Source: Candidatus Nomurabacteria bacterium
GTDB lineage: Bacteria; Patescibacteriota; Minisyncoccia; Phycocordibacterales; UBA9973
Direction of reading: 5' to 3'
Length of the DNA stretch: 64,000 bases
Assembly (NCBI GenBank): GCA_026395965.1
Contig: JAPLXS010000006.1
Location: forward strand, 233,165 to 297,164
Made by a program: the position numbers and the translations under genes. Numbering within the stretch: the stretch's first letter is position 1; each line of letters begins with the position of its first letter. Positions 1 to 64,000 of the stretch are shown piece by piece. The notes below the pieces were generated by a model. It was given only the letters and a program-made list of their open reading frames with translations. It was not told the origin of the DNA and did no database searches.

Positions 1-2
1 GA

Positions 3-1118
3 TTGAGACTACGTCTAGATGGAGTGTTGCATGAAGTTATAGAACTTCCTCCTTTTGTTCACAAATTTATAAACTCTAGAATAAAACTTATTTCTGGATT
101 AAAAATTACAAATTCTGCTATTGCACAAGATGGTCGTTTTAGTATATTTCTTGATCAAAGTGAAATCAGTCTTCGTGTTTCTATAATGCCTGGTGCTTAT
201 GGAGAGTCTATAGTAATGAGAATCCTTAACCCAAAATCAATCCGTGTAAAACTTGAAGATATGGGTATTGAGGCAAAATTGTTTGAGATTTTTATGAGTG
301 AGATAAAAAAGCCAAATGGTCTTATCCTTCTTACTGGTCCAACTGGATCTGGTAAAACTACAACTCTTTACTCTTTTTTACAAAGAATTTATTCCGAGGA
401 AATAAAGATTATTACAATAGAAGACCCTATCGAATACCACCTGCCGGGAATATCACAAACTCAAACTGACGATGAAAAGGGATATACATTCGTAGAAGGA
501 CTACGCTCTGCACTCCGCCAAGACCCTGATGTTATCATGGTCGGAGAAATCCGTGATGCAGAAACCGCCAAAACAGCAGTAGAATCTGCTCTTACTGGTC
601 ACTTGGTTTTCTCTACTCTACACACAAATAATGCTGCTGGAGTTATTCCTCGTCTGATAGACCTAGACATAAACCCTAAAACTTTAGTATCTGCACTATC
701 TTTATCTATTGCTCAAAGATTAATAAGAAAACTTTGTAATGAATGTAAGAAGGAAAAAGAAATTACAGAAAAAGAAACAAATACTATAAACCATGTGATA
801 GAGGCAGCAAAAAGTAATAGCAAAGATTTCTCTACTTATGGAATCGATTTGACTATGCCATTTAAACTATACAATCCTGTTGGCTGTGATAAATGTAATA
901 ACACAGGATTTCATGGACAGATGGGAATTTTTGAGGCTATCTATAACGATGCTGCAATAGAAGCGATAATACCTCAGAATCCTAGTGAGAGAGAAATCAA
1001 AAAAATAGCTGCTCATCAAGGAACTCTAAACATGAAAGAAGATGGTGTTATAAAAGTACTCAAAGGAATAACCTCCTTAGAAGAAGTTGGAAGTGTCGTA
1101 GATTTACTTGAAGAATAA
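3..1118 (+). CDS. pilB: Type IV pilus assembly / type II secretion ATPase, PilB/GspE family, C-terminal part (5' end cut by window edge)
   Basis: Walker A LLTGPTGSGKTTTLYS, GspE-type Asp/His boxes, C-terminal CNECKK...CDKCNNTG zinc-binding segment. Confidence 0.8.
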   Translation: MRLRLDGVLHEVIELPPFVHKFINSRIKLISGLKITNSAIAQDGRFSIFLDQSEISLRVSIMPGAYGESIVMRILNPKSIRVKLEDMGIEAKLFEIFMSEIKKPNGLILLTGPTGSGKTTTLYSFLQRIYSEEIKIITIEDPIEYHLPGISQTQTDDEKGYTFVEGLRSALRQDPDVIMVGEIRDAETAKTAVESALTGHLVFSTLHTNNAAGVIPRLIDLDINPKTLVSALSLSIAQRLIRKLCNECKKEKEITEKETNTINHVIEAAKSNSKDFSTYGIDLTMPFKLYNPVGCDKCNNTGFHGQMGIFEAIYNDAAIEAIIPQNPSEREIKKIAAHQGTLNMKEDGVIKVLKGITSLEEVGSVVDLLEE

Positions 1119-1129
1119 TTTAAATAAAA

Positions 1130-1163
1130 TAAAAACCCCTCGATTAATCGAGGGGTTTTTATT
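1130..1163 (+). terminator. Rho-independent terminator after pilB
   Basis: GC stem aaaaacccctcgattaatcgaggggttttt followed by T-run. Confidence 0.8.
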
Positions 1164-1382
1164 TAAGAAAACATAAATCTCTAAACAATCCTTTGAGAGC
1201 ATACACTTACAAAGTAATATAGGATTACAGGATAGAACCAGTAAATTTAACTAAACCAGTACGTCCTATGCACAGATATAGAGCACGGGGCCGATTGCTT
1301 AGAGATTTATATCCTCTTGATTAAAATGCTATAATAAAACCATAATAAATCTCTTTAAAGAGTATATCATAATAAATTTATA

Positions 1383-2375
1383 ATGTCAAGCCCAAACAAA
1401 ACAAATAAAGATGAGGGATTCTTAGACCAAACATTGCGTCCGGGTATTTGGTCGGACTATATAGGTCAAGAAAACATAAAAGCCAACCTTAAAATACTAC
1501 TCACTGCAGCAGAAGAACGCTCCCACCCTGCTGAACATATACTATTTTACGGACCGCCGGGACTTGGAAAGACTACACTCGCTCATTTAATAGCAAAAGA
1601 AACAAATAGACAAATCAAAATAACGTCTGGTCCAGCTATTGAAAAAGTTGGTGACCTTGCTTCTATTTTAACCAACCTATCCCCAGGAGATATTGTCTTT
1701 ATAGATGAAATACATAGACTAAATAAAATGGTAGAGGAAATACTTTATCCAGCTATGGAGTCAGGTGTACTTGATATCATTATAGGCAAGGGTCCATCTG
1801 CTCGTACAATACAACTAGAGCTCCCCCCTTTTACTCTCATAGCAGCTACTACTCGCATAGCACTTCTGTCCTCACCTCTTCGTTCTCGATTCTCTGGTGG
1901 AGTGTTTCGTTTAGAATTTTATACCAATGATGAAATCAAAAAAATAATAAATCGCTCTGCGAAAATACTTGGGGTAGAACTAGAAGATGAAGCTCTAGAC
2001 GAGATAGCTAAGCGTTCACGTTTTACACCTCGTACTGCAAATTATTTTCTAAAGCGTTGCAGAGACTATGCCCAGGTCAATAAAGCTATACTATCAAAAG
2101 ATGTTGTCAAAAAATCATTGGCTTTACTTGAAATAGACGAGCTTGGATTGTCTTCTTCTGATAGACGAATACTAGATATAATAATTTCTAAATTTAATGG
2201 CGGTCCAGTAGGTTTGAAAACTATTGCTGCAGCTACTTCTGAAGAAGAAGCTACTATAGAAGAAGTTGTAGAACCATACTTAATACAGCTTGGATTACTC
2301 GACCGCACAGCAAGAGGAAGAGTTGTAACAAAAAAAGGTTATGAACATTTGGGTTATGAATTTATAGAAAATTAA
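1383..2375 (+). CDS. ruvB: Holliday junction branch migration ATPase RuvB
   Basis: AAA+ Walker [18 protein letters not shown], Walker [11 protein letters not shown], RuvB C-terminal winged helix. Confidence 0.95.
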
Positions 2376-2406
2376 GAATTAAGAATTAATAATTACGAAT
2401 TAGGAG
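2371..2406 (+). repeat. Heptamer array (ATTAAGA ATTAAGA ATTAATA ATTACGA ATTAGGA); the ruvB stop codon lies in the first unit
   Basis: 7-nt periodic GAATTAN/TAATTAN tandem units; same family recurs at 11115, 12471, 12579, 19341, 19884, 20286, 58918. Confidence 0.7.
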
Positions 2407-2442
2407 TTTAATACTATGATATACAAATTTATTTTATAATTA

Positions 2443-2531
2443 AAATAATCTTATCAGAGGGGCTTGTGAGCGCGTCGGCGCGAACACTGAACGAATTTTC
2501 ACCAGAAAATTAGTGTACCCTCTGAGAAGAC
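2443..2531 (+). ncRNA. Candidate structured RNA element, copy 1: outer stem TCAGAGGG/CCCTCTGA enclosing hairpins GCGC-GTCG-GCGC and AATTTTC-ACCA-GAAAATT
   Basis: Near-identical reverse-complement copy at 31768-31858 with compensatory changes in both internal stems; same sense as flanking genes. Confidence 0.5.
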
Positions 2532-2562
2532 TATTTTATATTATAAAATTATTAACTTAATT

Positions 2563-3054
2563 ATGAAAATACTATCAATCGATCCTGGTTTTGAAAGAGT
2601 TGGAATAGCTATCATAGAAAAAACTTTCTTAAAGAAGGATTTATTGGTGTACTCAAATTGTTTTAAAACATCAGCAAAGATTCCATTCCCCCACCGACTT
2701 AGAGACATAGGTCTTGAAATTGAAACAATCATAAAAAAATACAAACCCGAAGCACTGGCAATAGAAAAACTATATTTTACTACAAACCAAAAAACTGCTA
2801 TGGGTGTAGCTGAAGCACGAGGAACTATAATATATGTATGTTCAAAAAATAATCTTACTATTTATGAATACACACCTCCACAAATAAAAGTTGCTGTTAC
2901 GGGATATGGTAAAGCTACAAAGAGTATGGTGATGTCTATGGTTCCAAAACTTATAGATATGAATGCCGATATAAATTCAGACGATGAGATAGATGCTATC
3001 GCTATAGGGCTCACTTGTCTTGCTTGTGAAAATGCAGATTTTGTAAAAAAATAA
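2563..3054 (+). CDS. ruvC: Holliday junction resolvase RuvC
   Basis: N-terminal MKILSIDPGFERVGIAI RNase H-like motif, size 163 aa, adjacent to ruvB. Confidence 0.9.
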   Translation: MKILSIDPGFERVGIAIIEKTFLKKDLLVYSNCFKTSAKIPFPHRLRDIGLEIETIIKKYKPEALAIEKLYFTTNQKTAMGVAEARGTIIYVCSKNNLTIYEYTPPQIKVAVTGYGKATKSMVMSMVPKLIDMNADINSDDEIDAIAIGLTCLACENADFVKK

Positions 3055-3112
3055 AATAAGCCGTATTTAAAAGATTATATTGAGTATATTCAATATTTAT
3101 ATTTTATCGGGT

Positions 3113-3121
3113 TTATCCACA
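3113..3121 (+). promoter_or_regulatory. Isolated perfect DnaA box TTATCCACA
   Basis: Exact consensus 9-mer in ruvC-downstream intergenic region. Confidence 0.4.
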
Positions 3122-3188
3122 AACAAAAATGTTGCAAAGAAAATTATATTTTGATACAAATAGTAAATTATAATTTTATTTTAAATTT

Positions 3189-3386
3189 ATGAGTTATCTT
3201 GATGATGAAGAATTAAAAATAGGTATTGATGGAGAGGAAGAGGAAGACCTTGAAGAAAGTGATTCCGATGAAAATTTCCACGACTTACTTGATAGTGATA
3301 ATGACCTAGAATTAGACGACGCAGATGAGGAGGAAGAAGACCTCTTTGGTGATGAAGTCAAAGGACTAGAAGAACCAGAACTATAA
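3189..3386 (+). CDS. Small highly acidic protein (65 aa, about 50% D/E)
   Basis: ORF followed by strong terminator; composition DDEEL...EEEEDLEESDSDE...DDADEEEED. Confidence 0.4.
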   Translation: MSYLDDEELKIGIDGEEEEDLEESDSDENFHDLLDSDNDLELDDADEEEEDLFGDEVKGLEEPEL

Positions 3387-3391
3387 TAAAT

Positions 3392-3424
3392 AAAACCCCG
3401 ACACTATGTCGGGGTTTTATTTAT
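3392..3424. terminator. Bidirectional rho-independent terminator (acidic ORF on +, tyrS on -)
   Basis: aaaaccccgacactatgtcggggtttta with flanking A/T runs. Confidence 0.8.
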
Positions 3425-4620
3425 ATAATATTTATCTTACAAAATCTTTTTTTGCCGATTCTGTATACTCCTTGTTTTGCTGTATCTGTATACAAAGAAA
3501 CTTTTTCGTCTAGGTCTAGGTTTGTTACTGCGCCGGCCTCCACCAATCTACGAAATTCTCCTTTTGAATCAACTATTTTATTTATTAAAAATATATCTAT
3601 TAAACTCTCATCCTTTTTTACTGATATGTTTTCAACATTATCTGGAATTTCTTTTTTAGAGAAAGTATTTTCCCAGTTTTCTTTTGCTTGTTTTGCTTTT
3701 TTTTCTCCGTGGTATATAGATATCGTTTCTTCTGCTAGTCTCATTTTTAAATCACGGGGATTAACAGAGTTCAAGGAAAGTTCATTTGCCATATCTTCTA
3801 TCTCTGACATTGTTGTATTAGTACAAAGCTCAAATCCTGGCACTATCATTCCGTCTGTCCAGCTCATAATCTTTCCATACATCTCTTCTGGTGTATCTGA
3901 GAAGGCTATCATATTGCCTTCTGTTTTACCCATCTTTTTTCCAGAATTATCTTCGAGAAGTTTTATAGTTATTACAAACTTTTCTTTATTTTTTATTGTC
4001 TTCATTAGATCGCGACCACAAAGCATATTGAATGTCTGATCGTTACCTCCAACCTCTCCATCTACATTCATGGCAACAGAATCGTAGGCTTGCATAAGAG
4101 GATACATGAATTCATTTATGTATATTGGTTTGCCTTCTTTTATTCTTTTATCAAACATATCTCTTTCCAGCATTTGCTGGACTGTCATTTGTGAAGCAAG
4201 TGAAAGAACATCTTCAAAATTCATTTTACTGAGCCATTTTGAGTTAAATTTGAATTGGGCAGCATTTTTACCACTAAAAGACAAAAAAGTACTAGCTTGT
4301 TTTTTGTAATTCTTTAGGTTGGCCATTACTTCTTTTTTTGTAAGTTGTTTTCGTGCTGCACTTTTGTCTGTTGGGTCGCCTATCATTGCGGTAAAGTCAC
4401 CCATCAATAAGATAATCTTGTGTCCAGCTTTTTGGAATTCACTTAGTTTTTTAATTGGGATTGCATGACCAAGATGAAGTGTTGGTCCAGTAGGATCTAT
4501 TCCTAAATATATCGTTAGTTTTTCTCCGCGATTCATTTTACTTAAAATAAAATCCTTGGATGGATAAGCAGCAGAAATACCTCTAGTTAATAGGTCATCG
4601 TTTTTTGTATTGCTATTCAT
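3421..4620 (-). CDS. tyrS: Tyrosyl-tRNA synthetase with C-terminal S4 domain
   Basis: HIGH motif PTGPTLHLGH, KMSKS-like KKMGKTEGN, C-terminal S4-like segment. Confidence 0.9.
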   Translation of the reverse strand: MNSNTKNDDLLTRGISAAYPSKDFILSKMNRGEKLTIYLGIDPTGPTLHLGHAIPIKKLSEFQKAGHKIILLMGDFTAMIGDPTDKSAARKQLTKKEVMANLKNYKKQASTFLSFSGKNAAQFKFNSKWLSKMNFEDVLSLASQMTVQQMLERDMFDKRIKEGKPIYINEFMYPLMQAYDSVAMNVDGEVGGNDQTFNMLCGRDLMKTIKNKEKFVITIKLLEDNSGKKMGKTEGNMIAFSDTPEEMYGKIMSWTDGMIVPGFELCTNTTMSEIEDMANELSLNSVNPRDLKMRLAEETISIYHGEKKAKQAKENWENTFSKKEIPDNVENISVKKDESLIDIFLINKIVDSKGEFRRLVEAGAVTNLDLDEKVSLYTDTAKQGVYRIGKKRFCKINII

Positions 4621-4687
4621 AGCTATACTTTACCACATAAATATATCTTTGTCCGCAAAAACAAATATTATGATATGATATCAGAAT

Positions 4688-7189
4688 ATGAGAAAACATA
4701 TCAAAAAATTCAATATTAAAAACATTATTTTAGTTATTTTAGGGATTGGTCTACTTTTTACTGGTATTCTGATTGCTTGGATTAGTACACTACAATTACC
4801 AGATTTTAAATCTTTTACTGAAAGAAAAATTCAGAGCTCGTCAAAAATATACGATAGAACTGGAACTATTTTGCTCTACGATGTACATGAAAACATAAAA
4901 AGAACTGTTATCCCTTATGAGCAAATGGGTGTTAATATTTTAAACGCAACAGTTGCAATAGAAGATTCTGAATTTTACCAACACAATGGTATTCGTATTT
5001 CATCTATAATCCGTGCGACTATTTGGACAAAATTAACAGGCAAAAAAGTTCAAGGTGGGTCAACTATAACTCAACAACTAATTAAAAATACTCTTTTAAC
5101 ACCTGAGTTGTCTATAACCAGAAAAGTAAAAGAGTGGATGCTGGCTCTTAAGTTGGAAAAAGTTATGACTAAAGACGAAATCCTTGCTCTTTATTTAAAT
5201 GAAGTTCCATACGGAGGAAATATATACGGTATAAAAGAATCTTCTATCGCTTTTTTTGGTAAAAATCCAATAGATTTAACACTAGCTCAGTCCGCATATC
5301 TAGCAGCTATTCCAAATGGTCCAACTTATTATTCTCCATATCGTAAAAATAAAGACAAACTCGATGAACGTAAAAATTTGGTATTAAAAAGAATGCTAGA
5401 TTTAGGTTTTATAAAAGAAGATGAATACAACAAAGCAAAGAATGAATTGGTTACATTTTTACCAGAACAACCTATGCACATAGCGGCACCTCATTTTGTT
5501 TTTTATATTAAAGATTATTTAGAAAATAAATATGGTGTTGATGCTCTTGAGGGCGGGGGTTTAAAAATAATAACTACACTAGATTACAATCTACAGAAAA
5601 AGGCTGAGGAAGTGGCACTGGTTAAAGCAAGAGAAAACGAAAAAAATTGGGATGGTAAAAATGCGGCAGTTGTTGTTATAGACCCAAAAACTGGGCAGAT
5701 ACTTTCTATGGTTGGTTCTAGAGATTATTTTGATAAAACAACTGATGGGAATTTTAATGTGGCAACTGCTTCTAGACAGCCTGGTTCTTCGTTTAAACCT
5801 ATAATATATTCACTTGCTTTTGAAAAAGGTTATACAGAAAAAACAACACTATTTGATGTTAAAACTGAATTTAATAGTTCTTGTGACCCTTCAGCATCAT
5901 CAAATTCAACTACTTGTTATTCACCAGATAACTATGACAATGCTTTCCGTGGTCCCATGACACTAAGAGATGCTCTTGCTCAATCTATAAACGTTATAGC
6001 TGTAAAACTTCTATACCTAGTTGGTGTTTCAGATGCTATTAAACTAGCCCATAATTTAGGTATAAGTACTTTAAAAAATGACCCCAATTTGTATGGTTTA
6101 ACTCTTGTTATTGGAGGAGGAGAAACAACCCTACTTGATATGACTTCTGTTTATGGAGTTTTTGCAAATAATGGTATTAAAAACCCAACTACTGGAATAA
6201 TATCTGTGGAAGATGGATCTGGAAATATACTAGAAAAAACTGAGCTTGCTTCTCAGCAAATAATAAAACCAAATACAACACATATTCTTTCTAGTATATT
6301 GTCTGATGATGCAGCGAGAACTCCTACTTTTGGAGCACATTCAATATTAAACATACCAGGCAGAGAAGTCGCAGTTAAAACAGGTACAACAAACAACAAC
6401 AAGGATGCATGGACTATTGGATATACGCCTTCTGTGGCTGTTGGTGTGTGGGTAGGTAACAATGACAACAAACCAATGAAAAAAGGTGGTGCAGCTCTTG
6501 CTGGGCCCATATGGAATGCTGTAATGTCCGAAGCACTAAAAAACCTACCAGTAGAATCTTTTGAGAAACAAGAACCTATAGACCAAACAATCCCACCTAT
6601 TCTTCGTGGTTTTTGGCAAGGTGGAGAAACTTTCACAATTGATTCTATATCTAATGGATTAGCAACAGAATACACTCCAGAAGAACTAAAAAAAGAAACA
6701 TCTATAACCAATGTTCATACTATTTTATATTGGATAAATAAAAACAATCCTCTTGATGCATTTACATCACCACAAAAAAATGACTCACAGTTTAAAAACT
6801 GGGAGTACGGTATACAAAAATGGTGGAATATAAATAGTTCTAAATACAAAACAGTAACTTCATCTGATATACCAAACACAGTAGACAACATACACACATC
6901 TCAATCAAAACCCACTTTTGAAATAAGTGGAATTGAAAACAAAATATATAAAAAAAATGAGACTATAAATATTTCTGTTTCTTCATCAAACAAAAATCCT
7001 ATTGTAAAATTAGATGTTTTTATAAACAATACATATTTAACATCAATAAAATCGTACCCTCTTTCAACATCATTTATTCCAAACAACATAAACGATATTT
7101 CTACTTTAAATACTATACGTGTTATTGGTGTAGATAATTTTGGAAATAAAGGTGAGCAAAAAATATCTTTTAGCGTAGAAAATAACTAA
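4688..7189 (+). CDS. Class A penicillin-binding protein (glycosyltransferase GT51 + transpeptidase) with C-terminal Ig-like extension
   Basis: N-terminal TM, GT51 motif EDSEFYQHNGI, transpeptidase SGSSFKP (SxxK), SRD, KTGTT. Confidence 0.9.
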   Translation: MRKHIKKFNIKNIILVILGIGLLFTGILIAWISTLQLPDFKSFTERKIQSSSKIYDRTGTILLYDVHENIKRTVIPYEQMGVNILNATVAIEDSEFYQHNGIRISSIIRATIWTKLTGKKVQGGSTITQQLIKNTLLTPELSITRKVKEWMLALKLEKVMTKDEILALYLNEVPYGGNIYGIKESSIAFFGKNPIDLTLAQSAYLAAIPNGPTYYSPYRKNKDKLDERKNLVLKRMLDLGFIKEDEYNKAKNELVTFLPEQPMHIAAPHFVFYIKDYLENKYGVDALEGGGLKIITTLDYNLQKKAEEVALVKARENEKNWDGKNAAVVVIDPKTGQILSMVGSRDYFDKTTDGNFNVATASRQPGSSFKPIIYSLAFEKGYTEKTTLFDVKTEFNSSCDPSASSNSTTCYSPDNYDNAFRGPMTLRDALAQSINVIAVKLLYLVGVSDAIKLAHNLGISTLKNDPNLYGLTLVIGGGETTLLDMTSVYGVFANNGIKNPTTGIISVEDGSGNILEKTELASQQIIKPNTTHILSSILSDDAARTPTFGAHSILNIPGREVAVKTGTTNNNKDAWTIGYTPSVAVGVWVGNNDNKPMKKGGAALAGPIWNAVMSEALKNLPVESFEKQEPIDQTIPPILRGFWQGGETFTIDSISNGLATEYTPEELKKETSITNVHTILYWINKNNPLDAFTSPQKNDSQFKNWEYGIQKWWNINSSKYKTVTSSDIPNTVDNIHTSQSKPTFEISGIENKIYKKNETINISVSSSNKNPIVKLDVFINNTYLTSIKSYPLSTSFIPNNINDISTLNTIRVIGVDNFGNKGEQKISFSVENN

Positions 7190-7193
7190 AAAA

Positions 7194-7457
7194 TTATTTA
7201 ATATCTGTGAAATATATATCTACTAAAATATCTTTTAGTTTTGAAAGTATTTGTTTTTTGTGAATCATAATCTCGCTTCTTAGAATTGGAGATCCTTGTA
7301 TATAAATACAACCACCTTTCAGTTTTATTTGATCACTATCTATAGGGTGTCGTATTTCTTCTGATATTGTTTTTATAACAATATTTTTAGTGTCTTCTTT
7401 TTGATTAATTAATTTTTTAAATTTTTCTAAAAAATTAGATATTTGATTATAATCCAT
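7194..7457 (-). CDS. Small DUF721/DciA-like protein downstream of dnaN
   Basis: 87 aa, position immediately after dnaN as is typical for DciA/DUF721; weak motif similarity only. Confidence 0.4.
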   Translation of the reverse strand: MDYNQISNFLEKFKKLINQKEDTKNIVIKTISEEIRHPIDSDQIKLKGGCIYIQGSPILRSEIMIHKKQILSKLKDILVDIYFTDIK

Positions 7458-7486
7458 TTGTGAAAAATTCTTAATTATTAATTACT

Positions 7487-8584
7487 CTATCTATTCATTG
7501 GCATAACTAGATACATAAAAGATGGGTCACCCACCCCTTTTATAATCATTGGTTTGTTGTTTCCATTTAATTCAATACTTAAAGAATCACCAGTAATAGA
7601 TTGAAAACAATCTAAAATATATTTGTAATTAAAGTTGGCCGAAACATTATCACCAGAAAGAGCTCCTGATATAAGTGTTGTATTTTCACCAACATCTGTG
7701 TTTTTAGATTCTATCTCAAAAACTTTTTCACTAGGTTTAATAGTTAAAACTACTTGGTTAAATTTATCTGAAAATATATTTGAAATCTTTAGTGATGAAA
7801 TAAAATCTTGTTTTAAAACAACTGATTTTGTTGTAGGGTTTTTAGGTATAATTTGTTTATAATCTGGAAAACTACCATCAACAACACGAGAGGTAAGATA
7901 AATATTTTCTACAGAGAAAGATATTTGATTTTTTTGTAGTGTTACTTTTAAATCATCTTCTATTCCATCAAAAACTTTTATTATTTCAACTACGTTTTTA
8001 AAAGGTATTAAAATACCACCAAAAGATAATTTTTGTTTAATTTTTATTTTCTTTTCTGCTAAACGAAATGAGTCAGTAGATACAAAGACCAACATATCAT
8101 CTTCAGGATAAATATAAACACTTCCAATTTCTGGTTTTATTTCTGATATAGAAGCACTATAATAAACCGATTTTATACCATCAATAAATTTCTTGTTTTG
8201 TATCAAAAAACTTTCCCCTTCTACTATTGGTATAGTTGGAAAATCTTCATGTAAAATACTTTTAAGTAAAATAGTACTTGTATTTGTTTTGACAAGTAAG
8301 TTTCCATTTATCAACTCAAACTTAACCATTAAATCCCCTTGTAGAATTGAAAACAAAGAAGACAAAATATCACCACGAACAGCAACTATACCTTCTTTTT
8401 CTATTCTTGCTGGTATTTCTATTTCTATCCCTATATTTAAATTTGTGGCTCTAAGTTTCAATGTTTTACCAGAAGCAACCCAAAGAACAGATCCGAGTAC
8501 AGGGAGTGTTAAATTTTTACCAGTTATTCTTTCTACTGATATAAGAGCTTTTTTAATTTTATCTATTGAGCATTCTATTTTCAT
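7487..8584 (-). CDS. dnaN: DNA polymerase III beta sliding clamp
   Basis: 365 aa, three-domain clamp architecture, N-terminus MKIECSIDKIKKAL, synteny with dnaA. Confidence 0.95.
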   Translation of the reverse strand: MKIECSIDKIKKALISVERITGKNLTLPVLGSVLWVASGKTLKLRATNLNIGIEIEIPARIEKEGIVAVRGDILSSLFSILQGDLMVKFELINGNLLVKTNTSTILLKSILHEDFPTIPIVEGESFLIQNKKFIDGIKSVYYSASISEIKPEIGSVYIYPEDDMLVFVSTDSFRLAEKKIKIKQKLSFGGILIPFKNVVEIIKVFDGIEDDLKVTLQKNQISFSVENIYLTSRVVDGSFPDYKQIIPKNPTTKSVVLKQDFISSLKISNIFSDKFNQVVLTIKPSEKVFEIESKNTDVGENTTLISGALSGDNVSANFNYKYILDCFQSITGDSLSIELNGNNKPMIIKGVGDPSFMYLVMPMNR

Positions 8585-8827
8585 AATATTGTTTTGTAGA
8601 TGATATCAATTGTATCCCCTACTCTGTATAACTTATATATTAATACTTACTATTATTACTATGGGTGTGGATATGTGGATTACTTAAATATGTTTTTAAA
8701 ATAAAGGTATTTTTTAAATTATGTTTTTTAGAAATAAAATTAATTGTTAATTACTTTCCGGATTTTAAATAAACGAATATTTTTCCACATTTTTATTTTT
8801 TATAAACACACTTTATCCACATACTTA
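8585..8827. promoter_or_regulatory. Candidate oriC (dnaA-dnaN intergenic) with four DnaA-box 9-mers
   Basis: tgtggatat 8666-8674, tgtggatta 8674-8682, ttttccaca 8781-8789, ttatccaca 8813-8821; AT-rich spacer. Confidence 0.6.
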
Positions 8828-10192
8828 TTATTTAAACATTATTCGAATCTTTTCAATTTCTTGTAATAATGACGGGTCGGTTTTTAGATCAGATTTTATT
8901 TTCAGGTGAGAGTGAATTACTGTTGTATGATCTCTATCCCCCAATTTTTGACCTATCAATGGATATGAGATATTGAAATCTTCACGGAGTAAATACATTG
9001 CGACTTGTCGGGCTCTAACTATTTCCTTTCTTCTTGTTTTTTCGTATATAACTTCTTCGGCTAAACCATAATAATCAGAAACAATTTTAACAATATCTTT
9101 AATAGCAACAGTCTTTTTGGGTCTAATGTTATTTTTTATAAGCATTTTAACCTCAGCTATTGTTAGGGATCTGTTTTTTAATTGAGACTGGCAAATAACA
9201 GTATTTAAACTACCCTCAAGCTCTCTTATATTCCCCTCGAGTGACTCTGCTAAAGAAGCAACTATTTCTGGTTCTATAATACAGTTTGTGGATTCAAATT
9301 TTGCTTTTATAATAGCAACTCTTGATTCGTAATCAGGCTCAACTATTTGTACTGTCATACCAGAAGCAAATCTAGACTGTAGTCTCTCTTCTAACCCTTG
9401 GATAAAATTGGGATGTTTATCTGAAGAAAATATTATCTGCTTGTTACTCTCGTATAAAGTATTAAAAAGATGAAATAACTCTTCTTGAGTCTTATCTTTA
9501 CCAGAAATAAATTGAATATCGTCCATAATGATAACATCATATTTTCTATATTTTTCTTTAAAAGAGTTTGGGTTTTTGTTTTGAATTGAGTTTATGTAAT
9601 CGATTGTAAATCTCTCTAGGCTGACATAATAAATCTTTTTTAAAGGGTAATTTATCTTTATTGTGTTGCCTATTGCCTGAATCATATGTGTTTTTCCTAA
9701 TCCTGTGCCACCATATACAAAAAACGGGTTATAGTTTTGCCCAGGGTTCGATATTATTGCTTGAGATACAGCATATGCCAGCTCATTGAATGGTCCAACT
9801 ATAAAAGAATTGAAATTATATTTTGGGTTTAAATTATCGTCTTTATTTACATATAAATCGTTGAGTGGAAGTTCTTTGTTTATATTTATAGGAGTTTTTG
9901 GGGTAGCTTTTTCTTCGTTCTTAGTTTCAGCGTCGTTTTTGGAATCTTGCTTGTGTATATAGTATTCAACAGCACGAATACTCTCTTCGTTGCTAATAAG
10001 GGTTTTTAAAATAAGTTTATGAAACTTGTTATATAGCCAATCTTTAACAAATTCATTTGGAACCCCAACATGAATAACACCACTATCCTCTTTGATTATA
10101 TAGGTATTTTTAAACCAAGTAGTAAAATTTGCCTTTGAAATACCTAATTCAATTTCAGATAGACATTTATTCCAGAGTTCTTTTGTTTCCAT
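8828..10192 (-). CDS. dnaA: Chromosomal replication initiator DnaA
   Basis: Walker A GGTGLGKTHM, DnaA signature helix-turn-helix VARQVAMYLLRE at C-terminus. Confidence 0.95.
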   Translation of the reverse strand: METKELWNKCLSEIELGISKANFTTWFKNTYIIKEDSGVIHVGVPNEFVKDWLYNKFHKLILKTLISNEESIRAVEYYIHKQDSKNDAETKNEEKATPKTPININKELPLNDLYVNKDDNLNPKYNFNSFIVGPFNELAYAVSQAIISNPGQNYNPFFVYGGTGLGKTHMIQAIGNTIKINYPLKKIYYVSLERFTIDYINSIQNKNPNSFKEKYRKYDVIIMDDIQFISGKDKTQEELFHLFNTLYESNKQIIFSSDKHPNFIQGLEERLQSRFASGMTVQIVEPDYESRVAIIKAKFESTNCIIEPEIVASLAESLEGNIRELEGSLNTVICQSQLKNRSLTIAEVKMLIKNNIRPKKTVAIKDIVKIVSDYYGLAEEVIYEKTRRKEIVRARQVAMYLLREDFNISYPLIGQKLGDRDHTTVIHSHLKIKSDLKTDPSLLQEIEKIRIMFK

Positions 10193-10310
10193 CCCGTTAG
10201 AGATAGTCCCCCAAAGGTGGGACGTATCATATTGATTATTATTAATTATTTATACAGTTAGTAATTATACAAACCACCATTAGAATATAACGAACATATC
10301 TCTAACGGGA
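10192..10310 (-). other. Inverted-repeat leader element, site 1: TCCCGTTAGAGATA ... TATCTCTAACGGGA, 3' arm abutting the dnaA ATG
   Basis: 14-bp perfect IR separated by about 90 bp; same architecture at 18395-18672 and 42583-42703 with covarying outer positions. Confidence 0.6.
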
Positions 10311-10383
10311 TCCATAAGGACCATTATACATTGTTTTTTAATTACCCAACAATAAAATATCTTAATTAACATGTTGATATCAT

Positions 10384-10442
10384 GTGGATATGTTTTGCTT
10401 TCTATGTTGCAATATTCGACAATATAGTATATATTATCCAAT
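10384..10442. promoter_or_regulatory. DnaA-box-like 9-mers upstream of dnaA / rpmH
   Basis: tgtggatat 10384-10392 and ttatccaat 10434-10442. Confidence 0.4.
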
Positions 10443-10583
10443 ATGTCTCAAACGTACCAACCAAATAAAAGAAAAAGAGCTAAAACACACGGATTTCTAG
10501 TTCGTGCTAAAACACCAAACGGTAGAAAGGTAAATACTGCTCGTCGTCAAAAAGGTAGAGCAAACGTATCAGTAAAGAAATAA
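10443..10583 (+). CDS. rpmH: 50S ribosomal protein L34
   Basis: 46 aa [30 protein letters not shown]... below the ORF-track length cutoff; canonical rpmH-rnpA synteny. Confidence 0.9.
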
Positions 10584-10585
10584 AC

Positions 10586-10906
10586 ATGCTTTCAAAGAAA
10601 AAACGGGTTACAAAAGGAGTTTTTAATATCCTACTAAAGGATGGAAAAACCTTTAGTAACTCGCTTTTTTTGTTTTATTTTATAAAAGCACAATCCCCTC
10701 ATTACGCAGTTGTGGCACCAAAGGGTATATTTAAAACAGCTACACAAAGAAATAAATATAGAAGGATTGGTTATAACATACTACGTTCTCTTCCTGTAAA
10801 ATCAGGTTCCGGTATTTTTATGTATAAGAAACCAGCTCTTATTGCTGAAAACAAAGATATTAAGGAAAGTATGGTTTCTTTGTTGAATAAAATAAATATT
10901 ATATAA
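10586..10906 (+). CDS. rnpA: RNase P protein component
   Basis: 106 aa basic protein directly after rpmH. Confidence 0.8.
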   Translation: MLSKKKRVTKGVFNILLKDGKTFSNSLFLFYFIKAQSPHYAVVAPKGIFKTATQRNKYRRIGYNILRSLPVKSGSGIFMYKKPALIAENKDIKESMVSLLNKINII

Positions 10907-10907
10907 A

Positions 10908-11114
10908 ATGGGTAAATCAATAATTTGGCTTATAAACATATACCAAAAAACACCCTTAAAATCACACTCATCGTGTGTTTTTTTACCAACTTGTTCTGAA
11001 TACACCAAACAATCAATTGTAAAATATGGAGCTTTTAAAGGGGTTTTACGAGGTATTATAAGGATATTTCGTTGCCATCCTTGGCAGAAAAATAGATATG
11101 ACCCGGTAAGATAG
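10908..11114 (+). CDS. yidD: Membrane protein insertion efficiency factor YidD
   Basis: 68 aa, motif CxFxPTCSEY...CHPW; synteny rnpA-yidD-yidC. Confidence 0.85.
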   Translation: MGKSIIWLINIYQKTPLKSHSSCVFLPTCSEYTKQSIVKYGAFKGVLRGIIRIFRCHPWQKNRYDPVR

Positions 11115-11240
11115 TTAATAATTAGGAATTAAGAATTACTAGTACCCAATAGGTCATTCTACTGAATGAGGCGTTTTGCTAAATCTGGAATTAAAAACCC
11201 CAATTAACCAAAATTCTTAATTCCTAATTTTTAATTATTT
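11115..11240. repeat. Inverted pair of heptamer arrays (11115-11140 forward, 11211-11240 reverse-complement) flanking a 70 bp core
   Basis: ttaataattaggaattaagaattact ... aaattcttaattcctaatttttaattattt. Confidence 0.6.
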
Positions 11241-11262
11241 TTTTTTATGATACAATAGGCTG

Positions 11263-12003
11263 ATGTCAGGACTATGGAATACTATATTTTATCAGCCAAT
11301 ATATAACATACTAATTTTAGCCATAAATAACCTTACTTTTGGTGATGTTGGTTTTGCTATTATTTTAGTTACAATTATTGTTAAATTGGCCCTATCTCCC
11401 CTCACTCGTAAATCTATAAAGAGCCAAATATTAATGAAGAGAATGGAACCAGAGATAAAACAGATCAAAAAAGACTTTCCAAACAAAGAAGAACAAGCAA
11501 AGAAAACATTTGAATTATATAAAAAATATGGAACAAACCCATTTTCAGGATGTTTAGTTGTATTATTACAATTACCAGTAATTTTTGCTCTTTACTTTGT
11601 TTTTTATAGAGGACTTGCTATTGACCCAAGTAAAATATATTCATTTATATCAACACCAACAAACCTGCACACAAATTTCTTGGGATTAATAGAAATGGGT
11701 CAAAGAAGCATGATCCTAGCTTTTTTTGCAGGATTAACACAGTTTATACAAGGATATCTTGCAACTCCAATCAAATCCAAACTCGAAATTGTTGGTCAAG
11801 TTGATCTGAATACCCCTAAAACGTTCCAAGAGCAACTGTCAGACAGTATGCAAATGAATGTAAGATATATCCTCCCTATCTTTATAACCTTTATAGCATG
11901 GCAGATTTCAGCAGCAGTAGCTTTATATTGGATTACAAGTAATACTTTTACTATTGTTCAAGAATGGTATATTCGAAAACAATTAGCTAAAAATGCAATA
12001 TAA
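11263..12003 (+). CDS. yidC: Membrane protein insertase YidC (short Gram-positive-type form)
   Basis: 246 aa, multiple TM helices, synteny. Confidence 0.85.
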   Translation: MSGLWNTIFYQPIYNILILAINNLTFGDVGFAIILVTIIVKLALSPLTRKSIKSQILMKRMEPEIKQIKKDFPNKEEQAKKTFELYKKYGTNPFSGCLVVLLQLPVIFALYFVFYRGLAIDPSKIYSFISTPTNLHTNFLGLIEMGQRSMILAFFAGLTQFIQGYLATPIKSKLEIVGQVDLNTPKTFQEQLSDSMQMNVRYILPIFITFIAWQISAAVALYWITSNTFTIVQEWYIRKQLAKNAI

Positions 12004-12009
12004 ACATAT

Positions 12010-12477
12010 ATGTATAAAGATAAAATAAAGGAGGCAGTTGAAAGTATATTTAAACATACAGCTTGTACTATTACAAAGTGTGATTTTTCAGAAGAGAGTG
12101 GAATGCTTTGGTGTATGATAGAAACACCAGATTCAAACTTTATGATAGGTAGAGATGGGGAAACATTACGCTCACTCAACCATATAATTCAAAAGATTGT
12201 AGAAAAAGATACAATAAAAACAGAAGAAAAAGGACCAAGTATATTTATCGATATAAACGGTTATCAAAAAAAGCGATTTGAGAATTTAAAGAACATAGCT
12301 CACATGATGGCAGAGAGAGCCCGTTATTTTAAAAGCAATATAGAGATAGATCCAATGCCCGCATTTGAAAGAAGAATAGTACACATGTTCTTGGAAGGCG
12401 CCAAAGATATCAAAACAGAGTCAGAGGGCTACGGACCTACGAGAAGAGTTGTTATAAAATACATAGAGAGTAATTAA
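12010..12477 (+). CDS. jag: Jag/KhpB RNA-binding protein (KH + R3H domains)
   Basis: R3H motif RRIVHMFLEG...GYGPTRRVVI; downstream of yidC. Confidence 0.8.
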   Translation: MYKDKIKEAVESIFKHTACTITKCDFSEESGMLWCMIETPDSNFMIGRDGETLRSLNHIIQKIVEKDTIKTEEKGPSIFIDINGYQKKRFENLKNIAHMMAERARYFKSNIEIDPMPAFERRIVHMFLEGAKDIKTESEGYGPTRRVVIKYIESN

Positions 12478-12634
12478 GAATTAATAATTACGAATTAGGA
12501 ATAAAAAATACCATGACAGTGTCATGGTATTTTTTATCTAGTATTATTTTTTTAATTTTTAATTATTGTTCTCTCCCCTATTCCAATTCCTAATTCCTAA
12601 TTCCTAATTCGTAATTATTAATTCTTAATTATTT
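12471..12634. repeat. Heptamer array (12471-12502), terminator hairpin (12503-12536), then inverted 8-unit heptamer array (12579-12634)
   Basis: taattaagaattaataattacgaattaggaata | aaaaaataccatgacagtgtcatggtatttttt | tattccaattcctaattcctaattcctaattcgtaattattaattcttaattattt; stop codons of jag and of the 503 aa gene lie inside the arrays. Confidence 0.7.
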
Positions 12635-14136
12635 AACCCCAACCCCCACAATGTTGAATCTTTTTTATTTGTAAAGAATAATGTTTTTTCTTGTTTGTCT
12701 AAAAATAAATTAGTTCCGTCTACTGGAGTTTCTGAAGTTGAATTAGCTATTGTTTCAGAATCTCCAGTTGTAGAATTTATTTTTATAAAAAAATCATCAA
12801 AAGAAACCAATCCTTGATACCAAGAGTCAGGATACTGATTTCCATTAATAACATTTGGAACACTACAGTAAATGGTTATATTGTCTATACTCCATACACA
12901 TTTGTCTGACAAACCATATCTATCTAGTTCTTTTGTAGTGTGTTTTTTAATATCAAAAATTGATAGTTTGGGGCCACTAGATGTAGATGTGCTAAACAAA
13001 ACAAGAGAACCATTGTGGTTTACTAAAGTGGTGAGCCCAGGTACTCCCCCAAAAACCTTTGTAGTAGTTTTAGTTGTTGTATTTAAAACAAAGATAGTGC
13101 CATTTGCAGTATAAGATGGTTTTGTTGTTAGATATATTTTTTGATTGTTATCCCATTGTGATAGCCATTCTGTAAAAGGAGAATTAAAAACTATATCTTT
13201 TTTTGTGTTTCCAAATGTTCCGACGACACCAGATGCACCGTTGTTGTTTTCTGTTATATAGAAAAATTTAGTTTTATCGATAGAAGTGCTAAAATCAGAA
13301 ATATTTTGAGGTAAAAATTCTCCAGACGGAGCACCAAGCGAAGCCATAAAACTATTTATAGATTTATCTTCTGAGAGATATCTGTAAACAAAAGTATTAC
13401 CTGTATTATCAAAAAAAGTTTCATAAATACTTGGAATTGTAGAATTTGAAATCTTCTCTTTGTTTTTTGTATCTAAAAACATTTTATATATGTGGCCGTT
13501 CATCCTCTCTACGTATCTTATAGAAGGAGCTATCTCTGTAGTTCTTATTGGTGTTGTTGCCCCACCTTGTGCTATTTTTGTAAAATATGGAGCTGTAAAA
13601 GTATCTATTTTTCCTGTAACTCCCAAGTTGTTTAATTTTTGGAAAGATTTTATTGCATCTACTGTTTTTTTATCTAAAACCCCAGTTGTTGCTAGTTGTG
13701 GTTTTAGAGAAAGTGTAGTATTTAGAAATTTTTGAATTTCAATTCTACCCGCTTTTGTATCAGGAGATATTACTACCCTAGCTGGCTCAGGAGCCTGTAC
13801 TACTTGCGTATTTGGATTAACTGCTATTGGTCTTATATCGTCCAAAAAGGTGGCACCAGCAACAGAAAAGTCTGTTATTTGGTAGAACTTATTGACTGGT
13901 GTTGTAGATGTTCCTTGGTCTTGATTTTGAACTTCAGTTGATGTTTCATTGTTTGTAATAGGTGTTGTTGCAACCTGGCTACCATTACCAAAAGGGTTAA
14001 AACTTTGATACCAAGATGATTGGGTGTTTGTAGTACTAACACTAGGATTCTTGCTAGACCAAAAGTAAAAACCAAGGATAATTATCCCTACTATTATAAA
14101 TGTTGTTATAAAAATGATTTTTGTTTTTTGTGGCAT
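12625..14136 (-). CDS. Membrane-anchored secreted protein with peptidoglycan-binding domain and beta-rich C-terminal region
   Basis: N-terminal TM, T/S/Q-rich linker, PG_binding_1-like LATTGVLDKKTVDAIKSFQKLNNLGVTGKIDTFTAPYF. Confidence 0.55.
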   Translation of the reverse strand: MPQKTKIIFITTFIIVGIIILGFYFWSSKNPSVSTTNTQSSWYQSFNPFGNGSQVATTPITNNETSTEVQNQDQGTSTTPVNKFYQITDFSVAGATFLDDIRPIAVNPNTQVVQAPEPARVVISPDTKAGRIEIQKFLNTTLSLKPQLATTGVLDKKTVDAIKSFQKLNNLGVTGKIDTFTAPYFTKIAQGGATTPIRTTEIAPSIRYVERMNGHIYKMFLDTKNKEKISNSTIPSIYETFFDNTGNTFVYRYLSEDKSINSFMASLGAPSGEFLPQNISDFSTSIDKTKFFYITENNNGASGVVGTFGNTKKDIVFNSPFTEWLSQWDNNQKIYLTTKPSYTANGTIFVLNTTTKTTTKVFGGVPGLTTLVNHNGSLVLFSTSTSSGPKLSIFDIKKHTTKELDRYGLSDKCVWSIDNITIYCSVPNVINGNQYPDSWYQGLVSFDDFFIKINSTTGDSETIANSTSETPVDGTNLFLDKQEKTLFFTNKKDSTLWGLGLNN

Positions 14137-14147
14137 ATGTTTTTAAA

Positions 14148-15392
14148 TTAATGACCAGCATTAGGTCCAGTTGACCAATGCCAATTTTCTTTGGGTAAAT
14201 TCTTGAATCCATAGTTTATCGCATTTTTTTGTAGCCAAGTAAAACATTCTTTTGTGCTGGCTACTTTTTCAAATTTAGGATTTTGATTATCCCAATTAAT
14301 CAATTTTCCGTTACATTTTAAATCAACCGCAAGACCTTGCTCATGGTTTGATGTTCCTGGTTTTGCTGTTTGGGGTTTACATGAACTAGCGGGAACTGTT
14401 AACTTTGGGGCTGGGCAGTTTTTATTTCTTAGTGCTGTTTGCTCATCAAGTGACCTATATCCCCCTCCAGATAAAGTTATACCACCTAAATTAAAAGCAT
14501 CAGCAATCATAAGTTGAAGTTTTGGAGCGTAAGCAGAACAAAATCTAAAATTAGCTGTTTTTGTTTGTACCATTCTTGTTCCACCCGGGCAGTTATCAAA
14601 ACTATTTTTAGTTGGAGCTAAAGAACCCTCGTCTGATAGTATTGGTATTTCTTCTTCTTCTATTCCTGCAGTAACCGGATCGATTTTTACCCCTCCCCCT
14701 CCTAGTAGGTCTGGGTTGATAGTGTTTAATAAAGCATAAGAACCTAGTGCTATAAGTAGTCCAAGTATTGAGTTTTTTATTCTACCTTTTGCTTCTGTTT
14801 TACCAAAAATTGATTCATTACCCATATATTGAACACCACCTATAACAATCATTATAACAGCGAGCACAGCACAGAGACCTATGGCGATATTAAATATTGA
14901 ATTAAAATAAGTACCAATATTATCTGGTGCTGTTTTCATTCCTCCTATAGGAGCGAGGAGATTATAAACTTTTTCAGAAAATGTACCTGAAGAAGTTGTT
15001 CCTGGTGTTATGGTAACAACTTGTGTCTCTGTGGGGATAACAACAGCAGGAGTAACTTGTTCTGCGTGAGTTTGACTATCTAGTATTTTATAGAAGCATC
15101 CTTTTTTTAGTTCTAGTATTTTTTCTTGTGCAGTTCCCCCGTAAATTTCTGAATTAACCATTACTTTTTTGTCGTTATTGCAAGTCTGAAAAGCAGCTAT
15201 ATTTTTTGACACATTATGAGTATCAGAATAAGGAGATGTGTAGGGCTCTGTAGCTCCTTTCAATGGTATAGTAAAATAATAAACAGTGTCTGTTATTGCG
15301 CTAACTGTTTTTATTAATGAAAAAAATATAAATAAATATATAAATATATAAAATAATTTTTTATTTTTTGTTTGAGATTTATTTTTTTTCAT
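14148..15392 (-). CDS. Membrane protein with paired hydrophobic helices and C-terminal M15 (VanY-like, LAS family) zinc peptidase domain; putative secretion-system-associated cell-wall hydrolase
   Basis: N-terminal signal/TM, two hydrophobic helices IFNIAIGLCAVLAVIMIVIGG / ILGLLIALGSYALL, Gly-rich linker, M15 motif SNHEQGLAVDL. Confidence 0.6.
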   Translation of the reverse strand: MKKNKSQTKNKKLFYIFIYLFIFFSLIKTVSAITDTVYYFTIPLKGATEPYTSPYSDTHNVSKNIAAFQTCNNDKKVMVNSEIYGGTAQEKILELKKGCFYKILDSQTHAEQVTPAVVIPTETQVVTITPGTTSSGTFSEKVYNLLAPIGGMKTAPDNIGTYFNSIFNIAIGLCAVLAVIMIVIGGVQYMGNESIFGKTEAKGRIKNSILGLLIALGSYALLNTINPDLLGGGGVKIDPVTAGIEEEEIPILSDEGSLAPTKNSFDNCPGGTRMVQTKTANFRFCSAYAPKLQLMIADAFNLGGITLSGGGYRSLDEQTALRNKNCPAPKLTVPASSCKPQTAKPGTSNHEQGLAVDLKCNGKLINWDNQNPKFEKVASTKECFTWLQKNAINYGFKNLPKENWHWSTGPNAGH

Positions 15393-15393
15393 A

Positions 15394-16425
15394 TTATAGA
15401 TTTATTAATAATTCATTACTTATTGTTTGAAACAATTCATTTATATTTTCAACTTTGAAATTAATTGTTGCATACCCTCCACGCGAAGACGGTCTAACTG
15501 TGAGCTCTGTTTTTCTAGAAGGAGTATCAACATCTTCACCATTTATTTTCCAGTTGTATGAAAAATCAGATTTATTGCCTTTTAGGGACATAAAATACGG
15601 TTCAGCAACAAGAGTCATTTCATCTTCTAGCATAAAAGTTTCTTTATCTAGTGCATTGTTGTAAAGAACACCTTCTGTTGGAGATTTTTTATAAAAAACT
15701 ATTTTTGGTTTGTATGCTTGTACTTCTGTAGTATTTTCAGCACTGTAATTACCACTAACAGCAGAAGCAACAACTGTTATTTCATTTTTCTGGTCAAACA
15801 TATCACTTTTAAAAAGATACGAATTTTTGTTGTATCCAGAAACTGATTGGTCTACTTCTCCATTTTTTTTCCAAGTATAAGAAATACTTCCATTGCCAGA
15901 TTTTATACTAGATGTATTTGGGATAGCTACAACACGTATAAAACTACCAACAGTTGGTAATATTTTTCCTTTATAAAATGGTGGAGCATATCCATCAACA
16001 GACTCCCACATTGTTTCTATTTCTGATGGAACTATTACAATTTTTTTGTTTATGGTTGTGACAGAACCAACTGGTTGAATATTTATATTTATAACACTAG
16101 CTGTATCTGGGCCAAGTGCTTTAAAAGAGTAGCTAAGTTTTCCTATTCCAGCGAGAACTGTAACACCCCCAGTTTGCCATGTTATTATTGCTTTGTTTAA
16201 GTCAGTAGCATAACTAGAAATATTTATAGTTACATCTTCGTATGGCTGAGGATTACTAGGGATTGTTTCTACGCTGATTTCCCCTTCTTGTACTTGAATC
16301 TGTGGTTCAGCAAAAGAAAAATAAGGCATACTTATTATTCCTATAATAAAAATACCAAAGATAAAAAATTTTATTTTCATGAATTTCACTAGATATATTA
16401 TATAATAATCTTGTAAATCAAACAA
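15394..16425 (-). CDS. Secreted hypothetical protein (signal peptide, beta-rich)
   Basis: N-terminal MKIKFFIFGIFIIGIISMPYFSFA; no recognisable catalytic motif. Confidence 0.5.
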   Translation of the reverse strand: MFDLQDYYIIYLVKFMKIKFFIFGIFIIGIISMPYFSFAEPQIQVQEGEISVETIPSNPQPYEDVTINISSYATDLNKAIITWQTGGVTVLAGIGKLSYSFKALGPDTASVININIQPVGSVTTINKKIVIVPSEIETMWESVDGYAPPFYKGKILPTVGSFIRVVAIPNTSSIKSGNGSISYTWKKNGEVDQSVSGYNKNSYLFKSDMFDQKNEITVVASAVSGNYSAENTTEVQAYKPKIVFYKKSPTEGVLYNNALDKETFMLEDEMTLVAEPYFMSLKGNKSDFSYNWKINGEDVDTPSRKTELTVRPSSRGGYATINFKVENINELFQTISNELLINL

Positions 16426-16565
16426 GAAAATTAAAGATATTGATACATATTTTGTGTAATTAATAAAATTATTTCCTCTTTACCCCAAAGGGGCACTACG
16501 AGATAAATAATTTTATTAATTACACAAAATAATACCTATAATAAATAGACGTTGGACGTCTATTT

Positions 16566-18395
16566 TTATGAATTTGTTGAAAGTAAGTCTTTCTTGGCTT
16601 TTTGAATAGCAAGTATTTGTGATGGATCTGAAGTAATGATCTGGTCCTCTGTATAAGAAGCTATTGTTTTAATAGCAACGTGTTTTAGCCCAGCAAAGAA
16701 TATACCCTCGCCTACATTTGCTTCAAGTAAGAGGTATTTTTCTTCATCTGTGAGGTTGAAAGTCTTTTGTAATACATCTATGGTTGCTGGGGATTGTTTC
16801 AAGAGTAGTTGAATAGATGAGTTTGTAACAATAGGTATACCATAAGGACTTTTCATAAAATCTCCTACGTCCTGAGTGATAGTAGCAAGACCTAGATAGT
16901 ATTTACGTCCTCTTTTTGCAATAGAATACAAGAAAGAAGCAGTATCTTCTGATTTCATCATCCACCAAGCCTCATCAACTACGAGCAATCTCTTTTTGAT
17001 ATTTTTACGGATAGAATTCCAAATATAGTGAGTGATTATATACATTGCGACAGGCTTAAGCTCATCCTCCATGTCTCTAACAGAAAAAACAATAAATTTT
17101 CTATTTATATCTACGTTTGAAGGCTGGTTTAAGAATGAAGCCCAAGAACCATGAGTATATTTTACCAATCTCTGCATAAGAGACTCACTTCCCTCCATAC
17201 CAGAAAGAACTACTTCAAAGTCTGAGAGCATTGGAGGTTCAATATTCATGAAATCTGAATTGGTTGTTATGTCTTTCAAGGCATAAGTTTCAGTAATAGC
17301 AGAGTCAACAAGTGAATCTTCTTCTGGTGTAAGTCCACCAAGCATTATTCTAAATAGACCAACAAGATTTATGGTATTTGCACGGAGTACATCAGCACCA
17401 GTTTCATCTCCTGTAGGTATTGGTAAGTCAAAAGGGTTTATGTGGTGGTCTGAAGAAAGAGCAATGTTGAAATATCTACCTCCCACTGCTTCTGCTAGGT
17501 ATTCGTATTCGCGTTCAGGGTCTATAACAATAACTTCTGTATCAAACATCAAAGTACGAATAATCTCTAGTTTTGTGGCATAAGATTTACCTGCACCAGC
17601 TGTAGCAAAGGTAATAGAGTTGTAGTTTGGTAAAGAAAATCTATCAAAAAGTATAAGACTAGAGTTATGACGGTTTACCCCATATAGTATTCCCCTATCT
17701 TCTGTTAGGTCAAAGGATACAAATGGGAAAATACTTGAAAGAGGTTCAGTATTTAGTTTTTGGTGTATACCTAAAATATCTGTACCTAATGGTATGACAC
17801 TTTTGAAGCCCTCATTTTGTTGAAATAATGCAGGTTTAAGATAAATAAGCTTTGAATCTAGAAGAGATTTTATCTCGTTCTCAATTTTAAATAAATCATT
17901 GTCATTCTCGGCATATACAGTGATATAAAGCCCGACATCAAACATTTTCTCTTGAGCTTGCATTAGATTGTTTCTCAAATCCTCTAGGTCTCTGTATGCT
18001 GTATCTAGCATCGGGTCACGAACGAGACCTTTTGATTCACGAATAGAAATCTGACTTTGAACCTCAGCTACTTTTTTCTGGAAAGATCTCATTATTTCTG
18101 CTGTATCTATAGGATGAATAAAAATAGAAATATCATAAACCTTGTCCAGGTTTATGATTGGAGAAAACCAGTTGTCACTGAGGTATCTTGGGTATGATAT
18201 TACGAAAAATGTTCTAGCTATTTTATCTCCAAGATTTAAAGATTTTGGTGTTATTTGAAGAGCAGAAGGAGCAATAATATCTTGTAGCTCAAGAGTTGCA
18301 GCTTTGTAGATTTCACTAGGCAAAACAGGCATAACCATACTTCGGTTATTTTTAAGATCGTCCCCTTTTCCAAATAATGATGAAAATATTGACAT
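16566..18395 (-). CDS. VirB4/PrgJ-type type IV secretion ATPase, central + ATPase portion (apparent C-terminal fragment of a split gene)
   Basis: VirB4 mid-region ARTFFVISYPRYL, Walker A ATAGAGKSYATK, Walker B RLLVVDEAWWMM. Confidence 0.8.
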   Translation of the reverse strand: MSIFSSLFGKGDDLKNNRSMVMPVLPSEIYKAATLELQDIIAPSALQITPKSLNLGDKIARTFFVISYPRYLSDNWFSPIINLDKVYDISIFIHPIDTAEIMRSFQKKVAEVQSQISIRESKGLVRDPMLDTAYRDLEDLRNNLMQAQEKMFDVGLYITVYAENDNDLFKIENEIKSLLDSKLIYLKPALFQQNEGFKSVIPLGTDILGIHQKLNTEPLSSIFPFVSFDLTEDRGILYGVNRHNSSLILFDRFSLPNYNSITFATAGAGKSYATKLEIIRTLMFDTEVIVIDPEREYEYLAEAVGGRYFNIALSSDHHINPFDLPIPTGDETGADVLRANTINLVGLFRIMLGGLTPEEDSLVDSAITETYALKDITTNSDFMNIEPPMLSDFEVVLSGMEGSESLMQRLVKYTHGSWASFLNQPSNVDINRKFIVFSVRDMEDELKPVAMYIITHYIWNSIRKNIKKRLLVVDEAWWMMKSEDTASFLYSIAKRGRKYYLGLATITQDVGDFMKSPYGIPIVTNSSIQLLLKQSPATIDVLQKTFNLTDEEKYLLLEANVGEGIFFAGLKHVAIKTIASYTEDQIITSDPSQILAIQKAKKDLLSTNS

Positions 18396-18672
18396 CCCGT
18401 TAGAGATAGGAAGCGCCTAATCTGTTTTTAAGATAACGCTTACCCATTCCCGATTTTAAATATAATTCTCTCGACCGAGCTTTTTTCTCGCTCTTACATG
18501 CTTCATAATAAATAATTTCAAACGGACCTCTTCCTTTTGTATAAGTAGACAAACCATTGTTGTGTTGCAGAAGGCGTTTCCGTAAATCTTTTGTACTTCC
18601 TGTGTATATATTACCATCTTTTTTACTTTTTAATATATAAGTGTAATAAAACATATATAATCTCTAACGGGA
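18395..18672 (-). other. Inverted-repeat leader element, site 2 (TCCCGTTAGAGAT ... ATCTCTAACGGGA) with GIY-YIG gene nested between the arms
   Basis: 13-bp perfect IR; GIY-YIG ATG 5 nt inside the upstream arm, its TAA stop inside the downstream arm, which directly abuts the VirB4 ATPase ORF ATG. Confidence 0.6.
18400..18654 (-). CDS. Small GIY-YIG nuclease family protein (UPF0213/YhbQ-like)
   Basis: FYYTYILKSKKDGNIYTGSTKDLRKRLLQHNNG...YTKGRGPFEIIYYE, 84 aa. Confidence 0.8.
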   Translation of the reverse strand: MFYYTYILKSKKDGNIYTGSTKDLRKRLLQHNNGLSTYTKGRGPFEIIYYEACKSEKKARSRELYLKSGMGKRYLKNRLGASYL

Positions 18673-18683
18673 CCAGTATAATA

Positions 18684-19337
18684 TTATTGTAGTTTCATTC
18701 CTTGGCTAGTGTCGCCAGGGTTAAATGTTTTATAAAAAAGCTCGACTACTTGGTCTGTTTTAAGTTGAGAAGTTCTGATGCCTACTCTACCAAGACCACT
18801 GATAATAACACCTACTCTCTGGTCGAGCTGTGTACGCTTCTCCTCAAATGAAGCCATATCCATTGCCTTTTTTGTATCTTCTATTTGTTTTTTTGGAGCA
18901 CCGCTTCCCATAAAACTATCCATCATTTTATTGCTAGACTTTATAACATTTGCACTGTAAGGTACAACAATAAAAAAAGTTTTTGTCATTATATTTACTT
19001 CGTCAGTAAATGATTTTATGAAGTCTATGTATTCTTTGGTTTGTATTTTTAAAAGAGGCTCTGTTTGCTCTTTTAATCTTTCTTCTAGGGTCATTAGGTA
19101 TGGGCGTATGTCCAATCTGCGTGATTGCATACATATTTGAGTTGGAAAATCTAAACCGTTGAGAAAATTTTGGAACTCACTTATGATAGCTGTTTGTTCG
19201 TCTGCTGATTTAAGAGATAAGTTTAGAGAAGATGCTAGTAGTATAGAACGAAGACCACCATCCTTTAGTATGATGATGCCATTTCTTACTTCTTTAATTG
19301 GTACAAACTCCTGAGAGCTTTTTGCATCTATTGCCAT
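18684..19337 (-). CDS. VirB4/PrgJ N-terminal domain protein (apparent N-terminal fragment of split VirB4)
   Basis: Gram-positive VirB4 N-terminal pattern QEFVPI..NGIIILKDG...LNLSL...EQTAIISEFQNFLNGLD..TQI. Confidence 0.55.
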   Translation of the reverse strand: MAIDAKSSQEFVPIKEVRNGIIILKDGGLRSILLASSLNLSLKSADEQTAIISEFQNFLNGLDFPTQICMQSRRLDIRPYLMTLEERLKEQTEPLLKIQTKEYIDFIKSFTDEVNIMTKTFFIVVPYSANVIKSSNKMMDSFMGSGAPKKQIEDTKKAMDMASFEEKRTQLDQRVGVIISGLGRVGIRTSQLKTDQVVELFYKTFNPGDTSQGMKLQ

Positions 19338-19340
19338 ATA

Positions 19341-19446
19341 AAATAATTACGAATTAATAATTACGAATTTATAACTAATAACATTGTACCATATTACAAA
19401 TAATTAAGAATTATTAACCTTACTCCCTAATTCCTAATTATTAATT
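19341..19446. repeat. Heptamer arrays (19341-19370 and 19401-19419 forward; 19425-19446 reverse) in the 5' leader of the VirB4-N ORF
   Basis: aaataattacgaattaataattacgaattt ... taattaagaattattaacc ... ccctaattcctaattattaattt. Confidence 0.6.
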
Positions 19447-19455
19447 TATAATTAT

Positions 19456-19875
19456 TTACTCCTTCTCTCCTCTATTACTATCCTGCACATCTAAACTCCA
19501 CGAAAGGTCTTTTAGTTTATTTGATGTAACCATAGGAACAACAGATACTAGTTGTGGAGTAGAAGATTCTTCTTTTTCTTTAATTTCTGGTTTTACAAGT
19601 CTTTGTTTCCATATATATAATTTACCAGAAATAAAATAATTAAAGGCAGCTTCAAGGTAATAGATAAATGGCTTTTCATTTATCTTGTAAAATACCAAAA
19701 GAAATGACAATACACCTATGGGTATTATTAAAAATATACCAATCCACAAAGGAAATAATTTATAAACAACAAAGGCCATACCAGCCCCACCAACAATATA
19801 TATAAATTGGCGAAAAGTAAAAGGGCCAAATAATTTGTCCTCGACGTCAATAAATTGTGGTACTTTGAATTGCAT
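19456..19875 (-). CDS. PrgI/VirB3-like small two-TM type IV secretion protein
   Basis: 139 aa, pattern DVEDKLFGPFTFRQFIYIVGGAGMAFVVY + second TM, located upstream of VirB4 as in PrgI-PrgJ. Confidence 0.55.
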   Translation of the reverse strand: MQFKVPQFIDVEDKLFGPFTFRQFIYIVGGAGMAFVVYKLFPLWIGIFLIIPIGVLSFLLVFYKINEKPFIYYLEAAFNYFISGKLYIWKQRLVKPEIKEKEESSTPQLVSVVPMVTSNKLKDLSWSLDVQDSNRGEKE

Positions 19876-19883
19876 ATAATGGG

Positions 19884-19915
19884 TAATTACGAATTAGGAA
19901 TTAATAATTACGAAT
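19884..19915 (+). repeat. Heptamer array (forward) left of the four-helix-bundle gene
   Basis: taattacgaattaggaattaataattacgaat. Confidence 0.6.
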
Positions 19916-19921
19916 GAACGA

Positions 19922-20272
19922 TTAAGATCTGGATGTTTTTATAATCGAACCAAGTATTTTTAATAATTCTTCACATTCACACATAAGTGTACCAGATTGT
20001 TCCTTGTTTAGAAAACCACTATCTGATAAAAGCTGTAACCAATAAAGTGTTTCCCTTGCCTCTTTGTATGAAATACTCATCTTTGAGATGAAATCATTTT
20101 TTGATTGTGCCCCTATTGCCTCCTCTATATTTGCCCCAATAGATGTTCCGGATCGAATTAATTGTTTTGAAAGAATAAATTCTTTTTTGTCTTTAGTTAA
20201 ATCCTGATATATTTTTATTATATTAAGACTGAAGGCATAACTCTTACTTCTTACGATATTGTCCGACTTCAT
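19922..20272 (-). CDS. Four-helix-bundle protein (TIGR02436-like; family commonly found in 23S rRNA intervening sequences)
   Basis: QLIRSGTSIGANIEEA...KMSISYKEARETLYWLQLL signature, 116 aa. Confidence 0.75.
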   Translation of the reverse strand: MKSDNIVRSKSYAFSLNIIKIYQDLTKDKKEFILSKQLIRSGTSIGANIEEAIGAQSKNDFISKMSISYKEARETLYWLQLLSDSGFLNKEQSGTLMCECEELLKILGSIIKTSRS

Positions 20273-20285
20273 TTTTTTTGATTTA

Positions 20286-20318
20286 AATTCTTAATTCCTA
20301 ATTATTAATTCTTAATTT
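20286..20318 (-). repeat. Heptamer array (reverse orientation) right of the four-helix-bundle gene
   Basis: aattcttaattcctaattattaattcttaatttt, inverted relative to 19884-19915. Confidence 0.6.
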
Positions 20319-20319
20319 T

Positions 20320-21441
20320 CTAAAACTCTTCCCTATAAGGGTCATGTGATTTTGGTGAAGAAACAGTATTTGAAGGTAAAGGAGACGGAGTAGATATTTT
20401 GGGAATTGAATAGTCTGAAACAGTATGATCACTCATAGTTATACTTTTTAATTTGTCCCCCATAGATATGGCTTGTGTATTTACAATAGGAGACTTGGGA
20501 ATAGGAATACTAGGTTTTACTTCCCATGCATCTTTTAGCTCGTCTTTTATTTTAACAGGAGTTTCTATTTTTGTAGTTATATGTTCTATGTAATCAAGCC
20601 TATCTTCTTTTTTTATTATACTAGCACTTTGTGCTACGCTTTCTGTTGGTTTTTTAATTTCTATAACTTCTTCTATTTTGGGTATTGTTGTTTGTACTGC
20701 TGGGAGCTCTATACTTGATTTTGCATAAGGAGGAACAGGAACCTTGTCCTCGCTCTCTACTTTCATATCACTACCGTTTATTTTTTCTTGCTCATTCTTT
20801 TTCATAACCTCTCTAATGTTAATGAAAATATTTTCATTAACATCTTTTATTAGGTCTGAAATTTCTTCTTTTGGTAGTGGTATTTTAGAAATTATTTCAC
20901 CCTCGTATTTATCTGAATGTATAACATTTTGTATTACTTTTACTGTTATATCTTCTATAATACCCATCTGCTCGATGTTTAATTTGTATTTCTTTGATAT
21001 CTCGTAAAGCTTATTTTTCCAGTCAGAGCCTGCTATCGCCTCCTGAATATCTTTTGGCATAGTAATAAAACGAGGGTCTAAAATCAAAGGTTTTTTTTCA
21101 AAAACTGTTTTGGCTGTTCTTTCTAGTTTTTTCTTTAACTCCTCGGCAATTTTTTTGAAAATTAATCTATCGAGTTCACCGAGTAGGATGTTTGTATCAT
21201 CATTAGTTATTCTCATTCTGGATTGAATTTCTTTTTGATATTCTTCTGGTTTTAAAATTCCGCATAGAAGTAATTCAGTTTCTGTTGAAAGATCATCAAG
21301 TTGCTCGGGGCTGTATTTTTTATTCATCTCTAGAATAACCAATTTCCAATTTACACTATCAATAGCCTCCCGACTTTCTTTTGAAAGGAGTGCTCTTGCT
21401 TCTTCTATTTGAATTTTAAGTAAATCAACTTTGGTATCCAT
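20320..21441 (-). CDS. Hypothetical coiled-coil protein with Pro-rich C-terminus (secretion-locus component)
   Basis: 373 aa, charged helical repeats, no enzymatic motif. Confidence 0.5.
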   Translation of the reverse strand: MDTKVDLLKIQIEEARALLSKESREAIDSVNWKLVILEMNKKYSPEQLDDLSTETELLLCGILKPEEYQKEIQSRMRITNDDTNILLGELDRLIFKKIAEELKKKLERTAKTVFEKKPLILDPRFITMPKDIQEAIAGSDWKNKLYEISKKYKLNIEQMGIIEDITVKVIQNVIHSDKYEGEIISKIPLPKEEISDLIKDVNENIFINIREVMKKNEQEKINGSDMKVESEDKVPVPPYAKSSIELPAVQTTIPKIEEVIEIKKPTESVAQSASIIKKEDRLDYIEHITTKIETPVKIKDELKDAWEVKPSIPIPKSPIVNTQAISMGDKLKSITMSDHTVSDYSIPKISTPSPLPSNTVSSPKSHDPYREEF

Positions 21442-21536
21442 CTTGATATATAATAGTTCCTTGAAAGTGGAATTATCTTATTAATTATAGTTTATAATAC
21501 AAACTTACTCAATCTTTAATAATAAAATTAATTTTA

Positions 21537-21941
21537 TTATTTTATAAAATAGGAATAATCTCCACCAGAAATAATAAAATTAATTGTTTGGTCCCATGGC
21601 GTTTTTGTAAACTCTATATTATTCTTTATGTCGTTACTAATTATAGATAATATTGGATCAAAAACATTTTTATATATTTCAGCTATTATTTTTTTAGTTA
21701 TTTCTTCGCTTAAACCAACTTCATTTTGTAAAATATAATCAAAATCTTCTATATCAGTAAGACCAGAAAGAATTAAACCAATTTCAATTTGAATTCTTTC
21801 GTTTTCTTCATCTATAAGACCAAACTGATTGCTAATCTCGTCTGTTTTTTTAATCCAATCTACAGAGTTAATAGCAACCTGTTTTATCTTGGGCAGCTTT
21901 ATTATTTCATCTAATATTTTTTGTTTTGTTATTTCATTCAT
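21537..21941 (-). CDS. Hypothetical small acidic protein (secretion-locus component)
   Basis: 134 aa ORF in operon context. Confidence 0.45.
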   Translation of the reverse strand: MNEITKQKILDEIIKLPKIKQVAINSVDWIKKTDEISNQFGLIDEENERIQIEIGLILSGLTDIEDFDYILQNEVGLSEEITKKIIAEIYKNVFDPILSIISNDIKNNIEFTKTPWDQTINFIISGGDYSYFIK

Positions 21942-21946
21942 ATGTT

Positions 21947-24628
21947 TTAATGGTGTCCTCCTCCATGACTGTCATGACCAGAGCTTGCAGGTTTTGGGAC
22001 GGCAGCTGGCTTAGGTGCAGGTGCTACTGGAGCAGAATGTCCTCCCCCACCTCCATGACTTTCAGAACTCTTTGTTTGTATACCAAGTATCATATTGTCT
22101 CTTGCTTCAGAAGTACCTCTTACTGACCTGCCCGACATAGAGAAAATATTTGCGATTTTATTTGTTGTACTTCCAATATAATCTGATTGGTTTTTTGCAA
22201 CTTTATTTTTTACATCTTCTATCTTGTGCGTAATATTTTTAATATCTGAACCAAAAGAAGCTATTGATTTACCTGTACCGTTTCTTTCTAGTGCCAAGGC
22301 AGCATTAGCTTCATTTGTAGCTTTCAGAAGATCAGTTTTTGCTTTTTGTAGATCTTGCTCAGATTTATCTTTTGATTCTCTAAATTTAAGATCCGCTACA
22401 TATTTAGCTTCTTTTATTTTAGTTTCTTTTTCTGGGGTCATTCCTCCTGGGGAAGATTCTGCATCAGATTTCATTTTAGCAATTCTCTCCATATCTAGAT
22501 TGTATTCAGCTGTTGGAGCACCTTCAATCTTATTAACCTTAGCTTCTGCCTCAGTTTTTGCTTTTACTAGAGATTCAATATATGTCTTCCCTATCTTTCC
22601 GTTATCTGTAGCATATTCATCTGATCCATCTGGATTCTTTTTCCCGGTTTTACCACCCAGGCTGATTGAAGTTTTTTCTGCTTTTAATTCTTTTATTTCA
22701 TTAGAAAGTCTCATTTTTTCTGCTGGATCTGCAGTTTCAGCCATATCTTGTTTGGCTTTAGTTAACTTGTCTTCAATTTCATGTAGTTTATGTGAATTAT
22801 TATTTTCAACAAGTTTTTTACCAACTTCAGTCTTTCTTTTTTCAACTTCATCACCTCTTGTCGCCATAGTTTTTAGTTCTGCTAGTCTTGTTGTTCTTTT
22901 GGCTGCTTTGTCTTCTATTGCTTTCTTGTATCCACCTTCTTTTGCTTTTCCAAAATCTACTCCAAGATTTTTGCCTGTAGCAGCCCCTGCTTTTGTATTA
23001 CGAACATCAAAGCTTGCTTTATTTGCACCACTACCAATATCTATAAGTTTTGCCGCCATTCTACCTTTTAGTCCACCATCTGCTACTTTTTTAGCTAAGT
23101 ATGAATTGTTTTCAATATTACCTCCAAGTCTTCCAACGCTTGCCCTCATAGCAAGTGCGGCTCCACCAGTCATAGCACCAAGAGCGATTCCTCCTACAGC
23201 ACCACCAGCTTTAGATAGAGACTCTCCTATTTGACCAGACATACTTACTGCTACATCTTTTGCTTTCATAAGAAGGATCATTATAAATGCAAACGGAACT
23301 ATTATTTTTAAGACAAAAGTTAAACCACTTGCATTTAATCCACCTGGTGTATTCATTGCATCCATAACACCAAGTCCTTTACTTAGAAACCCGACAATCA
23401 AATACATAAAAAAAGCAAACACCGGAGCTACAAAAGCCATTGAAAGTAGGTCTGGCCACCACTTTTTCCAACCAATCATTTTTATATCTTGAAGCTGTGG
23501 AACTATATAACTAAAAAATGCGAGAGGAGCTAGTATCATAGAGAGCCAAAGCATTACCACCCTGCCTATGAAAATAAGAGCAGATGATGCAAATGCTATG
23601 GTTCCTACTATGTTGATCGCAGTAGAGAGAAAAACAACAATAATAAAACCACCGATAGATATACCGCCACTATTATCTGTCTCACTTGTATCAAGCCCTT
23701 TTGATTTAATTTTTCCTACTTCAGCGGAACTTGTTATAATAGCAACCGGATTAACTTTTGAAACTATTGCTTCAGATAATTTAATTTCTCCAAGATCACC
23801 CCGTTCACTAACAACAGGAAGAGGGTTACCACTCTCATCTTTTTGAACTGTGCCTGTGATTATTGTTTTATCATTATAAAAAACTCGCGCTAAAATATTT
23901 GAAGTATCTATAATAACTTGGGTTGTAAACAAGCTGAAGTTTATAAGTAGTCCAATGATAACTACATTGATAATCATTTCTTTTGTTTTAACACTATGTA
24001 ATTCCAAGATTGTTCCAAAAGCGATATATAGTAAAACAAATATGAAAAACATATTACAAAAGTCTCTTACTATTCCCCACCCACTAAGTACAAATTCTGA
24101 ACGATAAGAAACATCGCTAAGAGAATACATAAAAGTAAAGTCTAATGCTCTACCAGAAAGTCCAAAAACAAATGATGTAGGTACAAAAAATATATAGTAT
24201 AAAAGTTGAGCACCGCAACCTTTCAACCCGTCTCCAGAAGTAATCCCACAAGGCGGAAGTCCACCAGAGTTTTCTTGTTGTGTTGGTGTTACCCCTGTTC
24301 CAGATAATGCACCTACAGTAGTAGTTTGAGCATTAGCAACTGCTTCTTTACACTGACTATAAGAAATACCTGTCTGTGAACTACTTGCTGCTTCATCAGC
24401 TGTCCTATCTGCATTACACTCATTTAGTATTTTTGGAGTACTTGTAGATAATACTTCAGATACACCTGCAGCAGAAAATGATATTTTATTATAACTGTAC
24501 AAAATAGCAGCTTCTACTTTGATACTTTGTATTTTTGGAGTATTTTTTATTCCAAGACCCAAAGTAAATGGCGCAAATAATTGCACAAAAACTGAAAGTA
24601 TTAGAATGTATGGTAAGAATTTCTTCAC
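21947..24628 (-). CDS. VirB6/TrbL-like (TcpH/PrgH-type) polytopic membrane protein with long C-terminal coiled-coil and Gly/His/Pro-rich tail
   Basis: Signal peptide, at least 6 TM helices in residues 150-460, glycine-zipper AGGAVGGIALGAMTGGAALA, K/E-rich coiled coil, tail GGGGGHSAPVAPAPKPAAVPKPASSGHDSHGGGHH. Confidence 0.55.
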   Translation of the reverse strand: MKKFLPYILILSVFVQLFAPFTLGLGIKNTPKIQSIKVEAAILYSYNKISFSAAGVSEVLSTSTPKILNECNADRTADEAASSSQTGISYSQCKEAVANAQTTTVGALSGTGVTPTQQENSGGLPPCGITSGDGLKGCGAQLLYYIFFVPTSFVFGLSGRALDFTFMYSLSDVSYRSEFVLSGWGIVRDFCNMFFIFVLLYIAFGTILELHSVKTKEMIINVVIIGLLINFSLFTTQVIIDTSNILARVFYNDKTIITGTVQKDESGNPLPVVSERGDLGEIKLSEAIVSKVNPVAIITSSAEVGKIKSKGLDTSETDNSGGISIGGFIIVVFLSTAINIVGTIAFASSALIFIGRVVMLWLSMILAPLAFFSYIVPQLQDIKMIGWKKWWPDLLSMAFVAPVFAFFMYLIVGFLSKGLGVMDAMNTPGGLNASGLTFVLKIIVPFAFIMILLMKAKDVAVSMSGQIGESLSKAGGAVGGIALGAMTGGAALAMRASVGRLGGNIENNSYLAKKVADGGLKGRMAAKLIDIGSGANKASFDVRNTKAGAATGKNLGVDFGKAKEGGYKKAIEDKAAKRTTRLAELKTMATRGDEVEKRKTEVGKKLVENNNSHKLHEIEDKLTKAKQDMAETADPAEKMRLSNEIKELKAEKTSISLGGKTGKKNPDGSDEYATDNGKIGKTYIESLVKAKTEAEAKVNKIEGAPTAEYNLDMERIAKMKSDAESSPGGMTPEKETKIKEAKYVADLKFRESKDKSEQDLQKAKTDLLKATNEANAALALERNGTGKSIASFGSDIKNITHKIEDVKNKVAKNQSDYIGSTTNKIANIFSMSGRSVRGTSEARDNMILGIQTKSSESHGGGGGHSAPVAPAPKPAAVPKPASSGHDSHGGGHH

Positions 24629-24692
24629 ACTGATTATTATAACAATTTTTCAGAATAAAATCTCGATATTGAACTTTTATTTGATAAAATAA

Positions 24693-26819
24693 CTACCAAA
24701 TATTTAATACTTGTTCGTAGTCTGCTGCTGTTCCATCTGGGTAATCACTACAGTTTGTTCCTCCTGTGTTGGAGGAAGTAGCTGAAAGGTAATTATAATG
24801 AGTGTATGTCGAATTGATAGTATAGTCACTCATAAAATATATATCTCTTGGTTCAGGTTCAAGTGATTTATTTATCAACGGAACAATGGGAACATCTAAG
24901 GTTAGAGGGTCATTGTGGCATTTAAATATATATTTTTGTGTTGGGTTTTGTACGTAGTAAGGACCTCTTTCAGTAGGTTTGTACCAAGGGTTACCAAATC
25001 TTGCAGTTGGTCCTGTGTAGTTTGGATTTACTGTGCCAGCTTTGTTTGTGGTTTGTGCATAACACTGGTTTATAAGGTCATCTATGTTTTCAACATAAGG
25101 TTTTAGAGTATCTATCTCCCTATATATCATATCTATATCTGTTTGTGTTTTTAATGTTGGGGCTATTATATAGTACTTTCTTAGAAGTTGTGCTAGTTTT
25201 GCTTTTTCTAAATCAGTAAATGTCAAAGGGTTCTGCTCTATAAGCAAACACTTGTTTTCTGTAGGGTCGTTTGGAGCTGAGTTTATTTCAGAGTCATGTG
25301 TTGCTACGTATGAGTTATTTATATCACCACCTGCATGACAATTCGGGTCTAGTGTATCTATTTTGCCGTCGATGTCGTTGTCTAAGCCATCGTTACACTG
25401 ATAAACAACTGATGGGTAAGTTACTTCAGAATCATGTGTATCTATGTAAGAGTTATTTATATCACCACCCGTATGACAACTTGGGTCAAGTGCATCTGTG
25501 AGACCATCGGCATCATTGTCTAATCCGTCGGAACATTGTTTCTTTTCACCATCAGATGGTAATGAATTTGATACAGTAAATGTAGTCCAAGGACCACAAT
25601 TGTTGTCTTCACTTGATTCTATTATAAGACCTGCATCACTGCTAGATTTTTTGTCGGCACAAGCTCTTATATAGTAAGTTCCCGATTGAGGAAAAGTATA
25701 TAAAACTTTTGCAGTATTGTTTGTACCTGCTGATAGTACTGGTAGATTTACATTTAATTCAACATTCCCATTTGTACTTATATTGTTGCTTGTTGGGGCT
25801 GTTTTTGAAATTGTAAAAAAGGTAGAGAAACCAGTTACAGTGGAACCCTTGCCATCATTTCTAATGATAGATGTAAGAGTTACGGGTGTGTTTATAAGAG
25901 CAGTAGCTGGAGTAGTAAAACCAGATATTAAATCTGGACTCATACTCACAGGTGAGCTTGATTCTGAAAAATGATCTGGAGTGTATGCTTTAGTCAAGTC
26001 TCCTCCTGTATGACAATTTGGGTCGAGTGTATCTACAAGACCATCGGTATCGTTGTCTAGCCCGTCGGAACATTGTTTTATATTTCCTCCAACATTAACA
26101 AATACACTACCACTTACATATCCTAAGTCCCCCATACATGTGACTATATAAGACTTATTTGACGAAAGCGTACCAGTTTTAAATGATCCACTTGTACCTG
26201 TTCCGTTGCCGAAACCCGACTGACATGAAGTAGTATTTGTTGAAGTCCAACTCACAGTAGAAGACGCTCCCGATGCAATAGCTTGAGGACTAGCAGAAAC
26301 GGCAACTGTTGGCAAAAGATTGCTACCATCAGTTACACTCACAACTACGTTGTCTACCCCATCACCAAACTCTCCTGTACAGATTATTGTATAAGACTTG
26401 CTGTCAGACAAAGCTCCTGTTTCAAATGTTCCTGTTGCAGGAAGTACTTTGTCATCGCCGGCATTACAAGAAGTAGTATTGATTGAAGTCCAACTAATAG
26501 TCGATGATTTACCAGGTGCAACTTCTGAAGGGCTAGCTGTAGCCATAACTGTGGGTATGCCTGTACCGTCTACAAAGTTTGTACAAAGTGGAGGGTTGAC
26601 TGCTTTGTTGGTACACTCTGGTGTTTTATCTGCTACCAAGGGTACGTTTTTTTTGAATAAACTATTTATAAGCGGTGAAAATAGTTTTCCAACACTTGTA
26701 GATGTTTTTACACCAAAAGAATCTCTGTTGTTATAGATTAAATACCCGGATACCAAAAGTAATATAACAATTATTATTGTTATTATTAGAGCTTTACTTT
26801 TTTGGGGTGTATTTTCCAT
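24693..26819 (-). CDS. Secreted/anchored protein with tandem Ig-like domains and three Cys-flanked DGLDND-DG Ca-binding-like modules
   Basis: N-terminal TM; repeated about 55 aa units (SSTISWTSINTTSC / SSTVSWTSTNTTSC); motif C-x-DGLDND-x-DGL-x-D-x-LDP-x-CH three times. Confidence 0.55.
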   Translation of the reverse strand: MENTPQKSKALIITIIIVILLLVSGYLIYNNRDSFGVKTSTSVGKLFSPLINSLFKKNVPLVADKTPECTNKAVNPPLCTNFVDGTGIPTVMATASPSEVAPGKSSTISWTSINTTSCNAGDDKVLPATGTFETGALSDSKSYTIICTGEFGDGVDNVVVSVTDGSNLLPTVAVSASPQAIASGASSTVSWTSTNTTSCQSGFGNGTGTSGSFKTGTLSSNKSYIVTCMGDLGYVSGSVFVNVGGNIKQCSDGLDNDTDGLVDTLDPNCHTGGDLTKAYTPDHFSESSSPVSMSPDLISGFTTPATALINTPVTLTSIIRNDGKGSTVTGFSTFFTISKTAPTSNNISTNGNVELNVNLPVLSAGTNNTAKVLYTFPQSGTYYIRACADKKSSSDAGLIIESSEDNNCGPWTTFTVSNSLPSDGEKKQCSDGLDNDADGLTDALDPSCHTGGDINNSYIDTHDSEVTYPSVVYQCNDGLDNDIDGKIDTLDPNCHAGGDINNSYVATHDSEINSAPNDPTENKCLLIEQNPLTFTDLEKAKLAQLLRKYYIIAPTLKTQTDIDMIYREIDTLKPYVENIDDLINQCYAQTTNKAGTVNPNYTGPTARFGNPWYKPTERGPYYVQNPTQKYIFKCHNDPLTLDVPIVPLINKSLEPEPRDIYFMSDYTINSTYTHYNYLSATSSNTGGTNCSDYPDGTAADYEQVLNIW

Positions 26820-26842
26820 ATATTTACTTAAATAATTATTAT

Positions 26843-29815
26843 TTATTTACAATCAGGGTCTTGTGAGTCTACTAGTCCATCCATATCGTTGTCTAACCCG
26901 TCTGTACATCTTAATCCGTCTTCATGTGAACCGATAATATCTGAAGGGTCATAATAAAGTATATCTTCTTCGGCAAAACATTCTTCGTATTTTGTTTTGT
27001 ATTGAGCAAAGGTTAAGATATTACCTGCACTAGTTGCATTTTTTATACAATTTTTGTAGTCAATTAAACACTGAGCATTATTTGTATCATTTTCACATTC
27101 TTTTCTTGTCGCAACACAAGCATTTATTGCAAGTTGATTTAGGTTATTTAATTGTGACAACAATTGAGCATCACGACGATCTTGAGCAGCTTTTATGATT
27201 ATACTTACTTCTTTCTTGATACCATTTAGTTTCGAAGTGTTGAGACTAGCTGTACTTGCATCATTTGCATAGTTTGTTTTTTTTGTGTTTACATCTTCAT
27301 TTTTTCTAACAATGTTTTTTGTCATATTGTATCCTTCTTCTACCATTGGAACATATGCAGTGTTTTTTATTAGAGTTGATATTTTCTCACTTTCGTTAAA
27401 CTCATGTTGCATTGTTTCATAGGTATCTTTAAAAGCTTTAGCATATTTTTCATAAGCCATTGTTATGAGTTTGGGCACTCTTGTTTTTACAGAATTTGTA
27501 ACTACATTCATTGCATTGATTTCACGGCTGCCATCATTATCACCATAAGCTATTGCATAATGATTAGCAACTTCTGTCATTGGTAGTGATGTAAGTATTG
27601 ATTTCCATAGTGCACTATTTTTATTTTCTGCACGAATAGCTATATTTTCAGTTGGACTTTTGTCTGGATTAATCGGGAATATACTATTGAAATAATTTTC
27701 CCAAGATTCTTTTCCTTCTTTGTCCGCAGTCCAGTATGAAAATGTTAAACCGCCACTATTATCAAATAGATGTCCTTCTATTGATTGAGCATATTTTATA
27801 AAATAACTAGCTGTTTGACCTGTATTTGCTTTAAATGATGGGTTTGGTCCAGGGATACAATATTCAAGCTCACCAAGTTTTGGCATTACACTTGGTAGTA
27901 TTTGCAGTATTTCTTTTGTTGCGACTATGTAGTCTTTTTGTATTTGTATTACACCTCTTTTATCTATTGGACTTGTCTGGTTTTTACAAACACCTTTTAT
28001 TGTCCCTCCACACTTCCAGTTTTGCCATTCTTTGCCATTCCAAAAAGCCCTGTCACCTTTTTCCCATCCTGTGTAACCGTTATTGAATAACTTGGTATTT
28101 CCATCTGTTGTTACGTTGTAGTAATAATTTGAAGGATAATATCTTTGATTTGCTTCGTCATAGGGAGCTAAATTTATATATAAGTTTGGCTCATTTGTAT
28201 AAGCATTCCAGTTGCCTAGTGATATGGTAGGTGTATGTATATATGTGTTTCCAAGGTCACGAGTTAGATCAAATTGACTATTTGTGTATCCACTATAACC
28301 TGAGTTGTTTGCCCCAGTGTTGTCACCCAAGTAATCATTTGAGGTGTTTGACCCGTATCCACCAACACCAATATTTTCGTTGTTGTATGTATATGTATTA
28401 TCTGAAAGACTAGCTAGTCCGTTTGATTTAAATTTATCTAAAAGATTTGAAAACAGACTACTAAGCGAGTCATTTATAGTCTTTGCTACTTCTAATTGAC
28501 GATCTGGAGAGTTTATATAACTTGAAAGTTTGTCTTTTATGATACTTCCAGGTGTAACTACATTCCACTTTGTACAAACGTCGTAGTTTGGATTAGCGCT
28601 ACTTTTATTGGGACTAAATACATACTGCTCATTTAATGAACTTGCATAATTATTTGCAAAAGAAGGTGCTTCTGCTGGACCAATATCAGATTTAATTTTT
28701 GGCTTACCTGGACCATCATATATCTGCCATTCAGCACATGTTTTTTGACTCAAAAATCCGTTGTTTTGAGCGACTTCATCTTTTGTTTCAGATGTTTGTT
28801 GAGCTATTCTATCTGCTAGTTTTTGGCTAGCCAGCATATTGAATCCAAGAGGATTGTTTGACTCTTTTTGAGTTAGTGCCATATATCCATCCCACCCGCC
28901 TGATGAAAAATCATTTGCAAAATTGTTGTTTGCTCTTTGTGATCTTTGAAGTGCTGTTTCTGGTGTACCTGTGTCTACATAGGAATTTTTGTCTGTTATA
29001 AATGCTGCTAAATCAGAAGTTAGTGAATCGAGGAAGTTGGCCGCACCGTACTTTAGAGCACCTGCATTGTAACCGGTTACGATAGATCTAGAAAAATCCT
29101 TACCATATGGAAATGCCCCATTTGAAAACCTTTGAACCCCTTGGTCATATACATTTTTTTCTATACCATTTGTAAACTTTGTAACACTTTGGACATACAT
29201 GGGGTTTCCATTTAAACCATGGTTGACCCAGTTTACAGTCTGGTGGGTCATAGAAGCGAGTTGGTTTTGTGCTAGTCTTGTTGCTAGTCCGTTGAAACAA
29301 TCTTCTCTTTTTTTATTTGCTTCATCTATTGAGATTGAGTTATCTATTTTTGTTTCAAGTGATTTGTTTATAGTTTTGCCTACTCGTGTACAGTCTATAG
29401 AGTCAACAAGTGGAGCAGCAGCATCACTTACGTAAGGTATCCATCCAGCAACGTTGGTAAGAACATCTTTTCCTGCCTGACAAACAGTGGATTGTGCACC
29501 TGCAACAGTTTCCGACCCCATAAAATCATCCAAAAGTTTGTTTGCTTGGTTTTTTATAAAATCTGTCATTTGTGTTGAAACTTTATCAACAATACCAGTA
29601 CAACCAACAACACCCATCAGGGTGTCTGTATTTAGTATATTTTCAGAATTTACTTGATATGGATTATCTCCACTATTTGGATTGTCCCAATTTAGACCGC
29701 CGTCACCAGTTGCACTAGCTACATAAGGAAAAGAAAATTGAGAAAAAGAAATAACTATAGAAATTATAAAAAAAATTGATATTGTCTTGAATGTAAATAT
29801 ATTTTTTCTATCCAT
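26843..29815 (-). CDS. Giant secreted protein (990 aa) ending in the same Cys-flanked DGLDND-DG module
   Basis: Signal peptide; Asn/Tyr/Gly-rich; C-terminal LRCTDGLDNDMDGLVDSQDPDCK. Confidence 0.55.
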   Translation of the reverse strand: MDRKNIFTFKTISIFFIISIVISFSQFSFPYVASATGDGGLNWDNPNSGDNPYQVNSENILNTDTLMGVVGCTGIVDKVSTQMTDFIKNQANKLLDDFMGSETVAGAQSTVCQAGKDVLTNVAGWIPYVSDAAAPLVDSIDCTRVGKTINKSLETKIDNSISIDEANKKREDCFNGLATRLAQNQLASMTHQTVNWVNHGLNGNPMYVQSVTKFTNGIEKNVYDQGVQRFSNGAFPYGKDFSRSIVTGYNAGALKYGAANFLDSLTSDLAAFITDKNSYVDTGTPETALQRSQRANNNFANDFSSGGWDGYMALTQKESNNPLGFNMLASQKLADRIAQQTSETKDEVAQNNGFLSQKTCAEWQIYDGPGKPKIKSDIGPAEAPSFANNYASSLNEQYVFSPNKSSANPNYDVCTKWNVVTPGSIIKDKLSSYINSPDRQLEVAKTINDSLSSLFSNLLDKFKSNGLASLSDNTYTYNNENIGVGGYGSNTSNDYLGDNTGANNSGYSGYTNSQFDLTRDLGNTYIHTPTISLGNWNAYTNEPNLYINLAPYDEANQRYYPSNYYYNVTTDGNTKLFNNGYTGWEKGDRAFWNGKEWQNWKCGGTIKGVCKNQTSPIDKRGVIQIQKDYIVATKEILQILPSVMPKLGELEYCIPGPNPSFKANTGQTASYFIKYAQSIEGHLFDNSGGLTFSYWTADKEGKESWENYFNSIFPINPDKSPTENIAIRAENKNSALWKSILTSLPMTEVANHYAIAYGDNDGSREINAMNVVTNSVKTRVPKLITMAYEKYAKAFKDTYETMQHEFNESEKISTLIKNTAYVPMVEEGYNMTKNIVRKNEDVNTKKTNYANDASTASLNTSKLNGIKKEVSIIIKAAQDRRDAQLLSQLNNLNQLAINACVATRKECENDTNNAQCLIDYKNCIKNATSAGNILTFAQYKTKYEECFAEEDILYYDPSDIIGSHEDGLRCTDGLDNDMDGLVDSQDPDCK

Positions 29816-29836
29816 GATTTTTATTGTATCATATTT

Positions 29837-30745
29837 TTAATTACTTTTACTAGCAATATCGTTTAAATCAGTACCTATTGCATCGGTGTATTTTTTATAA
29901 TTAAGAAGAGACCTCATACCTACTATAGGGTCAGTTATTATTTGAGTTAATCCTTCTATGGATTGTGCTATTTTTTCGTAATCATTTGAAAGATTTAAAT
30001 GCGCGAGAGCATAAGAGCTGGGAACAGGTACTTTTACAAGCTCTTCACTAAAAGCTCTATATGCGAGAGCTACTGTTTTGGCAGAATACAATGCTTGAGG
30101 GTCATTGTTTGCTACTCCTTGAGATAAAAGCAATAGCTCACTTCCTAGGTCATCGTTTTTGTATTTTTTTAAAATAGCTGTTAGCGAAACTATGTAGTCC
30201 ATGTGTGTTTTACTTGAATCCGCTTTAATATTGAGCATATTTTGTGTGTATGCGCTTTCTAGGGGTATTGGTACTATTTGTTGCCCTATGGATTCAGAGA
30301 CTGATTTTATGGATTCTTCGTCTAGCTGACCTGTTTGTTGTAGAGACATAATAGTAGCAAAAAACTGTTTTGAGAGAATCTCATTTTCAGTTATTGAAAT
30401 TGTGTCATCTGAGCTAGTTATGATACCTTTTTGTTCCAAGGATTTTTTCTTTGCTAGTATAAAATCTTTATTTTCAGGGCCATTTTTATATGGGTCAAGT
30501 CCCCATAAGTACTCTTCCCAGTCCGCGATGCCGTTTTTGTTGCCATCTTTTTCGTTTATACTACCAATAGTCATTTTGATAGGCTCACCTTTGTATTTTC
30601 CACCGGTTTTATTTTTGAATAAAGATATCGCACCTTTTACTCCAAAATAAATAGCGATAAGAGCAAGTATTATAAGAATATTGAATATAAATTTTTTACT
30701 TGGAAGATATTTTTTATATTTGTTCATAGATATTGAGTCTTGCAA
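29837..30745 (-). CDS. Membrane-anchored hypothetical protein
   Basis: 302 aa, single N-terminal TM. Confidence 0.45.
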   Translation of the reverse strand: MQDSISMNKYKKYLPSKKFIFNILIILALIAIYFGVKGAISLFKNKTGGKYKGEPIKMTIGSINEKDGNKNGIADWEEYLWGLDPYKNGPENKDFILAKKKSLEQKGIITSSDDTISITENEILSKQFFATIMSLQQTGQLDEESIKSVSESIGQQIVPIPLESAYTQNMLNIKADSSKTHMDYIVSLTAILKKYKNDDLGSELLLLSQGVANNDPQALYSAKTVALAYRAFSEELVKVPVPSSYALAHLNLSNDYEKIAQSIEGLTQIITDPIVGMRSLLNYKKYTDAIGTDLNDIASKSN

Positions 30746-30815
30746 AAAATTAAGAATTATAACTTAACTCTCAAAAATTTTATAAATATATTATACAACT
30801 TTTATTTTAATTATC

Positions 30816-31691
30816 CTATATGTTTATAAATATATTACGAGATATTTCCAACCATTTTTCAAATTTTATATCTTCTGCACGAGATTTGGAATCTATATTT
30901 AAATTTTTAAATATAGATTCGATTTGAGATGGTGATATATCTAGGCTCTCTAGGTTTTTGCGAAGAACTTTTCTTTTGTGAGCAAAACCAGACTTGATGA
31001 CGTCAAAAAAGTTTTTTTCTTCTATTTCATTACGAAAATTTGATTTTGAAATGCCTGTTATAGATATAATAGCTGAATCTACCTTGGGTGAAGGAGAAAA
31101 GAACCTTTTTGCTACTTTCATTGTGTATTTAGGGGTACCATAAGCTTTCACACTTAGAGATAAAATACTTTCTTTGCCATCACGAGCTACTATTCTCTCG
31201 GCTACCTCTTTTTGGACAAGCAAAATCATTGTTTTGGGTTGGTCGGGCGACGATAAAAACTTTTTGAATATAGCACCTGTAATATTGTAAGGGATATTTG
31301 CAATTATCTTGTATTGACCACTTTTTAATCCAAAATCTTTGACTTCTATTTCTAATATATCACCATTTATAAGCATAAGTGAGCCAGAATCTATTTCTAC
31401 GGAGTATTTTTCTTTTAAAAATTCAAATAGCTCACGGTCTTTTTCAATAGCTATAACTTTGTGTGCTTTTAGGAGTAGTTTTGTAGTTAATGCCCCTTTA
31501 CCGGGACCAATCTCAAGTATTGTGTCAGTATCACCTACTTCTCCAGCTTCACCCATTTTGTTTAATGCAGGTTCAGATTTTAGAAAATTTTGACCTAAAG
31601 ATTTTTTGGCGCGCAAAATAGGAGCTTCAGTATGAAACTTTTCTTTGTGAAACTTTTTTGTTTCAAATGATTTTTTCTCCTTGTGAAACAT
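30816..31691 (-). CDS. rsmA: 16S rRNA (adenine1518/1519-N6)-dimethyltransferase
   Basis: KKSLGQNFL, SAM-binding LEIGPGKGALT, NIPYNI motif. Confidence 0.85.
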   Translation of the reverse strand: MFHKEKKSFETKKFHKEKFHTEAPILRAKKSLGQNFLKSEPALNKMGEAGEVGDTDTILEIGPGKGALTTKLLLKAHKVIAIEKDRELFEFLKEKYSVEIDSGSLMLINGDILEIEVKDFGLKSGQYKIIANIPYNITGAIFKKFLSSPDQPKTMILLVQKEVAERIVARDGKESILSLSVKAYGTPKYTMKVAKRFFSPSPKVDSAIISITGISKSNFRNEIEEKNFFDVIKSGFAHKRKVLRKNLESLDISPSQIESIFKNLNIDSKSRAEDIKFEKWLEISRNIFINI

Positions 31692-31767
31692 ATAAGTATA
31701 ATAGCACTAATTATGAGGAGATAAAATAAAAAATTGTCTTTTGGAATAATGTTGGTTTTTTAAATAG

Positions 31768-31858
31768 CTCTTCTCAGAGGGTACACCAATTTCTTGGTAG
31801 AAATTCGTTCAGTGTTCGGCTCGACAGCCTCACAAGCCCCTCTGATAAGATTATTTTA
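31768..31858 (-). ncRNA. Candidate structured RNA element, copy 2 (reverse complement of copy 1 at 2443-2531)
   Basis: Identical flanks and outer stem; internal stems GGCT-GTCG-AGCC and AATTTCT-ACCA-AGAAATT carry compensatory changes relative to copy 1. Confidence 0.5.
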
Positions 31859-31922
31859 AAAACAAACTATAACTTATTGTTGAGTATCACGAAAAATAAA
31901 AATAGTCTTTGAAAAATACATT

Positions 31923-31990
31923 GCACAGGGCGGCGGCCCGAGCATAGTAAATTTTCAGCAGAAAATTATACGCGTATTTTGAGGAGAGCT
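31923..31990 (+). ncRNA. Degenerate third copy of the same element (two hairpins retained: GGGC-GGCG-GCCC and AATTTTC-AGCA-GAAAATT), head-to-head with copy 2
   Basis: Shared aattttcaNcagaaaatta core; outer stem lost. Confidence 0.35.
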
Positions 31991-32065
31991 ATTTTTATTT
32001 GTAGGGTTACAATATTTTAAATAGATCTATCTGTGTATTCAGTATTATGACTGAATATTGAACCT

Positions 32066-34015
32066 CTACAAGTAAACTATTTTTTCTCTACTTGAACTAT
32101 GAGCTTGTTCGAAGACTGTAAGGTGCGCAGGTATATCGTAGATGAATTCACTAGGTCTGTTTACTTGCTTCATACCATATATAGTACGCAGTGTTGCATA
32201 AGATAAAAATAATTTCTCTCTTGCACGAGTGAGAGCTACATAAAATAATCTACGCTCTTCTTCTGTGTCTTCTTTTCTTTTCATGCGGTCTTTGATGTGA
32301 GGAAATAAATCTTGTTCTAGTCCCGTAATAAATACATATTTAAACTCGAGCCCCTTTGATGCGTGTACAGTCATAAGTCTTACCCCTTTACCTTTATTTT
32401 CATGCATAAGAGTATCTTGATCACTAGATAAAGATGCATCTTCAAGAAGTTTTTCCATGCCAATGCCATCTGGCAGGTTGTCGTATTTAATAGCTAGTGT
32501 TACTAATTCCATCATATTTTCCAAGCGTTCTTGCTCGTCGCTTGTGCCGTGAGATAACTCGTCTTTGATACCACTTTTTTCTATTACATATTTGATTGAT
32601 TCTGAAGGAATATGTGTTTCTATATATTCTCGTATGTCATCGATTATTTTGTAAAAATTGTCGATTTTAATTTGTGTACCTTTTGGCAACTCATTTAACT
32701 GATTGGAAAAAAGTTTTGCGATGGTTACCTTTCCTATTCCACGAGCTGGAATATTTATTATTCTTTTTATATCAGACAAACTGTCTTTGTTGTACGCAAC
32801 ACGAACATACGAAAGTAAATCTTTTATTTCTTTTCTTTCAAAAAATTTTACACCAAGAACTTGATACGGAATCTGTTGGTCAAGTAGTGCTTCTTCTATA
32901 ACTCTAGATTGAAAGTTTGCACGATAAAGAATAGCGATGTCTTCAGGTTTATTATTTTTTATTAATTCGTCAATCTTTGAAGCAACAAAGAGTGCCTCGC
33001 TTTGCTCATCGAATGCTTCGCAGACACTTATCTCTTCTCCCGCAACATTTTCTGTAAATAAAATCTTTGGAACACGATACTGATTTTTTTCTATAATATT
33101 ATTTGCAGCTTCTATTATATTTTTTGTAGAGCGATAATTTTGTTCCAATAGTATTATTTTTGCACTAGGAAAATCTTTTTCAAAATGAAGCATGTTTTTA
33201 ATATTTGCTCCACGCCAACTGTAAATGTTTTGGTCTGTATCACCCACCACACAAATATTTTCTTCTTTTCCAACCAAAAGTTTTGTCATTTCATATTGGA
33301 CTTCATTTGTATCTTGGTACTCATCAATGTGAAGATATTTCCATCTCATTTGGTAGTTGTGTTTTACCTCAGGATACTTTTTTAAAATCAAAACACTTTC
33401 AAGCAAAAGATCATCAAAATCTAAAGCCTTTTCTTTTTTTAGTTGGGCCTCATATTCTCTCCATATTACAGCCACTATGCTTTGAAATGCACTTGTAACA
33501 TTGGCACTAAAAGTATCAACTGTAATAAAATCACCTTTTGATTTAGAAATAATAGATTTTATTTTTCTTGGCTCATTTTGTTTGGGGTCTATATCATGAG
33601 CTTTCATAATACTTTTAATAATACTCAAAGCACCACTTTCATCCATTATTACAAAGTATTTATTGAGACCTATTAAGTGAGAGTTTTCTTTTATAATATG
33701 AACTCCAAGAGAGTGGAAAGTAGAGACAAACGGAGCATTTTCTATGTTTCCAAAATTATCTATTTTTATATCATTACCGTGCATTTTGTCGCTTAGCATT
33801 GCCATAACACGCTCTTTCATCTCTTTGGATGCCTTGTTTGTAAATGTTACAGCGAGTATTGACCTAGGATCTACTCCTTTGTGTATGAGGTGGATTATTC
33901 TGTGAGTTATAGTCTTGGTCTTACCTGCACCAGCACCAGCTACTATAAGTAGAGGTCCTTCTGTATATAAAACTGCCTCCTTTTGTTTTTCATTCAAAGA
34001 TTCAATATATTGCAT
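32066..34015 (-). CDS. pcrA: Superfamily 1 DNA helicase UvrD/PcrA
   Basis: Walker A AGAGAGKTKT, helicase motifs through VHASKGLEF. Confidence 0.85.
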   Translation of the reverse strand: MQYIESLNEKQKEAVLYTEGPLLIVAGAGAGKTKTITHRIIHLIHKGVDPRSILAVTFTNKASKEMKERVMAMLSDKMHGNDIKIDNFGNIENAPFVSTFHSLGVHIIKENSHLIGLNKYFVIMDESGALSIIKSIMKAHDIDPKQNEPRKIKSIISKSKGDFITVDTFSANVTSAFQSIVAVIWREYEAQLKKEKALDFDDLLLESVLILKKYPEVKHNYQMRWKYLHIDEYQDTNEVQYEMTKLLVGKEENICVVGDTDQNIYSWRGANIKNMLHFEKDFPSAKIILLEQNYRSTKNIIEAANNIIEKNQYRVPKILFTENVAGEEISVCEAFDEQSEALFVASKIDELIKNNKPEDIAILYRANFQSRVIEEALLDQQIPYQVLGVKFFERKEIKDLLSYVRVAYNKDSLSDIKRIINIPARGIGKVTIAKLFSNQLNELPKGTQIKIDNFYKIIDDIREYIETHIPSESIKYVIEKSGIKDELSHGTSDEQERLENMMELVTLAIKYDNLPDGIGMEKLLEDASLSSDQDTLMHENKGKGVRLMTVHASKGLEFKYVFITGLEQDLFPHIKDRMKRKEDTEEERRLFYVALTRAREKLFLSYATLRTIYGMKQVNRPSEFIYDIPAHLTVFEQAHSSSREKIVYL

Positions 34016-34411
34016 GAATTGTATTGTAGCATTTTATTTAATTTATTATTTAGTCTCAATTATTTAAATACCCATTTTTAACTTTTTAGCCAAATATATG
34101 ATATGTGTTCTAATAACTTACCTGTGGATTACTCTGTTGACTAACAAACCCATCTGGGCTACCCTTAATATGTAGGGCCTCTGGTATAGGTCTTGCTATT
34201 ACAGAAAACCTTTAAAAAGCTTTATTTTCAAGCATTTCCGAAACGATTGTAACAATTACTCTAGCTTTACTTATAATCACAGCTCTCGCTTCAAGCGGTC
34301 GCACTGTGATTCCTAATATAGGGGTAAATTAGTTTAATTACTTAATTTAGGCTTATTCAACTCAATACAAAAGATTCTAAAGCTTGTTCAAGTAAAAATG
34401 GACACCTTAAG

Positions 34412-35611
34412 ATGAAAATATCGTTATTTTACAAGCCTTCTATTATAAAGGTTTGTTCTTTTTTTATACTATTATCTATTGTCACTTTCAGCCCAAAAAC
34501 TGCAAATGCCAGTTTTTTTACTGATTTTGCAAATTTAACAACAAAAGTTTTGGGTCTTAAGGCAAGCGCAGCTGATGCCGTGGAGCCACAAGGAGGTATA
34601 ACTCAAAATTCACAAACAATACCCCTTTTGGAATCATCAGTTAATCCTGATACTAAAAATATAAAAGATACACCTAGTATTATTGTAGATAATGAAGCTC
34701 TTTCATCTGAAAATATACAAGCTGTAGAAACTGATACTAACTCTTATGTTTCATCATCAGAGAAAATCATAACTTATAAGGTTAAGGAAGGTGAAACTCT
34801 AGGTAAAATAGCCGCAAAGTTTAATATTTCTAAAAATACTATTATTTATGCAAATACCACTATAAAGAATAATGTACTGAAAGTAGGACAAACACTTGTT
34901 ATTCTTCCTGTTGATGGTGTCTCTTATACAATAAAAAAAGGCGATACTTTAGCTTCTATTTCCAAAGCTTTCAAGGCTGATACCAACGATATCGCTGAAT
35001 ATAACGATATTTCTATCAATAAAGGACTCCAAGCTGGAGAAACAATAATAGTTCCAGGAGGAACAGCTATTGTTAAGAAGGCCGAACCTACTATTGCAAA
35101 AGCAGAAAACAAGGTTGAAAAAGAGCAACCTCAACCCAAGACCCAAATACAAGAAAGTTCAAATGATACAGAGGCTCAAACTCCTACACCTACCCAAGCT
35201 CCAAACACCGCAACAGGTAAAGGTATTTTAGGTGGATATATATGGCCATTCCCAAGTGGAACAGGAAGAGTTTCCCAAAAACTACATGACGATAATGCTT
35301 ATGACTTTGCGGCACCAAAAGGTACACCTATATATGCTATCCAAGATGGTAACGTTTTGATTGCAGATGGAAATGGTTACAACGGAGGATATGGATTGTA
35401 CGTAGTTATAGACTTTAATGATGGAGCACAGGCAATATTTGGGCATATGAGTAAAGTCACTGCTATCGCTGGAGAATCTGTAAAGAAAGGAGACATAATA
35501 GGATATGTAGGGTCTACTGGTAAATCAACAGGTAATCATGTGCATATCGGATATCGTGGAGGAATGTCAAATCCTTACAAAAATCTACCTTTAAATAGTG
35601 ATGGACTATAA
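34412..35611 (+). CDS. LysM-domain M23 family metalloendopeptidase
   Basis: Signal peptide, two or three LysM repeats (YKVKEGETLGKIAAKFNIS; YTIKKGDTLASISKAF), M23 motif GNHVHIGY. Confidence 0.85.
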   Translation: MKISLFYKPSIIKVCSFFILLSIVTFSPKTANASFFTDFANLTTKVLGLKASAADAVEPQGGITQNSQTIPLLESSVNPDTKNIKDTPSIIVDNEALSSENIQAVETDTNSYVSSSEKIITYKVKEGETLGKIAAKFNISKNTIIYANTTIKNNVLKVGQTLVILPVDGVSYTIKKGDTLASISKAFKADTNDIAEYNDISINKGLQAGETIIVPGGTAIVKKAEPTIAKAENKVEKEQPQPKTQIQESSNDTEAQTPTPTQAPNTATGKGILGGYIWPFPSGTGRVSQKLHDDNAYDFAAPKGTPIYAIQDGNVLIADGNGYNGGYGLYVVIDFNDGAQAIFGHMSKVTAIAGESVKKGDIIGYVGSTGKSTGNHVHIGYRGGMSNPYKNLPLNSDGL

Positions 35612-35614
35612 TTT

Positions 35615-35938
35615 ATGAAACAAAAATCAATTATTAAAATAGTTTTTATTTTGTTTGCAGTTATTTCATCACTCTTTATATTTTCAGCTGATGGTTCTTT
35701 TGATAAACCCAAAGAAGAAAATAAAGTTTTATCTATAGAGTCAGTTGTTACTAAGCCGATTGTTTTAGCACAGAATACAACCTCTATTAAAAAACCAATT
35801 ATTGCAAAAAAATCACCAGTTAAAAAGATTACAAAAAAGAAAAAGAAGATTGCAAAAAAGAAAAAAAGAGTTAATTTAAACCCCCCAATCATTACTATGG
35901 ATACTGCTCCACACTCAGCAAAAAATAAATCAAACTAA
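35615..35938 (+). CDS. Small secreted lysine-rich protein
   Basis: Signal peptide then KKPIIAKKSPVKKITKKKKKIAKKKKR. Confidence 0.45.
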   Translation: MKQKSIIKIVFILFAVISSLFIFSADGSFDKPKEENKVLSIESVVTKPIVLAQNTTSIKKPIIAKKSPVKKITKKKKKIAKKKKRVNLNPPIITMDTAPHSAKNKSN

Positions 35939-35941
35939 ACT

Positions 35942-35973
35942 AAATCCCCCGAAGCGAAAGCTTCGGGGGATTT
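35942..35973. terminator. Bidirectional rho-independent terminator
   Basis: aaatcccccgaagcgaaagcttcgggggattt. Confidence 0.85.
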
Positions 35974-35990
35974 AGTTTTTTGATTCGTAA

Positions 35991-37562
35991 TTATTTAATC
36001 TCTCTTGGTCTGTATTGTAGAGCCTCAAGTACATGAGACGATGAAATATTTTCAAAGCCTTCTAGGTCGGCAATAGTACGAGCCAATTTAATAGTACGAT
36101 GGTAAGCACGAGCAGAGAGTTGTAATCGCTCCGCATGCGTATTTAATAATTTTTTGGTTTCATCATCGAGTGGTGCATAAATATTTAATTCTTTAACATT
36201 TATTTCACTATTGGTGTTTATTTTTCTTGTTGAGTTTTTGAATCTTTTTGTTTGAACTTCACGAGCTTTTTGAACTCTATCTTTTATTGTATTTGTTTTG
36301 TCACCTTCTTGTATGTTGCTTGAAAGTTTTTCGTAATCTATGTTTCCAACTGTAACCCAAATATCTATACGGTCCATAATAGGACCAGAAAGTTTTCTCT
36401 TGTATCGGTCTAAATCACCTGGTTTACAAATACAGTTTTTTTGTTTACTCCCCTTGTGACCACAAGGGCATGGGTTCATAGCTGCAACTAAAATAAAATT
36501 GGAAGGAAAAACAGCTGAACCTTTTGCGCGAGAAATAGAAACAATATTATCTTCAAGCGGTTGTCTTAGTGCCTCTAAAACCCTTTTTTCAAATTCTGGA
36601 AATTCATCTAAAAACAATACTCCTTTATGAGCAAGGGTTACTTCTCCTGGTTTGGGATATACACCTCCACCAATCATAGATACATAACTAGCTGTATGAT
36701 GAGGTGCACGAAATGGAGATTCTGTGACAAGAGTTTCATCCAGTAATCCAACCACAGAATGTATCCCTGTAATTTCTAAACATTCATCTCTACTTAGGTT
36801 GGGGAGTATATTTGAAAATACTCGAGCCAGCATTGTCTTCCCTGTTCCAGGAGGTCCAGACATCGCTATATTGTGTCCACCTGCTGCAGCAATTTCAAGA
36901 CCACGTTTTGCACCTTCTTGCCCTTTGATGTCAGAAAAATCAATACCGTTATTTTTGTCATTGTGCTCTATTTCTGTTTTTGGAAATGCTGACAACTTTG
37001 GTCTTTCTTTTTCAAGAGCATTACCGTGTTTATCTTTCTTTGTAATATAAATATGATCTATTACTTCTTTTAAATTTTTTGCACCATATACTTGTATTCC
37101 ATCTACAAGAGCAGCTTCGTATGCATTTTCAAAAGGTAAATATATTTCTTTATATCCAAGTTTCTTGGCAACTTCAGTTAAAGGTAGAGCACCTTTTATT
37201 GGATGAAGTTCTCCATTTAAAGATAATTCCCCTAAGAATATTCTTCCATCTGGATTGAAATTTATTTCTTCTGCTGAGAGCAGATAAGCAAGTGCAATAG
37301 CTAAATCAAAATACGGACCTTCTTTTTTGAGATCAGCAGGAGAAAGAGATATTACAATTTTCTGGTTTTGATTCTTAGGAGAATTATAACCGGAATTTTT
37401 TAAAGCTGAACTCATCCTATCTTTAGACTCATCTACTGCTTTGTCTGGTAATCCTACTAATGTAAAAGAATGCAAAGTATTTTTTGTGATATCAACTTCT
37501 ATAGTAACTATTTTACCTTTTAATAGGTGTGTTTGAGCAGAATATATTCTTGAAAATGACAT
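35991..37562 (-). CDS. comM: Mg-chelatase-like AAA+ protein ComM/YifB
   Basis: Lon-like N-domain, Walker A SGPPGTGKTML, ChlI-type C-terminal domain. Confidence 0.85.
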   Translation of the reverse strand: MSFSRIYSAQTHLLKGKIVTIEVDITKNTLHSFTLVGLPDKAVDESKDRMSSALKNSGYNSPKNQNQKIVISLSPADLKKEGPYFDLAIALAYLLSAEEINFNPDGRIFLGELSLNGELHPIKGALPLTEVAKKLGYKEIYLPFENAYEAALVDGIQVYGAKNLKEVIDHIYITKKDKHGNALEKERPKLSAFPKTEIEHNDKNNGIDFSDIKGQEGAKRGLEIAAAGGHNIAMSGPPGTGKTMLARVFSNILPNLSRDECLEITGIHSVVGLLDETLVTESPFRAPHHTASYVSMIGGGVYPKPGEVTLAHKGVLFLDEFPEFEKRVLEALRQPLEDNIVSISRAKGSAVFPSNFILVAAMNPCPCGHKGSKQKNCICKPGDLDRYKRKLSGPIMDRIDIWVTVGNIDYEKLSSNIQEGDKTNTIKDRVQKAREVQTKRFKNSTRKINTNSEINVKELNIYAPLDDETKKLLNTHAERLQLSARAYHRTIKLARTIADLEGFENISSSHVLEALQYRPREIK

Positions 37563-37570
37563 ATAAATTT

Positions 37571-37602
37571 AAAACCCCCGAAATAACTATTTCGGGGGTT
37601 TT
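37571..37602. terminator. Rho-independent terminator
   Basis: aaaacccccgaaataactatttcgggggtttt. Confidence 0.85.
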
Positions 37603-37609
37603 AATAATA

Positions 37610-37972
37610 TTAAAAAACCTTTTCCATGCACTCTTTACATGTAAGAGCTGCAGGATTTGCTTCTAAGCGATCTTCTTCTATCTCCTTTTTACAATTTTCA
37701 CAAAAACCATATGATTCAGCACCTATGTTTTCTAATGCTTTATTTATATCAGAAAGTCTTGATTCTAGGGAATTAAGTTTCATGGAGCGTTCCTCGTAGT
37801 CTTCTGCTCTTTCGGACATATCAGCCTCATCTGAAACATCTTGAGCAACGATATCTGTGTCTGGAGTAGCTTCCCAATCCCCTGTTTTGTCTACTTTACC
37901 AAGAGTACCCAGTTCTTCTACTAATAACTTTTTTTCGTCTTCTAATTTATTTTTGTAGATATTTAGATTCAT
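37610..37972 (-). CDS. DksA/TraR family C4-type zinc finger protein
   Basis: Coiled-coil N-terminus; CENCKKEI...CKEC. Confidence 0.7.
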   Translation of the reverse strand: MNLNIYKNKLEDEKKLLVEELGTLGKVDKTGDWEATPDTDIVAQDVSDEADMSERAEDYEERSMKLNSLESRLSDINKALENIGAESYGFCENCKKEIEEDRLEANPAALTCKECMEKVF

Positions 37973-38112
37973 TATATTTTTATAAACGGTGTTTTAGTAT
38001 GACCATTTATTGTTATTTGTTTATAATATTTTTCTAGCTTAAATTGATTATCTGTCGTATGCGACAAAATTCATATTTATATATTAACAATTAATAATAT
38101 AAATAACAATAA

Positions 38113-39033
38113 TTATACTGATGTAGCATTTTTTGTTATTAATCTTGTTATGATTTCTTTTAGTGTTTCAATGTTGCTTGTAAGAACGAAAGTATTTTTA
38201 TTTACAAAAACATAATAAAGTATTGCTTCACCGTTTTCCCCGTATAAAACACGAGCGTCTTTGTTGTTTACTACGATGTCTTGCCACTGTTTATAAAAAA
38301 CCAAAGAATCTGGGTCAGTTATGTTTATATTAAATAAAACATAAACATCCCTCAATAGGCTTTTTTCCCAATCCAAAGTGGAAGCATAAGTTAAGTTATA
38401 ATCTTTATTTTCAAGAATTATAAATACAGTAGCGTTGTCACTACCAGGTGTAATATTTGTATTTGAATATTTTCCAATAAGATATTTATCAGATAGTGAT
38501 CTGGTGAGTGCACCTGGTGGATTTATTCCCAGTGCAGAAAGAAATTTATTTGATGTTACTGTTTCGTTTGTATTTTTTGTAGGAAATAAAACTTTTATTA
38601 ACCCTCCACCAAGAGAGGGTGTTTGTTTTATGATATTTGACATATCATTTGTGTTTGTCACATTTGATATATCTATATTTTGATATGCATCAAAAGCAAT
38701 AAAAGTATCTATGTTTTTTATTGTAGCAACAGGTGCATCATTTATATTTTTTTGTCTAATTAAAAAATATGAACCAACGACTGCTAGTGTTATCAAAACT
38801 ACTCCACCTATTATAAGAAAAGTTTTTGAGGTGTTTGTTCCTTCTGCTTCTTTGTAAACTTCTTCCCTCTCTCTTTTTTCTTTTTCAGCTAATGCAATTT
38901 TAATAACAGATACTTCATTGGTTCTAATAGCATCTGCCATGTCAGAAGTATAGGTTCTTAGAACTTTTATATTTTTTTCTGTATTCTGTTGTGGTTGATT
39001 TTCATCCATTATTTTTAGTTTTTTATAAAACAA
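38113..39033 (-). CDS. Hypothetical single-TM membrane protein
   Basis: 306 aa, TM FLIIGGVVLITLAVVGSYFLI. Confidence 0.45.
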   Translation of the reverse strand: MFYKKLKIMDENQPQQNTEKNIKVLRTYTSDMADAIRTNEVSVIKIALAEKEKREREEVYKEAEGTNTSKTFLIIGGVVLITLAVVGSYFLIRQKNINDAPVATIKNIDTFIAFDAYQNIDISNVTNTNDMSNIIKQTPSLGGGLIKVLFPTKNTNETVTSNKFLSALGINPPGALTRSLSDKYLIGKYSNTNITPGSDNATVFIILENKDYNLTYASTLDWEKSLLRDVYVLFNINITDPDSLVFYKQWQDIVVNNKDARVLYGENGEAILYYVFVNKNTFVLTSNIETLKEIITRLITKNATSV

Positions 39034-39146
39034 TAATTTTATATTTTTTCAAAAATAAAACTCATGATTATATTCTATCATAATTGGCAGTGAATTTTTG
39101 GATTCAAACAGTGCATCTACTCGAGTGAAATTTAACGTAAAAGTTT

Positions 39147-41285
39147 TTAAACTTTTACGGGTTCTATTGGTTTAAAGAAGTTACCATCCGCTTCTTTGAT
39201 AGAAAGATTTAGGCGTCCTCTTTCGTCAACTTTAATTATTTTAATAGGAACGATTGCCCCCTCTTTAAGAATATCAGAAACTTTTTCAACACGAAATGGT
39301 GCTATCTCTGAGATGTGAACAAGTCCTTCTGTGTCATGTCCTATTTTTACAAAAGCACCAAATTCCATAATTTTTACAACTTCACCGGAAGCCATGTCAC
39401 CTACTTTATATTCATGTGTCATACTCTCTATTATTTCAACAGCCTTTTCTGCTCCCCCATTTTTCCCTGTAACAAAAACTGTACCATCTTCTTCTATTGT
39501 AATATCAGTCCCAGTTTTTTCACGAATAGCATTTATATTTTTTCCACCTGGTCCAATTATTAGACCTATCTGATCTTTCTTGATTTTGATTGTTAAAATC
39601 ATTGGAGCCTTTGGAGATATATTTGTACGAGGCGACGCTATCTCAGCTGTAATAGTTTCTAGTATTTGTAGTCGAGCTATACGAGCACGAGTTAGAGCTT
39701 CTTTTAATATTGATAGTTTCACACCTTCCACTTTTACATCTAATTGTATAGCTGTGATTCCATCTTTTGTTCCAGCAACTTTGCAGTCCATATCACCATA
39801 ATGATCTTCTGGTCCTTGAATGTCCGATAGAAGTACATAGTTATTTGTGTCCTTTTCATCTGACATTAGTCCGATAGAAATACCAGCAACAGGAGTTTTT
39901 ATTGGTACACCCCCATCCATAAGAGCTACAGTAGCTGCACAAATAGAAGCTTGAGAAGTGGAACCATTTGATGCAGTTGATTCTGATACTACGCGAATAG
40001 TATATGGGAATAAAGTTTTTTCTGGGATAACAGGTGTTAATGCTTTCTCTGCCAAAAATCCATGACCCATCTCTCTTCTGTTTATGCCTCCTACTCGTCC
40101 TGTTTCACCGCCAGAATATGGAGGGAAGTTGTAGTGATGCATGAAACGTTTCTTTGATTCAGACTCCATACCTTGAACAGACAACATATCTTCTGGTCCA
40201 CCAAGAGCAAGTACAGACAGAACATGTGTTTCACCTCTATAGAATATACCAGAGCCATGCAATACATCTGATATTCCTCCTGCTTTAGCATAAATTTTTC
40301 TTATTTCATCTACTTCTCTTCCGTCTGCACGAATTCCTTTTAGGAGTGCCATCTTGTGAAACGCACCATCAAGATAGTGATGTAGATAATCTTCAGCTAC
40401 ATTTTTTTCTTTATCATCATTTGCATCTTTATATTTTTCATCTAGTATCTCTCCCCATAGAGTTTCAGCTTCACTTGTAACTTTTTTGCTTTCTTTACTG
40501 AAAAGTTTTTCCTCAAGCATTGGTCTTATCTTTTCATTAAATATAGAAATTATATCTGCACCCATTTCTGTTTTTGGAAATGATAGTTTTTCTTTTCCTA
40601 ATTCGTTTCTAAGTGTCTTTTCGAAATCTTCCCACTTAGAAATCTCTACTGAAGCTAAGTCAAAACATTGACTCATATCCTCTTCACTCACTTCAAAGGA
40701 CATTGCTTCTATCATATTTATAGTTTTGTCCTTTCCACAAACAAGCAGATCAAGCGCATAAACTGCTTCATCTGCACTTGGAATATAATTGTTTACTTTT
40801 ATTGTTGGATCTTCTTTTGTCTTACTTATCTGTACAGCACCAATAGGTCCGTTCCATGGTATATCTGATATATGTAGAGCTATTGAAACAGCGTTGATTC
40901 CAAGAGTTTTTGGGTCAGTGTTTCCTACTGCAATTACAGTAACTATAACTTGAACAGCATTTTTGATATGTTGATCAAAAAGAGGACGAATAGTTCTGTC
41001 TATCATTCTTGCTGCTAAAATAGACTGGTCACTTGGACGACCTTCTCTTTTGTTGTATTGGCCTCCCAATATTTTTCCGGCAGCATAAAACTTTTCTAGG
41101 TATTCAACAGTTAGATTGAAATATCCCATGTTCTTGCTTCCGTCTTTTGAGATGACTGCAGTGGCCATAACTACAGTTCCTTCACTTTTTAAAATCACAG
41201 AACCATTTGCTTGATTTGCTAAATCACTAAATAAAGCGATGATTTTTTTACCACCAATTTCTACTTCATATTCTTTGCTTTGCAT
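39147..41285 (-). CDS. pnp: Polyribonucleotide nucleotidyltransferase (PNPase)
   Basis: Two RNase PH domains, KH (IGPGGKNI) and S1 C-terminus. Confidence 0.95.
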   Translation of the reverse strand: MQSKEYEVEIGGKKIIALFSDLANQANGSVILKSEGTVVMATAVISKDGSKNMGYFNLTVEYLEKFYAAGKILGGQYNKREGRPSDQSILAARMIDRTIRPLFDQHIKNAVQVIVTVIAVGNTDPKTLGINAVSIALHISDIPWNGPIGAVQISKTKEDPTIKVNNYIPSADEAVYALDLLVCGKDKTINMIEAMSFEVSEEDMSQCFDLASVEISKWEDFEKTLRNELGKEKLSFPKTEMGADIISIFNEKIRPMLEEKLFSKESKKVTSEAETLWGEILDEKYKDANDDKEKNVAEDYLHHYLDGAFHKMALLKGIRADGREVDEIRKIYAKAGGISDVLHGSGIFYRGETHVLSVLALGGPEDMLSVQGMESESKKRFMHHYNFPPYSGGETGRVGGINRREMGHGFLAEKALTPVIPEKTLFPYTIRVVSESTASNGSTSQASICAATVALMDGGVPIKTPVAGISIGLMSDEKDTNNYVLLSDIQGPEDHYGDMDCKVAGTKDGITAIQLDVKVEGVKLSILKEALTRARIARLQILETITAEIASPRTNISPKAPMILTIKIKKDQIGLIIGPGGKNINAIREKTGTDITIEEDGTVFVTGKNGGAEKAVEIIESMTHEYKVGDMASGEVVKIMEFGAFVKIGHDTEGLVHISEIAPFRVEKVSDILKEGAIVPIKIIKVDERGRLNLSIKEADGNFFKPIEPVKV

Positions 41286-41500
41286 TATTTTAAGAGCTAC
41301 TCTTCAGACCCTAGTATTGAAATCCATATATTTATGGCTTCAAATCTAACCGTCTGAAGACTAGCAAAATTACTTATTAATACTTATATTTATAACACAC
41401 ATTTGGTAAAATGCATAAAAACTATTTCACCTGTTTGTGCCTATTAATACAAACAAATTATTAAAATTAAAAACAATTTAAATTACTAATAAAAAAAACC

Positions 41501-41538
41501 TGTATATTATTTTAAGTAATATACAGGTTTGGTTTTTT
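41501..41538. terminator. Rho-independent terminator
   Basis: aaaaaaaacctgtatattattttaagtaatatacaggtttggtttttt. Confidence 0.7.
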
Positions 41539-41950
41539 ATTTTTTATCTAATTTGCGGAATGCATCATTGACCTTCACAAAACGGTCTCCTTTTTTGGGT
41601 GTATTTTTATCCCAGTAATATTTTGCTGTTGGAAGCATAAGGATTGTGATACCAAAACTATTGATTCTCACAACAGCCGGCGCAGTTTTTTTAAAAATTG
41701 TTGGATGTGCAAAATCAGCACCAACCGACTCGATTTCAAAAACTTCTCCTTCTTTCAAATTTAACCAAGAATAATTTGGTTTTTCATGATAAAAATAATT
41801 ACCTAATAGTATTGCACCAAGAATATGAAATCCCCAGAGTAGATACAAGTAGGGGTTGTGGTTCATTTCATCTATGCAAACATACAAAATAATAATAGCT
41901 GTTATTATAAAAATAAAAGTACCCGAAAATAAACTCATATCTTTTTTCAT
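41537..41950 (-). CDS. Hypothetical membrane protein
   Basis: 137 aa, two N-terminal TM helices. Confidence 0.4.
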   Translation of the reverse strand: MKKDMSLFSGTFIFIITAIIILYVCIDEMNHNPYLYLLWGFHILGAILLGNYFYHEKPNYSWLNLKEGEVFEIESVGADFAHPTIFKKTAPAVVRINSFGITILMLPTAKYYWDKNTPKKGDRFVKVNDAFRKLDKK

Positions 41951-42038
41951 TTAACTTACCGCGCAAACGGATTTTTTTAATTTACAAAATATATTTGTTC
42001 TTAACTTAACATAAAATACTCGTATTATCAATCAATAT

Positions 42039-42066
42039 AAAAAGACCTCGCATGTAGGTCTTTTTA
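42039..42066. terminator. Rho-independent terminator
   Basis: aaaagacctcgcatgtaggtcttttt. Confidence 0.7.
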
Positions 42067-42076
42067 TATTGATATT

Positions 42077-42583
42077 TTAGTATATTAAATATTTACGGTA
42101 ATTGTTTGATAGATCTAGAAAATCATCTGCTTGTTCTTTGAGTTTCATAGACGCACTTTTTCCAAATGATACAACTTCTACTTGAACCCCAGATGTACTC
42201 TGTAAATATTCGACAAGTGGTACAAAATCTCCATCACCAGCAACCAATACGACAGCATCTAGCTTGGGCGCCATCTTCATGGCATCAACTGCTAGTCCAA
42301 CATCCCAGTCACCCTTTTTTGCTCCACCAGCAAAAATTTGTAATTCTTTTGTTCTGGTTTCTATTCCAAGTTTTGTTAATGCTTCAAAAAAATTTTTCTC
42401 TTCCCCTCCTTCACTTGTGATAACATATGCAATTGCACGAACTAGTTTACGACCAGCAACTGCATCTTTTAAAACTGCACCAAAGTTTACTTTTCTTTTA
42501 TATAAATTTTTAGCAGAATGATATAGATTTGATGTATCTATAAAAACTCCTACTCTTTGTTCTTTGTGTTTTATTACGCTCAT
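42077..42583 (-). CDS. NYN-domain (LabA-like PIN-fold) protein
   Basis: VGVFIDTSNL...GDWDVGLAVDAM...LVAGDGDFVPLV. Confidence 0.7.
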   Translation of the reverse strand: MSVIKHKEQRVGVFIDTSNLYHSAKNLYKRKVNFGAVLKDAVAGRKLVRAIAYVITSEGGEEKNFFEALTKLGIETRTKELQIFAGGAKKGDWDVGLAVDAMKMAPKLDAVVLVAGDGDFVPLVEYLQSTSGVQVEVVSFGKSASMKLKEQADDFLDLSNNYRKYLIY

Positions 42584-42703
42584 CCCGTTAGAAGCAGGTC
42601 GTGGTCTTTAGAAAACTCACATACCTACTTAATTAAAATTATTATATTATATTATATAAACCCGTTCTTTTTATAGAAACCATGACCGCGGCTTCTAACG
42701 GGA
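42583..42703 (-). other. Inverted-repeat leader element, site 3: TCCCGTTAGAAGC ... GCTTCTAACGGGA, 3' arm abutting the NYN gene ATG
   Basis: 13-bp IR with conserved CCCGTTAG/CTAACGGG core and covarying outer bases relative to sites 1 and 2. Confidence 0.6.
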
Positions 42704-42815
42704 CTCATATATTTTAATTGTATTAAAAATTTACATCGACCAATGTTGTTTAAACAACATTTATATTATATACCCTTAATTATGTATTTTATAGTCTATC
42801 TATTTATAAGATAAC

Positions 42816-42846
42816 AAAAATCCCGACAGATGCCGGGATTTTTGTT
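42816..42846. terminator. Rho-independent terminator after rpsO
   Basis: aaaaatcccgacagatgccgggattttt. Confidence 0.75.
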
Positions 42847-43105
42847 ATGCTTTTAGTTTTTTACTTTCAGTAGCGTATCTTTCTTTGTCTGTCTTTTCTA
42901 GATACTTTAAATGATTTCTACGATCAGCAACCATTTTTATAAGTCCTCTACGTGAGTGGTTGTCTTTTTTGTGTTCTTTCAAATGTCCTGCAAGTTCGTC
43001 TATTCTTTTACTCAAAATAGCGATTTGCACTTCTGGGCTACCTGTATCAGTACCATGTAACTGGTTCTTTTTTATAATATTTTGCTTTTTCTTTGTTGTT
43101 AACAT
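42845..43105 (-). CDS. rpsO: 30S ribosomal protein S15
   Basis: [39 protein letters not shown]. Confidence 0.85.
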
Positions 43106-43301
43106 TGTGCAAGTATATTAGCATAAATTGTTAAAGAATGCAAGAGGCATATGATATGGCTCTAAATAACCATTTTTATGATACAATTATTGTACGACAT
43201 TGAAATATTTGACCTACTATAATTTTTTGGTTAATTAATTTTGATTTAAAAGTTGCAATAAAAAGTATCTATAAAATTATTATCAATTATTTACTATTTG
43301 G

Positions 43302-44240
43302 ATGATTACCTATTTAGAACAATTAAAAAGAGAATTTCTTGAACATGTAGAAATAGAGAAAGGCAATAGTTTGAAAACTGTAAATAATTACGATTATTAT
43401 ATTGGCCGTTTTTTTGATTTTGCAAAAATTTCTGAACCAAAAGAAATATCTGATGAAAAAATTCGTGAATATCGTTTATATTTAAATCGTCAGCCTGGTG
43501 TAAAAATCCGTGGACAAGAATCTGGTAATCTTAAAAAAAATACTCAAAATTATCATCTAATTGCATTGAGGTCTTTTCTTAAATATTTAATGAAAAGAGG
43601 TATCACTTCCCTATCACCTGAACGTATAGACTTGGCAAAAATAAAGGAAAGAAGTTTGGATTTAATATCTAGCGCAGAGCTTAATAGACTATTGTCTGCC
43701 CCTCTTACTTTAGCATCTACAGATAATAAATTCGACGGCCCCAAAAAATTAAGAGACAAGGCAATTTTAGAATTATTTTTTTCTACAGGTTTACGCTTGT
43801 CAGAATTGTGTTCTATAAATAGGGATCTTGATTTATCTAAAGATGAATTCTCTATTCGTGGTAAAGGAGAAAAAGTCCGAGTTGTATTTTTATCTGACTC
43901 AGCCAAAGATGCAATACGCGAATATTTAAAAATCCGCAAAGATATGGATGAACCACTTTTTATTCAATACTCTCAAAATAGCGGAAAAAGTAACAGACTC
44001 ACTCCACGCTCAGTAGAACGAATTGTAAAATACTATGCTATCGTTGCCGGTATTTCAAAAAAAGTTACACCCCATATCATAAGACACTCATTTGCTACAG
44101 ACTTGCTTTCAAATGGTGCAGATATTCGTTCTGTCCAAATGATGCTAGGTCACGCCAATATTGCTACTACTCAGATATATACTCATATTACAGACAAACA
44201 ACTTCGTGATGTTCATAAGAAATTTCATAGTAAAAAATAA
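43302..44240 (+). CDS. xerD: Tyrosine site-specific recombinase XerC/XerD family
   Basis: R..HxxR..Y catalytic set: HIIRHSFATDLL...LGHANIATTQIYTH. Confidence 0.85.
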   Translation: MITYLEQLKREFLEHVEIEKGNSLKTVNNYDYYIGRFFDFAKISEPKEISDEKIREYRLYLNRQPGVKIRGQESGNLKKNTQNYHLIALRSFLKYLMKRGITSLSPERIDLAKIKERSLDLISSAELNRLLSAPLTLASTDNKFDGPKKLRDKAILELFFSTGLRLSELCSINRDLDLSKDEFSIRGKGEKVRVVFLSDSAKDAIREYLKIRKDMDEPLFIQYSQNSGKSNRLTPRSVERIVKYYAIVAGISKKVTPHIIRHSFATDLLSNGADIRSVQMMLGHANIATTQIYTHITDKQLRDVHKKFHSKK

Positions 44241-44282
44241 TTCTATTAATTTAAAAAATAAAAAGTTATAATAAAAGCATAT

Positions 44283-44933
44283 ATGAAATACGAAAAACAC
44301 AAAGAATTTTTTAGTACCGCATACAGAACTGGAAGTGATACTTGGACTCATCTTCCCCTTGAAAACAGAGGAGAATTGTTGATGGATCATTTACCTAAAA
44401 ATTCTCTTATACTTGATGTTGGTTCTGGAAGAGGTTTGTTTTCAAAGAAGCTAGTAGAGTTTGGCTACCGAGTAGTGGGTCTTGATTTTGAGCCAAATAT
44501 TGTTAGAAAAACAAATGAAAATGTTTTACACTGGGGACTAGAAGGAAAGCTAAAGTTTGTAGAAGGTAGTGCTCTCGATATACCATTTACCGATAATGGT
44601 TTTGATGGAGTATGTGATTTTGGTCTCATAGAAAATCTATACCCCGAAGACTGGGAGGTTTATGCTAATGAAATAGGTCGTGTTTTAAAACCTGGAGGAT
44701 TTTATTTAAATATTGCTCTCTCGAGTGAAACACAACAATTTTTTGAATTTTCACCCAAAGCATTAAATGGCGGAAGTTTTAAAAAATATGATGTTACATA
44801 TCATTTTTTTAAAAAAGACGAGATGAAAAATATTTTCAATCACCAGCTAAACCCAATTGAGCAAAATATCAAAGTAATAGAGAGGCCCAACCATTTGGCT
44901 TTACTCGAAACACTTTTTCAAAAACCTGAGTAA
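44283..44933 (+). CDS. Class I SAM-dependent methyltransferase
   Basis: Motif I ILDVGSGRG, motif II VVGLD. Confidence 0.7.
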   Translation: MKYEKHKEFFSTAYRTGSDTWTHLPLENRGELLMDHLPKNSLILDVGSGRGLFSKKLVEFGYRVVGLDFEPNIVRKTNENVLHWGLEGKLKFVEGSALDIPFTDNGFDGVCDFGLIENLYPEDWEVYANEIGRVLKPGGFYLNIALSSETQQFFEFSPKALNGGSFKKYDVTYHFFKKDEMKNIFNHQLNPIEQNIKVIERPNHLALLETLFQKPE

Positions 44934-44978
44934 ATTTTCTATTATTATTTAAATTTTTTTGTGGTAATATGTACGTAT

Positions 44979-45749
44979 ATGAAGATTATCTCTTGGAATA
45001 CAAATGGATTAAGAGCAACTTCAAAACAAGGGTATTTTATGCCTTTGTTTTCTTTTAATGACCCAGATATTGTTTGTCTTCAAGAAACAAAATGTGAACC
45101 AGATCAACTTGATGAAAAAACAAGAAATTTAAATGGATATAACTCATATTTTTCATATTCCAAAAATAAAAAAGGATATAGTGGTGTAGGAATCTATTCA
45201 AAAATAAAACCAGAAAATGTAGAATACGGGATAGGCATAGAAAAATTTGACGACGAAGGAAGAACAATTGTCGCTTATTATAAAAACTTTGTATTGATAA
45301 ACTGTTACTTCCCTAATGGTGGTGCCAGTGAAGAAAGATTAAAATACAAACTTGAATTTTATGATGAATTTTTAAAATTTATAAATAATTTAAAAAATCA
45401 AAATAAAAATGTTGTTTTCTGCGGTGATGTAAATACTGCTCATAATGAAATAGATTTAGCACGACCAAAATCAAACAAAGACAATACAGGATTCTTGCCA
45501 ATAGAGCGAGCATGGTTGGATAAAGTTATAAATAACGAATGGGTTGATGTGTTCCGTAACCTATATCCAGACGAAAAGGATGTTTATACATACTGGGACA
45601 TGAAAACCAGAGCCAGAGATAGAAATGTTGGATGGCGAATAGATTATTTTTTTATAAATAAATCATTCTTAACTAAGATAAAAAACTTCAAGACACTAGC
45701 AGATTATTATGGCTCAGACCATTGCCCCATAATGATTGAAATAAAATAA
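44979..45749 (+). CDS. xth: Exodeoxyribonuclease III / AP endonuclease (start set at MKIISWN, inside the longer ORF 44961)
   Basis: MKIISWNTNGLRA, CLQETK, final DHCP motif. Confidence 0.85.
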   Translation: MKIISWNTNGLRATSKQGYFMPLFSFNDPDIVCLQETKCEPDQLDEKTRNLNGYNSYFSYSKNKKGYSGVGIYSKIKPENVEYGIGIEKFDDEGRTIVAYYKNFVLINCYFPNGGASEERLKYKLEFYDEFLKFINNLKNQNKNVVFCGDVNTAHNEIDLARPKSNKDNTGFLPIERAWLDKVINNEWVDVFRNLYPDEKDVYTYWDMKTRARDRNVGWRIDYFFINKSFLTKIKNFKTLADYYGSDHCPIMIEIK

Positions 45750-45790
45750 AATAACCCAGGAATATTTCCTGGGTTGTTTTATTTTATTTT
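45747..45790. terminator. Bidirectional rho-independent terminator
   Basis: aaaataacccaggaatatttcctgggttgttttatttt. Confidence 0.8.
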
Positions 45791-46756
45791 TAAACTTTTC
45801 TCTTGTTCCTCAGTTATAGTTCCTTTTAAAAGATTAATAATTACTTGAGATTGTAAATCTTTAGATAAAAATTCAAATGGTCCTGTAATTTTTTTTCCAT
45901 CAGTTTCCCATTTTCTAACTGCCTCACCCAATATTTTAGGATTTAATTCAACATATATAATATCATCGACGTCTACCCCCTTTTCTTTTGCTTTATTTAT
46001 TTGTGCATATTTGTGTTCTTTGGCACTTAAATTTGTTGTAAATTGTACGCCAATAGATTTTTCTTCAAAAGTGAAATCTTGTCTGTTTATACCCACTCCT
46101 CTTACTTTGTGTTTTGATGAGATAATAAAATCAATCTTATTTTCAACATCCTCGAAAGCATTCGCTTCTCTAACAGATATACCCAAATCGGAACGATCGA
46201 TAGCTATTCTCTCAAGAACTCCCATCATGATTTTTTCCGCCATTATTCCTAATTGCTTACTTTCTTTTCCAGATCTTTCTGCTATTTCCCCATATGCTTT
46301 TGAAACCAAAGCATCACTTTTTTGTGTTTTGTCGGATAGAACTGTAGCTAATTCTTTATTTAATTTTGAATAAAGAGCATCTTCAGACATTTTTTCAAGC
46401 ATAATTCTGATTAATTTTTTACCATCACCAGACTGAATCAATGTTTCTGGTAGGCAAAAGTTTATTCCGTATCTTCTTGCTGATACTATTTGACCAATAC
46501 TAAATTTTTCATCCCGATTATTGTCGATAAAAAAGCCTTTGTTGTGTTTGTCATAGCTAACAAATTTTTTCTCAGAACCCTCTTTTCCGATCTCTAATTC
46601 TAGGTTTTTATTTAGTATATTAATACTATTTTCAATTTCTAGTATATTTTCATTGATTATTAAGTCAATTTCTTGTCCCAAGAAAGAGCTAGTTGGGCTA
46701 TTTTGTGTCTCATAGGTGTCCTTTATAAATACTTGTTCCATTCTATTGAAATTCAT
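45779..46756 (-). CDS. Hypothetical protein
   Basis: 325 aa ORF, no motif recognised. Confidence 0.4.
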   Translation of the reverse strand: MNFNRMEQVFIKDTYETQNSPTSSFLGQEIDLIINENILEIENSINILNKNLELEIGKEGSEKKFVSYDKHNKGFFIDNNRDEKFSIGQIVSARRYGINFCLPETLIQSGDGKKLIRIMLEKMSEDALYSKLNKELATVLSDKTQKSDALVSKAYGEIAERSGKESKQLGIMAEKIMMGVLERIAIDRSDLGISVREANAFEDVENKIDFIISSKHKVRGVGINRQDFTFEEKSIGVQFTTNLSAKEHKYAQINKAKEKGVDVDDIIYVELNPKILGEAVRKWETDGKKITGPFEFLSKDLQSQVIINLLKGTITEEQEKSLKIK

Positions 46757-46795
46757 ATATTTATTATATATGAATTAATAAATTACACCATTCGT

Positions 46796-48337
46796 CTAAA
46801 TACCATGTTTTTTATAGAGTTTCACAACTTCATCTTTCTCTAGCTTGTCTTTCTTTTCTTTTCCTCTCTCTCCGAGTATTCTAAGTTCATTATCTCCTAG
46901 TGTATCCAACGATTTAACCATTTCTCCTAAGCGGTCCTTTGTATTCTTTGATGGATCATCTAGTACTTCCTCAAGAAGAGCGCTCAGTATCCATCCCATA
47001 CGAGGACTTGGTTTCACGTGTAACTCATTTATCATATATTCTCCGTCTATAGCTAGCTGACCAACTGATATTGGATCATGAAGAACCTCTTCTATCATTG
47101 CATGGTATTTGCGTAAACGATAAGGCGCTTCTTTCTTTTTCATACCAACTCGGTCACATTCTCTTATTTTCATTAGCTCCCAGATGTTTTCTTTTCCTAC
47201 ATTTACAACCACACGACGAACAGCAGAAAGTGATATCATCTCTGTATCTGAAAAAAACATGTGACTTCGAACGAGTTTCACAACTAAATCAGTAGTTTTT
47301 TGAGAAAACTTTAATCTATTCATTATTTGTTTAGTCATTCGAGCTCCTACAACTTCGTGTCCATAAAATGTGTATTTACCCTTTCCTCCAGCTTTTGTTC
47401 CATCCCATCTTCTGGTTTTAGGTTTTCCAATATCATGAAACAAAGCTGCTAAACGAATTTCAAGCGACCAGTCTTTATTTCCTGCATGACCAAGTGCATG
47501 AAGCAAATGTTCCCATACATCATATATATGTTCACCTTTTTGTTCACAACCAATTCCCTCTTCAAGTTCAGGGATAATATATTTAAGTAGATTAAGTTTA
47601 GAAAGAAGACCAATACCTACGATGGGATTGTCGGACATAATAATTTTTGAAAATTCATCTCTTATTCTTTCGAATGATATATTTTTTATTAGATTAGAAT
47701 TATCTACAACAGCCTGTATTGTTTCATTTGTTAATGCAAAGCCAAGTTGGGTTGAAAAACGTATTGCACGTATCATTCGCAATGCGTCTTCGTTGAATCT
47801 GTCATTTGGATTACCTACAGCTCTTATAATTTTGTCCTTTATATCCTTTTGTCCGTTATAGTAGTCAATAATTTGTCCTTTGTTAGGGTTATAGGAAAGA
47901 GCATTTATAGTAAAATCACGTCTCATAAGATCATCTTCTATCTTTTTGCTAAATTTTACCTCGTCTGGATGTCTAAAATCACTATATTTAGCTTCAATTC
48001 TATATGGGGTAACTTCTACTATATGATATTTTGTTTCAGGTGAAACACTATCAGATGTGGTGTCGGATGTTTCACATGTAACATTTTGAGTAATTTTTGG
48101 TATACAAACACCAACTGTGCCAAATTTATTCTCATAAATTGTTTTTTCAAAAAGTGAAACTATCTCTTCTGGGTTTGCATTTGTAGTAATATCCCAGTCG
48201 TTTGGTTCCCTATTCATTATTAGGTCACGGACACATCCTCCTACAAGAAAAACCTCGAATCCAGAGTTTTCGAGTGTTTCAGTTACATGTGTAACATAAT
48301 TTGGTATTAAGTCGTTATTTATTATGTTTTTTAACAT
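46796..48337 (-). CDS. cca: CCA-adding tRNA nucleotidyltransferase with HD domain (start moved to MLKNIINN to avoid tRNA overlap)
   Basis: Pol-beta motif LVGGCVRDL, HD motif LFHDIGKPK. Confidence 0.8.
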   Translation of the reverse strand: MLKNIINNDLIPNYVTHVTETLENSGFEVFLVGGCVRDLIMNREPNDWDITTNANPEEIVSLFEKTIYENKFGTVGVCIPKITQNVTCETSDTTSDSVSPETKYHIVEVTPYRIEAKYSDFRHPDEVKFSKKIEDDLMRRDFTINALSYNPNKGQIIDYYNGQKDIKDKIIRAVGNPNDRFNEDALRMIRAIRFSTQLGFALTNETIQAVVDNSNLIKNISFERIRDEFSKIIMSDNPIVGIGLLSKLNLLKYIIPELEEGIGCEQKGEHIYDVWEHLLHALGHAGNKDWSLEIRLAALFHDIGKPKTRRWDGTKAGGKGKYTFYGHEVVGARMTKQIMNRLKFSQKTTDLVVKLVRSHMFFSDTEMISLSAVRRVVVNVGKENIWELMKIRECDRVGMKKKEAPYRLRKYHAMIEEVLHDPISVGQLAIDGEYMINELHVKPSPRMGWILSALLEEVLDDPSKNTKDRLGEMVKSLDTLGDNELRILGERGKEKKDKLEKDEVVKLYKKHGI

Positions 48338-48346
48338 TATATTTTG

Positions 48347-48418
48347 TGCCCCTGGAGGGAATCGAACCCCCATCACTGATTCCGAAGATCAGTACTTTAT
48401 CCATTAAGCTACAAGGGC
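48347..48418 (-). tRNA. tRNA-Arg (anticodon UCG)
   Basis: Cloverleaf: acceptor GCCCTTG/CAGGGGC, anticodon loop CTTCGGA, T-arm GGTTCGATTCC. Confidence 0.8.
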
Positions 48419-48855
48419 TTTTCGTTTTTAAACCATTTAAATTCTACCGCAGTTTTCCTTCTGTGGCAATTGGCACACCTAACTTCACACTTTTTGATTT
48501 CTTCTTTAACTTTTTCTAGAGGGTAACGAGATTTCATTAAGGATGAAACAGCTTTAAATTTAATACCTTTATTTTTACTATGATCAAATTCAAGAACAGT
48601 AATATCTGATTCTGCACAATCAACACAAGGGTTATTTAATAAATATTCCTTTACAAAATTATGCATTATAGATTTTAACTCTAGATTTCTTCTTTGAGTT
48701 TTTTCTAGGTAGTAGTTTTTGTTTTTTTGATAATGATTTCTAATTAATTGCCTAGTACATTCTTTACATTGATATTGCAATAAATTTAAAGATCTAATCT
48801 TAAAATTAAACTGATCCTCCGTCTTCATTATCTTACATTTTGTGCATTTACGCAT
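48409..48855 (-). CDS. HNH endonuclease (zinc-finger type), abutting tRNA-Arg
   Basis: CxxC...CxxC, VLEFDH, CANCHRRK. Confidence 0.6.
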   Translation of the reverse strand: MRKCTKCKIMKTEDQFNFKIRSLNLLQYQCKECTRQLIRNHYQKNKNYYLEKTQRRNLELKSIMHNFVKEYLLNNPCVDCAESDITVLEFDHSKNKGIKFKAVSSLMKSRYPLEKVKEEIKKCEVRCANCHRRKTAVEFKWFKNEKPL

Positions 48856-48960
48856 TGAAGTAATTATACTTTATTTAAATTCGAATTACAACATATATTC
48901 GAATTAAAATTGCAAAAAAAAAGATAAAATAGTATACTTAAAAAGTAAAATCATATATTT

Positions 48961-49031
48961 GCGGGATTGGTTTAGTGGTAGAACACGTCCTTGCCAAGGA
49001 TGAGACAGGAGTCCGATTCTCCTATCCCGCA
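48961..49031 (+). tRNA. tRNA-Gly (anticodon GCC)
   Basis: Acceptor GCGGGAT/ATCCCGC, anticodon loop TTGCCAA, T-arm GAGTCCGATTCTC. Confidence 0.8.
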
Positions 49032-49033
49032 CA

Positions 49034-49069
49034 ATAATAAAGACCAGCCTCGGCTGGTCTTTATTATTG
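49034..49069 (+). terminator. Rho-independent terminator after tRNA-Gly
   Basis: aataataaagaccagcctcggctggtctttattatt. Confidence 0.8.
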
Positions 49070-49268
49070 TGCTGAACAAAAAAGCAAACTACCTATTTAG
49101 ATAAATTACATACAATATAATTGAATAATATTCAACCAGATTATATCTACTCAACCTCTACAACAACACAAATATTTAAAGGCCACAAATAATAATATAA
49201 CATTATAAATGTCTTTGATGTTTATGAGTCCTTTATACACAGTAAAAACCCTTAAAAATTAATAATTT

Positions 49269-49277
49269 TGTGGATAA
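49269..49277 (-). promoter_or_regulatory. Perfect DnaA box (TTATCCACA on - strand)
   Basis: tgtggataa in a 465 bp AT-rich ORF-free region. Confidence 0.35.
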
Positions 49278-49534
49278 GTATGTGTGTATTGTTTATAAAA
49301 GACATATTTAAAGATAGAATATTTGAAGGACAAAACAAAAGAACATTTTATTAGCCTTATATTTAAGCATATATTTGAATTTATACCCACACTGAAGATT
49401 CTTGGTGTCCAATAACTAAAAAGTGTTTCACGTGAAACGATATTTAGTGTTACACATGTAACATATCAATAAAATGTCTCTGTTGGTTGTTATGTTGATT
49501 CAATTTATGTTAAAATTTATACATATTATACATA

Positions 49535-49948
49535 ATGTATAAACAAGCTATTTGTATGAAGAATTTTACATCAAATACTCAAAAAATAGGAGAACTTGGT
49601 GAAGGTGTAGCATGTAATTACTTAATTAAACATAGTTTTTTGATTTTAGAGAGAAATTATACTAAGAAATGGGGTGAAATTGATATAATTGCTCAAAAAG
49701 GGGATAAAAGATATTTTATTGAGGTTAAGTCAAAGAATGTATCTAAATTAGATGTTTCACATGTAACAAGTAGGCCAGAAGAGGGTATGCATCCATGGAA
49801 AATGAAAAGATTAAGAAGGGTAGTAGAGACTTATCTTATCAGCAAGCGACTTGGGTATGTAGAATGGCAATTTGATCTACTTGTTGTATATTTGGATATA
49901 TATAATAGAAAGGCAAGGGTAGAGGTAGTGGAGAATGTTATTTTATAG
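49535..49948 (+). CDS. YraN/UPF0102 family endonuclease-like protein
   Basis: GE..A..YL...F.ILERNY....GEIDII......YFIEVKS. Confidence 0.65.
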   Translation: MYKQAICMKNFTSNTQKIGELGEGVACNYLIKHSFLILERNYTKKWGEIDIIAQKGDKRYFIEVKSKNVSKLDVSHVTSRPEEGMHPWKMKRLRRVVETYLISKRLGYVEWQFDLLVVYLDIYNRKARVEVVENVIL

Positions 49949-50133
49949 ATGTGGCTTGGATAAGGGGTAGTCTAGACTACCGTTTCGGGTACTTTTCAAT
50001 TTTGATCAACATTAAACTATGAAAGCATTATATTTAATAATAATCTTGATTACAATAAACAGAAAAGCCTTTCGACTGTCGCCTCTCGGCGCGATTCTCT
50101 AATCGCCTACGCATATATAGCAGTCTGTTTGCT

Positions 50134-50191
50134 ATCCCGCACCATATTAAAAAAACACCTTGATAGGTGTTTTTTTAATATGGTGCGGGAT
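50134..50191. terminator. 26-bp-arm perfect palindrome incorporating the 3' acceptor end of the adjacent tRNA
   Basis: atcccgcaccatattaaaaaaacacc ttgata ggtgtttttttaatatggtgcgggat. Confidence 0.6.
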
Positions 50192-50254
50192 AAGGGAGTC
50201 GAACCCTTCACCACAGTTTGGAAAACTGTTATTTTACCGATAAACTAATCCCGC
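50181..50254 (-). tRNA. tRNA-Gly (anticodon UCC), CCA encoded
   Basis: Acceptor GCGGGAT, anticodon stem ACAGT/ACTGT with loop TTTCCAA, T-arm GGTTCGACTCC, 3' CACCA. Confidence 0.75.
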
Positions 50255-50318
50255 AGTAGATTTATAATAGCAGGTTTTAGAGATTATTTCAAGAAAGGGA
50301 GGGGAGAGATATTGATCA

Positions 50319-50543
50319 AGTGTATGCTTATTGGTTATTGTGTGAACAATAATAAATGCAGGGATATCTTTCTCTTTGAGAAGAGTTGCATATATGTACG
50401 GGAACGCGAGTATGCTTATCGACTACTGCGTAAGCAGGGATATCTTTCTTTACGATAACAGTTGTATGTATAGATGAGAACGTGAGTACGCTTATCGACT
50501 ACCACGTAAACCGGGATATCTTTCTCTACGAGAACAGTATGCC
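50319..50543. repeat. About three imperfect tandem copies of a 76 bp unit between two tRNAs
   Basis: Units begin gagtaYgcttatcgactacYRcgtaa...gggatatctttctYt; both halves of each unit are conserved. Confidence 0.7.
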
Positions 50544-50629
50544 TTTTGTATTTTTTCAAAGCAAAGCTTCTCAAAAATATACAAAAGCCTTTCGATTCCC
50601 GGAAGATTCAACCTCAAGGTTGAATCTCA

Positions 50630-50690
50630 CCCCGACAATAAGTAAAAAGACCACTAATTTATTTAGTGGTCTTTTTACTTATTGTCGGGG
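50630..50690. terminator. 28-bp-arm perfect palindrome incorporating the tRNA-Pro 3' end
   Basis: ccccgacaataagtaaaaagaccactaa ttta ttagtggtctttttacttattgtcgggg. Confidence 0.6.
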
Positions 50691-50755
50691 TGCCGGGAAT
50701 CGAACCCGGCCCTTATGTTCCCAAAACATAGATACTACCGATATACTACACCCCG
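50685..50755 (-). tRNA. tRNA-Pro (anticodon UGG)
   Basis: Acceptor CGGGGTG/CACCCCG, anticodon stem TATGT/ACATA with loop TTTGGGA, T-arm GGGTTCGATTCCC. Confidence 0.75.
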
Positions 50756-50818
50756 AGTTAGTTTATATATCTTAGCATATTTTAAGCAAAAAACAATTTT
50801 TATGTACCAATATTTAGT

Positions 50819-50833
50819 TGCAAATCATTTGCA
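50819..50833. promoter_or_regulatory. 15-bp perfect palindrome TGCAAATCATTTGCA, candidate Fur/Zur-type operator
   Basis: 7-1-7 palindrome 23 bp upstream of the Fur-family gene ATG. Confidence 0.5.
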
Positions 50834-50855
50834 TTTATGTTATCCTTCTTTGTGT

Positions 50856-51299
50856 ATGAATAATACAAGTAAAAATCAAATAAATATAGATACCATATTA
50901 AAGGATAATGGTTTGAAAGTTACTCCTGCTAGGTTATCTATTTTGAATATATTTACTAAAAGTAAATTTCCATTGAATGCTTTTAGTGTTTATAGTGAAT
51001 TAAGTAAAGACAAGAAAAATAAAAATATAAATGAGGCCACAGTTTACAGAACACTATCTTCACTAGAAAAAAATGATATTTTAAAAATTGTTAATTTAAG
51101 AAAAGATTCAGTTTACTTTGAATTAAATAACGATCACCACCATCATATTGTTTGTACTATATGTGGAACAGTTGAAGATTTTAAAGAAAATATAAGTATA
51201 GAAAAAATATTATCAAAAATAATTGAAAAGTCGACTAAGTTTAAAAAAATAAAAGAACACTCCTTGGAATTATTTGGAATTTGTAAGGTTTGTAATTAA
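50856..51299 (+). CDS. zur: Fur-family metalloregulator, probably Zur (start set at MNNTSKNQ to avoid tRNA overlap)
   Basis: DNA-binding helix ATVYRTLSSL, metal sites HHHHIVCTICG...C..C; upstream of ZIP transporter. Confidence 0.75.
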   Translation: MNNTSKNQINIDTILKDNGLKVTPARLSILNIFTKSKFPLNAFSVYSELSKDKKNKNINEATVYRTLSSLEKNDILKIVNLRKDSVYFELNNDHHHHIVCTICGTVEDFKENISIEKILSKIIEKSTKFKKIKEHSLELFGICKVCN

Positions 51300-52056
51300 A
51301 TATTATATGGTAATGAATTATGTATACGCATTTATAAGTGTTTTTATTGTAAGTCTAGTATCTTTTATTGGAGTATTTTCACTAACTTTAAAAGAGGGTG
51401 TTTTAAATAAATATATTAATTTCTTTATAAGTTTGGCAATCGGCGCTTTACTTGGAGATGCATTTATCCATATTATTCCAGAAACATTTAAAAGTAATTT
51501 AGGTTCAAATTTGTCAGGAATACTTATTATTTTTGGTGTTTTATTGTTTTTTATATTAGAAAAATTTATTCATTGGCATCATCATGGTGAAGAAAAAGAT
51601 ATAAATAGTATTCATCCTGTAGGGAAGCTTGTCTTATTTACAGATGGATTCCACAATTTTATAGATGGAGCAATAATAGGAGCAAGCTTTTTAATAAGTA
51701 TTCCAGTAGGTATTGCTTCCACTATTGCTATTGTTTTGCACGAAATCCCTCAAGAAATAGGGGACTTTGCTGTGTTAATTCACTCAGGTTACACAGTAAA
51801 ACGAGCTCTTTGGCTTAATTTTATTTCAGCATTAGCTTCTGTTTTAGGACTTTTGATATTTTATATATTTGGATCTATGGTTCAAAATTCTGTTTTATTT
51901 TTTATTCCTATTGCTGCTGGAGGTTTTATATATATAGCTCTTGCAGATTTGATTCCAGAGCTGCATAAAACTAAAGAAATAAAATATTCATTAATCCAGA
52001 TTGGTATAATAATGCTTGGTGTTCTTGCTATGGCAGCACTTACTTTAATTGAATAA
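51274..52056 (+). CDS. zupT: ZIP-family zinc transporter (ZupT-like); true start may be the internal Met at about 51307
   Basis: HEIPQEIGDFAVLIHSG signature, 8 TM helices. Confidence 0.75.
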   Translation: MEFVRFVIKYYMVMNYVYAFISVFIVSLVSFIGVFSLTLKEGVLNKYINFFISLAIGALLGDAFIHIIPETFKSNLGSNLSGILIIFGVLLFFILEKFIHWHHHGEEKDINSIHPVGKLVLFTDGFHNFIDGAIIGASFLISIPVGIASTIAIVLHEIPQEIGDFAVLIHSGYTVKRALWLNFISALASVLGLLIFYIFGSMVQNSVLFFIPIAAGGFIYIALADLIPELHKTKEIKYSLIQIGIIMLGVLAMAALTLIE

Positions 52057-52074
52057 TTTTTTGTATTTTAACCA

Positions 52075-52114
52075 AAAGAAAAACCACTCGTAGATAGAAT
52101 AGAGTGGTTTTTTC
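52075..52114. terminator. Bidirectional rho-independent terminator
   Basis: aaaaaccactcgtagatagaatagagtggtttttt. Confidence 0.75.
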
Positions 52115-52145
52115 TTAACTTAATTGCTTTATAATAACAATCAAA

Positions 52146-52418
52146 TTATTTAACAGCGTCTTTAAGAGCTTTTGCTGCTCTAAATTTTGGAACTGTTGTT
52201 GCAGCTACTTTAACTTGCTCTCCTGTCTTTGGGTTGCGAGCCATACGGGCTGCACGCGCCTTAACAGAAAAGATACCAATACCTGCTATTGATACTTCGC
52301 CTCCTTTTTTCAAAGTAGCAACGATTGCATCAAAGATTCCATTCACTACTTCTTCAGCTTGAACTTTTGTTCCGCCTAGTTTTTCATGAACGAGTTCTAC
52401 TATTGCTTGTTTATTCAT
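52146..52418 (-). CDS. hup: DNA-binding protein HU
   Basis: 90 aa, MNKQAIVELV...GIGIFSVKARAARMARNPKTGE. Confidence 0.9.
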   Translation of the reverse strand: MNKQAIVELVHEKLGGTKVQAEEVVNGIFDAIVATLKKGGEVSIAGIGIFSVKARAARMARNPKTGEQVKVAATTVPKFRAAKALKDAVK

Positions 52419-52580
52419 TATGTTAATTCTATATTTTTTTTACAAATAAAGAATGTTATTAGAATAATAATTCGACCGTTTTCAAACGATCCCTAATAAA
52501 TAGGTATGATATCATTATATACCAAGGTAATTTTAAAACAAGTGTTTTAGCCTGTTGACATATTTGATAAATGTATCATT

Positions 52581-52630
52581 AAAAAATGCAGTAAATTTTG
52601 TATTAGCAAAATTTACTGCATTTTTTATTT
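52581..52630. terminator. Rho-independent terminator
   Basis: aaaaaatgcagtaaattttgtattagcaaaatttactgcatttttt. Confidence 0.75.
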
Positions 52631-52644
52631 AATTTATAGATTTT

Positions 52645-54168
52645 TTATCTTGCGTATTCAGTGATTCTGTTTTCACGAATCATTGTGACTCTGATTTCAC
52701 CAGGGTAGGTGAGTTCTTGTTCAATCTTTTTTGCTATATCACGAGCCATTTCTTTTGCTTGTAGGTCTGTAACTTTTTCAGGTGTTACAAATATACGTAT
52801 TTCTCTTCCAGCTGATAGGGCATATGACTTTTCTACTCCTTCAAATGTCTTTGTAAGTGCTTCAAGGTCTTGTAAACGCTTGATATAATTTTCAACAGAG
52901 TCACGTCTTGCACCTGGGCGACCTCCTGAAATATGGTCTGCAGCCTGAACGATAACAGCTTCTATGGATTCATGAGGGCAATCATCGTGATGACTCTTCA
53001 TAGATGTGATAATACGGGGATCAGCACCAAACTTTTGAAGTATACGAATACCTATATCTATATGTGTTCCTTGAACTTCGTGGTCTAAAGCCTTACCTAT
53101 ATCATGTACAAGTGCACCTGCTTTAGCTATCTGTACATCTGCTCCTAGTTCAGAAGCAAGCATTCCTGCTATATGTGCCATCTCTATGGAGTGTTGAAGA
53201 ACGTTTTGTCCGTACGATGTACGGAAATAAAGTCTTCCTACTATTGCACAAATACGAGGGTCAAGATTAAAGATTCCACATTCGTATACGGCTTGGTCTC
53301 CTTTTTCTTTTATTATCTTATTTATATCCTCTTGAGCTTTAGCTATAACTTCTTCTATCTTAGCTGGTTGAATTCTTCCATCTAGTATTAAGTTTTCAAG
53401 TGCAAGACGTGCTACTTGGCGGCGTACTGGATCAAAAGATGAGATAACAATAGCTCCTGGTGTTTCATCTATAATAAGTTCAACACCAGAACCTTTTTCA
53501 AATGCACGTATATTTCTTCCTTCTTTTCCAATAATCTTTCCTTTTATGTCATCATTTGGTATAGCTACTGACGTAGTCATCATTTCACTAGCAGTAGATG
53601 CAGCCAAACGATTGATACTAGCAGCAAGAATGTCTTTTGCACGACGATCAAGTTTTTCTGCGTTCAAACTTTCCATCTTTTGCATACGTACAACTAAATC
53701 TTCTTCATATTTTGTTTCAATAGTTTTGAATAAAATATTTTTTGCATCATCAAGAGAAAGCTTTGATATTTTTTCAAGTTCTTTATCTTTTTCTGCTTCC
53801 ATGTTGTCTACTCTTTCTTTAACCTTTTTAACCTCTTCTATTTTGAATTTTATTTTTTCTACTTCTTTATCTATTTCACTTTGGCGTCCATCAAGAAGCT
53901 CATCTTTTTTTATAAGACGATTTTCTGTGTGCTTCCATTCCTCTTCTTTTGCCCGTGTTTCTTTGTTGACCTCATTTAGATGATCCTCTCCTTTTTTCTT
54001 GGCCTCATCAATGACCTTTTGAGCATCTTCTTTTGCAGCTAGCATTATTTTCTTTATCTCAAGATCCATAGAACCTTTTTGACCAAGTGAAACAATGAGA
54101 CGCAAATAATATCCGATACCAGCACCTATTGCTAGAGCTAGAATAGATATGATTATTATTGTTATCAT
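52645..54168 (-). CDS. rny: Ribonuclease Y
   Basis: N-terminal TM, coiled coil, KH domain, HD domain LVHDIGK. Confidence 0.9.
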   Translation of the reverse strand: MITIIIISILALAIGAGIGYYLRLIVSLGQKGSMDLEIKKIMLAAKEDAQKVIDEAKKKGEDHLNEVNKETRAKEEEWKHTENRLIKKDELLDGRQSEIDKEVEKIKFKIEEVKKVKERVDNMEAEKDKELEKISKLSLDDAKNILFKTIETKYEEDLVVRMQKMESLNAEKLDRRAKDILAASINRLAASTASEMMTTSVAIPNDDIKGKIIGKEGRNIRAFEKGSGVELIIDETPGAIVISSFDPVRRQVARLALENLILDGRIQPAKIEEVIAKAQEDINKIIKEKGDQAVYECGIFNLDPRICAIVGRLYFRTSYGQNVLQHSIEMAHIAGMLASELGADVQIAKAGALVHDIGKALDHEVQGTHIDIGIRILQKFGADPRIITSMKSHHDDCPHESIEAVIVQAADHISGGRPGARRDSVENYIKRLQDLEALTKTFEGVEKSYALSAGREIRIFVTPEKVTDLQAKEMARDIAKKIEQELTYPGEIRVTMIRENRITEYAR

Positions 54169-54405
54169 GCGACTTTTTTGTCGCTTTTACAACACAGAGA
54201 TTAGACCACCCGTTTGTATTGGGAGTTTATCAAAACATGTATGATTGATTTAGAACAAAACTGAAAATGGAATGTGTAATTCATAAAAAAATCGATATCG
54301 TGACTGCATTAAAAAAGCTAACATTTAAATATAAACTTTTAAATTTCGATATTATTATAATACTCTAAAAACAGGGTTTTGTCTATGGCAAAGAATTTTT
54401 ATTAT

Positions 54406-54439
54406 AAAAACCCTCTAATCTAGATTAGAGGGTTTTTAT
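54406..54439. terminator. Rho-independent terminator
   Basis: aaaaaccctctaatctagattagagggttttt. Confidence 0.8.
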
Positions 54440-54447
54440 AATTTTAT

Positions 54448-55038
54448 TTACTTTATACTTTTTGGTTTTGATATTATTGCATCCACAATACCATACTTTT
54501 TAGCTTCATCGGATGTCATCCAGTAGTCACGGTCTGAGTCTTTCTCTACTTCATGAATCTTTTTGTTTGTATTTGCAGCGAGAATTTTGTTCAAATTGTC
54601 TTTTGTTCGAAGAATATGTTTTGCGTTGATGGCAATATCTGATGCTTGCCCTTCTGTTCCACCCATAACTTGGTGAATCATAACTTCTGAGTTTGGCAAT
54701 GAAAATCTTTTGCCTTTTTGACCAGAAGAAAGTATTAACGCTCCCATTGATGCAGCGATACCTACACAGATAGTGGACACATCACTTTTAATAAAATTCA
54801 TTGTATCTATGATTGCTAGTCCAGCAGTAACTGAACCGCCGGGCGAGTTTACATAAAGATGGATATCTTTCTTTGGATCTGAATGATTAAGATAAAGAAG
54901 CTGGGCTATTATAAGATTGGCAACATGGTCGTCTATCGGACCACCAAGAAATATTATTCTTTCGTTTAGAAGACGAGAATATATGTCATAAGCTCTTTCT
55001 CCAAATTGTGATTTTTCTATAACTGTGGGTATTAACAT
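54448..55038 (-). CDS. clpP: ATP-dependent Clp protease proteolytic subunit
   Basis: Ser-His-Asp triad context [18 protein letters not shown]. Confidence 0.9.
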
Positions 55039-55163
55039 ATGTATTAGTTTCTAGTAACTAGCTTTTAGTGACTAGAAGAATTAACTGGTAACGTTTTGAT
55101 TATAACATAAAATATTTTTTTTTATATTTTTACAAAATTATTATGGGGTACTCTTGGTGGATA

Positions 55164-55208
55164 AAAAACAACAGAGTTCAACATAAATGTTGAACTCTGT
55201 TGTTGAAA
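55164..55208. terminator. Rho-independent terminator
   Basis: aacagagttcaacataaatgttgaactctgtt. Confidence 0.75.
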
Positions 55209-55231
55209 TATATTCCGTTTCACAGAGGCTA

Positions 55232-56308
55232 CTATTTTTGGTTTTCTAAGAATTTAAATACTTTTTCATTCTCTAGCATTTGCTCTACATAAGCACGAGC
55301 ACGAGAGTGGTCAGCATCTTTGTACATGGCAGTTATTTGAACAACATCTTTTTCTATTTCTTCTTCTGTTGGTTTTAGACTTTCTTTTTCAGATATTGTA
55401 TGGATAATCATTTGAAGCTTTGAACGTTTTTCTGCTTCAGAACGCCATTCAGTTCTCAACTCCTCTTCAGTTTTATTTATTTGTTTTAAATAATCTTCAA
55501 ATTTAAATCCAGCACTTGTTACATCTGCTTGTAGACGGTACATGATTTTGTCTGTTTCACTCTGAATAAGAATTTCTGGTATTTCTCCTTCTGTATGTTT
55601 CACAAGCTCTTCAACTATAGCCATACGAAGTTTATCTTTTTGTTCAGTTTCTTTTTCTATGCGCATATTGCCACGGATTTTTTCTTTGAAAGCATCTGCA
55701 CTGGCAAAGTCTCCAAAAGTTTTTACGAATGCATCGTCAAATACAGGGTATTCACTTTCAGTAATTTCTGGATGGTTTGCTTTGTGTTCTTCTTCGGATT
55801 CTCCTTCTTTGTGTTCGTGAGCTGGTCTTGTCTGTTCTGCTCTCATTTTACGAAGCTCAAGGATTGTTTTCTCAACTTCAGCTTCATCAACTACTATTTC
55901 TTTTTTATAATCTTCTTTTGAATTTTGTTCTTGAGATATTTTTTTATAATCAGGAAGTTTCATTTCTGGGAGTACTGCAGTTATTATTTTAAATTCTAAA
56001 TCAGAACCCTTGCCGATTTTTGTTATTGATACTTGTGGTTGCCCAATAGCATCGATTTTATTTTCTTCTAAAATTTTTGCATAAACACTAGATAGTGCAG
56101 CTTCAGCCATTTCTTCTAGTAGTTGCATTTCTTGTACGTTTTCTTTTACTACAGATGCAGGAACTTTTCCTTTTCTGAAACCTGCTATTTCCATTCTCTC
56201 CCCGATACGATCCAATGCTTTACCCTCGTATTTTTCGAATTCTACTACCTCTAAAATACCTATTATTTCTACCTCACTTTTGTCTAATTTTGTAATTGTT
56301 GTTTTCAT
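55232..56308 (-). CDS. tig: Trigger factor
   Basis: Ribosome-binding signature GFRKGKVP; tig-clpP synteny. Confidence 0.85.
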   Translation of the reverse strand: MKTTITKLDKSEVEIIGILEVVEFEKYEGKALDRIGERMEIAGFRKGKVPASVVKENVQEMQLLEEMAEAALSSVYAKILEENKIDAIGQPQVSITKIGKGSDLEFKIITAVLPEMKLPDYKKISQEQNSKEDYKKEIVVDEAEVEKTILELRKMRAEQTRPAHEHKEGESEEEHKANHPEITESEYPVFDDAFVKTFGDFASADAFKEKIRGNMRIEKETEQKDKLRMAIVEELVKHTEGEIPEILIQSETDKIMYRLQADVTSAGFKFEDYLKQINKTEEELRTEWRSEAEKRSKLQMIIHTISEKESLKPTEEEIEKDVVQITAMYKDADHSRARAYVEQMLENEKVFKFLENQK

Positions 56309-56373
56309 AGTTTTTACATCTTATACTAAAATTTAATAATTTTCAAATACACAATATAATCACAATTTTACAC

Positions 56374-56411
56374 CCTAACTCACTTTACGCTATAGCGTAA
56401 AGTGAGTTAGG
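56374..56411. repeat. 38-bp perfect palindrome CCTAACTCAC-TTTACGCTATAGCGTAAA-GTGAGTTAGG, 3' of the wHTH/Cas2-like gene
   Basis: Shares the 16-bp core TTACGCTATAGCGTAA with the palindrome at 56916-56949. Confidence 0.7.
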
Positions 56412-56420
56412 AAAAATTAT

Positions 56421-56897
56421 TTACTTAAATCCTTTTTCTAATTTGAATGTTTTTACTAGATCTTTTAAGCCTATCTCTTTTATGTACTCCATAAATTCTT
56501 TTGGAAGAGGGGAAGGTCCAACCCATACACTTCTTTGAATCATAATAAAACCAAATTTGATCAATGCCCTGCGGAACCAGTCACGCTCATTCTTTTTATC
56601 TTCTGGTATATCATAAAGAAGAAGCAAATTTTTTGGACCATTGTTTTCTATTGGTTCAAATGTTTTTAATTGATATTTTTTATTTTTAGATAAAAATTCT
56701 TTCCCTTTTTTATTCAAAATATAATATTCATTTTTTTTATCTAAATACCCGTTATTGTATAGTTCAGCAAATTTGTTTCTAACGGATTGTTTTTTGTAAT
56801 TTTGTAGAGTAGGAAGAAAAAACGCACTCATAGGAATACCTTTATAATAAAATTTAGGAGTATTTAATATTTCTAATATATCATTTTTTATAGACAT
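56421..56897 (-). CDS. Hypothetical small protein, probable N-terminal wHTH plus C-terminal Cas2/VapD-fold-like domain
   Basis: LLLYDIPEDKKNERDWFRRALIKFGFIMIQRSVWVG resembles the Cas2 core YDI...R...L...G.R.Q.SV; no CRISPR or cas neighbours. Confidence 0.35.
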   Translation of the reverse strand: MSIKNDILEILNTPKFYYKGIPMSAFFLPTLQNYKKQSVRNKFAELYNNGYLDKKNEYYILNKKGKEFLSKNKKYQLKTFEPIENNGPKNLLLLYDIPEDKKNERDWFRRALIKFGFIMIQRSVWVGPSPLPKEFMEYIKEIGLKDLVKTFKLEKGFK

Positions 56898-56915
56898 AAT
56901 TATATTGTATCATTC

Positions 56916-56949
56916 TAACCCGCATTACGCTATAGCGTAATGCGGGTTA
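56916..56949. repeat. 34-bp perfect palindrome TAACCCGCA-TTACGCTATAGCGTAA-TGCGGGTTA, 5' of the same gene
   Basis: Same core as 56374-56411; outer arm covaries. Confidence 0.7.
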
Positions 56950-57015
56950 AGATTTTATACATTATTAGCTTGATTAAAAATTATAATAATTCTAAATAAT
57001 TTTAACCCATCAATT

Positions 57016-57047
57016 AAAAAATCCCTCAAACGAGGGATTTTTTAATT
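57016..57047. terminator. Rho-independent terminator
   Basis: aaaaaatccctcaaacgagggatttttt. Confidence 0.8.
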
Positions 57048-57073
57048 CATAGAATTTTAGAAAATATTATTAT

Positions 57074-57661
57074 TTAATTTTCTAGTTTTGGCGCGTATTC
57101 TTTTGTGTATTTTTCTTTGCACTCATTTAGGACTTTTATGGCTTCGTCTCTTCCGTAAAATGTTTCAACTACTCCTGTGCCTGGTTTTTTTAAGGCTTTT
57201 ACATTTTCCCAGAAGTATTTAGTTTGTGTTTTGAAATATTCACCAAGATCATCAACGTTCTTTATGTGGTCTGAACGTCTATCATCATTTAGAACGGCGA
57301 TTATTTTGTCATCTACTTCACCACCATCAATAAATTTCATTACACCAATTATTCGAGCTTCTACAAGACAGCCCGCAACAAGAGGTTCTGTGATGTTTAC
57401 AATTTCAACATCAAGAGGATCACCATCGTAATCCCAAGTCATAGGTATTGCTCCGTATGTAAATGGATATGCAAGAGATGAGTATCCTACACGATCAAGT
57501 TTTAGTTGTCCTGATTCTGTAATCATTTCGTACTTATTTATACTTCCTTCTGATACTTCTATGATTGCATTTATTACTCCATTTTCTTCATTCGCGAAAG
57601 CGGGGAGTACATGCAATAGGTTGTACATGTATTTACTTGGTTTTTGATTTATATTTGCCAT
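57074..57661 (-). CDS. ppa: Inorganic pyrophosphatase (family I)
   Basis: DGDPLDV, Mg-binding acidic cluster. Confidence 0.9.
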   Translation of the reverse strand: MANINQKPSKYMYNLLHVLPAFANEENGVINAIIEVSEGSINKYEMITESGQLKLDRVGYSSLAYPFTYGAIPMTWDYDGDPLDVEIVNITEPLVAGCLVEARIIGVMKFIDGGEVDDKIIAVLNDDRRSDHIKNVDDLGEYFKTQTKYFWENVKALKKPGTGVVETFYGRDEAIKVLNECKEKYTKEYAPKLEN

Positions 57662-57734
57662 AAATTTTTTTATTTAATTTATTAATAATTTTCAAAATTA
57701 TTAATAAATTACTTTTAAAGTTCTAATACTTTAT

Positions 57735-58916
57735 TTACGCCTCTGTACCATCATCTACTATCCCATCATCTATATTACTATCAGCTTCCTTATTTTCTTC
57801 TTCGTTTGTTTTTGAGTCAGCACTTTTGATATCTATTCTCCATCCTGTTAGTTTCGCAGCAAGACGAACATTTTGTCCTCCTTTTCCGATAGCTAGAGAC
57901 AATTGATCAGTTGCTACTTCTACTGTTGCTTTGTGTTCAGCATCATTTACTTCTATGCCTAGTACGTTGGCTGGTGATATAGAACTTGATATATATGTAG
58001 CTGCATCAGGAGACCAAGGAATAATATCTATTTTTTCTCCATTTAATTCACTCATAACAGTAGTTACGCGAACTCCTTTTTGTCCTACACATGAACCCAC
58101 TGGATCTACGTGCTCATCATTTGAAAATACAGCAATCTTTGAACGGCTTCCAGCTTCACGAGCAATAGATTTTATTTCTACTACTCCTCCTGCTATTTCG
58201 GGAGCTTCCATAGCAAAAAGTCCTTCTATAAGTTCTGGATGCGTACGAGAAAGCTTTAGATTTACTCCGCGTGGAGTTTCTTCTACTGAATACAAATATG
58301 CACGGATTCTCTCGCCACGACGATAGAACTCACCAGGGATTTGTTCTTCAGGCAAGATAATACCTGTAGCACGATTGAAGTCGATATATACGATTCCTCT
58401 TTCTACCTTAGAAACGAATCCGTTTATTATTTCTCCTTCCTTTGTTCCGTATTCGTCTATGATAGCACTACGCTCTGCTTCACGGATTTTTTGTATGATA
58501 ACTTGCTTTGCAGTTTGTGCAGCAATACGTCCATAATCATCTTTGTTTTCAAGAGGGAATATAAGTTCGTCTCCTGTTTTAACGTCATTTTTGATTTTTT
58601 TAGCATCTTCTAATAGGATGTGATGTTCTTCGTTGAAGCGAACTCTCTCATCATCTTCGGAAATCTCTTCTTCCTCTTCGTCTTCAGTTGTCATTCTGAC
58701 AAGAGTATCATCTACAGCTATTTTGATTTGATAGAATTCCATTAAACCAGTATCTACATCTATCTTTGCTCTTATAATTTGACCCTTTTTGCCGTAATCT
58801 TTTTTGTATGCAGCAGCAAGAGCTTGCTCTATAGCATCTATTATTTTTTCTCGAGGAATTTTTCTTTCTACCTCAAGCTGCTCAAGAGCAGATTTCATTG
58901 TTTTTAAATCCAACAT
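57735..58916 (-). CDS. nusA: Transcription termination/antitermination factor NusA
   Basis: N-terminal domain, S1, two KH motifs (IGKGGQNVRLAAKLTGWRIDI). Confidence 0.9.
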   Translation of the reverse strand: MLDLKTMKSALEQLEVERKIPREKIIDAIEQALAAAYKKDYGKKGQIIRAKIDVDTGLMEFYQIKIAVDDTLVRMTTEDEEEEEISEDDERVRFNEEHHILLEDAKKIKNDVKTGDELIFPLENKDDYGRIAAQTAKQVIIQKIREAERSAIIDEYGTKEGEIINGFVSKVERGIVYIDFNRATGIILPEEQIPGEFYRRGERIRAYLYSVEETPRGVNLKLSRTHPELIEGLFAMEAPEIAGGVVEIKSIAREAGSRSKIAVFSNDEHVDPVGSCVGQKGVRVTTVMSELNGEKIDIIPWSPDAATYISSSISPANVLGIEVNDAEHKATVEVATDQLSLAIGKGGQNVRLAAKLTGWRIDIKSADSKTNEEENKEADSNIDDGIVDDGTEA

Positions 58917-58917
58917 A

Positions 58918-58966
58918 TAATTAATTACGAATTAAGAATTAAAAATTACGAATTGATAATTAATAA
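58918..58966 (+). repeat. Heptamer array directly upstream of the nusA start codon
   Basis: taattaattacgaattaagaattaaaaattacgaattgataattaataa. Confidence 0.6.
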
Positions 58967-59140
58967 CCGTTTTTTATTAAATTTTACTTACTATTAAATT
59001 GTTCCTTCTTTCCCTTTTGTTTAAGGATTAAGAAAAATAAAAGCCCGGTTCGAGGACGGACTTACATAGAGAATGTTACCCCAATAAACGCGATTAGTCA
59101 ATAAAACACACAAACACTACATCGATGTGTTTTATACATT

Positions 59141-59189
59141 TCAAAAGTGGAGAATTTTTTGCTTGGAGCAAAAAATTCTCCACTTTTGA
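59141..59189. repeat. 22-bp-arm perfect palindrome in the nusA upstream region
   Basis: tcaaaagtggagaattttttgc ttgga gcaaaaaattctccacttttga. Confidence 0.6.
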
Positions 59190-59301
59190 AACCAAAAAAA
59201 TAATTATTTCACACTGTGCATAACTTTTGCTTTTATATATATAATAGTAATGATATACTTAACAAACAAATATTAATAACTAAAGTAATTATTTTATAAA
59301 C

Positions 59302-60621
59302 ATGAATTTATTTAAATTTTCTATATTGAGTTTCCTTGTTGCGTTTTCTCTTGTCACACCCAACGCATCTTTTGCAGCAGATGTGCCAGCTACAACCCCC
59401 AAAGTTTCTACAAGTACAACAGCTACAATTGTTGCAACTGTAAATATAGTAAATGCAAAAATAACATCTCAAGTTGGAAATACTTTCAATATATCTTTTG
59501 GTCTTAGTAATCGTGAAGGATTGCAGACAGGTGTAAAATATGGAGTGAAACTCATAATGGACAAGACCAAATATGTTTCCGATGAAAAAGTTTACGATGA
59601 ATCTATTACTTTATATGAAAATTCAACTATCAATAGAGATATCGTTTATACTGCACCTACTTTAAAGGCTGGTACATATAGCCTTGTATTATCTAGTCAA
59701 AATACTGGCGGCTTCCCATTTGGAATAGTTTCACTTGGTAAGGTTAAGCTAGTAGAAGCTCCAAAAGGCGTTATCGTTCAAAATGACTCATGCTACCTAA
59801 CAGTAGAAGGTGAAAAAGGTAGTCCACATTACAAACTTACTCAAAGCATAGATATAAGTGCAAGTGAGTCTTTACGTATTACATGCTCAGCTTTAAATGA
59901 AAAATCTACTCCTGTATCTGTAACTCCTATTTTTGAAACTAGATACACAAGTGCATATGGAGATATTGCTCCACAGTCAGGAGGAGACAACACAGCTATA
60001 TCTTTTAAAAAGAATGAAAAGAAAAATATATCTTTTGTTTTACCAAAAGGAGAGAAACCACAGTCTTATAGTATAGATATCAAGCTCACAGGAGCTGATA
60101 CTTCTTCAAATACTATTTTTACAAATTATATTTTAAGTGGAGTAAGTGCAAGTATAGCCAAGCTTTCTCTTGATAAAGATATTTATTACGGTGGAGACAA
60201 AGGAGAGATGTCTATATTGTGGTTAGTATCAGGTGGAAATACACCAAGATCTATAGTGAAATCAGCCAATGCTCCTGTTATTTCACTTGCATTAAGTATT
60301 ACAAATGATCAAGGTAGGGCTTGTATAAACCCTATTTCTCAAGCTTTGGTATCAGATCCAGCAAAGCCAGACACAACAATACCTTTTTCAATCAAAACCA
60401 ATTGTACTAACCCACAAGTAAAGGCTACTATTACAGATGATAAAGGTAGTATTCTTGATGAAAAAGACTTTACTTTCAAGAGTAATCCTATACAACCAGT
60501 CAAACCAGCTTCAAAACTATTTACTATGAAAAACATACTGATTGCAGCAGGAGTATTATTGGCTATTATTGCCTTAGGTTTTTATCTTAAAAAGAAAAAT
60601 GACCCAAGTATTACTATTTAA
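59302..60621 (+). CDS. Cell-surface protein with signal peptide and C-terminal TM anchor
   Basis: N-terminal signal MNLFKFSILSFLVAFSLVTPNASFA, C-terminal LIAAGVLLAIIALGFYLKKKN. Confidence 0.5.
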   Translation: MNLFKFSILSFLVAFSLVTPNASFAADVPATTPKVSTSTTATIVATVNIVNAKITSQVGNTFNISFGLSNREGLQTGVKYGVKLIMDKTKYVSDEKVYDESITLYENSTINRDIVYTAPTLKAGTYSLVLSSQNTGGFPFGIVSLGKVKLVEAPKGVIVQNDSCYLTVEGEKGSPHYKLTQSIDISASESLRITCSALNEKSTPVSVTPIFETRYTSAYGDIAPQSGGDNTAISFKKNEKKNISFVLPKGEKPQSYSIDIKLTGADTSSNTIFTNYILSGVSASIAKLSLDKDIYYGGDKGEMSILWLVSGGNTPRSIVKSANAPVISLALSITNDQGRACINPISQALVSDPAKPDTTIPFSIKTNCTNPQVKATITDDKGSILDEKDFTFKSNPIQPVKPASKLFTMKNILIAAGVLLAIIALGFYLKKKNDPSITI

Positions 60622-60631
60622 TAATATTATT

Positions 60632-62035
60632 ATGAAAAAATTCTCAACTTATCTTAAATATTTTACTTTCAGTTTCGTTTTGATTGTTTCCTCTTTTGTC
60701 TTCACTTCAAAAGCAAGTGCAGATACATATACATATACTTGCCCTGGAAACTTAGGTTTTGTAAATTCAATTGTAAACCTATCCCCAGGTATCTCTCCTT
60801 ATGTTTTCACTGCAGGTCAAAATTTTACAGTTTCTGCTCTTGTTACTTCAACCCCAGCCTGTTTTTCTAATAGTAGTGATTATATCGAACCTACATTAAC
60901 AGCCAAAAATAACTCTGATGCAAGTGTTGTTATTATTGGTCAAGTGCCTGATTCTTCAGTTATAAATCCTACTGATGTATTTGGTCTTGATTTTTATACA
61001 TCAAATAATCCATATTCTGCTACTCCTTCCACTCGTGACTTTACAGCACCTGCTACAAATGGTTCATACGTAATGCATTTCAATACTAACCTAGCTTTAA
61101 GTCCGAACTTTGGTGTAGTTAGAAAAATGACAAATATGTGCGATAGCGAGTCCCCTGAGTCTCAAACTACAATTACTGGAACACCAGGTGATCAATATGT
61201 TTTGGGTCTTAGTGTGAAATCAAAATTTACTTATCTTAACCCACATATTATTTCTGGTTATACTGCTTCAAATGGTAGTTATTATAGTATTGGTACTAAT
61301 TATATAGATTGTATTCAGCAAAACCCAAGTATTAGCACATTAAATGATGGTGGAATTAATAATTCTCAATATTTAATGGGTGCATACTACAATTCAGGAA
61401 GTAACCTTTGTATGTCTTATAATCCAGTATATGCAAACAATTCAAATGCACTTACAGATTTTGGTTTTGTAAATGCGTATATAGGATATTTTAAAGTTTT
61501 TGATAATAACAACCCATATGGTCCTGCAATAGCTACTGCAAATATACCCAATAATGGTTATTCAAATGTTTTTAAAGGAACTTTGAACAATCTTAGTACT
61601 GTATGGCCTTCTTGGCCCATATTAACCGGTGATTTAAAAATAGCAGGGGAATGGCAAAATATTAGTAATTATACTATTCCTGCAGATAGTGTTAAGTCAT
61701 TGGATGCTCCAGATATTACATTTACAATGCCAGCGTCTGGTTCAGCTCTTGTTAAAACAAAAGCAGCTAAAATATTAGGAGTTGGAGTATACGAAACCAC
61801 AAATATCTATAACCCATCTGCTTCTGGAAGTATAGCCAATTATGGCGCGAAGGTTTCCATAAACCCAAATATAACTCTTAATAGTGCTGATACGATGAAT
61901 CCTTTGTATGATATGATCAATAACCCTAACGGTGTTTTCCTTAGAGTTAAATCAATAAATGGGGTAGCTCAACCTATTGACCCATTTAATACTTACCTAA
62001 GTATTTGTCATGCCAATAATTACAATAATTATTAA
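60632..62035 (+). CDS. Secreted hypothetical protein (start set at MKKFSTYLKYF)
   Basis: Signal peptide, N/S/T-rich. Confidence 0.45.
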   Translation: MKKFSTYLKYFTFSFVLIVSSFVFTSKASADTYTYTCPGNLGFVNSIVNLSPGISPYVFTAGQNFTVSALVTSTPACFSNSSDYIEPTLTAKNNSDASVVIIGQVPDSSVINPTDVFGLDFYTSNNPYSATPSTRDFTAPATNGSYVMHFNTNLALSPNFGVVRKMTNMCDSESPESQTTITGTPGDQYVLGLSVKSKFTYLNPHIISGYTASNGSYYSIGTNYIDCIQQNPSISTLNDGGINNSQYLMGAYYNSGSNLCMSYNPVYANNSNALTDFGFVNAYIGYFKVFDNNNPYGPAIATANIPNNGYSNVFKGTLNNLSTVWPSWPILTGDLKIAGEWQNISNYTIPADSVKSLDAPDITFTMPASGSALVKTKAAKILGVGVYETTNIYNPSASGSIANYGAKVSINPNITLNSADTMNPLYDMINNPNGVFLRVKSINGVAQPIDPFNTYLSICHANNYNNY

Positions 62036-62041
62036 AATAAT

Positions 62042-62578
62042 ATGAATAAAATATATAAAAATCTCAAATATATAACCTTCGTCCTTGCTATATTAGTTGG
62101 CTTTTCATCTAATATAAATAAAGCATTTGCTATTGATATTTCTCATGATATTACCTATACAGTAGGTGCCAATATTGTCTTAGTAGAAGTTGCAGATGCT
62201 GGTACTGTAGATACTCCTATTACCAATCTATTTTGGCATTCCGACGTACCAACCCCTCCAGCAATAAATCTAAACGTGACAAATAAGTTAGTAAGAGTAC
62301 AATGGACTCCCAACTTTGCTACTACTAGTTGTGCTTGTACATATCAAGATGGTGCAAATACAAAATCTTGTGGAAATTCTGGAGCAGCTCAAGCTAATAC
62401 AACATTTTCAGCAAATTATTGGTTATCATATACTTCTCCAAATTATATTGATTACACTACTGTTCCATCAACTATAAACTCAACCAATCCTTTACTTCCA
62501 AAATATACTGACCAAAACTTCCCAAGATTTTCTGTTCCTCAAAATACAGTATTCAATGTGTCTTGTACAGATATATAA
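62042..62578 (+). CDS. Secreted hypothetical protein
   Basis: Signal peptide MNKIYKNLKYITFVLAILVGFSS. Confidence 0.45.
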   Translation: MNKIYKNLKYITFVLAILVGFSSNINKAFAIDISHDITYTVGANIVLVEVADAGTVDTPITNLFWHSDVPTPPAINLNVTNKLVRVQWTPNFATTSCACTYQDGANTKSCGNSGAAQANTTFSANYWLSYTSPNYIDYTTVPSTINSTNPLLPKYTDQNFPRFSVPQNTVFNVSCTDI

Positions 62579-62644
62579 GTCTTACTTATACTTGGGTAGA
62601 TATAGGAAATAATTAATTATAAATATAATTTTATTTATCTATGC

Positions 62645-62673
62645 AAAAACGAACCCCTTGGGTTCGTTTTTGG
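62645..62673. terminator. Rho-independent terminator
   Basis: aaaaacgaaccccttgggttcgttttt. Confidence 0.8.
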
Positions 62674-62768
62674 TATGTGGATAACTCCTGTATATTCATT
62701 GACACTATATATAAAACATAGTATTATTTTAATTAAGGATTTCTGTAACTTACATAAACTAAAATAAA

Positions 62769-63695
62769 ATGAAAAAAATGTTTTTAATAATGTTGGTTGC
62801 GATAGCAACTGCATTAGTAGTGTCATGTACCAAAGACGATCTAACACAAGCTCCACAAGAAGAATTAGAGCCACATGTTGAATTGAAAGTAACACCAGAC
62901 AACGCAACCATTCCTTATGGTTCTACTGTGACTGTATCTTGGACTTCCATAAATGCTAAAACCGTAACCTTAAATGGCGAACCGGTGGCTACAAATGGAA
63001 CCAGAACTTTCAACAACTTGGTTTCAACTACTACATTTACTGCACTTGCAAAAAATGTCGTTAAAACTGCACACGATGAAAAAACAGTAAATATAGGTGA
63101 AGAACCTACTCCTACTGCTACTCTTACAATTTCGTCGCAAGATGCTATTGTACCTTATGGTCACGATGTGACTCTGAGTTGGAATACTACCAATGCAAAT
63201 ACTGTCACTCTCAATGGAGTGCCCGTACCTGCTATTGGTTCACAAACTGTAGTTAAACTACTTGCAAATACAACTTATGTGTTAAGAGCTGTAAATATTA
63301 CAAAAGATGCTACTAGCCAAAAGACTGTTATTGTTGGAGATTGGACTACTTCTAGATTTGGTTTATTGACACATGCTGGTCAAAATTGGTGGTTTGATAA
63401 AATGGAATCTTGGGGTAATGGTATTGTTGCTATTACTTATTATGCAACTCCAAATAATGGGTATGATGTTTATTTGCCCAATTATACAATTTCAAATTAT
63501 AGCCATAATGGTCAGTTCTTGGCTAATTCAACTCAATGGGAACTTATTGAAAATGATACTAAGATAAGAACAACTTTTAGTACGGGGTCTCATGTTGAGG
63601 TTATAGTCAGCTTAACTCAAACAGATTTTATTTTTAGAGAAGAAGATAAAAATGGTCAAGGAACTTATTATATGAGATATTTGAAAGTTCATTAA
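62769..63695 (+). CDS. Lipoprotein with two Ig-like repeats
   Basis: Lipobox LVVSC; repeats TVTVSWTSINAKTVTLNGEPV / VTLSWNTTNANTVTLNGVPV resemble the units in ORF 24693-26819. Confidence 0.5.
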   Translation: MKKMFLIMLVAIATALVVSCTKDDLTQAPQEELEPHVELKVTPDNATIPYGSTVTVSWTSINAKTVTLNGEPVATNGTRTFNNLVSTTTFTALAKNVVKTAHDEKTVNIGEEPTPTATLTISSQDAIVPYGHDVTLSWNTTNANTVTLNGVPVPAIGSQTVVKLLANTTYVLRAVNITKDATSQKTVIVGDWTTSRFGLLTHAGQNWWFDKMESWGNGIVAITYYATPNNGYDVYLPNYTISNYSHNGQFLANSTQWELIENDTKIRTTFSTGSHVEVIVSLTQTDFIFREEDKNGQGTYYMRYLKVH

Positions 63696-63716
63696 TAGCT
63701 ATTTTTTCAAAAATTT

Positions 63717-63752
63717 AAACCACCTTATTAATTATAAGGTGGTTTTTTATTT
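63717..63752 (+). terminator. Rho-independent terminator
   Basis: aaaccaccttattaattataaggtggtttttt. Confidence 0.8.
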
Positions 63753-63771
63753 ATAGAAAACATCAAAAAAT

Positions 63772-63838
63772 AATCGTATCATAAGATTGATTTAATCGTA
63801 TCATAATGATATGATTATAGTAGTTAAATGATACGATT
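63772..63838. promoter_or_regulatory. Three copies of 11-mer AATCGTATCAT (two direct, one inverted) upstream of a regulator gene
   Basis: 63772-63783, 63794-63805, inverted 63828-63838. Confidence 0.45.
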
Positions 63839-63840
63839 AT

Positions 63841-64000
63841 ATGAAACAGTTAAATAAAAGACAAATTGATATTTTAGAGAAAATTCCTACAAAAGAAGGA
63901 GTATCTTCTTCAGATGTTTTTAAGACTTTTAATCAAAAGGTTTCTTTAATAACAATAAAAAGAGATTTAGATAGTCTCGTTTTATTAAAATATTTGAATA
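63841..64000 (+). CDS. Probable HTH transcriptional regulator, N-terminal part (3' end cut by window edge)
   Basis: MKQLNKRQIDILEKIPTKEGVSSSDVFKTFNQKVSLITIKRDLDSL wHTH-like. Confidence 0.4.
   Translation, partial: MKQLNKRQIDILEKIPTKEGVSSSDVFKTFNQKVSLITIKRDLDSLVLLKYLN

Follow-up and report, generated by a model that had tools for sequence, protein, structure and literature searches.

What accounts for the short tandem heptamers that recur at gene boundaries in the genome of a Candidatus Nomurabacteria (CPR) bacterium? The window, a stretch of 64,000 nucleotides of contig JAPLXS010000006.1, contains eleven (AATTANG)n arrays of three to seven units each, all at gene boundaries. A preliminary description of this DNA had recognised a family of sequences at gene ends; every array it listed is present, and the family is not low-complexity noise, since the pattern AATTANGAATTANGAATTA, with at most two mismatches, has 33 matches in the window against 0.12 ± 0.33 expected from dinucleotide shuffles. 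A short array of three units, absent from the earlier list, lies on the minus strand in the spacer that separates the dnaN stop from the first codon of an 87-aa ORF (7463..7483), and its presence varies among relatives. Recent spread or constraint had been proposed from an exact 29-nt identity between two sites. The identity is real, albeit with the second copy at 12472-12500 rather than 12476-12504, and the proposal is strengthened by a third exact copy on the minus strand (12602-12630).

The arms lie against the upstream host gene at its 3' end, and the stop codon of that gene is often supplied by the unit. The solo array of five units following ruvB (2370..2404, plus strand), which holds one of the 29-nt copies, has the ruvB stop codon (2373-2375) inside its first unit. 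The same is true of the jag stop (12475-12477) in the arm at 12472..12502 (plus strand), which contains the copy at 12472-12500, and of the stop of a 503-aa peptidoglycan-binding gene (12625-12627, minus strand) in the seven-unit arm at 12582..12630 (minus strand), which contains the third copy. A similar claim for yidD holds only in part, as its stop (11112-11114) merely overlaps a degenerate first unit of the arm that lies directly 3' of it (11113..11140, plus strand). Arrays also adjoin the starts of nusA (58916), a 217-aa VirB4-N/TraC-like gene (19337) and PrgI (19875) at distances of 6-9 nt; that of nusA, which is on the minus strand, is a solo array of six units (58923..58964, plus strand) 6 nt upstream of the start codon. 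This positional bias is partly forced. The AAG, AGG and AAT units contain TAA or TAG, which at a period of 7 gives stops in all frames, so that such arrays are excluded from gene interiors. A long same-strand ORF stops at -21..+10 nt in 49% of 183 arrays, compared with 6% of random positions.

As had been reported, the arrays often form inverted pairs that enclose either a terminator hairpin or a short core, and long stems are predicted by folding for all three short pairs of the window (z = -4.6 to -6.9). Between the convergent jag and 503-aa genes, the arms enclose a bidirectional terminator-like hairpin, AAAAAATACCATGACAGTGTCATGGTATTTTTT (12504..12538), which caps the long stem. The yidD/yidC hairpin (z = -6.2) carries in its loop a core motif, CCCAATAGGTCATTCTACTGAATGA (11145..11169, plus strand), a second small repeat recurring elsewhere in relatives; its right arm (11209..11236, minus strand) is followed by a promoter-like box, TGATACAAT, spotted by eye and conserved in relatives, and then by yidC. 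What had been described as a single span at 19341-19446 is indeed array sequence, but resolves into an inverted pair and a short AATTAAGAATTAT piece. One arm of this pair (19345..19370, plus strand) lies at the start of the 217-aa gene and its partner (19426..19453, minus strand) directly 3' of the PrgI stop codon. The pair gives folding z values of -4.6 and -6.9, and its core, kept in relatives, bears a promoter-like box on the minus strand, GGTACAAT, again found by eye.

A fourth inverted pair encloses a gene, which the preliminary description had missed. This gene (19922..20272, minus strand, 116 aa) encodes a four-helix bundle of the PF05635/TIGR02436 family, matching Pfam PF05635 at 1.1e-28, TIGR02436 at 8e-33 and PDB entry 2RLD at 1e-30, and the protein is identical to a Candidatus Nomurabacteria protein. 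It is an Avd-like "23S rRNA intervening-sequence protein" or S23p, here called IVP. The 5' arm (20283..20317, minus strand) directly follows the stop of a 373-aa gene and is separated from the IVP ATG by 10 nt, reading AATTAAG AATTAAT AATTAGG AATTAAG AATTTAA on the minus strand. The 3' arm (19885..19926, plus strand) is reverse-complementary in type to the 5' arm, overlaps the IVP stop and leaves 9 nt to the PrgI start codon. In both the MFE and the centroid folds, the two arms pair with each other across the whole ORF.

It therefore seems probable, though far from assured, that the arrays are inverted-repeat arms of selfish cassettes resembling intervening sequences, mostly now ORF-less and co-transcribed with host genes. 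A full cassette would run from a tandem-heptamer arm through a PF05635 gene to a reverse-complementary heptamer arm. The window would thus hold one full copy (19885-20317) and about nine ORF-less arms, which are either solo arrays or parts of short hairpins enclosing a terminator, a core with a promoter or a small motif.

The architecture of arm, ORF and arm is kept across phyla and distant IVP clades; period 7 and complementarity persist while the unit changes. The exact 19-mer AATTACGAATTAGGAATTA occurs at no fewer than 120 genome loci, the hosts among the matches listed including Bacteroidota, Nostoc, Gammaproteobacteria, Ignavibacteria, Chloroflexota, Planctomycetota and others, and the 60 loci examined range from 31 to 62% GC. 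All eight close IVP homologues in these loci (8/8) have an upstream arm in forward and a downstream arm in reverse orientation. An unbiased set was provided by 80 metagenome loci picked by IVP protein similarity alone, 70 of them with full flanks. Period-7 repeats are enriched about 18-fold within 130 nt of the IVP ends in the 80 loci, and among the 70 an array is found upstream in 61, downstream in 63 and on both sides in 54, with upstream and downstream consensus units reverse-complementary to within one mismatch in 43. The arms of these protein-picked loci have medians of 4.4 and 4.6 units; the upstream arm ends 9.5 nt before the ATG, and the downstream arm starts 3.5 nt ahead of the point where the stop codon ends. 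Paired with each other, these arms form a duplex with median values of 26 bp and -25.8 kcal/mol, whereas controls have a mean of -10.8. The variable unit positions 6-7 agree between arms in 72-76%, a figure inflated by use of the best-scoring register. Other units with a matching partner arm are GGATGAA, GATTAAG, ACGGAAA, GAGTTAC, GGTTAGT and GAACAAT, together with TTGTAAA, CAATTGA and GTTGAAA in viral contigs, whilst for a few IVP genes the orientation of the arms is direct or reversed. IVP lies on the strand of the upstream gene in 56/62 cases, compared with 67% in controls (p = 2e-5).

Dispersed solo arrays within a genome share the unit of the IVP arms; for IVP arms and solo arrays lying in the same locus, this sharing has p = 0.0014. 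AATTANG always reads from the adjoining host gene to the loop, and short pairs are convergent in 26 cases and divergent in 2. The gaps between paired arrays have a bimodal distribution, with one class at 2-91 nt and another at 317-496 nt, which corresponds to the size of IVP. Against the cassette reading, more than 90% of arrays have no IVP gene, only about 16 of 198 arrays in genome loci being IVP arms. It also counts against it that loops of intermediate size are almost lacking, so that the ORF-less hairpins do not resemble decaying full copies.

A distant IVP clade is formed by XCC0516 orthologues, located between accB and accC in Xanthomonas, Dyella and Dokdonella (Xanthomonadales). Their arms are of GGGAATC type, with pairing kept and three compensatory pairs. 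The GGGAATC heptamer has been catalogued at 186 Xanthomonas sites, not tied to an S23p gene (Rehm et al. 2015, PMC4692102); the upstream arm of XCC0516 is repeat #15 in that catalogue.

These data bear on the idea that the heptamers are neutral simple-sequence repeats, generated by polymerase slippage in AT-rich spacers and devoid of function or any link to a gene. Unit number and type do turn over fast between relatives, and in many bacteria no long simple repeat is commoner than the heptamer (Mrazek 2007, cited in PMC4679880). Furthermore, the jag site of relative L327 has a different unit, GTAGTAA, which seems to extend from jag's own last codons and suggests local slippage rather than insertion. 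Slippage as a general account is nevertheless disfavoured by the identity of units in many phyla at 31-62% GC, the polarity of the pairs, the matched variable positions of inverted partners, the enrichment around one gene family and the excess over chance in the window, and is very improbable.

Orthologous sites are filled or empty among close relatives. A weightier alternative is that the arrays are stem-forming intergenic RNA modules which the host maintains as terminators, insulators or stabilisers of transcripts in the manner of REP/BIME elements, IVP genes being passengers that entered the loops secondarily, by homing. The terminator at 12504-12538 lies within a loop, as do promoter-bearing cores that are conserved in relatives, the majority of arrays lack IVP, the TraC/PrgI site (19345-19453) has arrays in 4/4 genomes compared, and GGGAATC sites fall in unusually stable regions (PMC4692102). 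However, close relatives that function without the array frequently have an empty orthologous site: the ruvB site is empty in L326 and L328, albeit filled in L327, and the yidD site lacks an array in L321. Identical units in genomes of such different GC content argue for horizontal spread over local adaptation, and IVP is the sole recurrent cargo, its arms carrying the genome's own unit. This alternative is accordingly rather unlikely. The host signals in loops nevertheless fit array growth onto gene ends, or a host function, as well as they fit cassette arms.

If the arrays are cassette arms, their toleration may be explained at the RNA level. The cassette would be co-transcribed with the upstream gene, its stem of about 26 bp would probably be a substrate of host RNase III, by analogy with Coxiella, and removal of the insert from the RNA would render it harmless between genes. 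Since the unit contains a stop triplet and its period is no multiple of 3, every frame should reach a stop within three units. No rnc gene is present among the window ORFs scanned. No G-U strand asymmetry is seen in arm pairing (51 vs 56, Wilcoxon p = 0.5), and hence there is no sign of selection on the stem as RNA over DNA.

The preliminary description had called for a protein that binds the motif, and the pentameric IVP protein encoded between the arms is a concrete candidate. The heptamer runs could then be mainly putative binding sites, one heptamer per subunit, the hairpin potential being incidental or regulatory and solo arrays serving as extra operator-like or RNA-binding sites. Avd, which serves diversity-generating retroelements as an accessory protein, binds nucleic acid. 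PF05635 resembles Avd in sequence and structure (PMC10053308), the structures 2RLD and 2GSC each have five chains per entry, arm length is narrow (4-5 units), and the unit differs between IVP clades whilst agreeing with the solo arrays of the genome. Co-inheritance alone would produce this last match, however, and simple sites need no complementarity between left and right, which is strong across orthologues and includes variable positions. Binding as the main role of the arrays is consequently improbable.

The MITE-like appearance noted earlier fares worse. A classical MITE, or a REP element that depends for its movement on a transposase or RAYT supplied in trans from another part of the genome, would account for the small, multicopy and intergenic nature of the elements, for their terminal inverted repeats and for the filled and empty sites. 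There is, however, no target-site duplication (shared flank word, mean 3.00 vs 3.14 in controls), and the ends are tandem arrays of variable length without fixed termini. Among the window ORFs scanned there is no transposase, RAYT or reverse transcriptase, only a XerC/D-like integrase (43302-44240). Such an origin is the least credible of those considered.

The cassettes most resemble the S23p-carrying intervening sequences of 23S rRNA in Coxiella burnetii, Leptospira and Brucella (PMC4990558), which share the PF05635 cargo, an ORF looped out by a long terminal stem of inverted repeats and variable-number tandem heptamers next to the ORF start. In Coxiella, the terminal stem is 28 bp and has been shown experimentally to be cut by RNase III, and the heptamers adjoining the ORF, GACAGAT, vary in number between strains (PMC4990558). 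Those elements are transcribed within host RNA, as is probable here. They differ in lying inside a 23S rRNA helix, whereas the window cassettes lie between protein-coding genes, have arms consisting wholly of heptamer array and mostly lack the ORF. Avd has a four-helix-bundle fold homologous to IVP; unlike in Avd systems, no reverse transcriptase or template/variable repeat pair accompanies IVP genes among the window ORFs scanned. The REP/BIME elements of enterobacteria are also imperfect palindromes present in many copies at gene 3' ends in operons and forming mRNA stems. A REP, however, is a fixed motif of about 35 nt that RAYT transposases mobilise, whereas the arms found here are variable tandem arrays and accompany a four-helix-bundle gene and no nuclease.

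Parallels extend to other heptamers. The TAACTGA repeats of Beggiatoaceae, cyanobacteria and Bacteroidetes (MacGregor 2015, PMC4679880) and the cyanobacterial STRR heptamers are likewise intergenic and stop-containing. TAACTGA has a patchy cross-phylum spread for which horizontal transfer was suggested, and its taxa overlap with those found here in Bacteroidetes, cyanobacteria and large sulfur gammaproteobacteria; its arrays, unlike those described here, are mostly solo and just upstream of start codons (PMC4679880). No TAACTGA array occurs in the loci fetched, and an IVP link for this repeat is not known. Finally, the GGGAATC repeats of Xanthomonas and GGGGA(C/T)T repeats of Anabaena (PMC4692102) are, like the present arrays, tandem heptamers at many intergenic sites near the end of a neighbouring ORF, differing in length between relatives, and convergent inverted pairs of GGGAATC are frequent, with 70 in X. 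campestris. Their G-rich units were interpreted as quadruplex-forming, which is impossible for the AT-rich unit of the window. The link to IVP may account for the long-puzzling 7-base repeats of other bacteria.

Eleven heptamer arrays are present in the window, called by a period-7 scan for AATTA cores. Those in the forward orientation lie at 2370-2404, 11113-11140, 12472-12502, 19345-19370, 19885-19926 and 58923-58964, and those in the reverse orientation at 7463-7483, 11209-11236, 12582-12630, 19426-19453 and 20283-20317. The short array at 7463-7483 is newly found; every array listed in the preliminary description was confirmed by sequence reading and by Tandem Repeats Finder. The arrays comprise at least three tandem 7-nt units and occupy many intergenic sites near ORF ends, ten of the eleven falling within the first 20.3 kb, in the region of dnaA/dnaN and of a gene cluster for type IV secretion. 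The units consist of AATTA followed by AG, CG, GG or AT, and AATTANGAATTANGAATTA has 33 matches in the window at up to two mismatches, against 0.12 expected. A 29-nt identity between two arrays had been reported; it is exact, and the 29-mer AATTAAGAATTAATAATTACGAATTAGGA occurs in three copies, at 2377, 12472 and 12602-12630 (minus strand), so that the position previously assigned to the second copy (12476-12504) was four bases off. A search of the window with Rfam returned four tRNAs only, with no match for the arrays or for the ruvB|ruvC spacer.

The arrays have a defined relation to the genes beside them. The genes named previously (RuvB, RuvC, YidD, YidC, Jag, the peptidoglycan-binding 503-aa protein, the VirB4-N/TraC-like protein, PrgI and NusA) had been correctly called, and the placement of stop codons inside the first array unit was upheld for the window genes. 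Start codons of host genes lie 6-9 nt from an array. On the host coding strand the sequence is AATTANG in arrays past a stop codon and CNTAATT in those ahead of a start codon; the AATTANG direction is thus always away from the host gene and into the spacer. Since the unit contains a stop triplet and has a period of 7, a stop is encountered in all frames within three units, and an insert at the 3' end of a gene would therefore terminate translation cleanly. The three short inverted pairs of the window are predicted to form long stems (z = -4.6 to -6.9, as output by the folding tool).

In one pair, 20283-20317 with 19885-19926, the direction relative to the flanked gene is reversed. These arrays face inward on a 116-aa ORF (19922-20272, minus strand), located between a 373-aa gene and PrgI, which belongs to PF05635, the '23S rRNA intervening-sequence protein' (Pfam, 1.1e-28), and to TIGR02436, 'four helix bundle protein' (8e-33). 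This protein is referred to here as IVP, and the arrays enclosing it as arms. The nearest solved structure is 2RLD, an entry with five chains. An identical protein is on record from Candidatus Nomurabacteria, which assigns the window to the CPR/Patescibacteria. In both the minimum free energy and the centroid folds the two arms pair, so that the entire ORF is predicted to be closed in a loop. This is the only copy in the window with a PF05635 ORF, the remaining arrays having none. No rRNA was found in the window by Rfam, and the element thus lies outside helices 9, 25 and 45 of 23S rRNA. PF05635 is a large family, with 10,992 clusters at 50% identity (E-value up to 0.001).

The anatomy of this element is conserved in loci selected without reference to repeats. 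Eighty metagenome loci were taken from an alignment of IVP homologues, protein similarity being the only criterion. Period-7 repeats are some 18-fold denser within 130 nt of the ends of the IVP ORF than elsewhere in these loci; among the 70 that are fully flanked, arrays are present upstream in 61, downstream in 63 and on both sides in 54. The median distance from the end of the upstream arm to the IVP ATG is 9.5 nt, the downstream arm starts a median of 3.5 nt ahead of the end of the stop codon, and the arms have median sizes of 4.4 and 4.6 units, respectively. The stem enclosing the ORF has a median of 26 bp over 58 loci, above the minimum of 20 bp expected of an S23p-type intervening sequence, and a median duplex energy of -25.8 kcal/mol, compared with -10.8 for random segments.

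The units of the two arms are concordant. Their consensus sequences are reverse-complementary, with at most one mismatch, in 43 loci, and the variable unit positions 6 and 7 match from arm to arm in 72-76% of unit pairs, a figure somewhat inflated by the choice of the best register; the arms are therefore true inverted copies. Many loci employ alternative units, invariably with a matching partner, among them GATTAAG, ACGGAAA, GAGTTAC, GGTTAGT and GAACAAT. Furthermore, solo arrays situated elsewhere in a locus tend toward the unusual unit used by the IVP arms there (p = 0.0014). IVP genes with such arms were also found on twelve viral contigs; a loose scan of viral contigs with AATTANNAATTANNAATTANNAATTA was unspecific, owing to AT-rich giant-virus DNA and palindromic (AATTAAT)n, and was discarded. 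Exceptional arrangements occur. On one viral contig (L338, 1430-1500 and 1860-1900) the arms are reversed, with (TAATTCG)n upstream and (AATTACG)n downstream of the IVP gene, and in a few metagenome loci (L247, L292, L293 and L296) the arrays on either side of the gene run in direct orientation.

IVP genes are co-oriented with the gene upstream, sharing its strand in 56 of 62 cases, compared with 67% among the remaining neighbour pairs (p = 2e-5), and have no strand bias relative to the downstream neighbour. Arm pairing itself displays no strand asymmetry in a test restricted to the arrays, a version including 100-nt flanks having proved too noisy, and a role of the palindrome at the DNA level is thus as possible as one at the RNA level. 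According to a protein-binding reading, each heptamer would be bound by one subunit of the pentameric protein, with about five units per arm; this rival is considered improbable.

Similar arrays are widespread in other phyla. The exact 19-mer AATTACGAATTAGGAATTA, scanned over one genome per species, occurs in at least 120 genome stretches, and the matches listed include Bacteroidota, Nostoc, Gammaproteobacteria, Ignavibacteria, Chloroflexota, Planctomycetota, Gemmatimonadota and Calditrichota, among others. The 60 such loci examined range from 31 to 62% in GC content. The location at gene ends noted for the window is general: a long same-strand ORF ends between -21 and +10 nt of the array 5' end for 49% of 183 arrays, compared with 6% at random positions. 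The stops peak at -6, -13 and -20, showing that ORFs read into the array until one of the units provides a stop. Short adjacent pairs are convergent in 26 cases and divergent in two, and the gaps between convergent arms are bimodal, at 2-91 nt and 317-496 nt, the latter class corresponding to the size of an IVP gene. IVP is the sole recurrent cargo between the arms: all eight close homologues have the forward arm upstream and the reverse arm downstream, and a ninth, divergent homologue has arms of (GGATGAA)n and its complement. Over 90% of the arrays contain no ORF. The bimodal loop sizes, with only two intermediates, give no support to the idea that the ORF-less loops are decayed IVP genes. 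Single arrays have the GC-richer units AATTGGG and GATTGGG, rotations or near-rotations of GGGGATT and GGGAATC, although a kinship with those families is suggestive only. In Bacterium BMS3Bbin03 (L121, 600-1010) heptamer arrays directly 3' of an IVP gene lie inside a higher-order tandem repeat, with a unit of approximately 73-128 nt and five copies of the 19-mer.

A second lineage is provided by the Xanthomonadales. XCC0516 of Xanthomonas campestris, the structure of which has been solved (PDB 2GSC, five chains), is barely detected by a profile built from the IVP alignment (E = 0.03). The XCC0516 orthologues of Xanthomonas, Dyella and Dokdonella (L341, L344-L346 and L349-L352) are fixed between accB and accC, apparently as an ancient insertion, maintained by vertical descent, in the essential acetyl-CoA carboxylase operon. 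GGGAATC-type arrays are located upstream of these genes and the complement downstream, and the pairing of the arms is kept across genera, including three compensatory pairs. In X. campestris GGGAATC has been described at 186 intergenic sites, 70 as convergent pairs, and interpreted as quadruplex-forming and generally without association with mobile elements (Rehm et al., PMC4692102). Repeat #15 of the supplementary table of that study is the arm upstream of XCC0516, the gene being labelled only 'conserved'. Thus, in two very distant lineages, those of AATTANG and GGGAATC, the IVP arms and the arrays dispersed in the genome have their unit in common.

The arrays turn over among close relatives. 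In the Nomurabacteria loci compared, YidC identity is 76-86% and gene order is conserved, and array sites are filled in some relatives and empty in others. The terminator hairpins of L321 at yidD|yidC and jag|503-aa are plain, without arrays, and the ruvB array is missing from L326 and L328. The window, L326, L241 and L242 carry the IVP element at the PrgI site; L328 lacks it, leaving a 22-nt spacer, and L327 has in its place a solo GTAGGAA array upstream of PrgI. Where sites are shared, both the number and the type of units vary. L324 has an AATTACT unit at two sites. At the jag|503-aa site of L327 (same contig as L325), AATTANG is absent and (GTAGTAA)n is present at 11318-11345 and 11400-11440. 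Its first unit coincides with the last codons of jag (AGTAGTAT), and the array seems to have grown from local sequence.

Other features of these regions deserve mention. In the ruvB|ruvC spacer, otherwise AT-rich, about 90 nt form a structured element rich in GC (window 2440-2540; L327 1000-1140). Its closing stem shows a compensatory change between the window, TCAGAGGGG...CCCTCTGA, and L327, TTGTGGGGG...CCCCACAA. The element is absent from L326 and L328 and unmatched in Rfam; it could represent a small RNA or a further insert. A 24-nt motif, CCCAnTAGGTSATTCTnnTGAATSA, which includes a mini-hairpin with a compensatory G/C swap, looks like a second small repeat family. It occurs at varied intergenic sites of the window and of Nomurabacteria relatives (window 11145-11169; L324 4233; L326 1927 and 17986; L327 956, 2016 and 18345), frequently enclosed by heptamer arms and in some cases forming an inverted pair. 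The VirB4 ATPase is split in two (16566-18395 and 18684-19337) by an 84-aa GIY-YIG nuclease ORF (window 18400-18654, minus strand; Pfam 1.8e-18). Found in the window and L327 but not in L326 or L328, this ORF resembles an insertion of a free-standing homing endonuclease. Further along the window, a 76-nt tandem repeat (50358-50538; 2.4 copies, 81% match) is flanked by tRNA-Gly (50181-50254) and tRNA-Pro (50684-50755), and a 158-aa ORF with a Cas2-like/PaaX middle domain lies at 56421-56897 (minus strand). No CRISPR array was detected in the window by Tandem Repeats Finder and repeat scans.

In Coxiella, the 23S rRNA intervening sequence has an S23p ORF looped on a 28-bp terminal stem which is cut by RNase III, and tandem heptamers, variable in number between strains, beside the ORF (PMC4990558). 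This precedent, together with the common anatomy, leads us to interpret the arrays as the arms of cassettes resembling intervening sequences, which probably travel on the upstream gene's transcript and could be removed by the host at the RNA level. The cassette would be transcribed along with the upstream gene, through the arms, and RNase III may cut the arm stem as in Coxiella; the host might derive a benefit or incur a cost from the cassette. Several observations fit this cassette reading poorly: the ORF-less state of more than 90% of the arrays, the near lack of intermediate loop sizes, the one seemingly local-grown array, and the host signals in loops. These last, host terminators or promoter-like cores in some loops, speak for arrays that serve a function of the host itself, an explanation regarded as unlikely.

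A broader proposal, which we hold to be possible albeit doubtful, is that the dispersed intergenic heptamer repeats reported so far in bacteria are all footprints of one ubiquitous intervening-sequence-like class centred on a pentameric PF05635 protein. Each subunit of this protein would recognise one 7-nt unit of the protein's own repeat, an arm comprising about five such units, and the protein would thereby drive or guard the formation and spread of the arrays. The class would embrace cyanobacterial STRR, Xanthomonas GGGAATC, Anabaena GGGGAYT, AATTANG of CPR, Bacteroidota and others, and possibly Beggiatoa TAACTGA; no TAACTGA arrays were present in any locus fetched. Were this so, the class would represent a novel type of element, mobile or self-propagating, that has no transposase.

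Intergenic 7-nt tandem repeats were described first in cyanobacteria, around 1990, and later in Xanthomonas and Beggiatoa, and to our knowledge they have no agreed function. The link with IVP joins two old puzzles into one testable problem, namely why many bacteria have hundreds of such repeats, and what the intervening sequences of ribosomal RNA, with the S23p gene conserved in them, are and how they spread. It points to IVP, with the solved structures 2RLD and 2GSC, as a candidate protein partner and to RNase III as a candidate host nuclease, and Xanthomonas, Bacteroides and Flavobacterium offer tractable organisms. The IVP gene emerges as a recurrent operon insert, even within accBC of the Xanthomonadales. 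For genome annotation, arrays mark gene ends, provide stop codons and may shift predicted C-termini.

A number of comparisons can be drawn with known systems. The preliminary description had likened the inverted pairs to MITEs. The longest word shared by the flanks of 37 pairs averages 3.00 nt, against 3.14 in controls, giving no sign of target-site duplications, of which fuzzy ends may mask very short ones, and no transposase, reverse transcriptase or RNase III was found among the window ORFs scanned. Lacking duplications and transposase, the element is not a strict MITE. It is probably not a REP/BIME either, no RAYT (Y1 transposase) being present within the 64-kb window, and it is not a diversity-generating retroelement, for which the reverse transcriptase is missing from the ORFs scanned and the neighbours of IVP are type IV secretion genes. 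Integron-cassette and CRISPR readings were rejected, as no integron integrase or cas operon adjoins the arrays and spacing and structure do not fit. AATTANG was not found in a literature search as the unit of a described repeat family, and searches by sequence string or organism terms returned nothing relevant. No prior statement of a general link between arrays and PF05635 was found in the literature, of which coverage was incomplete, and one may exist elsewhere. The heptamer cassettes share their anatomy with rRNA intervening sequences; they are situated between protein-coding genes instead, and since they lie outside rRNA they are not members of that group. Rather, they belong to the dispersed intergenic heptamer arrays (PMC4692102, PMC4679880; also cyanobacterial STRR), a loosely defined phenomenon, and by analogy would appear to work most like the rRNA intervening sequences.

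Follow-up and report, generated by a model that had tools for sequence, protein, structure and literature searches.

The 64,000-nucleotide stretch of Candidatus Nomurabacteria DNA analysed here (the window) carries three copies of an element that we name E1; it defines a hitherto undescribed intergenic repeat family of Nomurabacteria-type (CPR) bacteria. E1 belongs to a known kind, the bacterial interspersed palindromic repeats; its unusual features are a branched tip that is its most conserved part, copy-specific outer arms, very clear covariation and a CPR host. The folded form of one particular E1 strand is maintained in situ, RNA and DNA both being compatible with this. At intergenic slots shared among genomes E1 has been gained, lost, flipped, made chimeric with neighbouring copies or replaced. 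We lean towards reading E1 as a REP/MITE-like family of palindromic repeats that is constrained in structure, recombines and occupies terminator-like positions. CPR/Patescibacteria genomes are tiny and thought to be poor in repetitive DNA, and a multi-copy, covarying structured element is notable there.

Results

Three copies in the window share one branched fold

Copy 1 and the reverse strand of copy 2 are 85% identical across 101 nt; nearly all their differences are paired changes within two hairpins. The identical flanks attributed to these copies in the first-pass annotation were confirmed (AAAATAATCTTATCAGAGG...CCTCTGAGAAGA), and the stems and loops that it listed for both hairpins match ours exactly. 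Hairpin 1 reads GCGC-GTCG-GCGC in copy 1, GGCT-GTCG-AGCC in copy 2 and GGGC-GGCG-GCCC in copy 3; hairpin 2 reads AATTTTC-ACCA-GAAAATT, AATTTCT-ACCA-AGAAATT and AATTTTC-AGCA-GAAAATT, respectively. The element ends AAAATAATCTTATCAGAGG / CCTCTGAGAAGACTATTTT form a 19-nt terminal inverted repeat with 2 mismatches. By chance 0.14 occurrences of this arm motif are expected; 3 were observed, together with one match carrying 3 mismatches.

In the fold common to copies 1-3, a long closing stem (P1) leads into a three-way junction from which two hairpins, P2 and P3, emerge (Table 1). Its stability far exceeds that of shuffled sequences, with z scores of -5.4, -4.9 and -4.3 for copies 1, 2 and 3. The closing stem, previously put at 8 bp, has about 18 bp, made of 17 of the 19 positions of the terminal inverted repeat and one junction pair, and pairing runs on into the copy-specific flanks. 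Positions 2443-2531, proposed earlier as the extent of copy 1, are thus too narrow both for the conserved part and for the whole hairpin. Copy 3 had been described as keeping both hairpins, which it does, and as lacking the outer stem, which is in fact present with covarying sequence: it pairs AAAUAGUCUUU/GGAGAGCUAUUU plus AAAAUAC/GUAUUUU, the latter being a compensatory replacement of CAGAGGG/CCCUCUG. Copies 2 and 3 lie head-to-head, 37 nt apart by the coordinates of their covariance model matches.

Table 1. Positions of the E1 copies and their parts in the window.
Feature	Position	Strand	Details
Copy 1, subfamily A, whole hairpin	2431..2550	+	AT-rich copy-specific outer arms; RNAfold of 2414-2573
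Copy 1, conserved element	2442..2537	+	Closing-stem arms 2442-2461 and 2518-2537; covariance model score 110 bits
Copy 1, closing-stem mismatches	2448/2531; 2453/2526		A·C; A·G
Copy 1, three-way-junction core	2462..2517	+	Predicted fold and covariation
Copy 1, junction strands	2462-2464; 2487-2490; 2515-2517		J12 GCU; J23 CUGA; J31 GUA
Copy 1, P2	2465-2486	+	UGU/ACA, tandem G·A loop, GCGC/GCGC, loop GUCG
Copy 1, P3	2491-2514	+	AC/GU, G·A mismatch, AAUUUUC/GAAAAUU, loop ACCA
Copy 1, spacer genes	ruvB 1383-2375; ruvC 2563-3054		Genes by Pfam annotation
Copy 2, subfamily A, whole hairpin	31751..31867	-	Covariance model score 111.7 bits
Copy 2, conserved element	31762-31857	-	P2 31813-31834; P3 31785-31808
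Copy 2, spacer genes	pcrA 32066-34015; ksgA/rsmA 30816-31691	-	Genes by Pfam annotation
Copy 3, diverged subfamily C, whole hairpin	31884..32010	+	Covariance model score 49.8 bits, E = 3.7e-12
Copy 3, conserved element	31900-31995	+	P2 31922-31944; P3 31947-31971

E1 is a multi-copy family of Paceibacterota

Beyond the window over 40 copies were collected, every one of them from a Paceibacterota MAG or a metagenome. A covariance model built on 24 sequences recovers more than 40 copies, including diverged ones beside those found by scans. When one genome per species was scanned with the central 17-mer, true copies occurred solely in the Paceibacterota MAGs L004, L007, L011, L019, L024 and L026; the remaining matches were chance matches in coding DNA. 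A metagenome scan anchored on the 5' junction gave about 27 further copies. All 17-mer-anchored matches carry GGGGCTTGTGAG, and most 5'-anchored matches carry the 17-mer. The 64 kb window holds 3 copies, and positive genomes have 1-3 in each locus of 8-20 kb; in related genomes, about 140 kb of sequence contained 0 copies. Among the viral sequences of IMG/VR, the 17-mer gave 0 matches and a gapped pattern gave one chance match, which the covariance model rejected, and blastn of E1 against phage collections yielded no match. Neither Rfam nor the searchable literature holds a description of E1.

The family falls into three subfamilies: A is canonical, B, which derives from lake metagenomes, differs in its inner arms, and C is diverged. 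Subfamily C is usually the opposite-orientation partner of an A copy, and A/C inverted doublets were found in the window (copies 2/3), L047/L073, L070, L062 and L088. E1 is a repeat of 100-150 nt and measures 96-124 nt when the outer arms are left aside. The outer arms are copy-specific, 10-26 bp long, A-rich on the 5' side and T-rich on the 3' side. The inner arms, conserved and spanning about 19 bp, include a bulged G and an A·G mismatch that is itself conserved; together with the outer arms they give a total closing stem P1 of 25-45 bp that is often perfect. At the tip sits a highly conserved three-way junction of about 55 nt bearing two short hairpins. The foot of the hairpin reads ATAG, and the arm sequence AAATAG(C)TCTT is kept in subfamilies A and C, not in B. 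Variants in L069, L081 and L011 have an extra hairpin between P3 and P1, and the L011 variant additionally holds about 100 nt of extra hairpins within P2.

Covariation and a strand bias show that one folded strand is maintained

In a MAFFT alignment of the 24 sequences, which was not fitted to the structure, 94% of the cells of a hand-drawn structure form standard pairs. Both sides changed in 21 of 36 pairs, with a double change in 106 cells. None of 500 shuffles equalled any covariation measure, and sliding the pairing partners by 1-3 columns brought pairing to 43-57%. RNAalifold recorded compensatory double changes in 19 of 31 pairs. Variation is greatest midway along P2 and in the two pairs that close the P3 loop. 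The loops GNCG and ANNA are nearly constant, as are the junction strands AGGGGCUUGUGAG, GAACAC-UGA and GUR-CCC, a constancy partly forced by the search patterns. Irregularities are conserved as well: P1 keeps its bulged G and A·G mismatch, and P2 its tandem G·A. The alignment contains no loop-loop covariation between L2 (GNCG) and L3 (ANNA). The first-pass annotation's suggestion that compensatory changes preserve the structure, made from the copies in the window, finds strong support and extends to the family: stems covary across more than 40 copies, and there is a preference for one strand among the G·U pairs.

Comparison of the orthologous ruvB-ruvC site gave 97% identity for the E1 core, 57-60% for the flanking spacer and 72-83% for the adjacent coding DNA. 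Compensatory substitutions keep the fold in each of the three helices; at orthologous sites they do so in the copy-specific outer arms too.

The E1 sense strand is the richer in G·U pairs: the core has 41 on this strand and 12 on the antisense one, and the counts rise to 92 and 33 once 30-nt flanks are added. Counted by region, there are 24 against 3 in the inner arms and 53 against 19 in the outer arms. Even in copies antisense to both neighbours, the outer arms show 20 sense versus 5 antisense G·U pairs. The sense-strand fold is more stable than the antisense fold in 29-30 of 32 copies. It is from the G·U enrichment that the in situ maintenance of one strand's fold follows. Since the bias tracks E1's own strand even opposite both genes, it is at odds with a hairpin that matters only in the neighbouring mRNAs.

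E1 occupies terminator-like positions in either orientation

Every E1 copy is intergenic, and its orientation with respect to the genes beside it varies: about 12 copies are sense to both neighbours and about 10 antisense to both, and there are copies between convergent genes and between divergent genes. A sense placement within the flanking operon, previously stated for every copy in the window, holds for copies 1 and 2, placed 25-70 nt upstream of ruvC and ksgA, but not for copy 3, which is antisense; orientation across the family is about 50/50. With gene direction standing in for replication direction, E1 is not biased towards either orientation. GC skew follows gene orientation and is therefore uninformative on the replication strand. 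Clustering of the 141 ORFs within 2.5 kb of E1 copies revealed only synteny groups and no recurrent neighbour gene. No promoter was apparent on the sense side, where the best sigma-70-like match averaged 7.8 of 12 compared with 8.2 on the antisense side; promoter and terminator consensus scans at both window loci were uninformative.

Many E1 copies begin 10-25 nt past a stop codon, and in L068 two copies occupy nearly all of the spacer between convergent genes. A filter-free model search of the window revealed, at gene ends, many perfect stems of 17-25 bp arranged as A-tract, GC stem, short loop, GC stem and T-tract. These simple hairpins look like bidirectional terminators, and the E1 arms share their A-tract/stem/T-tract architecture. 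On both strands the sequence after the inner stem is CUAUUU(U). From this likeness, E1 probably serves, or at least leaves undisturbed, transcript-end formation in both directions. Against a terminator-like role, U-tracts past the outermost arm are inconsistent, and a simple terminator consensus scan, limited to loops of 3-8 nt and unable to handle branched ones, flagged no E1.

E1 is gained, flipped and replaced at orthologous slots

The ruvB-ruvC spacer holds an A copy on the + strand both in the window and in L019 (RuvB 93% identical), where P1 carries a compensatory G>A / C>T change. The same spacer holds an inverted E1 with an extra hairpin in L069 and a different E1 subfamily in L081; it is without E1 in L083/L084, where it is 18 nt long, and in L085. 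At the pcrA-ksgA spacer the A(-)/C(+) pair of the window corresponds in L053 (KsgA 78% identical) to an A core inverted between collinear flanks and a C copy of which half has given way to a different 42-nt palindrome. L088 has a C copy, another hairpin and then a chimeric A copy in which the orthologous P2 is kept and P3 is of the C type. L072 has A only, L089 only the 42-nt palindrome (E2), and L087 a RAYT-like Y1 transposase with its own REPs. In every genome examined, the slot after pcrA is filled by some repeat unit, be it E1, the E2 palindrome or a RAYT/REP unit. Presence/absence polymorphism, a mark of MITEs, exists among related genomes at both spacers. The vacant sites in L083 and L089 are too diverged, and their flanks too AT-rich, for calling a target-site duplication.

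E1 matches no described RNA family

An Rfam/Infernal comparison had also been proposed, and no Rfam family matched E1, the families compared including the hammerhead, twister, pistol and hatchet ribozymes, riboswitches, Y RNA, 6S and SRP. Rfam 15 at the gathering threshold detected only 4 tRNAs in the whole window. Permissive scans with copies 1-3, a B copy and a four-way copy gave chance matches with E > 1 or generic long-hairpin matches; the sub-threshold matches were miRNA precursors scoring at most 44 bits against gathering scores of at least 85. A hammerhead, whose three-way junction has the core CUGANGA ... GAAA and an NUH cleavage triplet, was rejected on its core: CUUGUGA instead of CUGANGA lies 5' of P2, GAAC followed by an extra CACUGA comes after P2, and J31 is GUA in some copies and GUG in many, with G at position 17; Rfam gave no match here either. 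A C/D-box reading was ruled out on sequence. A riboswitch or other cis-regulatory leader was rejected given the unrelated neighbour genes, the two orientations and the copies between convergent genes.

The first-pass annotation had offered two readings, a small RNA or a structured RNA-level repeat. The second comes near our result. The first is unsupported, because no promoter is better on the sense side than on the antisense side, orientation is random and the stems extend over 25-45 bp into copy-specific DNA, and because the element is missing in related genomes and has undergone inversion, chimera formation and replacement at orthologous sites. What compensatory substitutions prove is that a folded single strand matters; they establish neither that this strand is RNA nor that it stems from an sRNA gene.

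E1 among known palindromic repeats and mobile elements

RAYT-like Y1 transposases are abundant in the clade (7723 homologues), and local tblastn placed one 2.6 kb from an E1 copy in L004. A link between E1 and RAYTs was nonetheless not found. In a REPtron the RAYT gene is bordered by copies of its own repeat, and the four RAYT loci examined (L087, L004, L092 and L094-L103) are flanked by short classical REPs, with TCCAGG..CCTGGA or CGGAGGC..GCCTCCGTAG hairpins; the covariance model detects no E1 next to any of these loci. The RAYT-bearing Nomurabacteria contig L092 has no E1 in 20 kb. Among about 46 Pfam-scanned window ORFs of at least 100 aa there was no transposase, reverse transcriptase or Y1/HUH gene; the sole recombinase was a XerC/D-like protein (43302-44240). 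About 0.8 Mb of sequence revealed no longer element or transposase bounded by E1 arms, the loose arm-motif search being too noisy to be of use.

Like REP, BIME and REPIN sequences with their RAYTs, E1 is an intergenic imperfect palindrome with many copies in both orientations, often as inverted doublets. It likewise has stem irregularities that make its strands non-equivalent, occupies terminator-like positions and belongs to a clade with RAYT genes, one of them even in the pcrA-ksgA slot. By form it is not a REP or REPIN, which is a short palindrome of 20-40 nt with a 5' GTAG, whereas E1 is 100-150 nt long, has a branched tip and has an ATAG foot.

The ERIC, Correia (NEMIS), RUP and BOX elements are MITE-like and co-transcribed, form RNA hairpins and likely affect transcript ends and stability. 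E1 resembles them in its length (about 100-150 bp), its long terminal inverted repeats forming a long stem, its intergenic sites near gene ends in both orientations and its presence/absence polymorphism. It differs in that its termini are less conserved than its tip, each copy has unique outer arms, the stems covary around a conserved junction, and the host is a CPR bacterium; for E1 no parent IS or target duplication was found.

Bidirectional intrinsic terminators have the same arm composition, perfect A/T complementarity and sites after stop codons and between convergent genes. Native ones, however, have a simple loop of 3-5 nt and unrelated sequences, while E1 copies share a 55-nt branched tip and inner arms across loci and species.

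With integron attC sites, IS200/IS605 ends and CTX attP, E1 shares a stem structure that outlasts its sequence, conserved extrahelical or mismatched bases, variable tip structure and a strand-specific fold. The attC tip is variable whereas that of E1 is conserved, and E1 lies outside cassette arrays with no linked integrase or TnpA. An integron attC identity was rejected: the R''/R' motifs (RYYYAAC/GTTRRRY) are absent from E1, and its neighbours are housekeeping genes in no array.

Discussion

On the reading that we favour, that of a recombining palindromic repeat family of the REP/MITE kind, E1 copies would persist and reshuffle mainly by DNA recombination, through inversion between E1's own inverted arms and gene conversion between copies. 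For the host, E1 would most likely act as a transcript-end or insulator hairpin working in either direction, given the match of its arms to the bidirectional-terminator hairpin architecture and its frequent start within 10-25 nt of a stop codon. The conserved tip would most likely be a recognition module for a putative trans-acting factor, on RNA or on extruded single-stranded DNA. We infer mobility solely from the presence/absence pattern and from inversion and replacement; for E1 the analysis revealed neither a mobilising enzyme nor a target-site duplication nor any recent clean insertion. Several observations run against this reading. The tip and not the termini is most conserved, the opposite of a classical MITE; a constant junction with an exchangeable and expandable P2 and an added hairpin is typical of a functional RNA core; and the G·U bias tracks the E1 strand even opposite both flanking genes (outer arms, 20 versus 5).

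This last observation would be explained if E1 were folded single-stranded DNA, the substrate of a strand-specific HUH/Y1 enzyme (RAYT, IS200 type) or a tyrosine recombinase, which we regard as a distinctly less likely alternative. The enzyme would copy E1 into intergenic hairpin slots, and compensatory changes would keep a DNA fold, not an RNA fold. The G·U (G·T) bias then follows the element strand whatever the gene direction, outer arms included. The conserved A·G mismatch and bulged G in the stem can be likened to the extrahelical bases through which attC and IS608 ends determine the choice of strand. The inverted A/C doublets resemble REPINs, the clade is rich in RAYT-like Y1 transposases, of which one sits in the L087 pcrA-ksgA slot, and other small palindromes nest into or replace E1. 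Yet all four RAYT loci examined are flanked by short REPs and never by E1, L092 combines a RAYT with no E1 in 20 kb, and the Pfam-scanned window ORFs include no Y1/HUH protein. Nor does E1 show an orientation bias against gene direction as replication proxy, or a target-site signature.

A bolder view, of about the same modest likelihood, is that the 55-nt three-way junction is a new kind of active module, either an RNA that cleaves or processes itself or a folded-DNA site recognised by a putative enzyme, and that E1 represents a new structured mobile-element class homing to terminator-type hairpin tips in CPR genomes. Such insertion would be harmless, the host stem merely being lengthened. The constant junction with swappable and expandable stems, the gene-independent strand-specific G·U bias, the nesting and replacement of hairpin tips and the copy-specific outer arms all fit this view.

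Rather unlikely, in our judgement, is that E1 is a functional RNA module at each locus (for instance a self-cleaving ribozyme, a signal for processing or stability, or an RNA that binds protein) whose copies reflect function and not selfish spread. The near-invariant junction among freely covarying stems, the variable and expandable peripheral stems around a fixed core, and the tandem G·A motifs in P2 and P1 would suit such a module, as would a core more conserved than the adjacent coding DNA and G·U pairs favouring the sense strand. It is opposed by the lack of any Rfam match, with all ribozyme models included and A, B and four-way variants searched, and by a sequence that departs from the hammerhead core. 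About half of the copies, moreover, are antisense to both neighbours with no promoter signal, close relatives are without E1, and orientation flips at orthologous sites.

That E1 copies are ordinary intrinsic terminators related by local duplication, with neither mobility nor a special tip function, is very improbable. Near-identical cores occur at unrelated loci in different species, and the branched tip is highly conserved though a terminator does not need it. Copies are also found in divergent promoter regions and as inverted doublets, and the terminator scan was negative. These points outweigh, for us, the arms built like native terminator hairpins, the placement directly past stop codons and between convergent genes, and the outer-arm pairing maintained in situ.

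A cis-regulatory leader (riboswitch or attenuator) of the downstream gene or a trans-acting sRNA gene, brought to mind by copies 1 and 2 lying sense and 25-70 nt upstream of ruvC and ksgA and by the three-way junctions common in riboswitch aptamers, is the least credible proposal and already largely refuted by the orientation and context data, namely unrelated downstream genes, about half of the copies antisense or between convergent genes, a 25-45 bp closing stem incompatible with a switching P1, no promoter enrichment, and presence that varies among relatives at the same genes.

As a multi-copy structured element, E1 offers a new handle on CPR genome evolution through hot-spot intergenic slots, inversion and gene conversion. 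It is equally a candidate new structured RNA or single-stranded DNA motif, with an unusually good covariation signal and a conserved junction. E1 also accounts for assembly breaks in CPR MAGs; assemblies break within the element in L001, L026, L058, L076 and L090.

Interruption of assemblies and occupancy of E1 slots

Several independent assemblies (Logan, JGI and GTDB MAGs) have an E1 copy as their start or end point (Table). E1 evidently interrupts short-read assemblies.

The slots of E1 also accommodate other hairpin repeats. One is a 42-nt palindromic repeat differing from E1, named E2 and built as TAGAGGTNCAACCTC-N12-GAGGTTGNACCTC. In L053 it stands where the homologue of copy 3 would have its 5' half, and in L089 no other element occupies the pcrA-ksgA spacer; the window has no E2 copy. 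A third hairpin element of ~95 nt (AAATCTTATCAATAAAAAAGTC...GACATTTTTTATTGAAAAGATTT) is located between the E1 C and A copies and is conserved in two genomes, L088 and L053. RAYT-like Y1 transposase genes (PF01797) were found in several of the compared sequences, each flanked by short REP hairpins of its own type; the hairpin pairs are CATGTCCAGGC..GCCTGGACATG, ATATCCAGGAC..GTCCTGGATAT and TACGGAGGC..GCCTCCGTAG. One of these genes, that of L087, lies precisely in the pcrA-ksgA spacer. A search with the RAYT-like protein returned 7723 homologues (E <= 1e-15), the named top hits being from Paceibacterota, Nomurabacteria, Minisyncoccia and Patescibacteria.

Table. Positions of the repeats, hairpins and genes in the window and in the sequences of related genomes, MAGs and metagenomes (L handles).
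Feature	Sequence	Position	Strand
Assembly ends within E1	window	2482 (= L001 start)
	L026	3578
	L058	10292
	L076	1
	L090	1
E2 palindrome (42 nt)	L053	5490-5531, 5826-5867
	L089	9941-9980
	L007	2448-2485
Third hairpin element (~95 nt)	L088	9668-9762
	L053	about 5690-5790
RAYT-like Y1 transposase gene	L087	9343-10011
	L004	5893-6513
	L092	10001-10636
	L094-L103
Heptamer array	window	2365-2411, 11119-11158, 12464-12521, 12574-12637, 19341-19383, 19411-19459, 19884-19941, 20275-20325, 58917-58979
	L019	1110-1145
	L081	6188-6212
	L069	293-308
23S_rRNA_IVP protein gene (PF05635)	window	19922-20272	-
Long perfect hairpin	window	1125-1166, 3381-3429, 12500-12537, 35935-35979, 37565-37608, 42022-42082, 45741-45786, 49029-49072, 50128-50197, 52581-52626, 55166-55204, 59130-59200, 63709-63753
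57-nt palindromic sequence	window	56356-56412, 56896-56952
Cas2-like / PaaX_M gene	window	56421-56897	-
76-nt tandem array	window	50358-50538 (full copies 50358-50509, partial 50513-50538)
tRNA-Gly	window	50181-50254
tRNA-Pro	window	50684-50755
30-bp hairpin after the array	window	50628-50692
118-nt and 61-nt repeats	window	25283-26909 (fourth 61-nt copy 26849-26909)
CARDB-domain ORF	window	24693-26819
Neighbouring ORF	window	26843-29815
dnaN to R3H region	window	7487-12477
Type-IV-secretion-like cluster	window	14148-19875
XerC/D-like tyrosine recombinase	window	43302-44240

Other repeats and hairpins of the window

A second repeat family consists of AT-rich arrays that repeat every 7 nt (AATTAAG AATTAAT AATTACG AATTAGG) and occur in numerous intergenic spacers in either orientation. 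One array is placed directly upstream of E1 copy 1 and is kept in the orthologous spacer of relatives. Two arrays flank a gene, one on each side, whose 116-aa product belongs to the 23S_rRNA_IVP family of four-helix bundles, to which DGR Avd proteins also belong. The scanned ORFs of the window yielded no reverse transcriptase.

Very long perfect hairpins of 17-30 bp, mainly of an A-tract / GC stem / T-tract design, are located mainly in spacers at gene ends, and two of them adjoin tRNA genes. These hairpins probably serve as intrinsic terminators in both directions and are of a type characteristic of this genome.

Two related 57-nt sequences, each containing a 35-bp palindrome with covarying arms (CTAACTCACTTTACGCTATAGCGTAAAGTGAGTTAG versus CTAACCCGCATTACGCTATAGCGTAATGCGGGTTA), flank a gene with a Cas2-like / PaaX_M domain. 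Between tRNA-Gly and tRNA-Pro, a 76-nt unit is arrayed in tandem as two full copies of 80% identity, its first 26 nt being present a third time, and a perfect 30-bp hairpin comes after the array. Two further repeat units measure 118 nt and 61 nt: the 118-nt unit has three copies within a large CARDB-domain ORF, and the 61-nt unit appears a fourth time in the neighbouring ORF. These are surface-protein coding repeats with no relation to E1.

Gene content of the window

The genes dnaN and dnaA (both -) and the divergent rpmH, rnpA, yidD, yidC and R3H protein genes (+) are arranged in the classical origin-region order, and oriC likely lies at ~10200-10440. GC skew of the window tracks gene orientation and gives this location no confirmation. 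The type-IV-secretion-like cluster encodes a T4SS pilin/VanY fusion, a TraG P-loop ATPase and PrgI.

Follow-up and report, generated by a model that had tools for sequence, protein, structure and literature searches.

Three inverted-repeat loci in the window (the whole 64,000-nucleotide stretch of Candidatus Nomurabacteria DNA that was analysed) are probably one full copy and two gene-less remnants of a single mobile element family. The core of the repeats, CCCGTTAG, occurs six times in the window (both strands) against 0.37 expected, and none of 100 shuffles reached six. These occurrences form three inverted pairs; in every one of them the perfect repeat reaches 13 bp (T-CCCGTTAGA-GAT or T-CCCGTTAGA-AGC), and the 3' arm ends on the A that opens the ATG of a minus-strand gene. 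Our counts bear out an earlier sequence-only reading of the window, which had described three such pairs abutting minus-strand start codons, with a GIY-YIG gene between the arms of the second and short gene-less spacers at the first and third. What it had named the VirB4 ATPase ORF does encode a P-loop protein, but the Pfam match is to the TraG P-loop domain rather than to VirB4 specifically. It had also remarked on genes lacking Shine-Dalgarno sites, and indeed GGAG, GAGG or AGGA within 13 nt upstream was found at 0 of the 52 ORF starts of the window. The loci and their genes are as follows.

10193-10200/10302-10309, 18396-18403/18664-18671 and 42584-42591/42695-42702: inverted pairs of CCCGTTAG
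10192-10310, minus strand: site 1, short gene-less copy of 119 bp with the terminal T/A pair, at dnaA +2 to +5; 10192, where it ends, supplies the A of the dnaA start codon ATG
8828-10192, minus strand: dnaA (Pfam Bac_DnaA, DnaA_N, Bac_DnaA_C)
18395-18672, minus strand: site 2, full-length copy of 278 bp with the terminal pair; it ends at 18395, on the A that opens the start codon (ATG) of the TraG-type P-loop ATPase gene
16566-18395, minus strand: gene for the 609-aa P-loop protein (Pfam TraG P-loop domain)
42583-42703, minus strand: site 3, short gene-less copy of 121 bp, at NYN gene +2 to +5; 42583, where it ends, supplies the A of the NYN gene start codon ATG
42077-42583, minus strand: NYN-domain gene

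The sequence-only reading had named the ends of a small mobile cassette as its second choice and had suggested a comparison of empty with occupied sites in relatives. That comparison gave empty sites at both dnaA and the NYN gene and, together with target duplications, upheld the cassette. At dnaA the relevant features are these.

10298-10310, minus strand: 5' arm of the terminal repeat P1, TCCCGTTAGAGAT
10192-10204, minus strand: 3' arm of P1, ATCTCTAACGGGA
10206-10223, minus strand: local P2 hairpin, GTCCCAC-CTTT-GGGGGAC, one linker T from the 3' arm
10311-10314, minus strand: upstream target duplication TGGA, preceded by A10315
10188-10191, minus strand: downstream target duplication TGGA, which is dnaA bases 2-5
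10323-10330, minus strand: dnaA promoter, extended -10 box TGTATAAT, with 7 nt between it and the original ATG

Five DnaA orthologues (L203-L207, 88-91% identical) have empty sites that read TGTATAAT-7 nt-ATGGAAACAAAAG, or likewise TGTATAAT-N7-ATGGAAACA, and the TGTATAAT box is conserved in these relatives. The window locus is this empty-site sequence plus the element ([T-CCCG…CGGG-A]) and a second TGGA, and the original dnaA ATG survives at the upstream TGGA, with A10315 preceding it. Specifically, the element is absent from 5 of the 6 dnaA relatives examined; the sixth (93% DnaA identity) has a decayed copy of the insertion with both arms mutated, and dnaA is intact in that lineage. dnaA of the source lineage is thereby indicated to be leaderless and to tolerate a 119-nt structured insert at its 5' end. 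The NYN locus has the same organisation.

42704-42707, minus strand: upstream target duplication TGAG, preceded by A42708
42579-42582, minus strand: downstream target duplication TGAG
42677-42687, minus strand: P2 5' half, GGTCATGGTTT, 3 nt (CGC) after the 5' arm in the subfamily of site 3
42597-42607, minus strand: P2 3' half, AGACCACGACC, followed by linker T42596 and the 3' arm

Five orthologous NYN loci (L212-L214, L216 and L218; 88-96% protein identity) read ATGAGT… without the element, and a relative at 99% identity (L211) has the same element copy, so that 5 of the 6 loci examined are empty. The occupied site in the window differs from the empty relatives only by [T-CCCG…CGGG-A] and the TGAG duplication. 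Site 2, which carries the gene, has no recognisable target duplication (left flank ACTGG, right flank TGTC), and the sister genome GCA_038249055.1 has the same copy at the identical locus with the left flank unchanged. Its internal features are listed here.

18400-18654, minus strand: GIY-YIG nuclease ORF of 84 aa (Pfam GIY-YIG, E = 1.8e-18), with its TAA stop inside the 3' arm
18571-18581, minus strand: P2 5' half, GGAAACGCCTT, codons for R-K-R-L
18409-18419, minus strand: P2 3' half, TAGGCGCTTCC, followed by linker T18408 and the 3' arm at 18395-18407

Further copies, for which a genome search had been proposed, turned out to be numerous. A protein search recovered GIY-YIG homologues with both arms at matching positions in 72 of 80 loci, and in those 72 the GIY-YIG gene was the sole ORF between the arms. 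A DNA pattern scan matched at least 120 gene-less copies of ~115 bp in CPR bacteria, Omnitrophota, Planctomycetota and other phyla. The same kind of match was found only 3 times in 2.9 million viral contigs, on which ground a phage vehicle was rejected. The autonomous form is 272-283 bp long, with a single gene for a nuclease of 83-94 residues, and the non-autonomous copies (~100-130 bp) lack the C-terminal two-thirds of that gene. Both end in the 13-bp inverted repeat Y-CCCGTTAGA-RRY … RYY-TCTAACGGG-R, which we named P1, with a terminal pair that varies (T/A or C/G). Short copies retain P1 and both halves of P2, joined by a loop of 3-6 nt, and the length difference between long and short forms matches the ~165-nt P2 loop of the former; the short copies derive from the full element by internal deletion of that loop.

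Most copies in the family have a target duplication. Of 125 short copies, 88 lie between 4-nt direct repeats, compared with 11.3 for shuffled partners, and across 210 copies the duplication is 4 nt long in 135, 3 nt in 11 and 5 nt in 5. A clear duplication is missing from roughly one copy in four, site 2 of the window among them, and ~10 copies share the left flank AYYTG(G). Insertion is at 5'-A|TGRA; a logo built from 103 target sites has A at 92%, T at 98%, G at 87%, R at 90% and R at 99%, and tandem copies occur at the regenerated target. The element inserts at the ATG of a gene and rebuilds an ATG or GTG from its own last base and the duplicated TG. Of 111 oriented copies, 81 have an ORF of 60 codons or more beginning at their 3' end and 4 are reversed. 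Copies at gene starts amount to 73%, only ~1.8-fold over the 41% expected from an ATGRR target combined with loss of gene-disrupting insertions (estimated from window counts). The insertions lie upstream of more than 100 unrelated genes, and some are found within operons, where stop and start overlap as ATGA, or at TAA stop codons. Host genes with no relation to one another form the flanks, and no second gene accompanies the element.

Two ideas on target choice were set aside. Targeting of the open promoter complex, suggested by the many sites at leaderless starts, is weakened by the insertions at ATGA overlaps and TAA stops, and ATGRR with selection already predicts ~41%. A guide-like link between the arm triplet and the duplication was rejected, since by eye the triplet does not track the duplicated sequence; closely related full copies bear different duplications.

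Both P1 and P2 behave as paired stems. The covariation of the outer arm (GAT/ATC versus AGC/GCT) noticed in the window is real and generalises to 125 unique short copies, where positions 0, 10, 11 and 12 are Watson-Crick in 94-98%, compared with 44-51% for shuffled partners; at arm position 13, pairing is down to 41%. These positions were unconstrained by the scan, which fixed arm positions 1-9 only, and the invariance of the core among short copies is partly imposed by that search pattern. The earlier suggestion that pairing between the arms is under selection holds. In a stem alignment of 55 full-length copies (A1), 98.6% of cells pair and nine pairs are changed on both sides; 0 of 500 shuffles reached the observed pairing, double-sided changes or covariation score, and slid-register controls gave at most 49% pairing. 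P2 sits one nucleotide inside the 3' arm. In full copies it links codons ~25-28 with the last 11 nt before the linker T, and in 39 short copies it is a local hairpin of the same position and form as at site 1. Folded as single-stranded DNA, site 1 has a free energy of -19.9 kcal/mol (z = -5.1) and site 3 of -18.7 kcal/mol (z = -3.8).

There was no excess of G·U in either stem. Mismatches in oriented copies were G·T 7 versus A·C 8 in P1 and 6 versus 10 in P2, and A1 contained 10 G·U cells versus 18 non-standard cells. Compensatory change without wobble pairs suggests that the stems most likely act at the DNA level, as an intrastrand hairpin or cruciform.

The protein encoded by the full copies has Pfam GIY-YIG as its only real domain match (T5orf172 fell below the cut-off), and NCBIfam returned only sub-threshold GIY-YIG-type matches (the 'group I intron endonuclease' model scored 26 bits, its cut-off being 56). 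A small self-splicing intron, which on excision would give back the uninterrupted mRNA, was considered and rejected: the element is too small, no intron model matches, its ends are not constant (T/A or C/G) and a duplication at the DNA level is what insertion would leave. By sequence, the nearest solved structures are PDB 1zg2 (UPF0213 protein BH0048, E = 1.8e-9) and 1ywl (E = 9e-4), which places the 84-aa nuclease in the UPF0213/YhbQ/Slx1 branch. More than 1000 homologues were found at E <= 1e-5, the best 120 of which share 81-100% identity. The nuclease is under strong purifying selection (dN/dS = 0.10 at dS 0.85). Y4, Y6, Y17, R27, H31, E63 and N77, which we take to be the GIY-YIG catalytic set, are conserved in at least 95% of 55 copies. 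With 83-94 residues, it is a bare catalytic core with no obvious DNA-binding domain.

We suggest that this GIY-YIG protein would be the mobilising enzyme of the element and the P1 and P2 stems its DNA substrate. Our fuller proposal, to which we give somewhat less than even credence as a joint claim, is a new class of prokaryotic DNA transposon in which a minimal Slx1/YhbQ-like GIY-YIG 'transposase' would read its own folded DNA (P1, P2). The same claim has the element target the A|TGRA start codons of leaderless or overlapping genes, take start and stop codons from the duplicated target, ride host promoters and pass ribosomes on to the host gene, and it covers a spread over CPR bacteria, Omnitrophota, Planctomycetota and others. 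In bacteria, no GIY-YIG protein is known to function as a transposase.

An unlikely competitor is that the element is mobile and is moved by a recombinase or transposase encoded by the host or elsewhere, with the GIY-YIG protein as cargo or as a homing or maintenance factor; in a homing role, the nuclease would cut empty sites, and repair would then copy the element back. This would be consistent with a protein consisting of the catalytic core only. Characterised GIY-YIG enzymes are known to leave 1-2-nt 3' overhangs or nicks, and the 4-nt duplication suggests a 4-nt stagger unlike that geometry. There is also a precedent in IS200/IS605, where the accessory nuclease TnpB is described as serving maintenance rather than transposition. 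The features of the element itself argue the other way: the nuclease gene is the sole ORF within the arms, P2 is embedded in its coding sequence and covaries with it, purifying selection on it is strong, no second gene travels along among the unrelated flanks, and copies in so many phyla would need a universally available helper.

The way the element lives with its host can be put as follows. Insertion occurs in one orientation at A|TGRA, usually with a 4-nt (TGRA) duplication, and the terminal A or G together with TG rebuilds the host start codon. At a leaderless target gene, the element would become the 5' end of the host transcript. The reading frame of the nuclease opens at its own ATG or, in some subfamilies, at the captured host ATG; it closes either with the TAA of the 3' arm or with a TGA that shares bases with the rebuilt host start codon. 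Translation of the host gene could then follow by termination-reinitiation, a coupling that would keep host genes expressed.

Several observations touch on this scheme. A simple -35/-10 scanner did not report extended -10 boxes, and the TAnnnT spacing was measured directly instead: the motif clusters 6-7 nt ahead of the captured ATG, where 59 of 134 sites have it (21 of 134 have it at a control offset), so that many target genes look leaderless as judged from promoter motifs. The stop codon of the 86- and 94-residue forms of the nuclease is the TGA in an ATGA shared with the rebuilt host start codon. Sixteen of 56 full copies are open from the captured ATG into the nuclease (MNPVRD…), and 6 of those 16 are without an internal ATG. 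The captured-ATG frame is open in 23 of 63 short copies, whereas each of the other two frames is open in 7 and shuffles give 6.6 ± 2.4. A translational side-effect of the element is likely; this reading frame spans the whole element far more often than expected by chance. Part of the open-frame excess among short copies may be a legacy of fused-type ancestors.

The sequence-only reading had preferred an mRNA leader for translational control, i.e., a host cis-regulatory RNA hairpin hiding the ribosome landing site of dnaA, the ATPase gene and the NYN gene. This we now consider very improbable, even though the arms do pair with the A of AUG as the last paired base, most copies are co-oriented with the downstream gene, and the captured-ATG frame is open above chance, so that for some copies at least it matters that the element can be translated. 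The empty orthologous dnaA and NYN loci largely refute it. Furthermore, the arms decay in one lineage in which dnaA stays intact, the downstream genes are more than 100 and unrelated, with stop codons also among the targets, the stems show target duplications around them and no G·U excess within them, and no Rfam family matches. The Rfam search of the whole window at gathering score returned tRNAs only, and at E <= 10 site 1 gave noise, the best sub-threshold hit (E = 0.21) being to an unrelated model. Least credible of all is an inverton, in which the repeats would be recombination sites flipping an AT-rich, TATAAT-containing spacer to switch the downstream gene: there are indeed 13-bp inverted repeats around ~100 bp immediately upstream of genes, and TATAAT-like boxes in the spacers of sites 1 and 3, but no invertase or recombinase lies in or beside the element, the target duplications and empty sites point to insertion rather than a resident switch, the orientation bias is 81 to 4, and P2 and its coding relation to the GIY-YIG gene would have no role in such a switch.

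Returning to the element as a GIY-YIG transposon, a GIY-YIG core that moves it would be a new enzyme class for bacterial transposition, and at ~275 bp it would be among the smallest autonomous mobile elements known to us. Searches of Rfam and the literature, arm sequences included, gave no description of it; literature coverage was incomplete, and a prior description is possible. The element illustrates how selfish DNA can live in compact genomes free of Shine-Dalgarno sites, i.e., by landing on a start codon, rebuilding it and sharing promoter and ribosomes. It also explains recurrent mis-annotation in CPR genomes, where for example DnaA and NYN calls are given N-terminal extensions and 84-residue proteins are labelled 'excinuclease ABC subunit C'. 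Copies can serve as markers for strain-level population genetics and for cross-phylum gene flow in groundwater communities, and one study counts a GIY-YIG domain protein among the genes passed from Patescibacteria to other bacteria (PMC12455944). Moreover, the nuclease and its DNA, as a compact pair with sequence and structure specificity, would make a candidate tool.

Among known systems, insertion sequences and their MITEs (e.g., Correia/NEMIS of Neisseria) resemble the element in having terminal inverted repeats, a short target duplication, empty and occupied alleles, and autonomous copies alongside derivatives made by internal deletion. They also share the many dispersed gene-adjacent copies and the co-transcription with the neighbouring gene that lets repeats pair in mRNA. 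The element differs from them in that its sole protein is a GIY-YIG nuclease core and not a transposase of the classes recognised in bacterial insertion sequences (DDE, DEDD, HUH, serine, tyrosine), its stems covary as folded nucleic acid, its target is the start codon, and start and stop codons are borrowed from the duplicated target. A classification of transposable elements lists GIY-YIG only among homing endonucleases and in eukaryotic Penelope-like elements (PMC5718144), and the term is absent from a 2024 review of prokaryotic MITEs (PMC10969869).

IS200/IS605 elements and their palindrome-associated derivatives are likewise very small, insert in an oriented manner by a short specific sequence and have gene-less derivatives with structured ends; a dependence on DNA hairpins would be common to both if our reading of the stems holds. 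They move by single-strand 'peel and paste' with a Y1 HUH transposase and have neither terminal inverted repeat nor target duplication, whereas our element is bounded by a 13-bp terminal repeat, duplicates mostly 4 nt of its target and encodes a GIY-YIG protein, with no HUH domain. GIY-YIG homing endonuclease genes (phage T4 Seg, I-TevI) are also selfish DNA with a nuclease as its one gene, and the catalytic motif residues are conserved. However, homing enzymes have a separate DNA-binding domain, one cognate allele and no terminal repeats or duplications, in contrast to a bare core with copies at more than 100 unrelated genes and no group I intron by Rfam.

The structure-selective nucleases of the UPF0213/YhbQ/YazA/Slx1 branch are the sequence relatives of the element protein. 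As far as is known, UPF0213-branch proteins are encoded by single-copy cellular genes without flanking repeats, unlike the element gene, which lies within a repeat-bounded, multi-copy and horizontally spread unit. Slx1, described as the founder of a family with YhbQ and YazA among its members, cuts branched DNA (PMC7017083), an activity that would suit a hairpin or cruciform substrate. Finally, the 'polite' Tn7, which inserts at attTn7 downstream of glmS, also leaves its host gene intact by an unrelated mechanism: Tn7 owes its harmlessness to a dedicated target-selector protein, whereas the element would owe its own to duplication of start and stop codons and to termination-reinitiation.

Six occurrences of CCCGTTAG are present in the 64-kb window, compared with 0.37 expected by chance, and the inverted-repeat pairs abutting start codons that the sequence-only reading had described were confirmed at three sites:

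Site 1, inverted pair 10193-10200/10302-10309, minus strand, ahead of dnaA
Site 2, inverted pair 18396-18403/18664-18671, minus strand, ahead of an ORF for a 609-residue protein with a TraG-type P-loop domain
Site 3, inverted pair 42584-42591/42695-42702, minus strand, ahead of an ORF for a NYN-domain protein

Each locus reads T-CCCGTTAGA-(GAT/AGC) … (ATC/GCT)-TCTAACGGG-A on the minus strand and is followed by TG, so that pairing ends on the A of an ATG. The interior of site 2 is filled by an 84-residue GIY-YIG ORF with its TAA stop within the 3' arm. No additional paired copies were found in the window, with up to two mismatches allowed. Proteins identical to those of the window carry Candidatus Nomurabacteria names, a lineage of the candidate phyla radiation (CPR, equivalent to Patescibacteria).

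Other repeats in the window include an unrelated AT-rich intergenic family, found in both orientations between genes, with units such as AATTCCTAATTCGTAATTATTAATTCTTAATTA (11108-11247, 12451-12637, 19341-19457, 19892-19929, 20279-20317, and upstream of the gene at 57735-58916). A 158-residue ORF (56421-56897) is flanked by two 35-nt units (56376-56410 and 56915-56949), each a near-perfect palindrome (…CTTTACGCTATAGCGTAAAG…), and the tRNA-Gly and tRNA-Pro genes are directly abutted, and partly overlapped, by perfect hairpins (50133-50192 and 50628-50692; arms of 28 nt and 30 nt).

Comparison with relatives revealed both empty and occupied sites at dnaA and the NYN gene. The dnaA locus was compared across six close relatives. 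In five of them (DnaA 88-91% identical) it reads …AAAACAATGTATAAT-N7-ATGGAAACAAAAG… and has no element (in one of the five, GGTATAAT replaces TGTATAAT). The window reads …TGTATAAT-ggtcctt-ATGGA[TCCCG…119 bp…CGGGA]TGGAAACAAAAG; apart from the element and a repeated TGGA, it thus does not differ from the empty sites. In the remaining relative (93% identical) this insertion is present and its two arms have acquired mutations (ATGTATCCTATTAGAGAT … TATCAAGAACAAGGATGG), which indicates that the insertion is old enough to be common to both genomes and free to decay. At the NYN gene, five orthologue loci (88-96% identity) read ATGAGT… without the element and the window reads ATGAG[T…A]TGAG; the locus is occupied in a 99% relative, the sister genome GCA_038249055.1, where the site 2 copy is also present at the same locus. 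These observations, together with the target duplications and the arms bracketing a nuclease gene described below, bear out the mobile cassette that had been offered as an alternative, and the element is most likely a start-codon-targeting, hairpin-bounded mini-transposon with gene-less derivatives. We note that gene callers begin the DnaA and NYN proteins within the element, resulting in N-terminally extended database entries (locus L202, 153-1550, entry P0121, 465 aa; locus L211, 501-1043, entry P0243, 180 aa). Several further over-long DnaA entries (472-483 aa) may have the same miscalled-start cause.

The wider search for arm pairs suggested by the sequence-only reading, a pattern scan of one genome per species (CCCGTTAGA-N85-115-TCTAACGGG), returned at least 120 loci across many phyla. 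The matches listed include many CPR lineages, Omnitrophota and Planctomycetota, as well as genomes labelled Deltaproteobacteria, Elusimicrobia, Nitrospirae, Spirochaetia and others. An independent protein-based metagenome scan for relatives of the GIY-YIG ORF gave 80 loci, and the arms bracket the gene in 72 of these, with the 5' arm starting 12-25 nt ahead of the ATG and the 3' arm located at the stop codon. More than 1000 homologues of the protein were found at E <= 1e-5, the best 120 being 81-100% identical to the window protein; among 2.9 million viral contigs there were only three matches. The cross-phylum spread fits a groundwater study that predicted Patescibacteria as donors of repair-type genes, including a GIY-YIG domain protein, to other bacteria (PMC12455944). 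In a Spirochaetia MAG (QYPD01000002.1; locus L091, 432-538), the arms enclose a complete tRNA-Val(GAC) gene (446-519) with no nuclease remnants; this copy either carries the tRNA gene as cargo or was inserted around it.

The ends were defined from 125 unique short copies (~100-130 bp, gene-less), for which the search had fixed arm positions 1-9 only. Positions 0, 10, 11 and 12 were Watson-Crick paired in 98, 95, 94 and 94% of copies (44-51% with shuffled partners), and position 13 in 41%, so that the terminal stem, P1, spans 13 bp with four variable pairs that covary (position 0, T:A or C:G; positions 10-12, R, R, Y). The 4 nt beyond the terminal pair match on both sides in 88 of the 125 copies, compared with 11.3 for shuffled partners; of all 210 unique copies, 135 are flanked by a 4-nt repeat, 11 by one of 3 nt and 5 by one of 5 nt. 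Copies with a C:G terminal pair still show ATGAAC on the left and GTGAA… on the right. The duplication is therefore TGAA, and the new start codon begins with the last base of the element. The target reconstructed from 103 oriented sites is A (92%), T (98%), G (87%), A/G (71/19%), A/G (86/13%), with no conservation beyond these five positions. In a minority class with C:G ends, TAAA is duplicated, and in several of these TAA is the stop of a long upstream ORF. Some copies lie at ATGA stop/start overlaps, the left target copy retaining the TGA of the upstream gene and the right one the downstream ATG. Head-to-tail copies have only the regenerated target between them (tandem copies, including one nested in the 3' arm region of another, at L033, 7674-7895; L181, 1480-1869; L185, ~395-688; L157, 1139-1236, all loci of other genomes). 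Site 2 and about ten other copies (e.g., loci L048, L108, L137, L140 and L126) lack a target duplication and share the left flank AYYTG(G) directly before the element (18673-18677 at site 2); candidate explanations are native start codons other than ATG, duplications that are short, or rearrangement among copies.

Full-length copies (272-283 bp, with the nuclease gene) contain a second stem, P2: in 56/56, 11 nt at element position ~90 are complementary to the 11 nt before the linker T and 3' arm. The 5' half, GGAARCGNYTN, encodes R-K-R-L/F, and compensatory variants are many (e.g., GGAAACGACTT/AAGTCGTTTCC and GGAAGCGTTTC/GAAACGCTTCC). In an alignment of 55 full-length copies, P1 and P2 were 98.6% paired, with both-sided changes at nine pairs (95 cells); in none of 500 shuffles did the pairing, the double-sided changes or the covariation score reach the real value, and control partners slid by 1-3 columns paired at <=49%. 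The covariation between arms noted earlier, and with it selection on pairing, thus holds in both the 125 short and the 55 full-length copies. P2 is a local hairpin in 39 short copies (e.g., GGAAATC-TAAA-GATTTCC and GGTCGTC…GACGACC; at site 1, GTCCCAC-CTTT-GGGGGAC), and in a second short subfamily (n = 16, including site 3) its partner is CGCGGTC just after the 5' arm. This layout indicates that a short copy is a full element lacking the P2 loop (~165 nt); the loop corresponds to the C-terminal two-thirds of the nuclease gene, and its loss explains the ~115-bp length. The stretch from the 5' arm to P2 often retains faint traces of N-terminal codons.

The sequence-only reading had preferred an mRNA leader in which the hairpin occludes the ribosome landing site. 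A structure selected as RNA should tolerate G·U much better than A·C. The mismatches in oriented copies were near-symmetrical (G·T 7 vs. A·C 8 in P1; 6 vs. 10 in P2), and the formal count in the 55-copy alignment was 10 G·U against 18 non-standard cells. This symmetry, along with the empty sites and the arm decay beside an intact dnaA, speaks against the leader and favours selection for pairing within a DNA strand during mobility. Folded as single-stranded DNA, the window short copies gave z = -5.1 and -3.8 against shuffled controls.

Using a conserved CCT just within the 3' arm, 111 copies were oriented; an ORF of 60 codons or more adjoins the 3' end in 81 of these and the 5' end in 4. ATGRR sites in the window (510 within ORFs, 41 intergenic, 29 at gene starts) imply that an oriented, sequence-specific target plus loss of gene-disrupting insertions would already place ~41% of the surviving copies at start codons. 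The actual figure, 73%, exceeds this, though it is not of a different order, and on such counts promoter targeting would not need to be invoked.

With regard to translation, a Shine-Dalgarno-like motif <=13 nt upstream was found at 0/52 ORF starts in the window, in agreement with the lack of such sites reported earlier, and many starts have an extended -10 box (TGnTAnAAT) 6-8 nt ahead of the ATG. Leaderless or non-SD initiation therefore seems to predominate in the host genome. Upstream of the captured ATG (the original host start codon, left ahead of the element), TAnnnT peaks at a spacing of 6-7 nt and occurs within 5-9 nt at 59/134 sites (21/134 at a control offset). This spacing suggests that many targets are probably leaderless genes, in which the element would form the transcript's 5' end.

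The frame set by the captured ATG continues without a stop across the 5' arm (M-N/D/S-P-V-R-D/G…) and on into the nuclease in 16/56 full-length copies, of which six wholly lack an internal ATG. The nuclease ends either in …GASYL, with TAA inside the 3' arm 4 nt ahead of the host ATG, or in …KRFLSLTG, where the stop is the TGA of the duplicated target and overlaps the host ATG as ATGA; the fused 94-residue nuclease takes both start and stop codon from the duplicated target. Among short copies, the captured-ATG frame is open across the whole interior in 23/63 (7 and 7 in the other two sense frames; shuffles, 6.6 ± 2.4, maximum 16 in 500); of 65 scored, 16 have a captured-ATG ORF that terminates at the TAA of the arm and 8 have one that terminates at the overlapping TGA. 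Such frames suggest that, for a subset of short copies, there is a preference for termination-reinitiation at the host ATG, although open frames may be partly inherited from fused ancestors. The captured-ATG ORFs of the window short copies end early, at 11 and 18 codons, and translation of dnaA and the NYN gene must therefore begin in some other way. TATAAT-like boxes lie inside both of these short copies (interior 10298-10240 at site 1; 42650-42625 at site 3), the site 1 box, TGTATAAT, having the sequence of the native dnaA -10 box. A transcript could begin inside the element and would then lack the 5' arm.

The nearest solved structure to the nuclease is the UPF0213 protein BH0048 (1zg2, E = 1.8e-9). 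Y4, Y6, Y17, R27, H31, E63 and N77, which we take to be the catalytic residues of the GIY-YIG family, are >=95% conserved, an open frame of at least 80 residues is kept in 55/56 copies, and dN/dS is 0.10 at dS 0.85; the protein is thus functional and selected. We infer that it would cut the P1/P2 structure and the ATGRA target. Our confidence in this mechanism is only moderate, mainly because, to our knowledge, nothing in GIY-YIG biochemistry predicts a 4-nt stagger.

We found no prior description of the element in the literature, arm sequences included, although coverage was incomplete and an earlier description is possible. A classification of transposable elements places GIY-YIG among homing endonucleases and in eukaryotic Penelope-like elements only (PMC5718144), and the term is absent from a 2024 review of prokaryotic miniature elements (PMC10969869). 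Unlike a classical homing endonuclease gene, the element has no DNA-binding domain, single cognate site or intron. It resembles IS200/IS605 in its probable reliance on hairpins and its oriented, sequence-specific insertion but fails the defining features of that family (no terminal repeat, no duplication, an HUH enzyme). It is built like an insertion sequence that has miniature derivatives, yet its protein falls outside the known transposase classes of bacterial insertion sequences, and the probability that the element represents a new enzymatic class of bacterial transposon is considerable, though slightly below even.
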